A stretch of DNA of 54,266 bases, filler included, from Catajapyx aquilonaris (lineage: Eukaryota), in NCBI GenBank assembly GCA_000934665.2. It is 2 parts of 2 records of this genome, joined end to end, with 100 filler letters (N's around TTAATTAATTAA, not from the genome) between each part and the next. Parts side by side here need not be neighbours in the genome. Positions count along the whole stretch, not along the records: positions 27,162 to 54,266 come from KZ539289.1; 1 more part is not named here. One strand, given 5' to 3'. Both the position numbers and the translations under genes were made by a program. Under the pieces are notes generated by a model, which saw only the letters and a list, made by a program, of their open reading frames with translations, was not told the origin of the DNA and did no database searches. Positions 1 through 54,266 of this stretch are shown in pieces. Within the stretch, counting starts at the first letter, position 1, and each line of letters starts with the position of its first letter.

Positions 1-627
1 CGAAAGGTGTTCAAAACTTAAAAATAACAGTCACTATCACACTTACAATGTTCCTCATTGTTTTGTTGTAAAAAATCTGCGTTATGGACATTTTCCTACT
101 CTTATAGATTCAAGGATTCAATTGTCACAATCGAGCCAAACACTTCTTTCGGGGTCCCAAATCCCAACCACTTGGGTGGCAGGAAGTGCTGTGTATAACT
201 GCACCTGAAGATGCCAGTGAAATGGCAAGTATGCTGTGCTGAAGTGAACAAAGGGTGCCTTCCTGCCTTACTGGTACAGTACAATCTATGTACAGTACAT
301 TGTGGGCAAAGCATCCTCAATATTCATCCAACTCGCCACCTCTCCCAAGCATCCACATGCGCTTTAGCCCTTGCTCATGTAATGAGTTTCTTATATGCAA
401 GTGACTCAATTCCATTGGAAATAAATGTAATGCAGGAATCATTAACTATAATATATTTTTAATTAAACACAGAGATCTTCCTCTAAAATGTACAAAGTTT
501 TTCTGCATGGCATTCAAGCCTTCCCTCCCCATCCCTCTCTAAATGACTCCCACTTTGTGAAAATCTATCAGTCTGCAAAGAGAGAGAAGACCTTTGGGAT
601 TTAATTTCATTACTGAAATAAATGCCC

Positions 628-2766
628 TCAAGCTGGGCCTCCTGACTCTGACCCATCTGCAATTGGATTGACATTGTTAACTGCAGGTTGTTGCTGTGGC
701 TGCTTTCCTCTCAAGTCGAACACATCCTGTATGGCCTGCCTGAAGCACATGAAATTGTAGTGTATCAACCCTTGCCGGTCAAAGTTGTCCTCACGCAGTA
801 TGCAGACCAGCGCAAGAAACTTATTGACCTCACGCAAGTACAGCACAGTCGAGTTGTTGAGCCGTATCATGCTGGAGGATTGGGAATCAAAGGCAGCACC
901 ATCATCATGCTGGCCATATATGCAAGAGATGTCGATGACAACATCGATCATGTCGCAACACAGCTCGTAGCTCTGCATGTCCACAGGTGATGAGTCAGTG
1001 GCAATGTAAATTTTGGAGACCACATCAAACAGGAAGGCCTTCTCAATTCCAGAATTAGATATGAATATGTTGAGCAGGTTTTCTAAGGTAGGAAGCTGTG
1101 GGATGAGCTTCTGGACCACTTTAGAGAAGGCTTCAAATATGCTGTGGTCATAGATAGACGTGAGGTAAAAGGAGAGGTGAAGATTATCAAAGCCAGCATC
1201 CAGCAGGTCATCATTTGCCCTCTGGTGGACGTCTCGTTGGGCTTCCATCTTGGCATCATCTGAGAGGCCGTCCACCTTGTGCACAAATACCTTGGGAGAA
1301 AAAGTCAGAATGCAATTTTATGACCTTTACTGTTGACATTCCCAAACTCTCCGAGAAGTACCATTTCTGAGCCAATAGTACATTTGCACCCCCAACCTAA
1401 AGTAACGTGTCATTTGGTACTTGGGAGTCTTGCTACAGAGGTAATTCTCATTGTTACAAGAGTTCTTTATACAATCTGTAATGCAGATTAAACACATGAC
1501 ACCTTCATTGCATTGGAAACTCCTCATACACCAAATGTACTTCCCTTGTTAGTTATTTAATGTGAAAACTGATATGTGAAAGTTATCATTTTAACAAACA
1601 ATGATCCTCACCTCAAATCGTATTTGTGGATTGACTTTGAATGCCTTAGTGACCGTGAGATGTAGCTTGTTAAGAGCTTCCATGTAATCATCCTGTGCAT
1701 CAATGACAAAGACAAGGGCTCCACACCCACCAAAGATCATTTCTGAGTCGAAGGTTGGGTCAAAGAAGTCAATCTGGCCTGGAAAGTCCCAAATCTGGAA
1801 CTGGACAAAGGAGGAGTTGGAGATGTCATCCTTCACAATCTTATTGGTTGACTCCAGGAAGAGGGTCTCATTTGGCGACATCTTGTGGAAAACCACTTTC
1901 TGGATAGATGACTTGCCACTCCTTAAGATAAAACACATGCAAAAATTGCTGTTACTAAATTTCCACACTGTATTTTCTAAGCATGGCTAGCCCTCCCTTT
2001 TGATGACATGAAGAGGATTTCTGCAGGGCACCAGGTGGAATGTTTGGAGCAAACAGTAACAATTTCACCCTAAAATAATTTGTTTCATCGCTGATCAAAT
2101 CACTCATATGTAAGTACGGCCTTACTGTGCAAATAGTGGTAGGGTGGTGAAATCAAGAGTGACCAGATTTTTAAAAATGCACATCTAGTGGCCATACCAT
2201 CATACTGGTACACAAGGTAGGGTATGCCAGCCTGCAGTGAGATTTTGTCTACGTTTTATTAGTGAAAATATCTCATTACACCAGCCAACTGCTCTTCCAG
2301 AGTTCACGGGCCTCCTGGTTGACCTCATTTTACACAAAGTAAGCGGCTATTTGCATGGTAATATGTATCTAATTTGGGCAACTAATGAATAACTACAATA
2401 ATTCAAAGTTATCATAATTATGTCCAGGAGACCCAACTGCAATCAAGTAGCCTCAGACCATCAGTTTTTACCTCCTGAGTCCCATAAGGAGAATGCGTGG
2501 CTTCTGCTCAGTGGGCAATCCCCCCGAGGCAGTAGCAACAGCAGTAACTGCCTCTGGCTCCCCATCATATGGTCCGTAGGCAAACTCCTTGGGGAAGGAA
2601 CCCACGTCGTATCCTCCGCTGAACTGCTCCTCCTCCAGGGCCTTGTACGACGACTGCAAGATGGACCAAAGAAGCAAAATGTTATGTCTGACTCTGCTAG
2701 TAATACCTCCAGCATGCATGATATGGTAAAAGAGTAACGAATGACGGTAAGGGATCGCCTCACCAT
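628..2766 (-). CDS. RagC-D: Ras-related GTP-binding protein C/D (Rag GTPase, Gtr2 family), about 385 aa, 4 coding exons
   Basis: Exons 2766-2764 (ATG only, then gtgagg), 2653-2472, 1921-1612, 1290-628 join in frame with GT-AG introns. Protein has [50 protein letters not shown] and [14 protein letters not shown], the conserved RagC/D G-box motifs. Confidence 0.96.
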
Positions 2767-3393
2767 GGCAAGTGACGCAAAAGCTGTGTTGTGAATCAGC
2801 AGCGCGGGTGTGATAGACCGCCACGGCTGTGCTGCACAATCAGGTGACCGCTCCTGCCCCAGCCCCAGCTGGTATTTGATCCGGTCGGGGGCACAGGGGG
2901 GAAGGGCGTGTTTGTTTGCCTTCCTTACTTCCTTCCTTCGGTCTTGCCTCTATCTTCACACTACGTACGATGTTCCCGAATCCAACCCTCACATCACGAG
3001 GTGCTCACACACCCCCGACGACATTTTGGATCCCGAAGCACCTGATTGGACGAGATATAGCAGCTACAACTAGCACAGCTGCTACGACATTAAATTAGTT
3101 CGTGCCTGGCGGTGCAGGTGGCGCTGGTGTGCCCCCAACCATACCCAACCAGCCTGTGTCGGTTGTGCAGGTCCTCTGTTGTGTTGTGGGGAGTTGTTTG
3201 GAAGAAAAGAGTGGAAAAAAGAAGGCGGAGGTTGATGTCTGTTGGGTGAGGGAAGCAGCCGTCCATCGGAGCGGGTTGAGACTAGAGATGGCGGCGATGG
3301 ACTTGTTTGGGTGGCCAGGGTGAGACTGGGCCTGGGACGCCCCACGGGTCATCGGCCATCGGTCACGCCAAGGAAGGAAGGGGTGTTGCAGGA
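2767..3393. promoter_or_regulatory. CpG-rich bidirectional promoter / 5' UTR region between RagC/D and NKAIN
   Basis: The two start codons (2766 minus, 3394 plus) face away from each other about 630 bp apart; the interval is visibly GC/CpG-rich compared with the gene bodies. TSSs not determined. Confidence 0.6.
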
Positions 3394-6300
3394 ATGGGCC
3401 GCGCTGCTTGTGGACGGAGGTTCCTGGTCGTTGTGGTCTGTCTACAACTGGTAATTTAACTCGCGGTTTGGTTGGAAAAGGATTTCAACCTCAGTGCCCG
3501 TGTTGCTGACAAGCTGCATGATTGTGGTGGTGGAGGCCACATGCCAGGCATTCCAGTGTAATCAGCGTCTTTGCTCTCTCCTGCAGGTGGCCACAGCATG
3601 CAGGCAAGTGTTCAACTTCCTGGGCCCCCTCTGGCTGCCCATCCTGGCTGACTTTCTGCACCTGCTCGTGCTCGTCGTTGGACTTTTCGGGGCATCCTTG
3701 AGGCACTTCGCATACCTCTCCCTTGTGAGATTGTTGTTTTACATCAGTTGTATTTTTATTACATGTTCTGGCACCAGAGGTATGTTTTATCAAACCAGCC
3801 TAGACAAAAGTATTGTAGCTTAGATTGCTAGCCTACTCCTGAATGCATGTTGCATTATTTTAATATTATCTTGGAATTTTCTATTGTCCTCTAGTGGCAA
3901 TGGTTTAAATGTTTTTCAAAATACTGCAGTAAGAGTATATCTTTTTGACAAACACCACCATTTAATCACTGACACATGCAGAAAACATAGCTGCAATGTC
4001 TAATCTTTTATTGGTTTATTGCATTTATGAGTCCAAGGCTTTCATAGAGTTTAATACATATTTTGTTAAGGGCGCTGGATACCTATGCAATTTTTCAAAC
4101 TTGCGGGGCAAGTTTGGCTGAGTCACCGGTGCAGCGGTCTCTTTGCTCTGCCGATGCAGGCGTCTCGCTGGAGGTACGGACCTGAAATTTTCACAGCATG
4201 GCGAGGAATGTCCAATTGAGCCACAGACAGAGTTTTGATTAATTAGAATAATAATTGCTAGATCTACAAGGGGGATCTACAAGGTTTTGAAAAACGGCTC
4301 ACGACATCGTGGCTCCGGATTCGAATTTGGGAAATATCGTGACAGTCAGCGATGGCAAATTTTTTTCTCTTACTCCTCCAAAGCGCGATTAATTTGGGCT
4401 ATTGGTTTTTGCACAGCTATTAAAACCGTTTCATCACCCCACCTTGTAAAATCGGAGGGAGTACTTCCGAAAATAGAACAGTTGGTTCCTTGTTGCCCAC
4501 ACACGTTTTAAATTATTTAGCCTTATCCCAAACCAGTTCCCTGGCAACCTGGACAGGGAACCAACTATTCTACGTCTGCGGCTCGGTCTGCGGCTCAATT
4601 GGACCTTCCTCACCATGCTCTGAAAATTTCAGGTCCGTACCTCCAGCGAGATGCCCGCATTGGCTGTGCAAAGCGAACGCTGCACCAGTGACTCGGCCAA
4701 AGTTGGCCTGCGATTCTGAAAAATCGCATAGATATCCGGTGCCCTTGAACTAAAGAAATGTGCTGCCTTCAGCGACGGATTTACAAACTCATATCTTCCA
4801 ACTAGGCCTATTCCCCATGCATATCCTCTGTTCGCATGCACTCACGTATGTATCTAAATTATCATTGAACTTTATGACCAGGTATTTCTATCTGCTCATA
4901 ATGGGGAACTAGCCTTAGTCTGGGATTTGGGATTTTTGTTCATAACTAGTTAGCCCATGCCTGTAAACATACATTCCATCACTCTGTTGCATCAAAATGA
5001 CATTACTGGATAAATTACGGCACATTTAAAAGTGCCTTCAAAATTGGCGGGAAAAACAGAGCAACAGAGTTGTGCCAATCGAAAGAGTACACTGAAATGC
5101 CTGGTTGACTGCGAGATATGAGGAATTTGACTTTGAATTAACCGCGGACACGACGGAAAGCATTCGCAAGGCGGCTGTAGGCCATCGAGGTGGAGAAAAG
5201 GGGCCTTCATGTGCCGAATTCGGGTGACAGATAATTCCGACCTGGTGGCATCACTGCCATGTACAGAGCGGCTTGAGCGACCTGGAATAAATACGCGCCC
5301 CGGCCGCTATCTTGCTCACGGAATGGGACGGTTGCTAACAACAGCGAAGCATTTTACGACAATGACGGGGCGCGTTCTATAACACCATTTTTGCGTTCAT
5401 TTCACTTCGCGTGACGTCAACATTTTCTAGGCTGACAGTGACATCACCATCAGCCTACATAAAAACCCCAATTACTCCGGAACTGAAACTGATATCTTAA
5501 AACGGAATATGCCAAAAAAATCCAAAAAATATGGGCGAATTTATTATGTAGTTTCCAAAATGAAGGCTAGTTCCCCATTACCCCTTTATTATAAATGTCC
5601 ATGGCACTTTACAGTATTTGTATTTGATGTTCAAAAACATACTGGTTTCATTCTCCCCTACCCTTTCTTTTGAAGTATTCGGCCTATCCCCGGGTTAAGT
5701 TCGAAATTCCGTGCCCAATCCTGCTTACCGGCGCTTCCTGCCAGGGGCGCTGGGGTGCCAGTAAGGACCTCACTTTGAAAAAAAATAAATTATTTTACTT
5801 TGTTTGTGTTTATGAACGTCTATGGAGTTGGCACCACTGATCAACAACAAATTCGGTTTTTGTGTCCATGTTCCATTGATCCTCCCTCCCTCCCTCCTAC
5901 GACCTAAGTTGTCTTTTACAAGTGCCCTTCCAAAAATTGTCGAAGCATCTCAGTTTCTAATGCATTTTCCCCTATCAGAAATGATTCCCTTCCAAAAATT
6001 GTCGAAGCATCTCAGTTTCTAATGCATTTTCCCCTATCAGAAATGATTCACATACATATATGGCCAAGAAGGATTAGAATTTGCATCTGTGTGTGGTTTT
6101 TTTTTGTGTTTGGATTACCTCATCAGAGCAATGATTCCCTTTTCAGTATGCTTGCTGGCAGGTGGTGTGGATTGGATGGAGCCTGTTTGTAATGTGCCTT
6201 TTCCTTGAAGTTGGGATCTTGCGACGGGTGAGTTCTCACTTGTTATGCCATGTTTATTGAATTGACTGTATGTTTGACATAATATTTTGCTCTTAGGACA

Positions 6301-7697
6301 ATGGGATACTTGACTTGGGTACCAGAATTGGCAGTTGGTGGGAGATGGCTGGTCCTGGATGCCGTCCAATTTATGCCTTACTACCTCCTGACTCTTCTAC
6401 TCCTAATGGCGCTGATCCTGGAGAATCCACAGACTCTTCTGTACTCCTACCTCCTATGCCACTTCGTGTAGATGGCTGCATCTTAGATCCACAGTATGTG
6501 GAAGGCCTTCAGGCTGCCCTCCAGGCTCTCATGGCGGTAGGTTTGGGCAGTAATTTGGTGAATGTCTCATACACGTAGTCTTGACATGTGATTTTTTACA
6601 TGAAATATTGCACGTTACATAGGTGAAATCAGGCATATTACACCTGTGTAGTGAAAATCTCCTCCATTGTACCATCATATACACTCACGCCGATGACCTC
6701 ATTTGCAAGTGTGGCAATAAGTTAATTATACAGTTGTTATACATAGGCTATCTGTTTGCCAAATTTGAAGGCGATGTTAGCATCCATGAAACTTTCACAG
6801 ATTTTGATGTAAGCTCAATTATGAAACACTTCATGTGTTTGGAAAACAGGTTTCTTCAGTTTTGGAGATGACTTCCGAAGTCATCAAGTTTGACTGAATA
6901 TCAAGAATTCTGTGGTTTGCATAAGTGGCATGAGGGGTGGGTGGGTGTGGGGCAGTGTGTTTGGAGATTGTGGTTTTCAAATGACAATTTATTGATAACT
7001 GCCTACAGAATGCAATGCATTACAGGCTATGGGACTGGTTGGTGCTGCTGTGGTCCTTCACAGTGTTCGCTCCCTGGACTCAGATCGGCCGAAGCCTCAC
7101 CAGCAATCCCTCTATTCTATTCAAGTTAGTGAGGTACGAGACCATAGGGGGAGCATGAGAGGAGTCCCTCATTCCACCACACCATCACCCCATCCCACTG
7201 GAGGTGATGACGATGAAGAGGAAGAGGAAGGCACTGCATCACGTCCTCTCACCCCCAGAAGAGTTAAACGGCGGAGCATGAGGGGGTCTTTTGTAAGAGC
7301 TGTTGGGGCTGTCCCACAATCTGCAGTGGCTGTTCGTGGAAGTCGTCGCCATACTCGTAACTCCATAGGTGCAGGTGGCAGTTATGTTAATCCAGTCACC
7401 AGGCTCCTAGAACGTGGCAATGGGGATTCCTCTACATCTACTGATTCTGTAGCTGGGCGGGTGCCATTTGTTGGGCGGCCTGGGTCAGCAAGGGTAGTCC
7501 CACACCATGGCTACCCATCAAGAGGACACACCAACCCACTATTTCAAATGGCACCTGAAACTCCTCGGCCTGCATCAGCACATTCAGCCTATTCAAACTT
7601 TCATGGCCTGAGGCCCTTGCCTCATGGGCAGCCCTTGCCATGGACAGCTTCTCATCCACCTCCACCCTCTGCCCTCAGTGCAGAGACTGTCATATGA
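3394..7697 (+). CDS. NKAIN: Na+/K+-ATPase beta-subunit interacting protein (NKAIN family), about 395 aa, 5 coding exons, long low-complexity C-terminal tail
   Basis: Exons 3394-3450, 3587-3724, 6147-6227, 6297-6536, 7026-7697, all phase 0 with GT-AG. Spliced protein [54 protein letters not shown]...[20 protein letters not shown]...[10 protein letters not shown]...[10 protein letters not shown] matches the NKAIN consensus (RQVFDFLG.W.PILANFLH, YLEVG, SWW..GPGC). Confidence 0.92.
4070..4744. mobile_element. Non-autonomous DNA transposon (MITE) with long (~160-170 bp) imperfect terminal inverted repeats, in NKAIN intron 2
   Basis: 4070-~4230 (gggcgctggatacctatgc...tctcgctggaggtacggacctgaaattttc...caattgagcc) is the reverse complement of ~4590-4744 (ggctcaattgg...gaaaatttcaggtccgtacctccagcgaga...atatccggtgccc). 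Flanks are TTAA / TTGA, suggesting a TTAA target (Kolobok-like; PIF/Harbinger not excluded). No transposase ORF. Confidence 0.85.
4899..5580. mobile_element. Second probable MITE in NKAIN intron 2
   Basis: Perfect 18-bp inverted repeat taatggggaactagcctt (4899-4916) / aaggctagttccccatta (5563-5580) bracketing a CpG-rich interior unlike the surrounding intron. Confidence 0.6.
5925..6048. repeat. Perfect 62-bp tandem duplication
   Basis: cccttccaaaaattgtcgaagcatctcagtttctaatgcattttcccctatcagaaatgatt occurs at 5925-5986 and 5987-6048. Confidence 0.95.
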
Positions 7698-8136
7698 AAT
7701 CTCGTCTTACCACTGCCTTTGGGGTGAGTTAGAAGGTAAAGTTGTAATGGAAATTGCAGGCTAATTCATATTGGTGGTACACCATAATCTTTGCTATTCT
7801 ACTGCCCTTCAATGAGTTTGGCTAGATTAACAAAATGTGTTGCATCACATTAGTTACACCCTGTGCAATTATATTCTCAACTTGTCTGGAAGCATGTGCT
7901 GGTGACATTGGAAGGGTGTGACATGGTTTGAGAGGAAAGGTAGTAAGTTGGAGAAGTGGCCTCATGAAAGTGTCCTAATGTGGTAACTCGGCAAGGGAGC
8001 TTTCCTGCTCATGGCAGGTCCTTCCACCAAGAGGCACTTGTCGAACAGTAATACCATCCACATGCACTGAGTCTATCTAATGGAAGCGGCTTGCATTTTT
8101 TCCTCCACTCGACCACTGTCCCATCCATCACTTGTA

Positions 8137-8764
8137 CCCTTCCGAGCATAAAGATGGAGACAGCAGGTCCTTTTTTGACCTTTCTTTATCCAGCTCAAAT
8201 TAATGGACTCTTTTTGGACCGAGTTACCTGCTTCAGGCATGTGTTCGTGTATGTACAGTGCTGGACATATTAGCCGTCGCTGAATGGTTTTTTCCCGCGG
8301 CGGCGGCGGGGTTACCTGGCAACTTCGTCCGGCGGGCCAATTCAAACATCAGCCCATGGAGAGCGCTTCCATTGTTGCCACTGTTTACAAATCGAGTGAG
8401 TGACCCCAAAATGACTTATTGCTTCTAACATCATTATTTTCCCCGTTTTCTCCTGCATATCCCTGCAGATACTGCGTAAGCAGGCAGAAGAGACCCGTTG
8501 CTGGGTCGTCCGCGTCACTCACTCGATTTGTAAACAGTGGCAACAACGGAAGCGCTCTCCATGGGCTGATGTTTGAATTGGCCCGCCGGATGGGGTTGCC
8601 AGGTAACCCCGCCGCCGCCGCAGCGGAAAAAAAACATTCAGCGACGGCTAATATGTCCAGCACTGTACAGTATGACAGTATTTTTGATACCGTAATAGCT
8701 GAGATTGGCAGAGCAGCCTGCCGAAGGTGAGGGCCTGCCGTCTCCATCTTTATGCTCGCGGGTG
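8137..8764. mobile_element. Outer TA-flanked Tc1/mariner-type MITE (hosts a nested MITE)
   Basis: TIR ccgagcataaagatggagacagcaggtcc (~8142-8170) vs gggcctgccgtctccatctttatgctcgcg (8731-8760); TA dinucleotides at 8135-8136 and 8765-8766. Confidence 0.75.
8256..8665. mobile_element. Inner TA-flanked Tc1/mariner-type MITE with ~150-bp TIRs (CAGTG...CACTG)
   Basis: 8256-~8403 is a near-perfect reverse complement of ~8514-8665; TA at 8254-8255 and 8666-8667; CAGTG termini are typical of Tc1-like elements. Confidence 0.9.
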
Positions 8765-9187
8765 TACATGTACCTGACATTTACTGCAAAATTTCATAGC
8801 CTTGTTATGTGATATGAAGATAAAGGCACCTGCCTGAAACCTGAGTGTAGCCATTATTATTTTTAGTATGAGTTTGGTATTTGTTGGTGTGAAATAACCT
8901 GCCATCAAGGGGAGTAATTGCATGAATTCATATGAGCCAATTGTTTGGAAAGTAAGTTTTCTCGTAACTTTTTTTTCTTATTTCTCCTTGAGCATGTAGT
9001 ATGTAACTCATTGTTTTCCTTTCACATGCGACAAAACACTGAGTGGTAAATTTCTAGGTGTGTGAATGTACCACAAGCTACAGCACTGCTGCACAGACTG
9101 AATCAGGGTTAAAGGAATTACATTGGACATAGGCTGAGGTGGATTATTGCTCCAAATAAATGTGAACACTCCCAACCACATTTCCTG

Positions 9188-9572
9188 TCAGTGACATTAG
9201 AATGAGAGTACTTTCTTTATAATAATTTATGTGGAATAAGAGTGCATATGTTGAGTCCAGACTCCTGGCCCAATGTATATCTGAACTGACATGCCCCCAC
9301 CAGATAATGCTGAGGAAGGAATTGGCTGGAGAAGTAGGACATGGAGTTCCCACCCAGCAACAGTTTTCCAGCCGATCCCTTTCTTGCCCACAATTGAGTT
9401 TAGAATCGCCTGAGAAGGGACATGTCACATTAGCTACACTCTGAGCTAGCAGTACATCGGAGTTTGTTTGATTGGGAAAGAGCCCAAGCAACTGCAGCTA
9501 TCTGGCTGTCTATGCACGAATCAGTCATGTCCACATCTCAGAGTACACCATGGTTTATTCTAATGTCACTGA
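9188..9572. mobile_element. Possible old MITE
   Basis: 16-bp perfect inverted repeat tcagtgacattagaat (9188-9203) / attctaatgtcactga (9557-9572); no clear TSD. Confidence 0.4.
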
Positions 9573-11836
9573 ACGTGTCCTTACCAATTCTTGGGCAGTA
9601 GTACAATGGACTTCATAAGTGAGTTTTACCTCAGTGCAATTAATTTGTTATACTGTATAATGCAAATCTACAACACTTCCTCCTCCAGTTGTATGGAGCA
9701 TTACATTTAAAGCAGGACCTTCAGTGCAATCCGATAGTTCTTTCTTCTTGTACATAATTACATAGTATTTCTTTTGGAAGTTCCGTTTCCTTGCCTCTAT
9801 TGACCATTTGAACTTGTTCTGACCCACCTGCATGTGTATGCAGTACATGTATTTCCTAGGCGAGGGATAACGTAATGTATTTTTTGTAGCTATTAATGCA
9901 CTCCTCCGTCCAACAGACTGTGTCTACCAAAGAACAATGTTAGTAGATCGAGTCTCCAAAAACTGGAGGTAGTGGAAATAACTAAGATCTCATTTGAATC
10001 TAGGCACCAGGTGACGTTCAGTGAAACTCATGCTTTGGTTGATATGTTACGTTGAATTTTGATTTATTTATTTATGTTAAATGTATAAATGAGGTAATGT
10101 GGCTGCAGGCCAGGAAAAGTGGAGTATATGGAATATGTGTTGTTTATTAATGGATTTTATTACTACTGACTCACAATTAGCCATTTTAACACATCCTGTT
10201 TTCATTTATGCTCCATTCACTGCACTGAATAGTGAATATGAAACGTGGGTTTACATCCAGGAAGAATAGTGTTTCGATGTTTTGAGTAAAAGCAATAAAT
10301 TTCTGCCACAAGTGCTGACTTGGATGGTATGGTGTGGGATTAAGGATCATAGAATGCACAGTATGGATAACTTCTCTGCTTGGAGAGTTGCCCTTATTTA
10401 CCTATCACAGAGCATGATAAGCAAGGGCAACTGCCTGAGTTGGAAGCTCTCCTTGTTGCACATTCTCAAGGCCCTAAAGCCTAAACTAAATGGAGCAACT
10501 ACGGGTCATGCACAGGAGTAATGTGCACAATGATGGGAACTCGTTTCATTTCCAGAGTATTTATATTTGTGCAACTGTACTGCAGCCATGTTAGCATTTG
10601 TTGGACATTCTTACATTGTGTAGTATTTGCTTAATTTTATCAATTTGCAAGTGGACCAATCCATATGTAAATAAATTTATAAAATAAAGTCATTTTAAGT
10701 ACAAGTTTCATTATTGCAAGAGAATTGCTAATGTGCACATTCATGAGACAGAGGATTATGTACTGGACCATGCTCGTCATACACATGCAGGACAAAGCCC
10801 GTCTGCTATACAATGATAATTGTGTCAATTTGTAGCATACACAAACTTGCCACAAATTTTTGCGGTGTTTTTTATGAATCAAAAGTGTATTACGTTAGCA
10901 AGGGAAACCTTCAAAAGTGTGTAGCAATCAATATGATAAATGTGCTGAATTTTGACCCAGAAAATGCACCATGCATGTGGATGTAAGAAGTACACATGTG
11001 GAAATTTCTCTGTCAAGTGAAAATGTACAACAGAGCACAGAGCTTGATTTCTCATAGGAAACTACAAAGTCATCCAAGAAACATTCTTCAATGCATCCAG
11101 GATGCAGCATCATAAGTACACTGCCAGTGTGCACCATTGCCCTTCTGCAATACACCGCCGCATCCATTATGACCTGTGCATCGATACTGGTGATCTCTGC
11201 CATTCCGATTACGTTTTGTGAATACCTTGTCGGCTGGCGACTCCAATCATAATCGGAGATTTTTCGTGAATCATACAACCTGGCGTAAGCTAATGATCGG
11301 TAGATCAGCTGTTCGATGAGAGTTTCCGGCGCATGCGAAGTGTCGGGAATGCGGCGGGCGCTGATCGACGACCGGGAGAAATAATAATCGGTCGCGTTCC
11401 AGCAGAATCAGTCGGAGGCAAGATTGAATTTTCAAACATGCCAAATCGACTGTGCTTCCAGTGAATAGGATGAATGTCGGTCGGTGGTTCGACGTCGACA
11501 TTTTGTGTCCGACAGAGGGAGAGTCTAGCTGCGGCGCGCTGTTTATTTTTCGCCTTGTGCCCGCTCCTGTGGCGCCGGTCTAAAATAGATCGATAGATAC
11601 GTCTCGGGCGGTTTCGCCGGGATGTCTAGTGAGAGTAGATTGCGCAGACGAGCAGCGTCGCCCGTGCTTTAACTGCGGGGGCCGTCGGCGGCGTCTGTCT
11701 CTTGGCGCCCGCCGGCAGAAGAAGCAGGTGCGTGTCCCTCTTCACCTCCATCCTCCCCCAGCCCGCCCGCTTGTCGACTCCGGTGCCACCGCCGCCGGTA
11801 CCGATCGTCGCGGGCACCTCCGCAGTGTGGGGCAGC

Positions 11837-14800
11837 ATGCGTCGCGCCCGTCTCCTGCAGCGCCTACTGCAGCTGCCTTCCATCCTCGCGTCCTCCTCCG
11901 CCGCACCTGCCCCCATCCTCCTTGCGCCGCCGGTACTGCAGGTTGTGGCACCCGGCTGCAGCATCGGCGGTAGTACCTTCGTCCTCTCTGCCGGCCACGC
12001 CACGAGACGGCTCCTGCACCTGGCCCAGCAGGCATGTTGTGTGTGTACTCTTGGCCCTCTCGCATGCCTTTTTAGTTCGAGACTAGTGTGCGTCCAGCAC
12101 CCACCATTACACTCGGACTGATGAACAGCATACCGTAGGAAAAGCGTGAAACCGCGACCTTCGCTCCCGCTGCAAATAGGAGTGCTGTAATATTGCGGAA
12201 ATCGCGGGGGCGGAGGATTCATTTGGGTCTATTTTGAGCTATTTTGGCAATTCCCCGAGGGACTTCCGCAGGCATATTCTGACGCCAAATGCGAGGGTTT
12301 CTGGGCTTTAATGGCGTATTGTTCTGCCTGCTGATCTAGGATGAAACTGATTGCAAAGTGGTGTAATTACCCGCAGCCTTCTCCCACTCAGCCACAGTTT
12401 CGAGATATAATTTCCTGAATATAGGATCCCACATCCAGGATGATTACACTGTTTCTGCAAGCAATGCCCTCTGACATTATTACGTAGGTCGCGAGGGAGG
12501 TCGGCTAGAAACCTTTCAAACCTTGACCTCATTTTCACGTTTGGTTACGAAAGCCGTGCAATTTATGCAGAATGACGCCTTTTAAATCGCGGAAATGTGC
12601 ATGAAAAGGACTGCTCCATAATGCAGCAGGCTCATTCAGCCAGATTTTCTGTCATCTGGCTGGTGGTTACACGTATAATCATGGCCATTCCGGTTTCCAG
12701 GGTTACGGACTGGATCTTGACCCGCGGCGATTATAATGTCCCATCACTCTCGCGGTACCGGGACAAATTCTGCGAGAGTAAATACGGCGGGTGGGTGAGG
12801 ATGGATGACGCGGTGACATCACCACCTGTCATGATTGTGGGAATCGCATGTTGAAAGGAAAGAACCGACAATGGCAAGGTTTTTGCATCGACTCCCCCCC
12901 TCCGGATAGATCGATGTCCAGAGTGTTGCGACGAAACTGTAGAAAAGCCAGTAGGCTAATCTTTTCCTCTCCTCCGTGCGCCAAGTCCGGCCATAAAAGT
13001 CACGCGCGAGACGGAAATTACCTTCTCCAGACCTCTTTTGCAGCTTTCCAGGCATGACCTACATATGGAATCAATTCGTGTACAGAGTACGTAGGGTGAC
13101 CTCCACTTGTTGCTGAATAATTCTTCGCTGCTCTGCATGTTGACATGATACTGTGGCCACTTGTAGAATTCTGCTGATTATGGTGGTTGCCTACGTGTCA
13201 GGCTGCGTCATCAGATCTTATGAATGTTAAATGGGTTGTATGAAGCACCGAAATGAACATGTATAAAGGTGGCAAGTTGATTAGGGCAGATGCGCATCAA
13301 CTGCGATTATAATTAATGCGGTAGCAAGCTCATTACTTGCAAGGCAAACCAGCTGGCACGGGCTGGTGTGGACTAAGTGAAACAGGGGTAGATTTAATGT
13401 GCCTAATTTTCCGCGGACAGCACATCCGAATGTTATAAAAAGGCTTCCGCATCCCTAGCTCTGCAGTTGTCTTCAATCAGGTTGAAAGAGGAGGAGCTGC
13501 AGCCTGCAGGTACAGTGCAGGGCAGTAGAAATTTAAAGCGAAAATCGAGGCGGGGATGATAAATTTTTAAATTCTTAATGCAGGCCTGCTATTCTTCACA
13601 AACCTCTCTATTACCAGTCAAGTTCCTTTAATTTGCTGTTAGTGACTGAGGTTAAGGATGAGTGCTGATGAGCTTCTGCCACCACCGGACCGTCATAATC
13701 TCTTGTGTGTCAACCAAAGCACTAGACGGTGGAGCCTGTGGGAGGCTGAATCTCCTGCCTTCCCTGAAATTGAAATCGATGAGGTTGATGATGATGAGGT
13801 GCTGGCCATACTAGTGAAATTCGAACCTCTTCCTCTTTTCCGCATGATCAGAATCTCACTGATTAATTACTATCCTGTTCCAGAATAAGCAGGGGAAGTC
13901 GCAAGCATCCCGTGCCATCAACCATGAGGAGGAGGTCCGCAAGGGTAGCTATTCCTATGTGTGAGTAGAGTACTCGCATTGTCTTGGCCTAATGAAAAAT
14001 AAATACAGTATGGCTCTCTACTTTGCTAGTGGTGAGGAAAAACATGACCCAGTACGAAACGTGGAGGACGTGCTCTTTGACATGTACTGCTCTGAAGAGA
14101 CCAATCTTCTACATGTTGGGAAGTTTCTCACAGTATGTCTTTATTTACTCACTTCTAGCTAGCATGCATCACATTAAAATGTATGTCACTGCTAGTTGGT
14201 AATGACTACTGGGAATATGTGAGGTTTTTTTTTGGAAAAAGGGCAGATGTCACTAAAAGTGAATTTCCCAGGAAAGACATAAATGTGTCTGTCTCGGCCA
14301 TTGCTCACAATGTTAATTTGAGAATTAGATTTTGATTTGCGACTAGCAGAATGCCCTTTTGGCTTGAGAATTTTTCCACGTGAGCATCAGGATTGCCAGA
14401 TGAATACTGACGTGATAGTTTGAAATTTGGAATTTCTTGACATCTGCCCTTTTTCCAAAAAACCCCTCATGTGCACTGCAAGACTTTTTGGCCATGTAAT
14501 TTCTACACAGGGTGATACACTGTGTATACCCCCGTGTGCTTCGTGATAGCCTATAGCTCTCATCCATATCTAGGTGAAACCTCCTGAATGGTCATTGTCA
14601 GTCTCGCCTGTCGCCTCACCTTCAAGTGTAGTAGCAAGTGCCATAATTATACTGTACTATTCCAACCACATGTATAACTTCATGTCAAACTTAAAGGTGA
14701 GTGCACAGGAGGAAGCACCCTTTCCACTCATACAAATGTGTGTGCTAAAGGTTGAAACACACTGTATATAAATTGACACTTCTAATAAGGAAGTAGGATA

Positions 14801-17800
14801 AGATATGATAGATTACGTTCTCAATTTTGCATGGACAATCCAGTCATGTGTGTCTACCAGTGGGACTAGAATGACTGGAGCAAGTATGTAATGGTAGTCC
14901 CCGGTCTACGAATGGGGTTATGTTCCTGAAAATGCCCACAAGTAGAGTTTGTACATGACTTGGATCCCTGAGGAACAGTGAATACAGTGTGAAGATTCTG
15001 CTCCAACGAACCACTAACCAACTAAACCACTAAAGTAAATCTGGCCAGCTTGAAGTGAAATACTGCCAGATTTGTTTTTCTGAAAATGAGTACTCCCTGC
15101 CTTTAGGCAGTGCATTACCCTGTATATGGGATTTTTTTGTTTAAATTAGTGCATAAAGTCTTGTCAGTAATCCTATTTGACCTGCTAACAGATTAGTTGA
15201 CCATTATTATTGGAGAAGATAGATTGCCATTGTAGTTTACATAAATATGTTTTCAGGCTTTGCGCAGCACTGGCCTTCGCAAGGGAGATATTCGCTTGTC
15301 TGAGATGTACAAGACCTTGCAGAAGGTGCAGCATGAGCTGGGTCAGGATGGATCTGTTGAGACACTCAAGTTAGATCGTGAAACATTCAAAAGGTGAGTG
15401 CCATGTATTGCCACACACTCACCATGCTGAGACCTCTGTGACCAAGAATTAATTACCACCTGGTAGTGTGACAAAGAGTTTCACGGTCATCTAGTGGCTA
15501 CTAGTATATTAACATATTTTGAATAATGTAATTTTAATTCTGGAACTGAGGGCAGCATCCAGTGGCGGATCCAGAAAGTTTTTTCTGGGGGGGNNNNNNN
15601 NNNNNNNNNNNNNNNNNNNNNNNNNNNNNNNNNNNNNGGGTGTTCCAGTTCAAGGTCACAACCCTTTCTCCGTTCCTTGCGACCCCAAACCGGAAAAGAA
15701 CCCATAGAACAGTGCAATAGGTTTTTTCACATGGAAATAATTTTGATGGGTTCTCTCCATGCTCACTTGAGTTTCCTTGATGTTCTTCCATTTCCATCTG
15801 TAATCAAAATCTATCCCAGTGCTGTTAATGAATGAAGTAGAGGTACAAAACAAGATTGGCAAATCACGCAAATGGGATTCGAGCAGACTTTTTCTCATTG
15901 CCACGGAAATTCAAATTGGACAACAATGATGTAGAATGTTTCCAGTCTCATTTCTCGTATCCAAGTAACCGCCGGAAAATAATTTCTAAAGCATGTAGAC
16001 TTGACCTTGTAGGATGGAGTGAACCCAGAAAACCAGAAGTGGCCGGTCACTGGAAGTTGACCATGAAACATACAGTATTTAGGGTCCACTGAATCCGAAT
16101 CCGCAAAACGTTTGTCTCTAAAAATAGTTTGTTGCTATCTCTTGCAATTTAGGCCTTGATGCCTCTCCACAGACAGACAGATGGACGGATGGACAGAGCC
16201 ATTCTATAAGATATTTTTAAATGAGAAGAAGTCTAAAAAGAGGTTCCCCTAAGAAGCCACAAGTCTATCATGCAGTGCTCATTTATCGTTGTCGTTGTCA
16301 TCATTATTGGAATAATTGAAATGTAATACCTTCCTGACATTTCTGATACAAATAATGATCACAATTAACTGATCAATAATATACTGGTGGTTTTCATGGA
16401 AATGCCCTTTGGTTTTGAGCCTTGGCAGCCAGGGGGATGGGGGTGGTGGTGGTTATAGGTTAGGTGAGGTGATGTGAGCATAAAATCTGAAATGCAAAAA
16501 GGATTTAATAATTTTTAATTTGTGGCTGCAGGCGAATTTTCAAGCTAATAAATTATCATAAGATGAAGATGTACAATTTTATCATTAAAAATCATGGCGA
16601 CAATTTGTTGGATTCAAGTGTCAAATGTAGGTCCTTGTTTTTCTAATGAATAGACCAGCCTAACCCATAACCTATGATTCATGTGTATGAAACTGGATAT
16701 GGAGCATTTCATTTGATGATTTTTATTCATTTTTAGGGTGATTGCTGACAATATAGTGCTTATATCTCGGGCATTCCGGCACCAGTTCATTATCCCCAAC
16801 TTCCCTGACTTCACCAAGGATATTGAGGAGTTCTATTGGAAGTGCAAGACCATCTCTGGAGGGAAGGTCGCCAGCTACATTCCCCAACTAGCTCGCATGA
16901 ATCCTGATTATTGGGGTGTATCTGTGTGTACCATTGATGGACAACGATATTCCATTGGTGATGTGACAGTGCCATTCACCATCCAGTCCTGCAGCAAGCC
17001 ACTTACATATGCCATTGCTCTGAATGAACTGGGTGCTGATGTGGTGCACCAGTACATAGGACAGGAGCCAAGTGGTCGCATGTTCAATGAACTGGTCCTT
17101 GACTACAACAGTATGTCCTTTTCATAGCCTTTTAACTATGTAGACCTATATACTATAGGGTTAGTATAGATGTGATGAAACATCAATTTTGTTATTTCCA
17201 GAGAAACCTCACAATCCTATGGTGAATGCAGGTGCTATAGTCATATCATCACTGCTGCACACTATTATCAAGCCTGAGATGACATTGGCTGAGAAGTTTG
17301 ACTACACACAGAGTTACTTTCGGGTAAAGCTCACTAATAACATACAGGAAATTTAGGATGAACCAAATATTTTATGTAGAAAGCTAGAAAATTTCGGTGT
17401 TACAAAATTGTTATATGCAAAGAAAATATCCACATGTTGCACATTTGTGAGATTGATCAATTCATTCTTTTTTGCTCTGTCATTGATTCTTGTAACTGAA
17501 TTTCAAGTTCACCTACTAAAACTTACATGTCCCATTCATTTTGATATCAGCACTGAAACAATAGCTTATACATCTATTGTATATTCCCACAGAGACTGGC
17601 TGGTGGAGAAAACATCGGGTTCAACAATGCTGTATTTCTGTCTGAGAGGGAAGCAGCTGACAGAAATTATGCCCTAGGTTTCTACATGCGTGAGAACAAG
17701 TGCTTCCCAGAAAAGACTAATCTCAAGGAAGCCATGGATTTCTACTTTCAGGTAAGTTTGCAATGATTAAATTTTTTGTGTGGACGGAATATATGACACA

Positions 17801-20133
17801 TGTTTTGATCATTTTCAACCTGATCTCAATCCTTTGGCCTCCTTCTTCCAACACTGCTTTATTGATTGATTCCTTGTCATTTATTTTCCCACTGAGTAGC
17901 TGATCTTTACAAATGGCAGCAGATTGACTAGATAACTAGTTTTAATGTCTTCACTGATGCATTTTGATGTGAAGATTTTTCCACCTTCCAAATTAGAAAA
18001 AAATATGCAGAGGTGATGCTCTGGAGCATTCACCATGTTTATAAGTGAAAAAATGTGTTACATAGCATGCAGTTGGCCCTGTTTTACAATGCTCCATTTT
18101 ATGATGTTTCTCATTAGTGACATCTTCAATATTACCTTAATAATTATTGAAAATTAATTTGAAAGGTGCATTGTGACGTCATGGCCCTTAGGTATACAGA
18201 GGTAGGCCTCATTACAACCGTGTTTTATGGGAACTTACGAGTAACTCCATGAAACAGTGCCTAAGTGCTTATTCAAACTTTGAGTGTGTAGCAGTTGAAG
18301 ATGGGTGACTTGCACAATGACAGATCTTTACAGTACTACAAGTTATTCTAACATCATTCTCTACTTGTTGACAGTGTTGCTCCATGGAGGTGAACTGTGA
18401 GTCAATGGCTGTGACAGCTGCCACCCTAGCTAATGGTGGCATTTGCCCAATATCAGGAGAGAAGGCACTGAAGCCTGACTCTGTGAGAGATGTCCTCTCG
18501 CTAATGCACTCCTGTGGCATGTATGATTACTCTGGCCAGTTTGCTTTCAACGTGGGGTTGCCAGCCAAGTCAGGGGTTTGTGGTGCTCTGCTGGTTGTCA
18601 TTCCAAATGTCATGGGGCTTGCCATTTGGTCTCCGCCACTTGATCCATTTGGGAATAGTGTTCGTGGAGTCCAGTTCTGCTCAGTAAGTTACATCATTTA
18701 TACCTTGCCTACTTTCATGTATAGTACTAACAGAGTGCACTTTGCTGGGAGCTGAGGTATGCTCATGCTGATTAAATTTGACATTAATATCAATATACAT
18801 CAAGGCCATTTTATTGTCATTGTGAGTTGTATGTAGACTCTATGAAAACAAATATGTGACTACAGGTTTTTGTGACTGCACCAGAAAAGGAAGATTTTTC
18901 TCCATGAACAAACCATCAGAGTGATCTGGGGATCTAAGTTAGGAGTCAGAGGTAGAAGGCTGTGGTGGTGACCATCATGGCACCATGCCACCTACAATTA
19001 TATGTATGGTATAATTATAGTATGGAGGAATAGGTAACTCTTTGAAACAACAATGTCAATGTAAATTCTCATCTGATTTGAAGGGGCACAAGCATATGAG
19101 AAAGGTGTAGCAGTTCTGAGCAATACCATCAGAGTGAAGGATGTGTGATTATAAAACAATGAAGAAGTTTATTGATGTACAACATCTCAATGACTGTTTA
19201 TCAATATGAGAAAGGGAGGGGGGGGGGGGAGCATGAGACATGTCTACTTATTTTTAACATCACAGACTGATTTTTGATCTCAAGGTCACAAGATGTCACA
19301 AGAACATGTTGCTAAATAGATTAGCCAATGTGAAGTTGATAACTTTTTGCTTCCCATAAGGTCAATGATCATTATGTGTATTGGAAACTTGACAGCCATA
19401 AATTTTTCACAGACAGTGTGATAGTTTGGCACCCCATGGTGTTACACTTGGGTTCTCCAAAATTGAAGAACCAGGGAAATTATCTATAGTTTTATCCCCA
19501 TGGATATAATAGGGCACTTTTTTTTGTCACTGAAGGAAAAATTATGTGAGGTTCCAGCCATAGTGCACTAGTGTTGATGATAGTAGTGTACTATACCTTA
19601 TGTGCAACTACCAGATACATTTTCAGATATTTATACATGACTTGACAATATTCTTTATGTGTAGTGCATACCAATGTGATTCATACATTCTGTTTGATTT
19701 TTAGGAGCTGGTGAATGTTTTCAACTTCCATCGTTATGACAATCTGAAACATGCAGCGAATAAGAAAGACCCCCGGCGGCATAAGTACGAGACTAAAGGG
19801 CTGAGCATTGTTAACCTGCTGTTTGCAGCTGCAAGTGGTGATGTCACTTCTATGCGCCGACAAAAGTTGTCTGGGATGGACATGACCCAGGCAGATTATG
19901 ACGGACGTACTGCTCTCCACTTGGCAGCAGCAGAGGGTCATTTGGAAGCAGTGGAATTCCTATTAAGGCATTGTGGGGTCAGTTACAGCCCTATGGACAG
20001 ATGGGGACATAGGCCTGTAGATGATGCAGAGCATTTTGGCCAGACGGTCGTGGTGCAGTTCCTGAAGCAGTGGAGCGAGGAGCACCCAGAGGTGCCTGCC
20101 ATGAATGGTGATGAGGTTCGTCCAGAGGCCTGA
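11837..20133 (+). CDS. GLS: Glutaminase (kidney/KGA-like isoform with N-terminal EF-hand-like domain and C-terminal ankyrin repeats)
   Basis: Common exons 13884-13960, 14030-14132, 15257-15393, 16737-17110, 17202-17323, 17593-17751, 18375-18683, 19705-20133 join in frame (569 aa). Motifs: EDVLFD...[20 protein letters not shown], catalytic [41 protein letters not shown], ankyrin [16 protein letters not shown]. First exon uncertain; 11837-12031 ([11 protein letters not shown]..., presequence-like, GC donor) is used for the start. Confidence 0.93.
13434..13468 (+). promoter_or_regulatory. Candidate internal TATA + Initiator promoter of a glutaminase isoform
   Basis: TATAAAA at 13434-13440 with Inr-like GCAGTT whose A (13465) lies 31 nt downstream, followed by a candidate first coding exon at 13658-13798. 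Confidence 0.45.
14220..14470. mobile_element. Small MITE-like element in a glutaminase intron
   Basis: ttttggaaaaagggcagatgtca (~14230-14252) is the exact reverse complement of tgacatctgccctttttccaaaa (14438-14460), with weaker matches extending outward. Confidence 0.6.
15594..15637. other. Assembly gap (44 N) in a glutaminase intron
   Basis: N run flanked by G homopolymers; the upstream cagtggcggatccag resembles a hAT-type transposon end. Confidence 0.95.
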
Positions 20134-20483
20134 ATCAGCTTCAGGAGAGGATTAATGTTTCAGGCTGGTGATGCTTTTCTTCTCGACAATAAGGGGTTGG
20201 GGAAGGGGTACACAATTCTAGGTTCATAATAGGAAGAGAAAAACAGAGATTATAAATGTCATCCATGCATATGCTTTCTTGTATTATTGTACCTCCTTTT
20301 TCCTAACCTCAAATGAATTACACTAGTTGAAGTTTTCTATCTGCTGTGGCGTTCTACATGCTGGTAAGTTTAACTTTATGAAATTAATGTTGGTCTAGTT
20401 TTGGTATCATAGAGCTTATCTTATTCTGAACATCGTCTCTATCTTCAGAATAACTGTCATTTTACTGTATAGCAATAATCTAT

Positions 20484-20829
20484 GGGAGGTGCCGTGGCCG
20501 AGATGGTAATGTCTCGGCTTGCTGAGTGAAAGGTCCCAGGTTCGATTCCCACCTGGGACTTCCCTTTCACCAGCGTCAGGAGGGTATCTCACCCACACCT
20601 TGGAGGTGTCTGGCAACCTAACCTCCTGGGGGACTGCACATGGCCCAAAGCAACGACATTGCACCTGCACCTGTGTCCCCTCTCCAGAAATCCCCATCCC
20701 TACCTTATATTTTTTCATCCCTGCACAGTGTTCAAAGAAAATCACAGAAAACTGGATGGAAATATGGTGGTGTTCCACCCCCCTAAGAGGGCCCATGGCC
20801 CTATCACTGGGTATACAGTATATTTAAAA
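20484..20829 (+). mobile_element. tRNA-derived SINE, family 1, copy 1 (downstream of glutaminase stop)
   Basis: A box tggccgagatgg, B box ggttcgattcc; body homologous to 24907-25277 (shared acaccttggaggtgtctggcaacctaacctcctgggg); flanking actg(t/c)atagcaataat direct repeat at 20464-20479 / 20830-20845. Confidence 0.85.
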
Positions 20830-22360
20830 ACTGCATAGCAATAATAATCGGCAATAATAGTAGTGCAATGCTGGGATTAATGATAATTAAAACCACTGTG
20901 TTAATTGTCAAATGGTCTGCTTCAGAGAGAGACAAGGTTTATTTCAATTTTTTTTGTAAGTGTATAAATGTGTGCATCCTTTTGACAGTTTTGATATTCA
21001 CCTTCATAAAGTAGACCTACATGATATTCAGTATTAAAATAATTTATTAGTAACAGACATGTAGGCCTACACTATTCACTATTGCAATCAATGATAGAAT
21101 AAAATTGACTTGTAAATCCAAGTGTTAGCAAAAAATGATGAATGTGCAAAAGTATCATATCATTCATATGTATCGTACAGTATGTGGCCTACACTAGCCA
21201 CATGATAACCTGTCAATCATCCTAGGTAGAACTCAGCCACATGCCTCCAGATGGTTCCCCACGAACTGTTCCATATAGCCTACCTGTAGGATCATGATCG
21301 TACAGGTTTCGTAGCATCAGAGAGACCCTAAAAATCTAAAAATCTATGTTAAAGAAACCCCGTTATTACAAGACTCTAGAATTTAGATAAGGGATTCTAA
21401 ACCTTTTTACCCTTGTGGAACCCTTAAAATATAATACTGTTGTCTCAGGAAACCCCTACATAAAAATTATTAGTCTATCAGTAATGATTCAATAAACCTG
21501 TACCTGTATGATTGGCCTATTCATCACTATTTTTCATGCAGAACCCCAGTTGAGAAACCCTGATCTAGATGATTAACAGGTCCGGAGTTATTATTATTGG
21601 AAGCTGTAGCAATTACCTCGTGTGGGCTGCTCTGTAATGAAGACGGTAATGCCTAAAATAACAATGTAAACTGAAATGCATCAGTTGTGTGTAAGTTATT
21701 TATGTCCATTATTTACTACTTTATGATTTATACGCAAATTTTCCAATTTGAAAATGTACGGTGTAGTCCTATTATTACTCCTATAGGTGATAGCTCTAGC
21801 CTCAAGGTCTTGTATCATATAGATGATATAAGCGCTTTACCTTATTCTGAACAGTGTTCTGAACATAGAGTAAGAATGGGGCAATCCGTCATCTGTACGA
21901 CTGAATCATGCCGTTGAGATGTTTTATTCACAGTGTGTTCGTTGGGCGGAACTTGGAGTTGCTCTCCTGCAGAGATGCTTGAATCTGTTGAATGAAGGTG
22001 GTGATTTGCCATATTTGGTTATTTCCGACCCTAGAGAGGATCTAGTGCGTCTGCGGCAACTTGTGGCAGCAGCGCTCGACGTGTGTGCGCACGCATTCCT
22101 TGCCGGGTAGCAGGAGAGAGCGGTTCCTTTCCCAATCAGCCCGTCCTTCCTTCCGTCGAGGAGCAGCACGCGGGAGGATCGTCGGAGGTCAGTCAGCGCA
22201 TCGCGTTCGCTGACATCGGAAGCCGCTGCACACCGTCCGTCGACCTCGACCCCAGCCTCCTCGCGGTGTAATATTATAGCCCCCTTGGGTCTGCTGGTGG
22301 TGGGGCGACCGGCGACAAGAGGTCAGCCCCGGGCAGGAGACCAGCCAGCAGCAGCGCAAC

Positions 22361-25300
22361 ATGTCCGGAGACGTGCAGCCCAGGAGGAGGAAGGACAAGC
22401 GGCGCAAGAAGGGTGAGCAGCAGCAGGCCAGAATTGCAGGTAGATCAGGCCACAGGCAGGGATGCGATACTCGATCCTCATCGGTACGTGCAGGACTACT
22501 TGTGTTACGTCGTCGCGCCCTGGTGCGTGCGACATTCCAACGACAGCCCTCAGCGGCCATCAGCACGGTCGCAGCACATTCCAGTACGCAGGCCGAGAAA
22601 TGAGCGGCGAGGATGGTGCATTTTTGCATTTCCATAATTTGCAAGGGACATCTTCTCATCTCGTCTTTTGAGGTGGAAAAGAGAAAGGGGGGCGCGAGAG
22701 AGCAGGGTACAGGACGGGAGGGGGTCGAGCCCACGCACTTCGAGATCGCGTCCTCTGCATCTCCCCTCTATATCACTTTCGGCCCAGTAAAAGCGACGTG
22801 TCACAAAAAGACCGAGGCCACGCGCTCCACCACTATTTTTAGGCCACCCCTACATGCTCTCACTGGGCACACACACACTACCACACCACCAACCCCACTC
22901 TCTCTCTCACGATGCAGCAGCCTTACATTCAAAATAAACTGTACACAAATACCTGCATGAGTGCTGTTGTTGCTCCCGTTTAATGAGGGAGGTAGGGAGA
23001 GGGCCATGCCACAGCCATTGTACTCAGCTGGTCCTCTCCACATGGCTGGATGTGTGTGACCAAATGCCTGCCTTCCAGGTGTGAAATAAGATGTAATTAC
23101 ATTGCACATGTTTAGCTTCAGATGGCAGAAATGGAGGGGGAAAAAGAAGGCTAGGTGATCACTTCATAATTCTGCAATTATGTTTTTAATTCTCAGATAT
23201 TGTTACATGCTGCAATGAGCCTTGAGAATGTGTCTAGTCATGTACTTTAAGTGAGGCAAGGAGAGTAAGACATTTTATACTGTCATTATAGGTCATTCGG
23301 TTTTAGAATGTATCATATGTCACATGCCTTGAAAATTTCTTTTCTGTGCCAGTTCAGGTTTTTACTGAAGAATGCATCAGAAATAATGTTACCATGAAGC
23401 CACATGTTTCTTACTGTTCGGATTTTTACCTTCTTAGCATATAAATATGAGCAGGTGGAATATATGTAAATACTTGCCAAACAACATATTGCAATAACCC
23501 GTAGCACACTTGGAGGCCTTGCAACAAGAAGAATATCGTGAAGAAAGGCAGCGGAGTTCAAGTCTTGGCAGCTGTGGTACAATAGAAGCTGAACTGGTGG
23601 AGCCAAGTGACATCAGAGGTAGATGAGGCAGCATTGTCTCATGTGTCAGTGTAGAGTTCCCTGCTAATAGTCATGAATATAACCACCAATAACAAGGAGA
23701 AGGTAACAGTAAAGAGCAGAGTATTAAGACCTGATCAAGATATGCCAGCATGGCTGCTTCACTCCCACCCCGTCTGAACTATAGGTTATTGGCCACTTAA
23801 TAAATCATGAGGGATGTTTTTTTTGTTTTTTTTGGCACTGCGCAATAGCAAGAAATTAACTGAGATCTGGCCACATGAACAGCTTGCTGTTGTTGATCGC
23901 ATAATGCTGTGTTGCATTTATGTGTAAGGATTGGCGGCTGAAGTGACAATAGTAAAACACATACTAGTGGCATAAATGATCATTTTTAGAGAAATATTCC
24001 AATATCATTTTCTAAGCTACTTGGTGGTTTGTTCCAGGTATGACAGTGGCCAATAATAGCTCATTTGCCCCCAGTACCCGAGTAGGACTGACTGATGGAA
24101 ACTACTTGCAATACAGTGTATGACTAGTTACCATGTGATCCTCAAGCCTGTCTGATGCATGATTTGAGTGCATGTGAGTAGTTCGCTCGCTGCCAGTCCT
24201 CCTCGGGATGGTGAGGGCCCATTTGGAATGGGCCTCCATCCCTCGTATGCGCTAAGGATTGTAATGCCTCATTTCTTGTACAGTCAGCATGGTTATGATT
24301 TTCATTATGGTAATTTTTTGTTTGCACTTGGTCCTTGATGTAGTGTATGGGCTTGTCACTGTATTTCAGTAAATTTCATGCTGACTATCCAATATGTTCA
24401 TAAAGTGCATGAGCAGGCCAAGCCTAAAAATCTATGAATCTGAATTTCTTCTTTGTCCTACCATTGTCTTAAGAATAAGGTTGAGGTGTAGATAGATTTT
24501 TTATTGGGTAATAATTTTTTTCAAGAACGTTGATATGGAAGCCTACAGTTGAATATTGGAATTGGTATGTGCTACATCTCCATTCATTTAGTAGTTAATT
24601 GATTGAATCCCCACATTAGGTAACAATTTTTCAGTTGAAATAAACATGACTTGATATTCTGTACCCATTTACACAGACTGCAATAGTGTTTTGTGCTTTT
24701 GCCCCATTCATAATGTAGGCAATTGGCAGAAAGGAGGCCACATAAGTGTCCCTGCATCAGACTGAATTTATTACTGGAGTGGCCTTTGATTATGCACTTT
24801 CCGTGGTGTCGCCTACAGAGTTGAGTGTAACTAGATGAAACCCTTGATGCAGATGAACTATTACAGACTTACTGTAATATTGTTTGTGGTTAATTATAAG
24901 GCACTAGGGGAGGTGTGGTGGCCGTGATGGTAACGTCACGGCTTGCTGAGTGAAAGGCCCCAGGTTCGATCCCCGCCTGGGGAACTTTCCTTTCACCTAC
25001 ATCAGGAGGGTCTCTGACCTACACCTTGGAGGTGTCTGGCAACCTAACCTCCTGGGGAACAGCACATGACCCCTTTACCGACATTGCACTTGCACCAATG
25101 TTCCCTCCCCAAAAATCCCTACCCCTACCCTACATCCTTGACTCCTTGCACCAGTGAATGAAGAAAAAAGTGTAATACACAGAGAAAACTGATGGTGGTG
25201 TGCCACCCCCCAAAGAGGCCCTTGATGCCTAGCACGGGGTAAAATAAATGAAATAAATAAAAAGAAATAAATAAAAATATAAGGCACTACATTGCTTGAA

Positions 25301-26410
25301 AATATGGAGACTATTTTGCATTGAAACCTAATGCAAAACTGTCTCATCTTTTTGAGCAATGTAATGCATCATGCTGGGAAGGGATGGAGGGGAAGAGGTC
25401 AATGTCAGCTTGATGATGGGGAATTTAACTGAGCATGAAGTGATGCTCAAAATTGGTATGAAGCTATGTAGGGATAATTGGTGAACTAACAGCTTTCTTC
25501 AAGCACAAAATATTCCTAATTTTGTGCACAGGGCAATAGCATATGAATCTCCATACACACAAACACACTTTCCTCAAAAATTCTATTTTTGTAGAGGGAA
25601 TAACCCACAGTTTGGGATGGGGGAGTCTGGCCCAGTGTGATTACTTGTGACATGGGGAGTAGAGCAGATCAAAATTGCCAAAGGTCAGCATGAAGTAGGT
25701 CATGGATGACCCTTTGCCTTTTGTGAGTAGGACTGTGTAATGTGTATTATACTTCGTTGATTGTTATAATTATGTTGCACACATACACATGTTGAGAATC
25801 ACATGTTTAAATGATGGCGCTGTGCGTAAGTTAGGTTTTAGAAATAATTTATTTAACTGAGTCATTTTTAAGAAAAAATGTCTTTTCAGATGAATTATCA
25901 GAAGATTCTGGTGGTGAAGCTCCAGTAGCACTGGAAATAAAAGATGCAGGCGGTGGAGGAAAAGGAGGAGGCGGTAGTGTCCTGGCAAAAGTTATATTCT
26001 TCACTCTGTTAGGAGTTCTAGTAGTAGTTGGTGGACTAATTGTAATTGAATACCGGGGCACCAAAGATGGTAAGTTATTGTGTTCGTGTGATTCTCAGTC
26101 ATGTTGCTTATTAAACATTGGATTTGCAGTCGATGTACCACTGGCTGAGTCACGCTTTGCCACTGTGTTTGAAGGTTGGATAGATGAGTCTCCACCAGAA
26201 GAGGAGCATGAGGCAGCAGAAGAAGGATCTGTTGAGCATGAAGATGGTGATGAACATGAAGAAGATGAAGAAGGGGCAGCTGAATCTGGAGAAGGACAGG
26301 AGGAGGAGGAGGAGGAGGAATCTCCATCTGTGGAAGAAGAGGATGGAAGCTTAGAAGAGGCAGAGCAGCCTGAAGAGGAAGAGGAGGAAGACCAGGAAGA
26401 AGGGGAAGAG
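22361..26410 (+). CDS. Asph: Aspartyl/asparaginyl beta-hydroxylase (Asph/junctate-like), 5' part only: cytosolic N-terminus, transmembrane helix, acidic luminal region
   Basis: Exons 22361-22412 (MSGDVQPRRRKDKRRKK, the characteristic insect Asph N-terminus), 25890-26069 (hydrophobic VLAKVIFFTLLGVLVVVGGLIVIE) and 26130-26410 (ESRFATVFEGWIDE + Glu-rich) join in phase 1/1. TPR and hydroxylase exons are absent because the sequence stops at the 27062 spacer. Confidence 0.85.
24907..25277 (+). mobile_element. tRNA-derived SINE, family 1, copy 2 (Asph intron 1)
   Basis: A box tggccgtgatgg, B box ggttcgatccc, A-rich (aaat)n tail, exact 12-bp TSD tataaggcacta at 24895-24906 and 25278-25289. Confidence 0.9.
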
Positions 26411-27061
26411 GTTAGTGAAGCATAGCTGTCATTGTAGTGTGCTATATTTGTTAATAATTAACCACATGTGCAACCATATTTAATATTCAAAAGTGAAGTT
26501 GTGGAAAATGAGACTTCCATATATGCTTTACCAAGCTCCTTTTGAATAATTCTGTACTGATGCTGAAGACAGGCTGGCCATATATTGCTGCTGTTTCCAT
26601 GCTTCATGCCATTCATTAGTCAGTAATATTTTATCTGATAATGATACAGTGAGACATAAATAGGTTACAATCTCCAGATAATGGACATGTAATTTTTCAT
26701 ATTCTCTGCCATAATGACTTGCTATTAGATTTCATAGATCTAAAATGATGCTCTGTTTTTGAAAGTTTTAGACCTGATTGGAGGAACTTGACAATATTAC
26801 TAATAGAAGTTCTTCTGGCTTCTCTTTCGATGGATAAACACAGGGTTTTTTATGAGTGATTATTGGATTATTGAGGGCAGAAAACTGCACCTCCTTCATG
26901 AACAGGTTTATCATATAGGCTACTCCAACTCCTTGCCAGGGCATTCATTTGCCAATAATCTACTTATACAGGGTGTAAATGAATTCAACCGACAAACTTC
27001 TAGGGGTGATAGAGGGGACCAAGACAAACATTTTTGACATAGGAAACCGTGTCCGGAAACG

Positions 27062-27161
27062 NNNNNNNNNNNNNNNNNNNNNNNNNNNNNNNNNNNNNNN
27101 NNNNNTTAATTAATTAANNNNNNNNNNNNNNNNNNNNNNNNNNNNNNNNNNNNNNNNNNNN
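27062..27161. other. Artificial contig-joining spacer (44 N + TTAATTAATTAA + 44 N)
   Basis: Exactly 100 nt and symmetric; the 12-mer places stop codons in all six frames; genes on both sides are truncated at it. Confidence 0.9.
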
Positions 27162-27175
27162 TTGATTGATTGCAG

Positions 27176-28772
27176 ATTACTCAACAACAATTTGGAGAGT
27201 TGTGCGCACCCGTGATTTCCGAAACTCTGAAGCACGTGAGAAGTTTAATAGAAAAGGCCAGAATAGGAAAATGTCAAATAGAGCACGTGGTCATGGTCGG
27301 AGGTTCAACACGTATGCCAAAGCTGAAAGAAATTGTCAAAGATTTTTTGAACCTGAAAGAGCTGGACCAATGCATCGATCCAGAGGAAATAGTTGCTTAC
27401 GGAGCTGCTGTACAAGGTGCTATCCTGAACAAAGATATACGAAGGAAAATGACTCCCAGGAAAGGAAGCGCATCTTCTTTGCGGAGATTCAGATTTTGGT
27501 CGTCTTTCAGAAAGGAAGTCCCGGCAAGTACCAGTAAGAAAACACCTCTTGATGTAAAAAGTAATGTAGACGAAATCCTTATGCAGTTAGTGAAAAGTGA
27601 GAAACCAGACAGAGAAATTGAAGTTGAACAGAATCCAGACGACAAAGAGAAAATAACTGGTCAGACATCTGAAAAAACTGACACAAAGATTCCTGGGAAA
27701 GATGAGCCTGACGATGACAATATAAAAGGAGAAGAGATCATCGGGGAGACCCATGAAAAGAAAACGAAGCAAAGAATACCACCAGTTGTCCAGCCTGAAC
27801 AACTTACTACGCCAAAAGTCTCACATGAGTATCGCATGCAACCCCAATTGGATGATCATCCTATCATCTCCCTTGAAACAGAAAAGCCTAAACAAACTGT
27901 CATAAATGTGGCAGAAAATGACCAATCAGTACTAACTGCAAAGGTCAAAGACTCACAAGAGTACAGACTGCAAGGACTATGGGGTGAACATCCGATGGTC
28001 TCCGATGAAACAGAAAAACCTGATAAACCTCTCAAATATGACGAAAGATTCGACGAAACCAACCACGAAGAGCTTTTAATTAGTCACAAGCGGCAAGAAG
28101 AGTTAGTAGATAGTATAATTACGATCAGTGATCGGAAAGACATTGTCTGTTTACCTCTCCTTGTACATTATTACAAACGCTTGCTGACAATTACTGATAA
28201 TGCGGCTATACACTCTGAAAAAGGCATTGTATGCAATAACAACCAGGTGAAAATGACAATTCCTGTGAGTATTTTAAATATTATTATTCTCTCAGCTGAA
28301 ATGCAATTCGCAACGACAAATCTGCACAATTGTTCCCTTGTTGTTTATTTAATTCCAGATCGCTACAACGAAGGCTCTTCGTAATGTTGGAATAATTATC
28401 AGCATTGATGCTAACGGAATTGTAGGGGTAAATGCATCCGAAACAGTGTCAGGCAAACGTAACATCATGTGTCCCGACAACTCCGCAGATGATTTGAGGA
28501 AAGCAGAGTTGCCAGATATTATCCTCAATGAAACGCAGATATTCGGCGATAAGGAGGAAATGAAGAAGGAGAGAGACGCGGCCAAGACAATTGTGGAGAA
28601 TTATGTATACGAGCTGAAGCATGACCTGAAAGATTCACCCGAATATGATGAGAAGCAGAAGGCGATGGACAAGTGCTGCGAAACCAGCAAGAAAGATGAT
28701 GAGCTTTTAATTAGTCACAAGCGGCAAGACGTGACCACTTTCCAAGAAAATCCTCAAACGCCAGCCGTACAG
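27176..28772 (+). CDS. HSP70-like unit A (5'-truncated): end of NBD, large insertion at the linker, degenerate SBD; possibly spliced to unit B
   Basis: Exons 27176-28264 (IEHVVMVGGSTRMPK, IDPEEIVAYGAAVQG, then a long charged insert) and 28359-28772 (IISIDANGIVGVNASE, AKTIVENYVYELK); frame stays open to a stop at 28806-28808 if unspliced. Exons 1-2 are missing beyond the spacer. Confidence 0.8.
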
Positions 28773-28834
28773 GTGTTGAAATCCGAGGAGGTGTCTGCTA
28801 AATTGTAACACTTTCAATATCAACCATGTTTCAG

Positions 28835-31145
28835 GTACAGACACCAGAGGAGCCACAAATTATAAAACCCATCAGAGACACGAGAGGAACAGGCCCTGCA
28901 GTGGGCATTGACTTGGGCACCACATGTTCTTGTGTAGCCGCGTGGAAGGATGACGAGGTCACAATCTTCTTCAATGATCACGGAAATCGAGTGACACCAA
29001 GTTTCGTTTCCTTCACTGAACATGAGAGGCTGGTGGGAGATCCTGCCAAGCAACAGGTACAGTGTTGGTCATAAATGGTGGCATACTGCCAGCGACATTT
29101 TCCGAAGCGGCAGAAGAAGGAATCTTGCTCGCCCCGGTTTGTAGTATGCTTATTTTCGATTCTTTCTTCTGCCGCTTTGGAAAATGTCGCTAGCAATATA
29201 TTACCTCGATTTATGACCAACACTGTGTGTGACACGCATTGAAAGCAGCAAAATTCCTGAGCTCCCTTCAACTCACAGGTGGTGAACACGCCGGAAAACA
29301 CAGTGTACGACTCTAAGCGTCTGATTGGACGCAAATATGACGATCCTGTGGTGCAAGAGGACATGAAGTCATGGAGCTTTCCAGTCGTGAAGGACAACGG
29401 AAAACCTCGTCTGGAAGTGAAGTACCATAAACAGAGGAAGAGGTTTTACCCAGAGAGTTCAATGGTCCTGGCCAATTTGAAGGAGACAGCGGAGACTGCT
29501 CTGAAGACAAAGGTGACAGACGCAGTGGTGACAGTACCTGCTTACTTCAACGACGCCCAAAGACAAGCGACCAAAGACGCCGGAGAGATCGCTGGTCTGA
29601 ACGTCCTTCGAATAATCAACGAGCCGACAGCAGCAGCCATTGCTTACGGACTGCAAAACAGGTCGAAGAAAGACACCAATGTTCTGTTGTACGATCTCGG
29701 AGGAGGAACCTTCGACGTGACAGTGCTGACCATCAATGGTTTGACCTTTAAGGTCAGGGCGACATGTGGTGATACTCACCTGGGAGGGAGAGACTTTGAC
29801 AATCATTTGGTGGAATATTATGTGCAACTGTTTAAGAGGAAGCAAAAAGTGGACATCACAGGAAATTATAAGAGTATTCAACGACTTCAAACCGCATGTG
29901 AAACAGCCAAAAGGACACTTTCAGGCAGGATTGACACGTACGTGACTGTAGAGAACCTCAGCAACGGTATCAATTTAAACGAAAAGGTATAACATGTCAC
30001 TTTGGCCTCACTTGCGACAGAATTAATACAGTGTTTTACCTTGCAGTTGTCACGAAACAAATTCGACCATCTGTGCATGGAGCTTTTCCGAAAGACCATG
30101 GATATTGTAAAACAAGCTTTGTTTGATGCCAAAATTGATAAGAGCGACATTCATGACGTGGTTTTGGTCGGCGGTTCCACTCGCATACCACGGATAAAGG
30201 CAATGGTCAGAGAGTTCTTCAACGGCAAAGAGCTGTGCATGAACGTTAATCCAGAAGAAGCGGTAGCCATAGGAGCCGCCGTACACGCCGCCGTACTTCA
30301 TGGTGACCACAAAGGTCACCGCATAAATGAAGTGGTGCTGGAGGACGTCATTCCGATGTCGCTTGGCGTAGAGGTGGAGGGACATAAGATGGGCGTGATT
30401 TTGCAGAAGAACACCAAAGTTCCATGCAAAAAATCCAGAATATTTACTATTGAAGGCGATAACCAGGGTACATTTCCAATATGCGTGAGTAACATTGTGT
30501 AATATTATTGCTCTGTAATATTGTACTTATTCAATGCGTTTCATAATGATTTAAAAAAAACCAAACCTCAAAAAAATTCCTATGAGAGTAGTTAACCTGC
30601 TTGAATCACTACATAATTATTTTCTTCATTCCATTCAGGTGTATGAGGGAGAGAGTGATGAGGCGTTGAAAAACAACCTTCTGGATTCCTTCACCTTGAA
30701 AGGGTTTCCTCGTCAACCCTCACCCAAATTTGATGTGACCTTTGAGATAGACGCGAACGGAATTCTGAAGGTGACAGCGATCGAAACCACTTGCGGTCAA
30801 GGACAGAGTATAACCGTGACCAATGCCAGGGGACGATTCACTCAAGATGAACTGGAACAGATGAAGGAGGAAGAGGAGACACTCAGAGAAGCAGACAGGA
30901 GGATGAGGGAACAGGTGTTCGCCAGAAGTGAACTGGAGGATCATGTTGACAAAGTTAGGGAAAAGGCAGAAAAGATGGAAGGAGACGGCATTTATGTAGC
31001 GGGGAACAGAGAGGCGATCATCGACATATGCGACTTGGTCTCGCTCTGGATGGAGGACAATCCACATGCGGAAAGAGAACAACTGCAAGAGAAACTGGAA
31101 AAATTTCACAGAGAATGCTTGGAATTGGGCATGACATACGAGTAA
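28835..31145 (+). CDS. HSP70-like unit B (about 624 aa from the acceptor), no EEVD
   Basis: Exons 28835-29056, 29279-29986, 30047-30484, 30639-31145. [71 protein letters not shown]. An in-frame ATG at 28826 overlaps the acceptor and is an alternative start. Two-residue deletion in YPE--SSMVL. Confidence 0.9.
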
Positions 31146-32292
31146 TTTTTGTTTATTTTGGATGAATTAAAGATTTTCAAGATATTTGTGGTATACGGAC
31201 GGGCTGAATAAAATTGAAAGCTGGTATTATTTTAACTGACTCAAATTGCTTTTAGCTTACACTGTACCTAATCCCCTGCACCTTTTTACAGGATAAGACG
31301 GACATTTACGTAACAGTATTTATAGTGTAGGGGTAGCAGTCCATCTGAGGTTTAATTAGACTGATATCATTTTATCGCTCTGTGACTGACTATTTCAAAC
31401 AAGGATATAAGCTGATACGGTGCACCACGATTTCCGAGAAGGTGACCTGCTCTCGTTACGATTAGCAAGAAGACACTCGAGGATTTGACATATCAGAAGG
31501 CGTATTTTCTCAGAGATAACAAACTCTGACAATGATGGCTGAAGTGTTTGCGAACTCTATACTGTGATCTCATAATCATCCAAGATATTACTTTTAAAAA
31601 TAAGTCATCGTTGTGCAACTACTGACCATGGTTTGACGTCAGTATTCAAGCAAGTTACATCAATAACCCAGCCTTATTAAAATGCGCAGTAAACAATACA
31701 GTGGCTCATGTCTCATCAAATGGTGTCAACAATAATTTATCTCAAGCGTCATCTCCAGTAACATGTAATTAAATCCAGATGTGTGCTCCATGACCCGGCA
31801 CTTCGTATAAAATGGGATTTGGCACTGTACAGTGAATGATGAGTCGCAAACTGTGGTGTGTACATTCGCTTTAACAACACAAAGTAAGTAATCAGCAAGT
31901 AGGCATCAGTTTGGTAGGATTGAGAGACTCGACTAATCAGACATTCATTTTGTATCCGCGGCAGCTATAGTCCCACACGTTGAGATGTGAAGAATGGCAA
32001 GCTAAAACCTTATCTGATGACAGATTAGATATCCCTTCAGCACGGTCTATAGTTCCATTCAACCATTCCGTTACACCTCAGGAGGTAAGTACTTGGCTGT
32101 GAATCGAAATTGCCTTTAAACGTTCAAATACTGTATTGTTCGAAGTAGACATTTTATTTTGAAGGCTATTACGCTCTCTAGGCTTACAAACCAAAATCAC
32201 GAATTCGTATTTGCAATGCAGATCTGACATATTGTCACATTATTACTTTAACCAGAATATGAGCATAATGTCTTTCCCTAGGAAGATCAAAA

Positions 32293-34502
32293 ATGCCCGG
32301 GAAAGCTCCAGCTATCGGCATAGACTTGGGAACGACCTTTTCCTGCGTGGCTATCTGGCAGAATGGAAAGGTCCAAATCATACCGAACGACCAGGGGAAT
32401 ATGGTCACGCCTAGTTACGTTGCCTTCACAGACACAGAGAGGTTGATCGGAGACGCAGCCAAGGCGCAGGTGAGGTGCAGGTATTGTAAACTAGGAAAAT
32501 GCTACTTAGCATAATGACAACATTGTTCACCTTAGGTGTCAATCAACCCAGAAAACACTGTGTTTGACTCCAAACGCCTGATTGGCCGCACATACGACGA
32601 CCCCAGAGTACAATACGACATTGGCTTGTGGAATTTCCAAGTGGTAGACGACAACAACAAGCCACTGGTAGAGGTACGTAGTGAAGGAGTGAAGCGAAGG
32701 TTCCACCCTGAAGAGATAAGCGCCATAGTTTTGAGCAGTCTGAAGGAATCGGCCGAAAATTACCTGGGCATGAAGGTGACAGATGCAGTGGTGACGGTAC
32801 CTGCTTACTTCAACGACGCCCAGCGTCAGTGCACAAAAGACGCAGGGAAAATTGCGGGTCTGAATGTCCTTCGCATAATAAACGAACCGACAGCAGCAGC
32901 CTTGGCCTACGGATTGGACAAGAAGCTGAAGGAGGCCAACAACATCCTGGTGTACGATCTCGGAGGAGGAACATTCGACGTCTCGGTCCTGACCATCAAG
33001 GGCACTCACTTGAAGGTGCTGTCGACAGCAGGGAACACACATCTTGGTGGAGAAGACTTCGACAACTGTCTCTTGGACTACTTCGTGAACGATTTCAAAC
33101 TAAAGTACGGCAGGAACCTAACGGGTCTTCCGAAGTCTATGCGACGACTTCGCACTGCATGCGAGGAGGCTAAGAGGGCATTGTCCAGTCTAAAAGAAAC
33201 CACCGTAACAGTGGACAGCATATGCGGGACAATCGATTTCGTTTACAAGGTATGATAAGCAAGCATCGAAAATTTGAAAATATGTTGTAAATAGGTTTTA
33301 AATGCGAGAAAAATTTTTTACCTTAGTATGAGAGAGGTGGATTGGCTCATTTCGTCAATTTACGGCCTTGAAAAATTGTGTTGAAATTTATACAATGAGG
33401 CCTGTATTCCTATTGTTCATAAAACTGATTTTGCGAATAATTTCAGCTGAGGCGACCCATGTTTGAAGATCTGTGCATAGGCCTCTTCCGAAAAACGCTG
33501 CGTACAGTCGAAACAGCCTTGAATGATGCCAAGATGGACAAGAGTCAGATCGACGACGTGGTTCTGGTCGGAGGATCGACCCGGATTCCAATGATACGTC
33601 AGATGGTGACTGATTTCTTCGGAGGAAAAGAGCCTTGCAAGAGCATTCATCCGGACGAAGCTGTTGCATATGGGGCTGCAATTCAGGCCTCGATTATGAG
33701 CAGGCACGATGAGGAAGAAGAGGAAAAACCTTCTGTTGGCCAGGCTGGAGAACAAGACGAACAAGTGATGGACATTGTGCTGGAGGATGTGACTCCGATG
33801 TCACTGGGGCTAGAGGTTGCAGATGGGAACATGGAAGTGATTGTGGAGAAAAACATGGCCGTCCCTTGCCAAATGTCGAAAGGATTTACCACATCAGTGG
33901 ACAATCAGGATTCAGTCAGTTTCAGGGTAAGTCACCACGTATACAAATGTAATTATTTGTCTATTGTATTATGGACTCTTTACAAGGTGTTTGAGGGAGA
34001 TCACGCCAAGGTTGAGAGCAACAATCTTCTGGACTCGTTCAGTATAACTGACCTTCCTCCTGCACCAAGAGGCGTGCCTGACATCCAAGTAACTTTCAAC
34101 ATCGACGCCGATGGGATCCTGACTATCTCAGCTGTTGAAACCGCATCGGGAACGAGCAGCAACGTGACCATAAAGAACGACAGGGGTCATCTGAGCCAAT
34201 CGGAGATCGAGAGGATGATGAAGGACGCTGAGAAATACCAAGTGGACGAGGAGAAGAGGAAGGAAAGAAAAGAAGCGAGGGCCAAGCTGGAAGGTTTTGT
34301 CTTCCAGTTGAAGCAGGATGTCAGGAATGCGAGCGACAGTGAAATACTTGTGGCAGACAAGGTGGAGATGATGGAAAAGTGCGACCAGGTGCTGGAGTGG
34401 CTGGAGACAGACCAGTTGGAAGAGAAAGATGACTGCGAGTATCAAATGAAGAAGCTGCAGAAGGAATATCTGATGAAAAAATTAAATGCACTACAGGTGT
34501 AA
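32293..34502 (+). CDS. HSP70-like gene C (about 628 aa), intact ATPase motifs, no EEVD
   Basis: Exons 32293-32469, 32536-33249, 33447-33926, 33987-34502, all phase 0 GT-AG; all three HSP70 signatures plus IPPAPRG-like [23 protein letters not shown]; ends KKLNALQV. Confidence 0.93.
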
Positions 34503-35350
34503 TCAATACCCTTTTTTGTCACGCGAGGTGGATAAATTTATGTAAAATTTAATGTAACGCGAAACATCTTTATAAATTGAAGTACACATTATTTTGCACA
34601 AATCCTGGCGATTATCTGTAACTTACATAAATCTACCCGAATGTGACAGTCAAACATTTTATTACTTCTCCAGCACAGCCCTTGTAATTATTTCATATTA
34701 CACGTAAGGTTCCCAATAAATGAACCAATTTTGGAGAATGTCATCCTAGCACACACCTGACCATTTTAAACACATTATTGCATTTTAATACGACTCATTT
34801 CGAACTACAAGTGAGAGTTTATCTATAAACTTAAATAATTATGTCCCAAAACCTTTAAACAAGCAGAATTCAATTAAAATAAGAAAATATAATTTAATGA
34901 ATATTGACCTGCATGTAGGCACACTTCAACTCTGCATTCCGTAGTGTAATGCAGGCATTTCTTCTTCTCCAATACGATACAAGAAAATCAACCACCTCGT
35001 TGGGCGTAAGTTAGGTCAACATTAAAAACATGCAAAGCATATGATTAGACAATATTTTAGAATATCCGTAAAACAATAGCTGGAGCATGTCTAGTTAATC
35101 AATCGGCGAATAAACAGCTCTAGATATGGGTGTTGCTTTTATAAACAAATAACAAAATTATTATTGTTGACAATTATAATATTATCGCTACTAGGAGTTC
35201 ACTAACATGCAAATATCATTCAAGTAAAAAAATACCATGTAATTATTTAGAGGAAATGTACAATATACGAGTGGTCAGGGACTATAGACACAACTGGGCC
35301 ACATCTGAACCAAGTCCTTTATCAGCATTTCATTTGCTAATAGATCAGTA

Positions 35351-37204
35351 TTATACGAGCGTGTAATGAAAAGTGGGACCATGCTTCACAGAGTCAGCTC
35401 GTATGGCAGCTCCGATGGCAACTGCTTCATCCGGATTTACGTTCTTGCAGAGCTGTTTTCCATCGAAAAATTCCTCGACCATGGCCTGTATCCTTGGTAT
35501 GCGGGTGGAACCACCAACCAGAACAACGTCTTGGATGTCCTTCTTGTCTATTTTCGCATCAGAAAGAACTTGCTTGACAATCTCCAAGGTTTTTCCAAAC
35601 AGTTGTTGGCAATGATCCTCGAATCTGTGTCTCGACATCTGGAATAAAATGATGAATTATTTTGTAAAATGGGAGGAATATATTGCGGTAATTATGTGAC
35701 TTAAATTCTTTGAAACACACGTAGTATTTGAAATCGAATCCATCGCAAATGTTATCTATTACGACATTTGCTCTTAAAACGTTGTACAAAGCTTCCTTGG
35801 CCTCCTCCCAGGCGATTCGCAGCCTTTGCATGGCTCTGTGGTTCCCTGTGATGTCTTTCTTGCGATTCCGCTTCAAAATATCGACTAAGTAATCCACGAT
35901 GATGTTGTCAAAGTCTCTCCCTCCCAAGTGGGTGTCGCCACATGTCGCCCTGACCTTGAAGGTCTTATTTTTGATGGTTATAACTGTGACGTCGAAGGTT
36001 TCATCCCTGAGGTCGTAAACAAGCACATTTCTCTCTTCCTTCGACATGTTTTCCAATCCGTAAGCAATCGCGGCTGCAATTGGTTCATCGAGGATCTCAA
36101 GGACGTTCAGACCAGCCATTTCTGCTGCGTCCCTCGTCGCCTGTCTTTGGGCTTCGTTGAAATAAGCAGGGACCGTCACCACTGCGTCGGTCACCTTTGT
36201 CCCCAAAGAAGACTCGGCTGTTGAAGTTTTCAAGTGCTCTAAAATCATAGAACTAATCTGCTCAGGATAAAACCGCTTCTTCTCTCCATGATACTGGACT
36301 TCAACGAGAGGTTTACCAGCGACATTCACAACAGAGAAACTCCATGACTGCAGATGTCTTTGAACTTCTGGATCATCGTAATTGCGACCAATGAGACGAT
36401 TCATATCGTAAACTGTGTTTTCAGGATTTAACACCATCTGTAAGGAGGGGGGGGGGGACATGACTGTCAGATACAACACCGATTAGAGCAGGAGTAAACT
36501 AATATAGAAAATGGGATTTCTACTAATGATACATTATCCTTGGTACTTAAGTTGTGGTTAGCTATATATGGAACAGTCAGAAGTTTTTATTTAGTATTTA
36601 CGTCAGTAACTTCATTTTATACACGGAGATTGTCGGTCACTGGGAATTCTTCATGTGAAAAAATCTTTCAACATACGTAGGCCTATACCAGTACCTGTTT
36701 CGAATAAGATAATGTGCAAATTGTCAAACTAATCTTCTCGTTTTAAGCAGTTAATTCCTTTTCTTACTTCAAGGCTATAATAAAATATCATATAGCCTTT
36801 AATATCAGGTTGGAAGATCCTTGTTTTAGGGCCTAAATTGCCATGACTGAAGGAAACTTTGCACAACTCATTTGGACCTCAGGTCAAATGGTTTAAAAAG
36901 ACTTTAAACCAATGCATAGGCCCTATACTAGACCCTCCCTATTGAATTAATGAGAACTGTAGAACAAAATAATGTAAAGGACGAAAATGTAAAAAAATAC
37001 TGGTACTCCTTGTTTGGCGCCATTTCCTATCCACCTGTATGTTCCATCAAACTCGACATAACATGGAGTCAATCTATTGCCATGTTCGTTAAATAATACA
37101 TGGGCTTCTCCATCCTTCCACACAGCTACGCAGGAGGACGTGGTGCCCAAATCGATGCCCACTGCTACCCCTGACCCAGCTCTGTTCCACGTATGTCTTC
37201 GTAC
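35351..37204 (-). CDS. HSP70-like unit D: nucleotide-binding domain only, degenerate catalytic motifs, no own ATG (probably fused to upstream ankyrin exon; may be a pseudogene)
   Basis: Exons 37204-~37007, 36437-35721, 35638-35351. [23 protein letters not shown] and [10 protein letters not shown] retained, but [17 protein letters not shown] and [10 protein letters not shown]; stop shortly after AVAIGAAI, with no SBD exon found downstream. Confidence 0.8.
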
Positions 37205-37305
37205 CTGAATCAGAGAAATTAACGATTATTAAATTACATGGTTGGGAACGACTTGTACACTGGAATCATTAATCATTTCTTCCGTTTCTGTCTTCTGTGT
37301 TCAAT

Positions 37306-37812
37306 TTAATCGTTAATTTTCTGCAAGAAATAATACTTCACTGTTTCAGCGTCATCATTTCCAGAAATAGCACGGTTCAGGGATGTGTCGGGCTCTTCAT
37401 TTCGCTTTGTGACATCTCCATCACTTCCATTCACAAGCAGCTTGACGGTCTCCAGGTGACCATTGGCCGAAGAGTAGTGAAGAGGAGTGTTGCCCTCTCG
37501 GTCAACAGTGTTCACTTCGGCGCCACGCTCCATGAGACGCTGACATATCTGGACATGACCGCCTTCGGATGCAAAGGACAGTGCTGTGCGAAGGTGTGAG
37601 TCTCGAGCGTTGACGTCTGCCGAGTGCTTCAGCAGCACCTCTACGGCACTCAGATGGCCACCTTTGGCTGCCAGTATTAGCAGCGTGGCACCCAATTCGT
37701 TACTGGACTCTACATTTGCGCCGAATTCCAGGAAAATTTCCAAAATGTTGGGGTGTCCTTTTTCTGCAGCTAATATTTGGCTTGAGAGTGGTACATCTAT
37801 TTCTTCCTGCAT
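37306..37812 (-). CDS. Ankyrin-repeat exon (about 4 repeats plus a degenerate fifth)
   Basis: LAAEKGHPNILEIFLEFGANVE / GATLLILAAKGGHLSAVEVLLKHSADVN / LRTALSFASEGGHVQICQRLMERGAEVN / GNTPLHYSSANGHLETVKLLV at 33-aa spacing; acceptor upstream at 37835-37836; candidate in-frame donor after 37342 to unit D. Confidence 0.88.
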   Translation of the reverse strand: MQEEIDVPLSSQILAAEKGHPNILEIFLEFGANVESSNELGATLLILAAKGGHLSAVEVLLKHSADVNARDSHLRTALSFASEGGHVQICQRLMERGAEVNTVDREGNTPLHYSSANGHLETVKLLVNGSDGDVTKRNEEPDTSLNRAISGNDDAETVKYYFLQKIND

Positions 37813-37914
37813 GATGGACAGGCACGGGAGAAACCTGCGTAGTGCAAATAAATCGCAGTCTCAAACTGGAAGCTGTTTCTAATATCAGATGGAAAAGTAA
37901 CGGTCAGTTAATTA

Positions 37915-38098
37915 CCTTATTTGACGACATAATAAGACGCACGGGCGTATATTAAAGATGCATACCCATTTCAGCAGATCATATTCAGGAAAAAAATGTT
38001 CTTAGTGTATTTTCGTGTATAAGACGCAGCGCAATTTTTGAGCCTTTTTNNNNNNNNNNGGGGGGGGGGGAGTGCGACTTATATGTCGTCAAATAAGG
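37915..38098. mobile_element. TA-flanked pogo/Tc1-like MITE spanning a 10-N gap (38050-38059)
   Basis: TA|ccttatttgacgacataataagacgcac vs gtgcgacttatatgtcgtcaaataagg|TA, an inverted pair with TA flanks at 37913-37914 and 38099-38100. Confidence 0.75.
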
Positions 38099-38869
38099 TA
38101 AATACTCGGCATGTATTATTTTATCCGAGTATGTTGGCTGAATAGTGAAAACTTGTGCTTGAATGTTGAGAATGCGCATTTTTAACAATATTTTTCATAA
38201 CTGCCTGATCAGAGCCCTGCCAATTTTTACCACTATAATGACACGTTAGAGGGGCCCTTAGCGCTTAGGCTACAATATTATTTTATTTCACAATGAACTT
38301 ATAATAATGCTCCTGACATATCTAAAATGTAACTTCTATTAAACAGGACTTACGAGTGATGAACACAGTGGCCAACTATGAAGGTGAGACGTAAATTCTG
38401 AAGGTCTTGATCTTATCACCAGGTAGCCAAGGTGTTTGTGATAACTTGGGTTACATCATTATGATTAGTCCCAGGGATAATTACATCGATTTATTTTTCC
38501 AATGCACACGATTTGTAATTAAATAAAAATATGAAAATTGACGCACTGATGCACATGTAAACTCATAAAAAGTCATGGGATTTTCAGACTTTATTCATTG
38601 TCACCTCTTAACGACGAATAATTAGACGAGTATAATTAAATATATTTGAGAATTTCTGCAAAACATACGATGCTAAAGCATGTCAAACCCACCTAAACTT
38701 TTAACACAAGATATTATATAAAATCTAGAGCCGGAATGTAGAGGATCGGATTTATCATTTCAGATATGGAATGGCTGTATCCAATATCCCGTCTGTAAGA
38801 TAATTGCCCAGGGTAATTTCATTAATGTTGTGTGAGTTTAAGTTGTTGCATGTATCCCAATAACTTGCA

Positions 38870-41800
38870 TTATATTCTCAGGTTGATGATCAACTGAGAA
38901 AATGTTTCCTTGAATTGCTGAAGCTTCACTTCAAATTCGTGTTTCTTGGCACAAATGTTTTCGTCAATGAAGTCCAGCGCTTCAAGACACTCGTTCTTCA
39001 CATGCTGCTTTTCTTCTTCAGAAACGCCAGACCTTTCTTCCACCACCTGCTTCAGTTTGTACACGAAGTTCTCCAGATTTGTTTTGGCGATGTCTTTGTC
39101 CTTCTGCATTGCCTCGATGTTACTAAATATTTCTAGTTCCCCACGCATTTGTGACAATTCTTTTTGCCTCAGTTCACTATGTTTATAGAAGAACTGTGTT
39201 ACTTTGCATTCTCCACGCATTGTTTCTACACTCTTGGAGTTAAGAATCCCGTCGTCGTCGATGCTGACAGTGATCTCAATCTTAGGGCCCGAATCCATTC
39301 CATATCTTCTTTGGGTATCTCCTTGAAACTGGATAAACATGATTAAAATACATGATCAGGTAACGAAATTATAAAGATTTAAAGAATGAGATTCACAACT
39401 TACAGGAATATTTATGCACACAGATTTCGTATTTCGCACTTCGCACTTGCAACGTGCAATCTTCAATCGTTCCTTCAAAATTTCTATCATTCCGCCCTTA
39501 CACACGGCACCCAGAATTAATTTGGGGTCACTCCTGGTGTCCATCCAGGTGATTTTGTCTGCCAAGAGATCTTCTGAATTACAACTGCCGAAAAGATCAG
39601 TACTCTGGCCAATCATATTGACGACATGTTCGCTAATATCGCCATCCTCTGATTCGGTTGTGTCTGAGTTTGAGCCAAAATCGTCATGCAATTCGTCTGT
39701 AGTAAAATGGTACTGACATGGGTCTCTGGACATGGAATCATTACTGGAAATGACTTGAGAAACCACGGAGTCTCCTAAGTCCCCTGATGACTTATGCTCG
39801 TTGCACTCGTCAGCACTGTCAAAGTCCGATTCGCTGCTGGCTTCTTCGACATTTATGTCAGGAACGTTATCTTTGAAAACAGTGTCCCTGCTGTCAGATA
39901 TCCCTTTGCCACACTGGTCTCCAGACAGGCCATTCACTTTGTCAGTGATTGAAATCTCATTTGCAAGATCACTTGTATTGTCGACAAGTGATTCCGAGTT
40001 AATATCGTGAGGCGATTTCAGTTGATCGGATGGTTCAGAGACTAATAATAATCGATACTGATGAATACCATTATCATCTTTCGTGTCATGTTCATGGTTT
40101 ACACCTACACTGGGAACGTCTACCTCTTCCCGTGCATTTTGTGATTTGTTTATTGTACAACACTTCTGATCGTTTGCCACATGGGTCATGCTGCATTCTT
40201 GTACCTCTTTTGCAATTGGTTGGACAACCTTTTCTAAGTCGTGGTCTTGTGTTTCATTTTCACTGACACCTAGTTCACACACACTCTCAGGGAAAGGTCT
40301 GCCACAAAATATTGTCTCATCCTGGTTGATCATTTCCGCCTGGGTTTTGGTACCGTTTGCAGGTAGGTATTCATACTTGTTATTGCTTGACAACTCACTT
40401 TCCAGGCAGATGTTGTTGTCTTCTTCGTTGTTTATGGAATAAATCTCCAAATCTGACGTGAAGTCGCCTTTTATGTTCACTTGGTTCTGCAAGGAGTCAT
40501 TTTTGTCCTTGGCAGTTTCTTCGTCGCTGGAAGTAATTTGTGTGTGCTTATCATTTCCATCGACAGACTCTGATGATATTCCAGACGCGTCAGAGCCGAT
40601 TACACTGTCATCCTCGTCGTTTATAACGCCGTAAGCTGGTTTTGCAAAGTAAGTTCCATTTTCTCCCTTTACACCATCCTCATTGACCTCTGAACTGTCA
40701 GAGGAGCATCCATCTCCGGACCATTCCCTATGGGTCCGGTCATGTACACCTTCTTGAAGAAGTCTGCTGCAGGATAGTGTCTCACACAGATGATTGCTTC
40801 TCAGCTTTTGCACTTGACTGGTTTCAGTTCGGTCGAGTCGTAAGCTATCAGTGAGAAGAACACCTTGCACAGCTGCTCCATAAGCGACTATTTCCTCCGG
40901 ATCGATGCCCTGAGCTAGTTCTTTCAAACTGAAAAAATTCTTCGCCATCTCCCTCAATTTTGGTATTCGAGTCGACCCACCCACCATGACCACGTGCTCT
41001 ATTTGACTCCTGTGTATTTTGGCCTTGCTCAGTGCTTGTTCCACTACAATTAGCGTGATGTTGATAATTTCTGTGCAGAGAGCTTCCAAGTGCTCTCTTG
41101 TAACCTGTAACAATGAGATAGGCATACAATATATTATTGTACACAAGAGACATTGCTGCTGCATAATGAATGACTGATTAGGAGTATGTAACTATACTGT
41201 ATTATATGTTCCAGTTTGATAGCACACCTTGCAAGAGAAGTCCCGTCCTTTCCATAAATTGTGGATTTCTAGCACAGTCTCATTTTGGAAGGAAAGAGTT
41301 TTCTTGGCTTCCTCGCACGCTGGGTAGAATTTCGACATGGCATCTTCATCACTCCTAAAATCTGGATTATAGTCTTGTAATATTCCATACATGCATTGCG
41401 ACACCATCAGCTGATCTATGTTCTTGCCTCCCAGCATCTCGTGACTCTCGCTCAAAACCATCTTCGGGTTAAAATCATACACATTCAACACCGACACTTC
41501 GAAAGCGTATGTGCCCATGTCATACACCAGAACAAGACCTGCGTCCTTGAGATTATTTTTGTGGCAGTAAGCAAGGGCAGCAGCAGTGGAATTGTCAATG
41601 ACGTGAAGGAGGTTGACACTGGCAATGTTTGCGACACCAGTTGTCGCTTGGTTTCGTTGGTAATCGTTGAAATATGTCGGCACAGTCATTACTGCTTGCG
41701 TCGCTGAATGACCTAGGAATCTCTCGGCGTTGACAATCATTTTGATCAATATCCTGGACATGATGCGTTCAGGGTAGTACTCTTGCTTACTCCCATAATT

Positions 41801-42185
41801 ATTCACCGATACCTGGGCTTTACCTACAGTCAATGACACTCGAAATGGCCAGTAAAATCTCCTTGTCGGTAGGAGTGTGCCGTCTTCAGCTCGTCCGATC
41901 AGACGCTTTACATCAAACACTGTGTTCTTCCGGTTCCGGCCCAACTGTAAATAGTTCATAACCGGTTAGATACCTGAAAATGTCATAACAATAATTTTTT
42001 ACTTGATTTTTGGCGGGTTCTCCGACGAGTATTTCCGTGTCGGTGAATGAGACGTAACTGGGAATAAACGCCCTTTTTGTACTGTGGTCAGGAATGATTT
42101 GAATTTGTCCATTTTTCCATACTGCGATTCTGGCCTCGGACGTGCCCAGGTCGATCCCAACAACAGGCGTACTTTCATAAGCCAT
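38870..42185 (-). CDS. HSP70-like gene E (about 1019 aa): divergent NBD, very large acidic/Ser-rich insertion, degenerate SBD
   Basis: Exons 42185-42003, 41944-41228, 41104-39404, 39328-38870, phase 0 GT-AG, no stops or frameshifts. [67 protein letters not shown]. Confidence 0.88.
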
Positions 42186-42671
42186 TTTTGTCACATCTTC
42201 AGAGAAAACCTTTTTTTATACTACACATCGGACACCTGCAAACATATTTAAAATCAGTTGACGATTGGTCATCTCCGTACTTACTCCGTACCTGCTTCAC
42301 ACCTTGCCTAAAAGCAAATTCCAAGCCTGATTGTTCGTTCTTGTATAGTATAGCATGACACTAGCCTACTGCTAATCACGGTATTTATGTTTGACATGGA
42401 CCACTTATCTGTAACTTGCAATGGCCGCCCATTGTGATAATCACAATCAGCTCAGCACTAATACCACACTCTAATCTACTGATATCATTTTAACACATTC
42501 ATGAGGGCGTTACAATATTTGCTATTAATATCAGGCACAGAATGTGCGAATTCTCTTAAACTGTAGTATAAAAATATTTTCAACGTGTAAGTTACTAAAA
42601 TATAACCCATATGTGTGGAAAAAATACGAGATATTAGTGCGTGACGGTCATTGTTTATTGCCATTGGGACG

Positions 42672-44915
42672 TTACATTCGTACAGAGCTCAGTTGCAAAC
42701 CCAGGTACTCTTGCTCCAGCTTCTTCTTCTGATGCTCGAACTCTTCCTTCTCCGCGTTATGGTTTGAATCCAGCCATTCCAGCACCTCGTAGCATCTTTC
42801 GGTCAGGATCTTCATCTTGGGCACGTTCGACACTTTCTTCTTCAAGTCGTACACGTAGTGTTCCAGATTGATCCTGGCTGTGGCCTGGTCCTTCTTTTTC
42901 TGGTCCAGCTTGCGGAATTTCTCAGCTTCCTGGACCATCCTGTCGATTTCTGCCTCGCTTAGACGGCCCTTCTCGTTCTTGATGGTCACGTTGCGGCTGT
43001 TACCCGTGAAGGCGTCCACCGCTTTGACCTTGAGGATTCCGTTGACATCGACGTCGAAAGTGACCCGGAGTTCAGGTCCGCCTCTGGGTGCAGGAGGAAT
43101 GTCAGTCAGAGTGAACGAATCCAGAAGGTTGTTGCCCTCGGTCATGGCCCTCTCACCCTCGTATATCTTGAAAAAATACATTACACATTACCCACATTAC
43201 CTTCTAATAGTAGGATAAATGAGTGCTTCCGTTTTTGTCCTGTACTGTCAGGACTTACTTGGAAATGGACGTCCTCTTGGTTGTCGTGGCAGGTTGTAAA
43301 CACTTGTGTTTCCTTGCACGGAACGCCTGTGTTCCTCTCCACGATCACGGCCATAATTCCTCCTTCGATCTCGACTCCAAGAGACAACGGTGTCACGTCT
43401 TCCAGCACCACTTCTTTTATGTAGTCACCTGGATCCGAATCTGTCGACCGGTCGCCTTGCTTTCGACTTATGGCCGCTGCCTGAATGGCTGCCCCAAAGG
43501 CCACCGCTTCATCCGGATGTATGCTCTTGCAAGGTTCTTTTCCGTCGAAAAAATCAGTCACCAGCTGACGTATCATTGGAATCCGGGTCGATCCTCCGAC
43601 CAGAACTACGTCGTCGATTTGACTCTTGTCCAGCTTGGAGTCCTTCAAGGCCGATTCGACAGTTTTTAGAGTCTTACGGAACAAGTCCATGCACAGGTCT
43701 TCGAATCGGGCTCGTCTTATCTGCGTTGCAAAAATTATTTCACAGTTACCTTCTTGGACAATCATTATGTAAAAGTGGGAGATGATTCCTTCAATGAGAG
43801 ATGGGTACTCACCTTCTGGACAAAGTTTATATCTCCACAAATGCGGTCCACTGCCACTGTTGCTTCGTTCGCAAGGGACAGTGTCCTTTTAGCCTCCTCG
43901 CAGGCGGTACGGAGACGTCGAAGGGGCTTCGGAAGAGCTCTGAGATCCTTTCCGTGCAGCACCTTGAACTCTTTGACAAAGTAGTCCAAGAGACAGTTGT
44001 CAAAGTCCTCTCCGCCAAGATGGGTGTTTCCAGCTGTCGACAGCACCTTTAAGTGAGTGCCCTTGATGGTCAGCACCGAGACGTCAAATGTTCCTCCTCC
44101 GAGGTCATACACAAGGATGTTGTTGGCCTCCTTCAGCTTCTTGTCCAATCCGTAGGCCAAGGCTGCTGCTGTCGGTTCGTTTATTATGCGAAGGACGTTC
44201 AGACCAGCTATTTTCCCTGCGTCTTTTGTGGACTGTCGTTGGGCGTCGTTGAAGTAAGCAGGTACCGTCACAACTGCGTCGGTCACCTTCATGCCCAGGA
44301 AATTTTCGGCCGATTCCTTCAGACTGCCCAAAATCATGGCGCTTATCTCTTCAGGGTGGTACTTCCATGTCCTCCCTTCATGCTCGACCTTTATTAGAGG
44401 CTTGTTCTTCTCGCTGACCACATTGAAGTTCCAGAGGTTGATGTCGTATTGAACTACAGGGTCGTCGTATGTACGGCCAATGAGCCGCTTTGCATCGAAA
44501 ATTGTGTTTTCTGGATTTACTGCCACCTTAAACGAATTCATTCTATAAGGTTATGATGCAGGTAAATCGACATCATATTTCTATCCAGTTTCAACGTGTC
44601 ACTGATTTATCTACATTTTTATAGACAATTTACTTTCAATAACAAGTTGCAGAAACACACGCAATCAAGCATTACCCTGCCATTCACATTTCCGCACTTG
44701 AATATTAACGTAATAATTATTTGTTTACTTATTCTCACCTGTGCCTTGGCTGCGTCGCCGATAAGCCTCTCTGTGTCTGTGAATGCGACATAACTCGGTG
44801 TGATCAGATTTCCCTGATCGTTTGGGATGATCTCGACTTTATTGTTCTGCCAGACAGCCACACACGAATGAGTCGTGCCTAAGTCTATGCCGATTGCCGG
44901 AGCTCTCCTGGACAT
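42672..44915 (-). CDS. HSP70-like gene F (about 615 aa), closest paralogue of C, no EEVD
   Basis: Exons 44915-44739, 44526-43813, 43720-43259, 43166-42672; all HSP70 signatures intact; [23 protein letters not shown]; ends LQLSSVRM. Confidence 0.93.
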
Positions 44916-45988
44916 TTTCGCCTGAAAATCAACGTCACAGAATGAGCCTATTAAGACGCATGTCCTGTAATAGTGATTTACTGTAGCTCCACGTACCTAA
45001 TAATTTCGATGCCCTGCGAACTATGCAGAAGTTGGAGAAGCGCTGGACGGGAAAGAATTGTACAGTTCTCCTAAGAGAATATTAAAAGTATTTTTTCATC
45101 CCGATAAGCTCACCTCGGGATCCTTAGTTTTCTCAAATCTGCAGTGAGGTGGAACGATAAGATGCGAGCTGAAATGATAAGCTGTAAGGCTAATCGCAGA
45201 CGTCTGATTGGTGCACTCTTATGTAAATTCGTTCTCTGATTGGTCAGAAAATGTAGTCAGTCATCCGGATATTCCGCAAAGTTTAGTGCACATTAAATTA
45301 TCAAAATGCATAATAAATATGGTTCATTGAAGCAGTCTACAATTATTCACATTTTTGGGAAGTAACTTCTTTATGTATAACCTCGGCTATACCCTCTGCT
45401 TTTTCCGATAGCACTACTCTGCAATATATTTTTAAAATAAAAACTTTATGTGAACGTAGGATAGAATGATAAATAAAGCTGACCCAGTCATAACATAATG
45501 ATGGTAACAATCAGTAGGACGTACTATCGCTATGGCACTGTAACAGACACATTAATTTTCTCAGTGATAACAAATGCATTAATAACTATCTCCTAAAACT
45601 ATAAGCTGCGGTTTTTGATTGATCACTACTAGAATGTCAATCATATTCTTTGACATTTCCTTGTCTCCGGATTATAGTTCTTCGAAGTGAACGCAAACTC
45701 CACCTGTCACAGGACAAGGAGAGGATGAGGCCCAAACGGGACCTATGGGTCATAGGTCCGTGATAAATATTAAGCGCAGTGGACTTAATCAACAAGTAAT
45801 GGCAATTGGCCCCATTTAACACATTACACACATCCCTGACCTTGCTTTTCAACACATTATGACATATGCTTCAAATCCCCCTTCCTTTCCCCTGATTGCA
45901 TCCAACACACCAATCAAATAAACCTCTTCACAATCAATGAATCAATCCGTACACTTCGCTCATTTTAAAATGTTTGCAACAATGGACT

Positions 45989-46180
45989 CCAAAATAAAGA
46001 ACACTCGATGATGCAATAATGGGGGAGGATAGGTCATACAAACTCACTAAAATTAACACTTCAAAGTGCGTTCAACATTTCCCCAAAATAAAGAATACCT
46101 GATGATGTAACCATGGGACGAATAGGACATGCCACTCACTGAACCTCACACTTGACGTGCGTTCAACCTGACCCCCCAAA
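45989..46180. repeat. Degenerate tandem repeat, about 94-bp unit x2
   Basis: ccaaaataaagaa...gatgatg...atggg...atagg.cat...actcact.aa....acactt...gtgcgttcaac recurs from 45989 and 46083. Confidence 0.7.
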
Positions 46181-47602
46181 TCCCTCAACAATGAACCCTG
46201 AACCCCGGTTCAACAGTACTGTACCATCAGCAACAGGGACTCCCAAAACCAATATAACACTGAATACTTAAATGCCAGTATCAGCAGCTCCTCCGGACAC
46301 CCACACATCGTGAAGCTCAAAAAAGGTATGAGTCCAAAACAAACAAAAAAAAAGGGGGGGGGGGGCTGTTCAGGCAAGGTCAGCTAACTCGGTCGGAGGG
46401 AAGGCAATGGCCCCATTTCCCCAACGTCACATTCAACTGTGACACCACCTCTCTTTAGCATGTGTAATATTATGAAGTTAATTCTTGTAGGTGACCCCAG
46501 CTTTTTCTGCAGTTATAAAGACCCATATTTTTATCATGCGGATATCATAATAAACGATCGTTCGGCCATCATTTCATGCCTGACTATTATATCGAGGTTC
46601 AAACGTAGGTTCAAACTAATACGTAAGTTCTTCTGATATTGAGACCTGCAGTTTTTTTTGACACTCAGATTAAGAGAGTAGGCGTCTTTGTGTCAGATAA
46701 TTCTCGTTTCCTGCAGTTTCCGTAAAGTCTTCGGTTAAAAAATAACAACATAATGAATCAACTTCAAGCCCAATGTGTAACTTATCACCTGATAGAAGCA
46801 GTGTACTTTATCAAGTGCCCTACCGGCCGGCCTTCGGACAGGAATATCGGTGATGCCCTCTGCGTAATATTACCCTCATTATCTACTGCAATACCAAGAA
46901 TTGTTGCGTAAATGTATACCTGCTATCAACGTGCCATTTGTGTTTCTTTACGCAAAAATACAGCATGATAAGTAAATGATATAGCATGATCCTTCATCAT
47001 TTCTAGGAAAAGAAGAGAGGTTTAATTTCTCATGTTGTACAGGTCTCTTTGGGCCTAACAAGACTAGTTTGAAAATGAGGGTGAGAAAAATAATAAAAAG
47101 AAACATTATTCGATAATAATCGATGTTAATATCATTGCATGTTAAAATATAGGCCTGACACAAAGCGGGGAAAATTACAGTCGAAATGATTATGATTTAC
47201 TCTGGTTGGTGCAATTGCCCCAAAAATCACGCCACAAGTTCTTTATGCCATTGTTTTTACGGTGCATTCTCCAAGTTCCGAGTAGTGTTTAGAAATACTG
47301 CAGTAATCTAAACTAACTGTGCATGAGGTTTTTACTGTCATAACATTAAAAAAAAATATTAATGCACATGCAAATTACAGATTTGGGTAGAAAGCAATGT
47401 TGCTAAAAAATTTTAATGTTCTACATCTTTATTCTTGCACAATTATTTTCTGACAATGCGTCTCCTACTACCCCAATGAAATTATACTGTAAGATGATTG
47501 TTATGAAGAGCTAGTTAATATTAGCTGATTATTTCCAGACAACGCAACCGGCTGTTACACAAATCAAGCAAAATGGCATTATTTTACACAATTTTGATGT
47601 TC

Positions 47603-49731
47603 CTACGTATCGCTACCATGAACATTCGACCATTCATTTCTAAGTTCGTTCAGTTTCTCCTCGAACTCTTCTTTGCTCGACATTAGGTTTTCTTCGATCC
47701 AGTCCAGGACAGAACTGCACATTTTCTTCAGATTTGACTTCTGCTCATCTGAAATGACTTTGCCACCAGTTTTACTGTCCAGCTTCTTCCTGACCGATAA
47801 GGCGTATTTTTCCAATTCATTTTTGGCCTTAAGTGTAACTTGTCTCTTCCCGTCTTCTTCCCTTTGCCTGTCCTCTTCCCTCTTCATCTGGTCAAGCTCA
47901 TCCTGGCTGAATCGTGCTCTTGAATTAGTTATGGTTATGCTTTGTCCATGGCCATGCACGGTTTCGACTGTGTTGACACTCAGAATTCCATCCTCGTCCA
48001 CTTCAAATGTGACCCGAAACCTTAGTCTTCCAGCTTGTTTCAAAGGAAAGTCTGTCAAGGTAAATGAATCCAGAAGGTTGTTTTCGTCAGTGTCTTCATT
48101 CTCGCCTTCATACACCTGCAGAAAGTATAGCAACTCATGTCGTGTAGCTGTTACTGTATGGTGATAAAGACTTTGAAAATGGAAGATGTACTCACGCTTA
48201 TTGGGATTGACTCTTGGTTATCTTTAACAGTCGTGTACATTTTGGACATCTTGCACGGGACGGTGGTATTTTTTGGCAAAATAACGCTCATTTTATGTCC
48301 CTCCACCTGCAACCCAAGTGACATTGGTATTACGTCCTCCAGCACCATCTCGTTTATTCGATGACCTTCGTGGTCTTTGTGAAGAGCAGCGGCATGTACC
48401 GCAGCACCATTGGCCACCGCTTCTTCCGGATGGACATTCTGACACAGCTCCTTGTTGTCGAAGAACTCTCTGACCATCTCCTTCACCCTTGGGATGCGAG
48501 TACAGCCGCCAACCAAAACCACGTCTTCGATGTCATCCTTGCTCAGTTTGGCGTCTGTCAGAGCCTGCTGCACAATGTCCAAAGTCTTTTTGAAAAGGTC
48601 ATCGCAAAGGTCGTTGAACCTGTGCCTTGATATCTGGAAATGCCAAAGACACATATAATTAGGATAATTAATTCTGGTGAAAAGCCTACCTTGTAATTTA
48701 GATGGATTTCTTCGCAAATGTTGTCTACAACGACAGGTGCTTCCAGGCTGGAAGAAAGAGTTTGCTTGGCCTTCTCGCAGGCCACTCTCAGTCGCTGCAT
48801 GGCCTTGTGATTGCCCGTGATGTCCTTCTCGTGCTTTTCCTTCAACTTATCGACATAGAAGTCCACCATTAGGTTGTCCAAGTCTCTCCCTCCCAAGTGG
48901 GTGTCGCCGCAGGTCGACTTAACCTTGAAGGTCAATCCTTTGATGACGAGAACCGTGACGTCGAAGGTTCCTCCACCAAAGTCGTACACCAGAACTGTAC
49001 GCTCTTCCGTCGCATTGTTTTCCAATCCATAAGCAATGGCTGCTGCTGTCGGTTCGTTGATTATTCGTAGTATGTTCAGACCAAGCGATTTTCCCTGCGT
49101 CTTTAGTCGCTTGTCTTTGGGCGTCGTTGAAGTAGGCAGGTACCGTCACCACTGCGTCGGTCACCTTCATCCGCAGATCTTTCTCTGCCGCTGCTTTCAA
49201 ATTGGATAGCACCATTGAACTTATCTGCTCAGGTTTAAACCGCCTTTTCTTTCCCTGATGCTGGACCTCAATTTGTGGCTTATTGTTGTCTCTCACTACG
49301 CCGAAGCACCAGGATCTCATGTCCCTTTGAACTTCAGGATCATCATAAGTGCGGCCAATCAGGCGCTTGGAGTCGAACACAGTAGTTTCTGGTGTCATAA
49401 CCATCTGAAATTGTTAAATGTACATCTCAAACAATAAAAATGCCGTCTTACAAATGATTTGTTATGCATGTGCAATGGCGTAAAAATTATTATCAGGTTA
49501 CATGCAAACTTGTCGCAAATGTTGGACAACATATCTAGATACTCATAGCCTCACCTGCTCTTTGGCGGCGTCCCCTATAATCCTCTCTTGCTCGGTGAAG
49601 GAGACGTAACTTGGCGTCACTCGAGATCCATTTGAATTGAAAAATATCTTGACACCATTATCCTTCCACACAGCAATGCATGAACATGTTGTGCCCAAAT
49701 CTATTCCCACAGCTGGTCCTCTCTCTGACAT
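47603..49731 (-). pseudogene. HSP70-like gene G with a single +1 frameshift (recent pseudogene or sequencing error); closest paralogue of B
   Basis: Exons 49731-49555, 49404-48690 (715 nt vs 714 in C and F), 48633-48196, 48115-47603. Extra T at 49083/49084 turns ATC GCT GGT CTG (IAGL) into ATC GCT TGG TCT; the rest is intact. Confidence 0.8.
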
Positions 49732-50733
49732 CTTGTTGCTCACACTGCACCCGATATATCCTTTTTAAAGTTGCTTATTCTGAAAAGCTGCTCGAGCTGC
49801 TCTGAGCGATGAAAAAAACAACGAAAGGTGTGTGGTCATCTAACGCTCTCATGTAGTCTTAACTTTTATGGAGAGGATAACTTATCATGCAGCACGTGAT
49901 AATTCAGGGTCGCCACTGACGACTTTCATACAATCATTAGTGATTACAAATCTTATATGCAGGCTTGTTGAAAATGGCAGTTTACGTAGAAAAATATTAT
50001 GCAAGCCGCATCAAATAGTAATTGAGTAAAAATTCTTACGCTGGTTTTTTATTTTTACATCAATCGATTAGATCTATTAGATCATTACTTAGAATCTGTT
50101 GCAAAATCAAACTCGCCCACACTACTTGCCGCACTATTACGGAGTAGCCTACCTAGGTACGTGTGCAATATTTATAACGTATTAACGTGCATAATGTGCT
50201 TACATCGTGTGTACTGTCAAACAAATATTCAATTCAAGATTATTCTGTGGTATTATCATTTATTGCACAATAATGTAGATGTCACAAGTGCTTGCAAGAT
50301 CTTGTTCATATGACACTGTAACAAATGCATATCCTTACATCGAAAATGAAAAGTTGTTCATAAACTATTATTATTACCTCAAGGAAAATTTATATTTCAG
50401 AAAATTTTATTATTAATCTCTCTAACTTTACCTAGATTAATATTGTTGGGATCATGATGTCATAGGCTTACCCTTTTGTCAGAGAATGTAGATAAATGAA
50501 CATCACTCTAATAAACATGTAACATCATTCTACCAGTACGGTATAGTAGAGTCAACTATTTCTGGTCGGGTATCCTTAATAATTTTGAATTCGTCACACA
50601 CATACCAGTTAATGAATCATTATAGCCGAATTGAATTTTTTATAATTACGCCACTCTGCATATTTTTATATCAACAAAGTGCAGTAAACTGTACCCAAAC
50701 TTGCTGTCAACTAGCATTATTGGTTATAATTTA

Positions 50734-52654
50734 TTAAACACTCGTCATTTTCGTAGTGGATTTTTCCGAGCTGTCAGCAATGTATCTTCCGAGCTTTATA
50801 TCGGAGATCGTCTTCTTCTGACCGAACACTGACACAACCACTGTGGCAGTGAGAATTCCCTCTGAATTGTTGTCAATATATATTTCAAATTCAGGTTCAC
50901 CCGGTGGTGGATCATGTTCACTTGATCGTAAATCCACGATGACTTTGTCATCAGATCCCTGCAAAAATAAACCAAGATGTAAACGTGAAGTATAAAACGG
51001 CAAATATTATGATATTATGCATGAAGTTTTTAACACAATTGCGGTGTAGCCACGTTTCTGCTTACCTGTTTGGGGCACAGTTCTGTGGGAAACGGAATAT
51101 TCGAATCTCTGTTCAGCTCAATGACGATGTTGCCTTCCGTGATCTCGACACGCAGCGTCATCGGCACTATGTCCTCGACCATCAGGCCATTGATCCGGGA
51201 ATGATTTTCTCCGTTGATGACAGCAGCTTGCAAAGCAGCACCACACACTGCTGCTTCCTCTGGATGGACGCTTCTGCATATCCTTTGCCCAAATCCTCGC
51301 ACAGCGTGACGAATTTTTGGAATGTAGGTTGACCCACCCACCATTAGCACATCATCAATTCCGTCTTTGTCAAGCTCGGCCTTTCCTAGGGCATCCTCAA
51401 CTTTATTCGTGGTCATTCGAACGAATTCATCACAAATGTCCTCAAACTGAGCCAGTGTTACCTTAAATGAATTATTGTCGATTTAAAAATAATCTCCAAG
51501 CCAGTTGTCAACAGTATACTTTGTAACGAATATACTTTGAGCAGTATTTTATAGAAAGCTTTACCTTCTCAGTGAAATCGTTTCCATTCAAGATTCCGTC
51601 CACTTCCACCTGAGCCTCTTTAATCAAGGACAGAGTCTTTTTGGCCTTCTCGCAGGCGTTTCGAAACCTCATGAATGACTTGGTGTCATTTATCTCCAAC
51701 CTATTGGCATTCAATATGTGGTCGACCAAAAGAACATCCAGGTCCATCCCTCCCTTGCAAGGGTCTCCGGCTGTAGACAACACCTGGAGGTTCAATCCCA
51801 CTATTTTGACCACCGACACATCAAGTGATCCTCCTCCGAGGCTGTACACCAGGATGTTGCTCTTCTTCTGAGGTCTGTTTTCCACTGCGTAGGCAATGGC
51901 GGCTGCAGTTGGCTCGTTTATGAGGCGGATAGTTGTAAATCCGGCGACATCTGCTGCGTCTATTGTCGACTGTCGCTGGGCGTCGTTGAAAGAGGCAGGC
52001 ACCGTCACCACTGCACCAGTCACGTGTTCGTCAAGAAACTGCTCAGCAGTTTCCTTCATCTTCTCCAAGATCATGGCAGTGATTGCTATTGTGTGAAACT
52101 CCTTCACTTGTTGGTCGTAATTTACTCTGACACCTGTGTTATTGTCCCGCTTTTCAGCCAACTGGAATGGCCAGAATCGCAGGAATTTGTTGTTGTCCTC
52201 GTCCTCGACATACTGTAATTTCTGTCCGATCAGCCGTTTGAAATCGAACACGGTGTTCTTCGGGTTCAGAAATTCCTGCAAATTAATTGCGCAATGCATA
52301 ATATGTTAAATGTACGAGTCCTGCACAAAATGCGTCGTGATTTAAAGCCGAGAATGCACATTTCCCTCATTATACTGATTACAATGCAGTGTGAATGGCT
52401 CACATGTTTGCATCACTGTGCTTGACATCAACAAGGAGTCCAACGACATTCGTATATAAACCAATATTTCTCACCTGCTGTTTGGCAGAGTCTCCGAGGA
52501 GTCTCTCGGTGTCTGTGAATGCGGCATAATTCGGGGTGGCCTTGTTTCCGTGGTCATTTGCAAGAATCTTGACCTGACCCTCGTGCCAGACTGCCACTCG
52601 AGAGTAGGTGGTGCCCAGGTCGATTCCAATCGTCTTTCCGGCCATCTCTGACAT
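50734..52654 (-). CDS. HSP70-like gene H (about 503 aa): NBD + degenerate SBD-beta, no helical lid
   Basis: Exons 52654-52475, 52275-51565, 51461-51066, 50958-50734. [37 protein letters not shown], but [10 protein letters not shown] and VGGSTYIP; last exon only 74 aa ([24 protein letters not shown]). Confidence 0.85.
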
Positions 52655-53765
52655 TATTCTGCAAAAAGCATGATGCACATAAGTGGTGCAAAGTCATACA
52701 CTGCAGAATCTGTGTGCAGGCCAAGATTTTGTCGATCATTGCTTATCCCACCAAAACCAGTAGCTACCCAGAGAAGGAAATGGTAGATTTATGTACCCCA
52801 TGCTTGAAAGAGATATTGTACAGTTATTGTAATTCGATGTGGCATATTACTATCAATATTGTAGGCCTCAGAAAGTAATGTATAGCCATTTTTGTATGAG
52901 CTCATAACTTGGCTTGATACTCACTGGGGAAGCGGAGTCCAACTAATCTCTATCTTTATCTAACGGCAATCATCCTTCCTAGCCTTGTCGCATGGTGTCG
53001 CCATCAACTACGCCACATGTCATAAATTAATCCTTATTATTAATATTAATGGTTTTCAGCCACCAGGCACACTTTTGGCGACGTAGTAATTCGTAAAACA
53101 CCTCTTGGAGGAAAATCATTTAACGCTGCACTTACATAACGCGTGACATAACATTTCTTAATTAGCGTACTTTAGTCTTGAAAAATCGCAATGCACCTTA
53201 CGTCCGAGAGGAATAAGTAAGAACTTTTTCACCACTATAGTATTTTAGTGACATATTTATACAGCGGCATTAATAATATTCTGCAAAATAAATATTTCTG
53301 GAAAAAAGTAGCCAAATTCTACATTATATTTATAGAACAGTTGCATAAAATCATTTGGCAATGATGATTATTATCAGTAGCCTGTTATCATAATGGTTGA
53401 AACGGTGGAACATTTAGTTTCTACCTTACCTTGGCCTCCGTTGCAAAAAAAAGCTGATTAGTTATCATCCCTATACGTACCTTTACTTAGCAGTGTAGGC
53501 TGGTGTGCCAGGAGAGCCAGGTGAGATGGTATAGAGCCACCAACTGGTTTGTTTTGGCATGTAATAACTCGTATGCAATTTATTAATCTGTGTTAAACCT
53601 TTTTGAAAGACACTACCCTACAAAGCAGGTCACTATGCTTTATAGGTTGTCCCCAGACGGGAATGGAATGCTATCAGTTATTAGTCTCCTACCAATTCTG
53701 AGGATTATTGCAAAATGTAGGTCGAAAGCCGTTGGTATAAAGTATAGTACGTACTCTACTGTGTA

Positions 53766-54115
53766 AGGGAGGCGGAGTGGCGCTGCGGTAACGTAAGCAC
53801 CTACGGATGTTAAGGTCCCGGGTTCGATCCCAGCCCGGGGACATCCCATTCATCTCGTGCAGAGTTAGGTCGTCTCTGGCTTCGTCTCGGGTGGAATCTC
53901 CAATAGACATATTATCCACCCGGGGGAGTTCACAAAATGTACCCATATCAGACAGCACACTGCACATTGCACATCCCCTCCTGTCATCCTGCCCGTGGGC
54001 CCGGGCGCTTCAATGAATATATGAACCAACAACTGTACCAATATCAAAATAAAGGTTCGTGTGATATGCCCCCATTTGGGGGTGAAAGCACTACCCCAGG
54101 GTTATTATATTATAT
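53766..54115 (+). mobile_element. tRNA-derived SINE, family 2
   Basis: A box tggcgctgcgg, B box ggttcgatccc, (tatat)n-like tail, 14-bp TSD tactctactg(t/c)gta at 53752-53765 and 54116-54129; body differs from family 1. Confidence 0.85.
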
Positions 54116-54266
54116 TACTCTACTGCGTACAATGTACATACTACTTGTAATAATTCTCCCGACTACGCTGCAATAATATTGAAGCCTCGTAATGAAGGAT
54201 TCAAAATCAGGATGCAATGTATTGAAAATTATACGTATTTTAACTACTATAAACTACATACTGTAT

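Follow-up and report, generated by a model that had tools for sequence, protein, structure and literature searches.

How an array of HSP70 genes in Catajapyx aquilonaris arose, and whether its members still act as chaperones, is the question that this locus raises. We analyzed a window of 54,266 nucleotides, the whole stretch of DNA available to us, by tblastn with HSC70 P0153 as query. As the first-pass annotation had claimed, eight HSP70 units (A to H) were found within ~25 kb, at positions 27176–52654, with none in the rest of the 54-kb window; identity to HSC70 was 26–75% per segment. To the left lies an artificial contig-join spacer (27062–27161, without strand; N44 + TTAATTAATTAA + N44), and because it is artificial, the RagC-like and glutaminase genes left of 27062 and the HSP70 array to the right are separate pieces. 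The units were sorted into four gene types (I, units C and F; II, units B, D, and G; III, units A and E; IV, unit H), and the order of these types recurs, III-II being found in A-B and E-D, and II-I in B-C and G-F.

The two type I genes are C and F. Unit C (plus strand, 32280–34502) encodes a complete HSP70 of 628 aa from exons at 32280 (acceptor; ATG at 32293)–32469, 32536–33249, 33447–33926, and 33987–34499, all three introns being confirmed by RNA. Unit F (minus strand, 42672–44920; 615 aa) is the most canonical copy, with exons at 44915–44739, 44526–43813, 43720–43259, and 43166–42675. Its intron 3 was confirmed by RNA, its ATG follows the acceptor by 6 nt, and X1 joints (see below) place 5′UTR exons at ~44996–45042 and ~45114–45138. 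Of type II, unit B (plus strand, 28826–31145; exons 28826–29056, 29279–29986, 30047–30484, and 30639–31142) is a complete HSP70 of 627 aa ending in GMTYE. Unit G (minus strand, 47603–49731; 613 aa) is otherwise complete, but its exon 2 is thrown out of frame by an additional T at 49083 (GCTTGG, where F has GCTGG); the frameshift reported earlier is thus present in the assembled sequence, and may be real or an assembly error. Unit D (minus strand, 35351–37204; exons 37204–37007, 36437–35721, and 35638–35354) is NBD-only, with 400 codons open, an RNA-confirmed intron 2, and no ATG in exon 1. Type III comprises unit A (plus strand, 27176–28808, from tblastn and an exon model; stop TAA), which is cut by the contig start, and unit E (minus strand, 38870–42185; 1019 aa, from an exon model and Pfam), with exons at 42185–42003, 41944–41228, 41104–39404, and 39328–38873. 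Unit H, of type IV (minus strand, 50734–52654; 503 aa), has exons at 52654–52475, 52275–51565, 51461–51066, and 50958–50737, the exon 3 donor being ambiguous between 51066, 51054, and 51051.

All 21 modeled internal junctions were GT-AG and in phase 0, and they fell at three homologous positions common to the units, in agreement with the earlier description. Position 1 follows AKxQ (AKQG in D), position 2 precedes [ILMV][TSR][RLQ]..F, and position 3 precedes [VI][YF]EG[ED] or its equivalent, giving three coding introns per complete unit. RNA evidence was taken from contigs of one public run of unrecorded type, X1, in which spliced contigs confirmed 5 of the 21 junctions (C introns 1–3, D intron 2, and F intron 3) and also contained the F 5′UTR introns and a joint from an ankyrin exon to D. 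No listed splice joint was found among the X1 contigs for A, B, E, G, or H. A conserved acceptor before the start was in use in C, D, and F, which is every unit with X1 contig cover there (3/3), and verified introns of the small size class measured 56–66 nt.

Seven of the units were placed in a tree of 40 rows, where they formed a single clade (SH-aLRT 99) nested in the arthropod inducible-type HSP70 group (support 93), and clade support was 100 for the five units remaining when E and H were left out. Both E and H lie on extremely long branches; when each was placed alone, H could belong to either the cognate or the inducible group and no position was supported for E, so intron positions and location count as much as sequence in assigning them to the clade. 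The best database identities were 66% (F exon 2, NBD), 55–58% (last exon, exon 4), and 41% (E exon 2), and no closer relative was found in the searches, one library of which consisted of 50%-identity representatives, so that relatives inside canonical HSP70 clusters may be hidden. Using phmmer, the NBD exons of F, E, and H found HSC70 or HSP70-1 as their best PDB matches, the top matches of H also including yeast Ssb1 and unnamed “Hsp70” chains; BiP, mitochondrial Hsp70, HSPA12–14, and Hsp110 were absent by name from the best 60 PDB matches listed for each. Also in these PDB match lists were 1qqm and 1qqn, the D199S and D206S mutants. The single clade (99, or 100 in the reduced set) and the best identities of 66% (NBD exon) and 55–58% (last exon) bear out the proposal of a separate private subfamily, here one of cytosolic-type HSP70.

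A position nested in the inducible-type group would suit an ordinary stress-inducible hsp70 cluster that had been misread. However, we define a heat-inducible cluster by intronless, near-identical copies with upstream heat-shock elements, and the gene structures here contradict this, with three coding introns and a 5′UTR intron per gene. The copies are only 22–69% identical, none ends in EEVD, and 54 kb contained no perfect three-unit heat-shock element, where ~0.7 would be expected by chance. The array differs from a heat-shock cluster as the first-pass annotation had argued, and we find the misreading barely conceivable.

Units B, C, F, and G have canonical ATPase residues and the NBD-linker-SBD-lid layout. 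Their ATPase site (D10, K71, E175, D199, GGGT201–204, and D206) is intact, and the residue table shows the J-domain contact residues R171, N174, and T177 to be kept in all four. At the 31 NBD sites of that table, C and F were canonical throughout bar Y15, which matches their earlier designation as near-canonical; B deviated at the Y15 site and by E231R and D366E, and G at four sites (E231R, R272Q, S340C, and D366E). B, C, and F, with G if its extra T is an assembly error, are predicted to be competent ATPases. All four also carry the linker VLEDV and the motif NNLLDSF, whilst H has the linker MVEDI; neither linker matches the hydrophobic D-[LV]-L-L-L-D. Among 509 retrieved HSP70s, Glu was found at this linker position in 0/357 linkers, and NNLLDSF in 0/235 NNLL motifs. 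These signatures had been described as private and shared: they are absent from the comparators, but are common to only four of the eight units. The C-terminus is altered in every unit. EEVD and KDEL endings are absent from all eight, which stop just past lid helix E or earlier, and the Gly/Pro-rich tail is missing throughout, whilst 192 of the first 240 retrieved proteins ended in EEVD. The N-termini of the exon models leave no space for a signal peptide, so that the lack of EEVD, KDEL, and signal peptide was noted correctly at first pass.

Hydrolysis by HSP70 requires K71, E175, D199, and D206. Unit D carries K71N, R171E, and GGG201–203RDE; E carries E175N, GGGT to GTYA, and D206E; and H carries D199S, T204S, and R342Y. 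Judged from these substitutions, the catalytic loops of D, E, and H are wrecked. Their architectures also depart from the canonical one. Unit E has the giant insert attributed to it, measured as 428 acidic, Ser-rich residues, together with a vestigial SBD and a lid. In unit A, the exon at 27176–28264 encodes NBD subdomain IIA/IIB only, including a 258-residue charged insert, and the exon at 28359–28805 a vestigial SBD and lid (Pfam HSP70 matches at positions 293–378 and 465–582). As only 14 nt of contig precede unit A, the absence of its N-terminal half is a truncation; the insert in its described architecture holds, but the lack of an N-terminal half is a contig-end artefact. Conserved Tyr-centered islands were observed in the long acidic type III insert. 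Unit H, described earlier as lidless, indeed has a shortened beta-sandwich and no helical lid, the protein model ending just past the beta-sandwich.

Pairwise NG86 comparison of the paralogues gave a dS of at least 0.84. The closest pair, C-F, had 68.5% identity, a dS of 0.84, and a dN/dS of 0.25. Over the 19/28 pairs with computable dS, dN/dS was 0.10–0.41, these ratios being rough because dS was saturated in the other 9/28. By domain, computable pairs gave 0.16–0.23 for the NBD, 0.16–0.47 for the lid, and 0.16–0.62 for SBD-beta (0.16–0.34 among B, C, F, and G). For D, values of 0.19 against B and 0.24 against G were similar to those of intact members. The paralogues are old and under purifying selection. 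The frameshift in G, the absence of a start codon in D and its out-of-frame joint in the observed transcript, and the catalytic residues lost from D, E, and H could all be read as signs of a pseudogene field decaying after an old HSP70 amplification. This we consider a very remote prospect, however, given frames that are open in all eight exon models (G only when the extra T is skipped), fully so over 400–1019 codons in seven and broken by a single base in G; low dN/dS despite such high dS; splice sites intact at every modeled junction; and transcription and correct splicing of C, D, and F, for which the X1 contigs exclude the possibility that no unit is transcribed. The members called “dead” at first pass are therefore not decaying, as they retain open frames and have pairwise dN/dS values resembling those of intact members, whilst birth-and-death evolution remains plausible given the frameshifted G and the three degraded ATPase sites (D, E, and H).

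Two places in the array could join units into larger proteins. Only 17 nt separate the stop of A from the ATG of B, and this ATG precedes the conserved pre-start acceptor by 9 nt; were B to use that acceptor, as C, D, and F do, it would need an upstream coding exon. A candidate 62-nt in-frame mini-intron (28773–28834, plus strand; CAG/GTGTTG ... TTTCAG/), within the 56–66 nt class, would join A to B, and a second phase-0 GT (GAC/GTGACC) lies ~40 nt upstream. No AATAAA or ATTAAA occurs within 1200 nt after the stop of A, whilst the other seven units have one at 13–453 nt. The second place is upstream of D, where an ankyrin-repeat exon (37337–37834, minus strand; Pfam Ank_4 1.8e-32) has its own ATG at 37812, behind an acceptor at 37834. 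A single X1 contig, the sole one, shows it spliced to D exon 1 from the donor at 37337, which puts the NBD out of frame, the ankyrin frame stopping 12 codons on. The DNA also offers a donor that would keep the frame, 5 nt upstream (exon end 37342, ACA/GTGAAG), but its use was not seen in X1. Unit D is NBD-only, as claimed, but the claimed ankyrin-NBD fusion protein did not hold up, since the only observed transcript contig joins the exons out of frame.

On these features, neighboring type III and type II genes could be read as single transcription units, with A spliced in frame to B and D made as an ankyrin-NBD protein via the in-frame donor. The lack of an ATG in D exon 1, its splicing to the ankyrin exon in RNA, and the occurrence of the III-II order twice in the window agree with this. 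However, no RNA joint across A-B was seen among the X1 contigs, finding a phase-0 GT in a tail of 100 nt is roughly the chance expectation, a stretch of 1200 nt would lack a poly(A) hexamer by chance with a probability that we roughly estimate at ~0.25, and the sole ankyrin-D contig has the out-of-frame donor. We consider this reading unlikely. Slightly more doubtful again is its extension to a modular toolkit, in which a dead, insert-bearing type III protein is paired, by splicing or by function, with a type II partner, either a live HSP70 or an NBD alone, the dead head together with its acidic insert regulating or targeting the live one; A-B may then form an HSP70 with two heads, and D an NBD targeted by ankyrin repeats. 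If true, the architecture would be new among described Hsp70s.

The first-pass annotation had also likened the array to sensor or decoy systems of immunity or gut defence, with active, dead, and domain-fused HSP70s as baits or guards. The resemblance is only a general one: the tandem family is fast-evolving, some of its members are degenerate, and it includes a single ankyrin exon. When the odd exons were scanned against Pfam, HSP70 and Ank alone were found, with no signaling, death-fold, NACHT, TIR, or LRR domain, and together with the lack of a signal peptide and a dN/dS below 1 in every computable pair, this makes such a role highly improbable.

We consider it probable that the array is part of an old, lineage-private tandem family of cytosolic HSP70s, made up of EEVD-less ATP-driven chaperones and non-hydrolysing members, and that it is not heat-induced. 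The family would have originated in the arthropod inducible-type (HSPA1-like) lineage and grown via duplication of multi-gene blocks, with which the recurring type order agrees; every member has lost the tail and EEVD, and the complete members have Glu for the last linker Leu. Units B, C, and F (and G, should its frameshift prove spurious) are putative ATP-driven chaperones, because the catalytic residues, R171/N174/T177, the substrate-binding sandwich, and the lid are kept. EEVD is the ligand of TPR clamps and the handle by which HSP70 is held by HOP/HSP90, CHIP, and class B J-proteins. Without it, TPR-clamp partners (HOP and CHIP) and EEVD-dependent class B J-proteins would have no grip, and clients would presumably be folded or held without passing to HSP90 or to degradation via CHIP. 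In D, E (and A), and H, the fold appears to be kept under purifying selection with the hydrolysis residues lost, and they are most likely non-hydrolysing binders or regulators, by analogy with atypical Hsp70s elsewhere. Ssz1/HSPA14 and Hsp110 have the Hsp70 fold with an impaired or repurposed ATPase, and are partners or regulators of canonical Hsp70; our provisional comparison for D, E/A, and H is with these proteins, although the best PDB matches are HSC70/HSP70-1 instead. Expression would be constitutive or tissue-particular, without heat induction.

Compared with canonical HSP70/HSC70 (HSPA1A, HSPA8; PDB 1hpm, 3hsc, 1yuw), units B, C, F, and G share the layout and the catalytic and J-contact residues. 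The array differs in lacking the Gly/Pro-rich tail and EEVD, in VLED for LLLD in the linker of B, C, F, and G, in the degenerate ATPase of D, E, and H, and in the giant inserts of A and E, the NBD-only D, and the lidless H. EEVD-less private HSP70 expansions are already known, on the published accounts that follow, from tapeworms and from Parochlus steinenii. The tapeworm hsp70-like family (Echinococcus/Taenia; Tsai et al., 2013, per PMC4413821) is described there as lineage-specific, many-copy, clustered, and derived from cytosolic hsp70, with the canonical C-terminal motif absent in every copy, most copies lacking a signal peptide, and expression without known function. It resembles our array in being a clustered, lineage-specific family whose C-terminal motif is gone, but on that account it belongs to another phylum, is of independent origin, and is subtelomeric. 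Flatworm matches were no closer than any HSC70 (51–54% in the last exon). Dead-NBD giant-insert, NBD-only, and ankyrin-linked members are found in the array and do not feature in the tapeworm description given in PMC4413821.

The Hsc70 family specific to the Antarctic midge P. steinenii comprises, as outlined in PMC9617917, nine mainly dispersed genes in a clade 51–55% similar to orthologues, without EEVD and the G/P-rich region, with the SBD more diverged than the NBD, with RNA support, and with a dN/dS of 0.116 vs. 0.03, raised yet below 1. Like our array it is an EEVD-less, RNA-supported arthropod family confined to its own lineage; in contrast to those dispersed genes with a conserved NBD, the array is dense, tandem, and inverted, with three or four members that have wrecked ATPase sites and altered architectures (comparison with the account in PMC9617917). 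None of the P. steinenii proteins was among the database matches above 66% identity. Plant truncated cytosolic Hsp70T variants, defined in the account of PMC10687569 by a lost C-terminal co-chaperone motif, share this loss with the array but are of unrelated origin. The array, as one clade without EEVD and with C, D, and F spliced in RNA, belongs among lineage-private EEVD-less HSP70 expansions; this likeness to the tapeworm and P. steinenii families defines a kind, not an orthology group, and does not imply common descent.

For arthropod genomics, the array is a warning that private families can dominate “HSP70 copy number”, and that the architecture of a gene model beside a contig joint can be artefactual. 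Its conserved, catalytically dead members, with giant disordered inserts, NBD-only behind an ankyrin exon, or lidless, are candidate new Hsp70-based regulators. As the ATPase, J-contacts, and substrate pocket are kept whilst the EEVD handle is lost and the allosteric linker changed, the array would offer a natural experiment on HSP70 working outside the HOP/HSP90, CHIP, and class B J-protein network.

HSP70-like segments were confined to 27176–52639 when the whole window was searched with vole HSC70 (P0153, tblastn), and they form eight units, as many as the first-pass annotation had claimed. Exon borders were set by scoring every GT/GC-AG pair near the segment ends against HSC70, and the rest was checked by eye. 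The plus strand carries A (512 aa, incomplete because the contig begins inside it), B (627 aa, complete) and C (628 aa, complete), and the minus strand carries D (400 aa, nucleotide-binding domain (NBD) only), E (1019 aa, with a giant insert), F (615 aa, complete), G (613 aa, open only when an extra T at 49083 is skipped) and H (503 aa, without the C-terminal helical lid). With that T skipped in G, all unit models are open frames with TAA or TAG as the stop. The common phase-0 intron positions described earlier were recovered in these models, as 21 of 21 internal junctions are GT-AG, in phase 0 and at three homologous positions; the introns are 56–569 nt long, many of them about 60 nt.

No unit ends in EEVD or KDEL (0/8 for each), compared with EEVD at the end of 192 of the 240 first retrieved proteins. 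In alignment, B, C, F and G end directly past the last lid helix and have no counterpart of the Gly/Pro-rich tail that follows it in canonical HSC70. Start codons lie only 8–13 residues before GIDLG (26 in B), too close to it for a signal or transit peptide, and the absence of EEVD, KDEL and signal peptide that had been claimed was thus confirmed. VLEDV and NNLLDSF, proposed as signatures common to the array, are private among the 509 proteins retrieved, where none of 357 linkers has Glu ahead of its Asp and none of 235 NNLL motifs reads NNLLDSF, but within the array they are limited to B, C, F and G.

Alignment separated the units into four types: type I (C and F, 68.5% identity), type II (B, G and D, identity about 61%), type III (A and E) and type IV (H alone). 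Type III has a degenerate NBD and a charged, low-hydrophobicity insert of 258 or 428 residues between NBD and linker, followed by a vestigial beta-sandwich and then the lid. Tyr-centred islands ([HQC][EQ]Y[RH][LMF]) occur twice each in the otherwise unalignable inserts, as SHEYRM and SQEYRL in A (27815–28040, within a 94-nt diverged direct repeat) and as HQYRL and CQYHF at protein residues 648 and 763 of E. A table of ATPase, adenosine-pocket and J-contact residues showed F and C to be canonical at all listed positions except Y15, and B and G to be nearly canonical. Substitutions were seen in D (K71N, R171E and GGG201-203RDE), in E (E175N, GGGT to GTYA, and D206E) and in H (D199S, T204S and R342Y). 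The best solved-structure matches to the NBD exons of F, E and H were cytosolic HSC70 or HSP70-1, those of H also including yeast Ssb1 and unnamed ‘Hsp70’ chains; BiP, mitochondrial Hsp70, HSPA12-14 and Hsp110 were not named among the 60 chains listed per search.

RNA evidence came from X1, a public sequencing run without a type on record, kept as assembled contigs and containing a fraction of 0.35 of the window's sampled words. Its contigs were aligned to 28200–48199, a stretch that reaches no further than exon 4 of G and stops short of H. They skip exactly five predicted introns, each GT..AG: all three of C, the second of D and the third of F. X1 therefore contains spliced copies of the C, D and F genes, which answers the suggestion that none of the units might be transcribed. 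No splice joints for A, B or E were among the X1 joints listed in this stretch, and X1 cover was zero at 31535–32201, 38205–38871, 40873–42206, 45542–46208 and 46876–47542, neither of which says anything for or against expression. The contigs also showed that C exon 1 starts at an acceptor 13 nt before the ATG and that F has 5′UTR introns, the last acceptor being 6 nt before the ATG. The F 5′UTR (44920–46272) has at least two short introns (75 and 71 nt). A further joint there, which would remove 1133 nt, is doubtful, with non-canonical CT..AA ends and a shorter side of only 23 nt.

The combination of NBD-only and ankyrin parts described for D was borne out in part. An ankyrin exon at 37834–37337 (Ank_4, 1.8e-32), with its own ATG 22 nt behind the acceptor, is spliced to D exon 1 (37204) in one X1 contig. 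However, the donor used there is AA/GTATTA, from which the ankyrin frame goes 12 codons into D and then meets a stop, leaving the NBD out of frame. An in-frame donor, ACA/GTGAAG, lies 5 nt upstream of the used one, and its use was not seen in X1 contigs. A further X1 contig, 344 nt long, is a perfect match to 36539–36882, inside the 569-nt intron 1 of D, with a depth of 7.4 vs 3.2 for the ankyrin-D contig; it could be a retained intron or a different transcript, or could stem from an internal promoter (Met is the first residue of D exon 2).

The spacer at 27062–27161 consists of 44 N, TTAATTAATTAA and a further 44 N, a six-frame-stop design. It is an artificial spacer of the kind used for stringing contigs, and the window is made of two separate contigs, so readings of linkage or of a ‘truncated gene’ across it are unsafe. 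Further N runs are found at 15594–15637 (44 N, without the spacer motif) and 38050–38059 (10 N). Pfam searches identified two genes on the left piece, encoding a RagA/Gtr1-family GTPase (628–1986, minus strand) and a glutaminase with C-terminal ankyrin repeats (16720–20133, plus strand). This piece also holds a GC-rich block (11300–12230) in which Pro/Ala-rich ORFs overlap, and an ORF without a Pfam match (25835–26425, plus strand) whose product would combine a hydrophobic stretch with a long acidic tail. The right piece, from 27162 to the window end, is the HSP70 array, and the left-piece genes are not shown to be its neighbours across the spacer. Unit A begins at an acceptor 14 nt into the second piece, and its lack of an N-terminal half is therefore a contig-end truncation. 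Of the varied architectures claimed, near-canonical C and F, giant-insert E and lidless H stand, and that of A is an effect of the contig end.

The 17 nt between the A stop and the B ATG raise the question of whether A and B share one spliced transcript. The conserved pre-start acceptor, demonstrably used in C, D and F, is 9 nt downstream of the B ATG, and if B is spliced there its transcript needs an upstream coding exon; two phase-0 donors occur in the tail of A, one giving a 62-nt intron. In addition, no AATAAA or ATTAAA was found within the 1200 nt past the A stop (28809–30008), while the other seven units have one within 13–453 nt. Each of these pointers is weak singly, however, and none of the X1 joints listed crosses the A-B junction, so that we regard such a fusion as possible but doubtful, and a wider modular reading of the array as unlikely. 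A 32-nt direct repeat, 97% identical (28067–28098 and 28698–28729) and encoding ELLISHKRQ, ends the insert of A before the linker and substrate-binding domain (SBD) in one copy and lies in the tail of A before the B NBD in the other; a micro-duplication, or a scar left by recombination at domain borders, may explain it. B intron 1 (29083–29199) contains an inverted repeat with 42-nt arms, 90% complementary and 33 nt apart, where X1 depth was 47–103 vs about 1 on B exons, with several loose ends at 29057–29124. This is probably a short MITE-like repeat present in many transcripts.

Pairwise dN/dS (NG86) was computable for 19 of 28 pairs, dS being saturated in the other nine, and ranged from 0.10 to 0.41. 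The closest pair, C-F, had a dS of 0.84 and a dN/dS of 0.25, and B-G had 1.31 and 0.22, while dN/dS for D was 0.19 against B and 0.24 against G. The per-domain values proposed as a check were, where computable, 0.16–0.23 for the NBD, 0.16–0.62 for SBD-beta (0.16–0.34 among B, C, F and G) and 0.16–0.47 for the lid. By these substitution rates the units are old duplicates under purifying selection, including D and frameshifted G, so the break in G is either recent or an assembly error. Two tracts shared by C and F (C residues 121–240 and 331–360) have 92–94% nucleotide and 77–87% third-position identity; they lie at 32653–33012 and approximately 33480–33570 in C, in inverted paralogues about 10 kb apart. 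Because third-position identity is 43–63% in most other C-F windows, these tracts are likely to reflect gene conversion between the inverted paralogues.

A tree of 40 rows was built from seven units and 32 proteins hand-picked for taxonomic spread from the 240 retrieved, with a BiP-like protein, represented by its C-terminal 665 residues, serving as outgroup; A, without an NBD, was left out. The separate subfamily that had been claimed was recovered, as the seven units formed one clade (SH-aLRT 99) within the insect and chelicerate inducible-type HSP70 group (93), apart from the cognate group. When E and H, which have very long branches, were removed, the other five remained a clade (100) in the same position. 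Placed alone, H was unresolved between the inducible-type and cognate groups and E had no supported position, so their membership leans on location and on the intron positions common within the array. In searches limited to proteins within length windows, best database identity was 66% for the F NBD exon (exon 2, against longer proteins), 55% for its last exon (exon 4) and 41% for the E NBD exon (exon 2). A profile of the B, C, F and G last exons run against 1.84 billion representatives of 50%-identity clusters, which may hide relatives, gave a top identity of 58%, the best of 149 sequences examined, and NNLLDSF was absent from these 149.

A scan of the 54 kb for perfect three-unit heat-shock elements, of which chance would give about 0.7, found none. 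This, together with the introns and the divergence of the units, argues against a classical heat-shock cluster. The types run III-II-I along the plus strand (units A to C) and IV-II-I-III-II from H to D in the 5′ to 3′ direction of the minus strand. Both II-I (B-C and G-F) and III-II (A-B and E-D) therefore occur twice, which suggests that the array may have grown through the copying of blocks of several genes, with one block inverted.

Private cytosolic HSP70 expansions without the C-terminal motif are already on record. Tapeworms have an hsp70-like family, often subtelomeric and of unknown function, none of whose copies carries the canonical C-terminal motif (PMC4413821), and plants have a truncated Hsp70T (PMC10687569). 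The Antarctic midge Parochlus steinenii is described as having nine species-specific Hsc70 genes without EEVD and the G/P-rich region, 51–55% similar to orthologues, with RNA support and a dN/dS raised yet below 1 (PMC9617917). The units described here are likewise private cytosolic HSP70s without the motif, but they form a dense array, whereas the P. steinenii genes are called mainly dispersed. The dense array seems to be new, as does the variety of conserved members that depart from the canonical form: one kind joins a dead NBD to a giant insert, one unit is NBD-only and lies behind an ankyrin exon, one copy is lidless, and the linker Leu is changed to Glu. The literature searched did not yield an account of any arthropod tandem array with such mixed architectures.

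The first-pass description was mostly right but overstated three architectures, those of A, A-B and ankyrin-D, and its suggestion of a sensor or decoy function is unsupported. The array is a real, expressed (C, D and F in X1), old and private HSP70 subfamily which, judging by its C-termini, would have left the EEVD-dependent co-chaperone network.

Follow-up and report, generated by a model that had tools for sequence, protein, structure and literature searches.

An ankyrin-repeat exon spliced out of frame onto what looks like a recently broken HSP70 copy in Catajapyx aquilonaris

The locus described here lies at positions 35351 to 37812, on the minus strand, of a 54,266-nucleotide stretch of DNA from Catajapyx aquilonaris (assembly GCA_000934665.2; two joined parts, filler included), referred to below as the window. 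It comprises an ankyrin-repeat exon and, directly downstream, three exons encoding the NBD of an HSP70, unit D among a group of HSP70 units designated by letter. The exon layout, the coordinates and the motif losses are as reported in the original prediction, which was made from the sequence alone and proposed an ankyrin-HSP70 fusion protein of about 557 aa with a dead ATPase. Spliced contigs covering the locus are present in one public run (X1), the single run listed for the locus and not marked as RNA; the contig evidence comes from this run, and only the stretches that its contigs bridge were used. The features, in the direction of transcription, are the following.

38354 to 38368, minus strand: 3' end of an upstream 5' exon, apparently non-coding; donor CTC/GTAAGT, last exon base 38354
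37835 to 38353, minus strand: intron 0, from the join in contig 6 and sequence inspection
37337 to 37834, minus strand: ankyrin exon in the observed form; acceptor cag/G at 37834, ATG at 37812, end before GTATTA
37340 to 37341, minus strand: GT of the originally predicted in-frame donor ACA/GTGAAG (exon end 37342), not the donor observed
37205 to 37336, minus strand: 132-nt GT..AG intron observed in contig 6
37244 to 37236, minus strand: relic start context of the unit B type, CAACCATGT, shared with unit B and lying within the 132-nt intron
37235 to 37210, minus strand: 26-nt insertion with stop codons, within the same intron
37007 to 37204, minus strand: HSP70 NBD exon 1 with the phosphate-1 loop GIDLGTT; 5' end from the contig, 3' end (GGA/GTACCA) by homology to paralogue introns only
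37165 to 37167, minus strand: TAG closing the 171-aa ankyrin ORF of the observed spliced form, 13 codons into HSP70 exon 1
35721 to 36437, minus strand: HSP70 NBD exon 2 (Pfam E 2.3e-81); 3' end from the contig joint 35638/35721
35639 to 35720, minus strand: 82-nt GT..AG intron, confirmed by contig 2
35351 to 35638, minus strand: HSP70 NBD exon 3 (Pfam profile 293-373 of 599), through the stop TAA at 35353-35351
35298 to 35335, minus strand: 38-nt NBD-SBD linker relic, downstream of the stop and not in frame, found by local alignment to unit B

The contigs of this run are of low depth (3-8). They leave 36210-36439, 36900-37014 and the sequence below 35175 without cover, and these gaps carry no information; the contig pieces listed likewise leave uncovered the junction of NBD exons 1 and 2 and the link from the ankyrin-bearing contig to exons 2 and 3. 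Inside intron 1, a contig at 36539-36882 has a depth of 7.4 and no second copy within the window.

On the minus strand, the ankyrin exon has a clean open frame of 184 codons that encodes, from the ATG at 37812, four ankyrin repeats, recognised as tandem 33-residue repeats by Pfam (Ank_4 E 1.9e-32, Ank 1.5e-29, Ank_2 2.5e-27, with two to three stretches each), and its position immediately upstream of the HSP70 exon is as predicted. A possible frameshift in the tail of this ORF had also been suspected, and none was seen: the unspliced tail stays open as far as the stop codon 37308-37306. Including it raises the ankyrin Pfam scores by no more than 1-3 bits, and its 33 aa alone have no Pfam match. 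For the unspliced 168-aa ORF, single-sequence AlphaFold modelling gave a poor structure (mean pLDDT 50.8, below 50 in the tail) that is uninformative with regard to a fifth repeat. Contig 6, which consists of 37334-37834 and 37015-37201 with three ambiguous letters, carries behind 37834 a loose end of 15 letters that equals 38354-38368 exactly, a single match in the window, and GTAAGT follows directly after 38354. Across the join between this 5' exon and the ankyrin exon, in-frame stops precede the ATG at 37812. In the intervening intron 0, a poly-C run is followed by an assembly gap of 10 N (38060-38069); the intron also contains a 34-nt inverted repeat (37909-37942 / 38072-38104).

With regard to the junction between the two domains, the ankyrin and HSP70 exons are indeed joined in a spliced contig, and the acceptor at 37204 is used as expected. 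The donor, however, is 37337/GTATTA, 5 nt past the predicted 37342/GTGAAG, in the sole junction-crossing contig listed. Splicing from 37337 removes 132 nt and thereby places the NBD out of frame, so that the ORF of the observed message, an ankyrin ORF, stops after 171 aa. At the join, for which an RNA check had been proposed, this contig connects the parts at the predicted acceptor but out of frame, and the 557-aa frame exists only if donor 37342 is used. The word depth of this contig is 3.17, at which a rarer isoform with both domains in one frame could have dropped out of the assembly. Both candidate donors are weak. Moreover, eight GT dinucleotides occur within 175 nt of the end of the ankyrin ORF, four of them in frame with the NBD, and an in-frame GT near the end of this ORF is thus no better than chance. 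A junction pattern permitting either donor had no match in metagenome contigs.

These observations bear on the possibility that the whole locus, ankyrin exon included, is transcriptional noise, in which a stray exon and a dead HSP70 would be joined through cryptic sites and the product would decay by mRNA surveillance. The low contig depths and the weakness of both donors agree with such an origin, as do the position of the 171-aa ORF stop, which precedes the next predicted exon junction by 158 nt and is distant from the 3' end, and the absence of a close relative of the ankyrin exon among the matches listed (best identity 48% in longer proteins and 46% in proteins near its length). A clean 184-codon frame with a Pfam E of 1e-32, which has its own ATG after in-frame stops and a proper 5' exon spliced at GTAAGT, nonetheless makes this explanation improbable.

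The three HSP70 exons match PF00012 at profile positions 1-52, 55-281 and 293-373 of 599 (E 8e-16, 2e-81 and 3e-31), and since this cover ends at 373, unit D consists of the NBD only (about 1-380), the SBD and lid (about 390-599) being absent. Exon 2 aligns to residues 60-293 of PDB NBD chains with E 1e-80, and unit D ends where the crystallised 44-kDa ATPase fragments of Hsc70 end (1hpm, 3hsc; 1kax/1kay/1kaz). That the NBD stops before the SBD, as predicted, is borne out by contig 1, which is unspliced over 35185-35528 and runs through the stop at 35353-35351 down to 35185.

Alignments to paralogues, to 20 canonical Hsp70s and to PDB NBDs reveal the residue losses. The two changes noticed at the outset are both seen: asparagine at the K71 equivalent (codon 36401-36399) and RDE in place of G201-G203 (36008-36000). 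Exon 2 additionally carries R171E, N174D, T177I, R272E (35795-35793) and S275Y (35786-35784). N71, R201-D202-E203, E272 and Y275 are unique to unit D among units B, C, F and G, except that G has Q at 272. K71 is essential for ATP hydrolysis by Hsc70; we take it to be catalytic, R272 and S275 to form part of the adenosine pocket, and R171, N174 and T177 to lie on the J-domain/allostery surface. Unit D retains the phosphate-1 loop GIDLGTT, E175, D199, T204, D206, VGGSTRIP and NPDEAVA, and lacks K71, the intact D199-L-G-G-G-T204 motif and the R272-S275 pair. Judging from these alignments, its nucleotide site is thoroughly eroded. 1kax, 1kay and 1kaz are presumably K71 mutants of the Hsc70 NBD, and compared with such active-site mutants unit D unites several losses that laboratory work introduced one at a time. 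That all three adjacent glycine codons have changed is more than would be expected over 9 nt from a brief neutral phase, and agrees with a longer relaxation of the ATP site.

Both ends of unit D carry relics of a complete gene. As predicted, the GIDLGT exon has no ATG, and none occurs in the NBD frame before exon 2. In units C, E, F, G and H the start methionine sits 6-8 codons before GIDLG; at the same place units B and D have in common an ACG, together with an N-terminal extension. The start context of unit B is CAACCATGTTTCAGGTAC, and unit D keeps both of its 9-mers, separated by 26 nt with stops; at least two shared 9-mers were obtained in 353 of 50,000 shuffles. The relic ATG of unit D (37239-37237) is not in frame, and TAA follows it. 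The CTG at 37213-37211 was considered as a replacement for the ATG of unit B and dropped, since the alignment that keeps both 9-mers fits better. At the other end, the linker relic is identical to unit B at 28 of 38 positions with a score of 18, a value reached in none of 2,000 shuffles (maximum 14), and 22 extra nt separate it from the last NBD codons. No other SBD relic was found in 34400-35420, where tblastn with paralogue SBDs gave nothing significant. Identity between units D and B at third codon positions is 50%, and the higher identity of the linker relic, together with the start relic, suggests that both ends of unit D were constrained until recently. Relative to functional paralogues, unit D thus shows the start loss and the truncation that characterise an unprocessed pseudogene.

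The frame of the NBD is open from 37225 and has neither stop nor frameshift across its 400 codons. This openness despite the motif losses had been offered in favour of function; the frame is indeed open, but the relics at both ends and the simulations described below make it weak evidence. The dN/dS comparison proposed with the original prediction, performed here against paralogues B and G, gave 0.165 and 0.226, respectively, at saturated dS (1.1-1.4). A star decomposition (hand arithmetic on saturated dS) yields omega values of about 0.22 (D), 0.12 (B) and 0.24 (G), suggesting that the D branch as a whole has not been neutral; these selection estimates come from pairwise values and one tree. 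Unit D is the longest branch of its clade (1.04 vs 0.66 and 0.77), and at sites with one residue common to B, G, C and F it has 29 unique replacements, compared to 13 in B, 14 in G, 2 in C and 8 in F. By hand arithmetic, its two-fold excess of replacements needs a neutral K of about 0.035-0.05, and at these two values no stop arose in the 400 codons in 22% and 11% of neutral simulations, respectively.

The preferred reading, to which we assign a probability of about 0.55, is that a chimera is transcribed across an HSP70 copy that was disabled recently: the locus looks like a recently broken copy that rides a neighbour's transcript and not like a new fusion protein. Unit D would be what is left of an HSP70 gene of the unit B subfamily that was formerly full-length and had its own start, within a putative birth-and-death HSP70 cluster. 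Its own start would have been lost by the stop-bearing insertion that now lies between the frame and the conserved start context, and its SBD would have been reduced to the stop, the extra nucleotides and the out-of-frame linker relic, the remainder being gone; several nucleotide-contact and allostery residues have been lost as well. A transcript from further upstream, with the 5' exon ending at 38354, traverses the ankyrin exon, which is spliced GT-AG onto an acceptor made of the old N-terminal codons of unit D. The message via donor 37337 encodes a 171-aa protein of four ankyrin repeats, the probable product of the locus, and the 400-codon NBD would be an untranslated passenger whose frame is still open, we propose, because its disabling was recent. 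The points against this passenger reading are the in-frame donor 5 nt upstream, the weakness of both donors, the 400 open codons, the non-neutral D branch, the three changed glycine codons, the low word depth of the junction contig, the uncovered junction of NBD exons 1 and 2 and the origin of the contigs from a single run.

A rival proposal is that donors 37342 and 37337 are both used and that a minor or condition-specific message encodes the 557-aa ankyrin-NBD protein, an ATP-dead scaffold or decoy in which recognition would fall to the ankyrin repeats. The in-frame form exists on paper, the acceptor that it needs is used, pairwise dN/dS is 0.17-0.23 over an open NBD, and the losses span K71, the phosphate-2 loop, the adenosine pocket and the J-domain/allostery surface, in presumed roles, while the phosphate-1 loop and the other motifs named above are kept. 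Of this fusion, the joined transcript, the eroded site and the missing SBD are all borne out, but no in-frame protein junction was observed: the sole junction seen breaks the frame, and an in-frame donor is unremarkable where half of the nearby GTs would serve. The relics further indicate that unit D was self-starting and full-length until recently, in which case its low dN/dS would reflect the past. In addition, 6 of about 24 nucleotide-contact positions are changed, compared to about 24 of 156 other conserved sites, a rough count in which the enrichment is not significant. We therefore regard the 557-aa product as doubtful. Equally unlikely is the corollary that, through a choice between donors 5 nt apart, one young gene makes either a small ankyrin protein or an Hsp70 NBD that is ATP-blind and carries an ankyrin tag, the latter being a new-born pseudo-chaperone adaptor derived only recently from a broken copy of the fast-evolving HSP70 cluster.

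Proteome searches for the combined architecture, the check suggested at the outset, did not yield it among the relatives listed or scanned. PF00012 was present in none of 120 long ankyrin matches listed, and ankyrin families in none of 120 Hsp70 matches listed, nor in any of 30 Hsp70 representatives with N-terminal extensions, hand-picked from 150 listed; a further set of 17 proteins listed or scanned also lacked the architecture. The libraries seem to be devoid of C. aquilonaris and its close kin, which makes this a weak test, and no close relative of unit D was found in the databases searched. A full-text literature search found nothing on ankyrin-HSP70 fusions, which is not a claim that none is in print; the passages of PMC8778642 that contain both words are unrelated to such a fusion.

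HSPA13/STCH is a natural NBD-only Hsp70 of animals that keeps its ATPase residues and a signal peptide and is conserved across animals. Its existence, together with the frame open upstream of the acceptor, could speak for translation of the NBD alone, from a separate start, a non-AUG codon in 37225-37205 or by re-initiation, giving a free NBD-only pseudo-Hsp70. Conversely, a start at the first in-frame methionine would cost the product its phosphate-1 loop and about 66 residues, and in the contig exon 1 begins at a splice acceptor and not at a transcript start; this is the least probable of the readings. Unit D shares with HSPA13 an Hsp70 NBD without an SBD, but differs in the loss of K71, G201-G203, R272, S275 and its own start, and in its lack of close relatives in the databases searched. 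HSPA14/Ssz1 is an atypical Hsp70 in which ATP hydrolysis is dispensable and which serves as a scaffold rather than a chaperone driven by ATP; it is ancient and conserved and keeps nucleotide binding. An ankyrin-NBD fusion, if made, would resemble it, although unit D is lineage-specific and recently remodelled. Were the in-frame form shown to be made, it would represent a dated, very young case of domain shuffling in which a dead ATPase becomes a scaffold. The locus also illustrates an annotation hazard, as gene prediction that favours open frames would annotate an ankyrin-HSP70 protein of 557 aa without RNA support.

Under the passenger reading, the locus would exemplify the shedding of broken copies by expanding HSP70 arrays and their capture by neighbouring transcripts. 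Damage to the HSP70 cluster is also seen elsewhere in the window: unit G has a 1-nt insertion, and unit A, which lacks NBD exons 1 and 2 and is thus truncated at its 5' end, ends 17 nt before the ATG of unit B.

A motif search located the pieces of unit D, the copy under study among the HSP70 genes of the window, on the minus strand, and by Pfam profile coverage its HSP70 part is a complete nucleotide-binding domain (NBD) with nothing of the substrate-binding domain (SBD). The pieces are as follows:

ATG at 37812, minus strand: ankyrin exon (Pfam ankyrin families, E 1e-27 to 1e-32)
37204-37007, minus strand: HSP70 exon 1 (PF00012 profile 1-52 of 599)
36437-35721, minus strand: HSP70 exon 2 (PF00012 profile 55-281 of 599)
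35638-35351, minus strand: HSP70 exon 3, with TAA at 35353-35351 (PF00012 profile 293-373 of 599)

X1, the single sequencing run listed for the locus, contains spliced RNA, since its contigs show two minus-strand joints of the GT..AG type; they do not span the junction of exons 1 and 2. In contig 2, position 35721 is linked directly to 35638, confirming the 82-nt intron, and contig 1 is unspliced across 35185-35528, stop included, so that no SBD exon is spliced on. This bears out the claim of the original prediction that the gene ends ahead of the SBD, where PF00012 coverage also stops (373/599). Furthermore, contig 6, which is free of mismatches and has 703 letters at a word depth of 3.17, carries 37834-37337 spliced to 37204-37015, and the predicted acceptor at 37204 is thus in use. 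Past 37834 this contig has 15 further letters, identical to 38354-38368 with GTAAGT coming after that segment; the ankyrin exon is therefore internal and preceded by a 5' exon.

The intron removed in contig 6 is 132 nt long (37205-37336), with the donor GAA/GTATTA at 37337 rather than the proposed ACA/GTGAAG at 37342. An in-frame join would need the intron to measure 2 modulo 3, which 132 nt does not, and the frame is therefore broken in the observed form. Its ORF of 171 aa closes at a TAG (37167-37165) 13 codons inside HSP70 exon 1; the 557-aa ORF arises with the proposed donor only. The original observation holds up for the most part, use of the acceptor included, but the join present in the RNA breaks the frame. 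The best reading, to which we give a probability of roughly 55%, is a chimeric transcript in which an HSP70 NBD, disabled recently, trails a small ankyrin ORF as an untranslated passenger. A real ankyrin-NBD pseudo-chaperone produced via the minor donor seems unlikely. At a word depth of 3 in X1 a rarer isoform would escape assembly. The final 175 nt of the ankyrin ORF contain eight GTs, and four of these would be in frame, so that an in-frame GT is no evidence of design. The joined 5' exon has in-frame stops and no ATG ahead of 37812. Noise over the entire locus is a further reading that we regard as quite improbable.

With regard to relatives, no protein listed or scanned combined ankyrin repeats with HSP70. 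The ankyrin exon lacks close relatives, the best identity being 48% among the 120 longer proteins listed and 46% among 17 near-length proteins, with PF00012 present in none of either set. Exon 2 matched only Hsp70s among the 120 listed, at no more than 58% identity and with no ankyrin family in any of them, and its best identity among the representatives listed was 57%. Thirty of the 150 listed representatives, in which the match was doubled or started far from the N-terminus, were scanned; several were two-NBD proteins and none (0/30) had ankyrin repeats. These negatives are weak, the species and its near kin seeming to be absent from the searched libraries.

The description of the NBD as a pseudo-ATPase is sound, and the case is stronger than that first made from an N in position 71 and RDE in positions 201-203 (Hsc70-equivalent numbering), which the alignments place exactly at the predicted codons. 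At columns invariant in 20 canonical cytosolic Hsp70s, drawn from the exon 2 database matches, unit D departs in 54 of 179, compared with 38/175 in B, 48/169 in G, 32/176 in C and 27/170 in F; H (66/174) and E (84/176) both exceed it. The cluster as a whole evolves fast, and other units have diverged further than D. Compared with B, G, C and F, only D carries K71N, G201R, G202D, G203E, S275Y, R171E, N174D, T177I, C267W, L50W and D53N, among other changes; it also has R272E, at a position where unit G has Q. By their roles in Hsc70, the altered residues touch four functions, namely catalysis (K71), the phosphate-2 loop (G201-203), the adenosine pocket (R272, S275) and the surface serving J-domains and interdomain signalling (R171, N174, T177). 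The phosphate-1 loop, E175, D199, T204, D206 and VGGSTRIP are retained in the alignment.

In the tree, B and D form a pair (bootstrap 62), which G joins (bootstrap 100). Units B and D share an N-terminal extension and an ACG where other units have ATG. The start of unit B is CAACCATGTTTCAGGTAC (28821-28838), from which unit D retains CAACCATGT (37244-37236) and TTCAGGTAC (37209-37201), separated by 26 nt with stop codons; at least two shared 9-mers were obtained in 353 of 50000 shuffles. Unit B has TTT CAG GTA at the same place, and the acceptor at 37204 is thus made of old coding letters. The ATG of unit D is out of frame with a TAA directly after it, and separate translation of the NBD is very improbable. 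At the other end, 38 nt past the stop (35335-35298), preceded by 22 extra nt, align to the linker and SBD-start codons of B (28/38 identical; score 18, reached in 0 of 2000 shuffles), and no SBD relic was found in a search beyond them. Since both relics are far better kept than the third codon positions, only 50% identical between D and B, unit D would have remained a full-length HSP70 with a start of its own through most of its independent history, and probably lost its start and SBD recently.

Pairwise dN/dS is 0.165 for D-B, 0.226 for D-G and 0.166 for B-G, at a saturated dS of 1.1-1.4, and our star decomposition assigns values of about 0.22, 0.12 and 0.24 to D, B and G, respectively. Unit D has the longest branch within its clade. 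Among D, B, G, C and F, it carries 29 unique replacements at sites on which the remaining four units agree (B 13, G 14). By our arithmetic, a neutral K of about 0.035-0.05 would match its excess, which is about 15 replacements in about 180 conserved codons. Simulations that modelled substitutions alone left a frame of 400 codons open in 22% of cases for K 0.035, 11% for 0.05 and 2% for 0.1. The frame is indeed open, as had been pointed out, for 400 codons; as an argument for function this is weak, because a recently disabled gene would show the same openness and low overall dN/dS, which neither support nor rule against selection on the present arrangement. All three adjacent glycine codons have changed, which fits constraint on the ATP site having been relaxed for longer.

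The window holds animal-type DNA, and its eight HSP70 units (A, B and C on the plus strand; D, E, F, G and H on the minus strand) are flanked by two genes:

628-1986, minus strand: Gtr1/RagA-family (Rag-type) GTPase gene
16720-20133, plus strand: glutaminase gene with C-terminal ankyrin repeats

The glutaminase repeats were rejected as the source of the ankyrin exon, with only 26-48% identity. Unit A, an E-type copy truncated at its 5' end (57% identity over the NBD end), lacks NBD exons 1-2, and its frame stops 17 nt upstream of the ATG of unit B (28806-28838, plus strand). The ankyrin exon comes after unit E and before unit D, and A-B and E-D thus resemble inverted duplicates of one pair made up of an E-type and a B-type unit, with the 5' and ankyrin exons sitting in the enlarged E-D spacer. 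The last 45 nt of unit A contain two phase-0 GT sites, CAG/GTGTTG and GAG/GTGTCT, either of which would give an in-frame A-B join if the TTCAG/GTAC of B served as acceptor like that of D.

Exon 2 of unit G (~49083, minus strand) is split into two frames by a 1-nt insertion relative to B and D (GCTTGGTCTG versus GCTGGTCTG), which points to a pseudogene or else to an error in the assembly. Within intron 1 of unit D lies a 344-letter X1 contig (36539-36882) with a word depth of 7.4, above that of the exons and without a second copy in the window, which could stem from intron retention, from an unannotated exon or from an independent transcript. A 10-N assembly gap (38060-38069) comes after a poly-C run and has a 34-nt inverted repeat on both sides (37909-37942 and 38072-38104, 91%); X1 contigs with loose ends accumulate at 37909-38104 (depth 15.9), a pattern resembling that of a dispersed repeat. 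Units E (39356-41191, minus strand) and A (27170-28384, plus strand) continue past the NBD end with several hundred acidic, low-complexity residues, and the Pfam match in these regions covers profile positions 291-378 only. The ATP site of unit E is eroded (G-T-Y at G201-203, S at E175), and unit H (51508-52305, minus strand) has S at D199 and PCKGG in place of HLGG.
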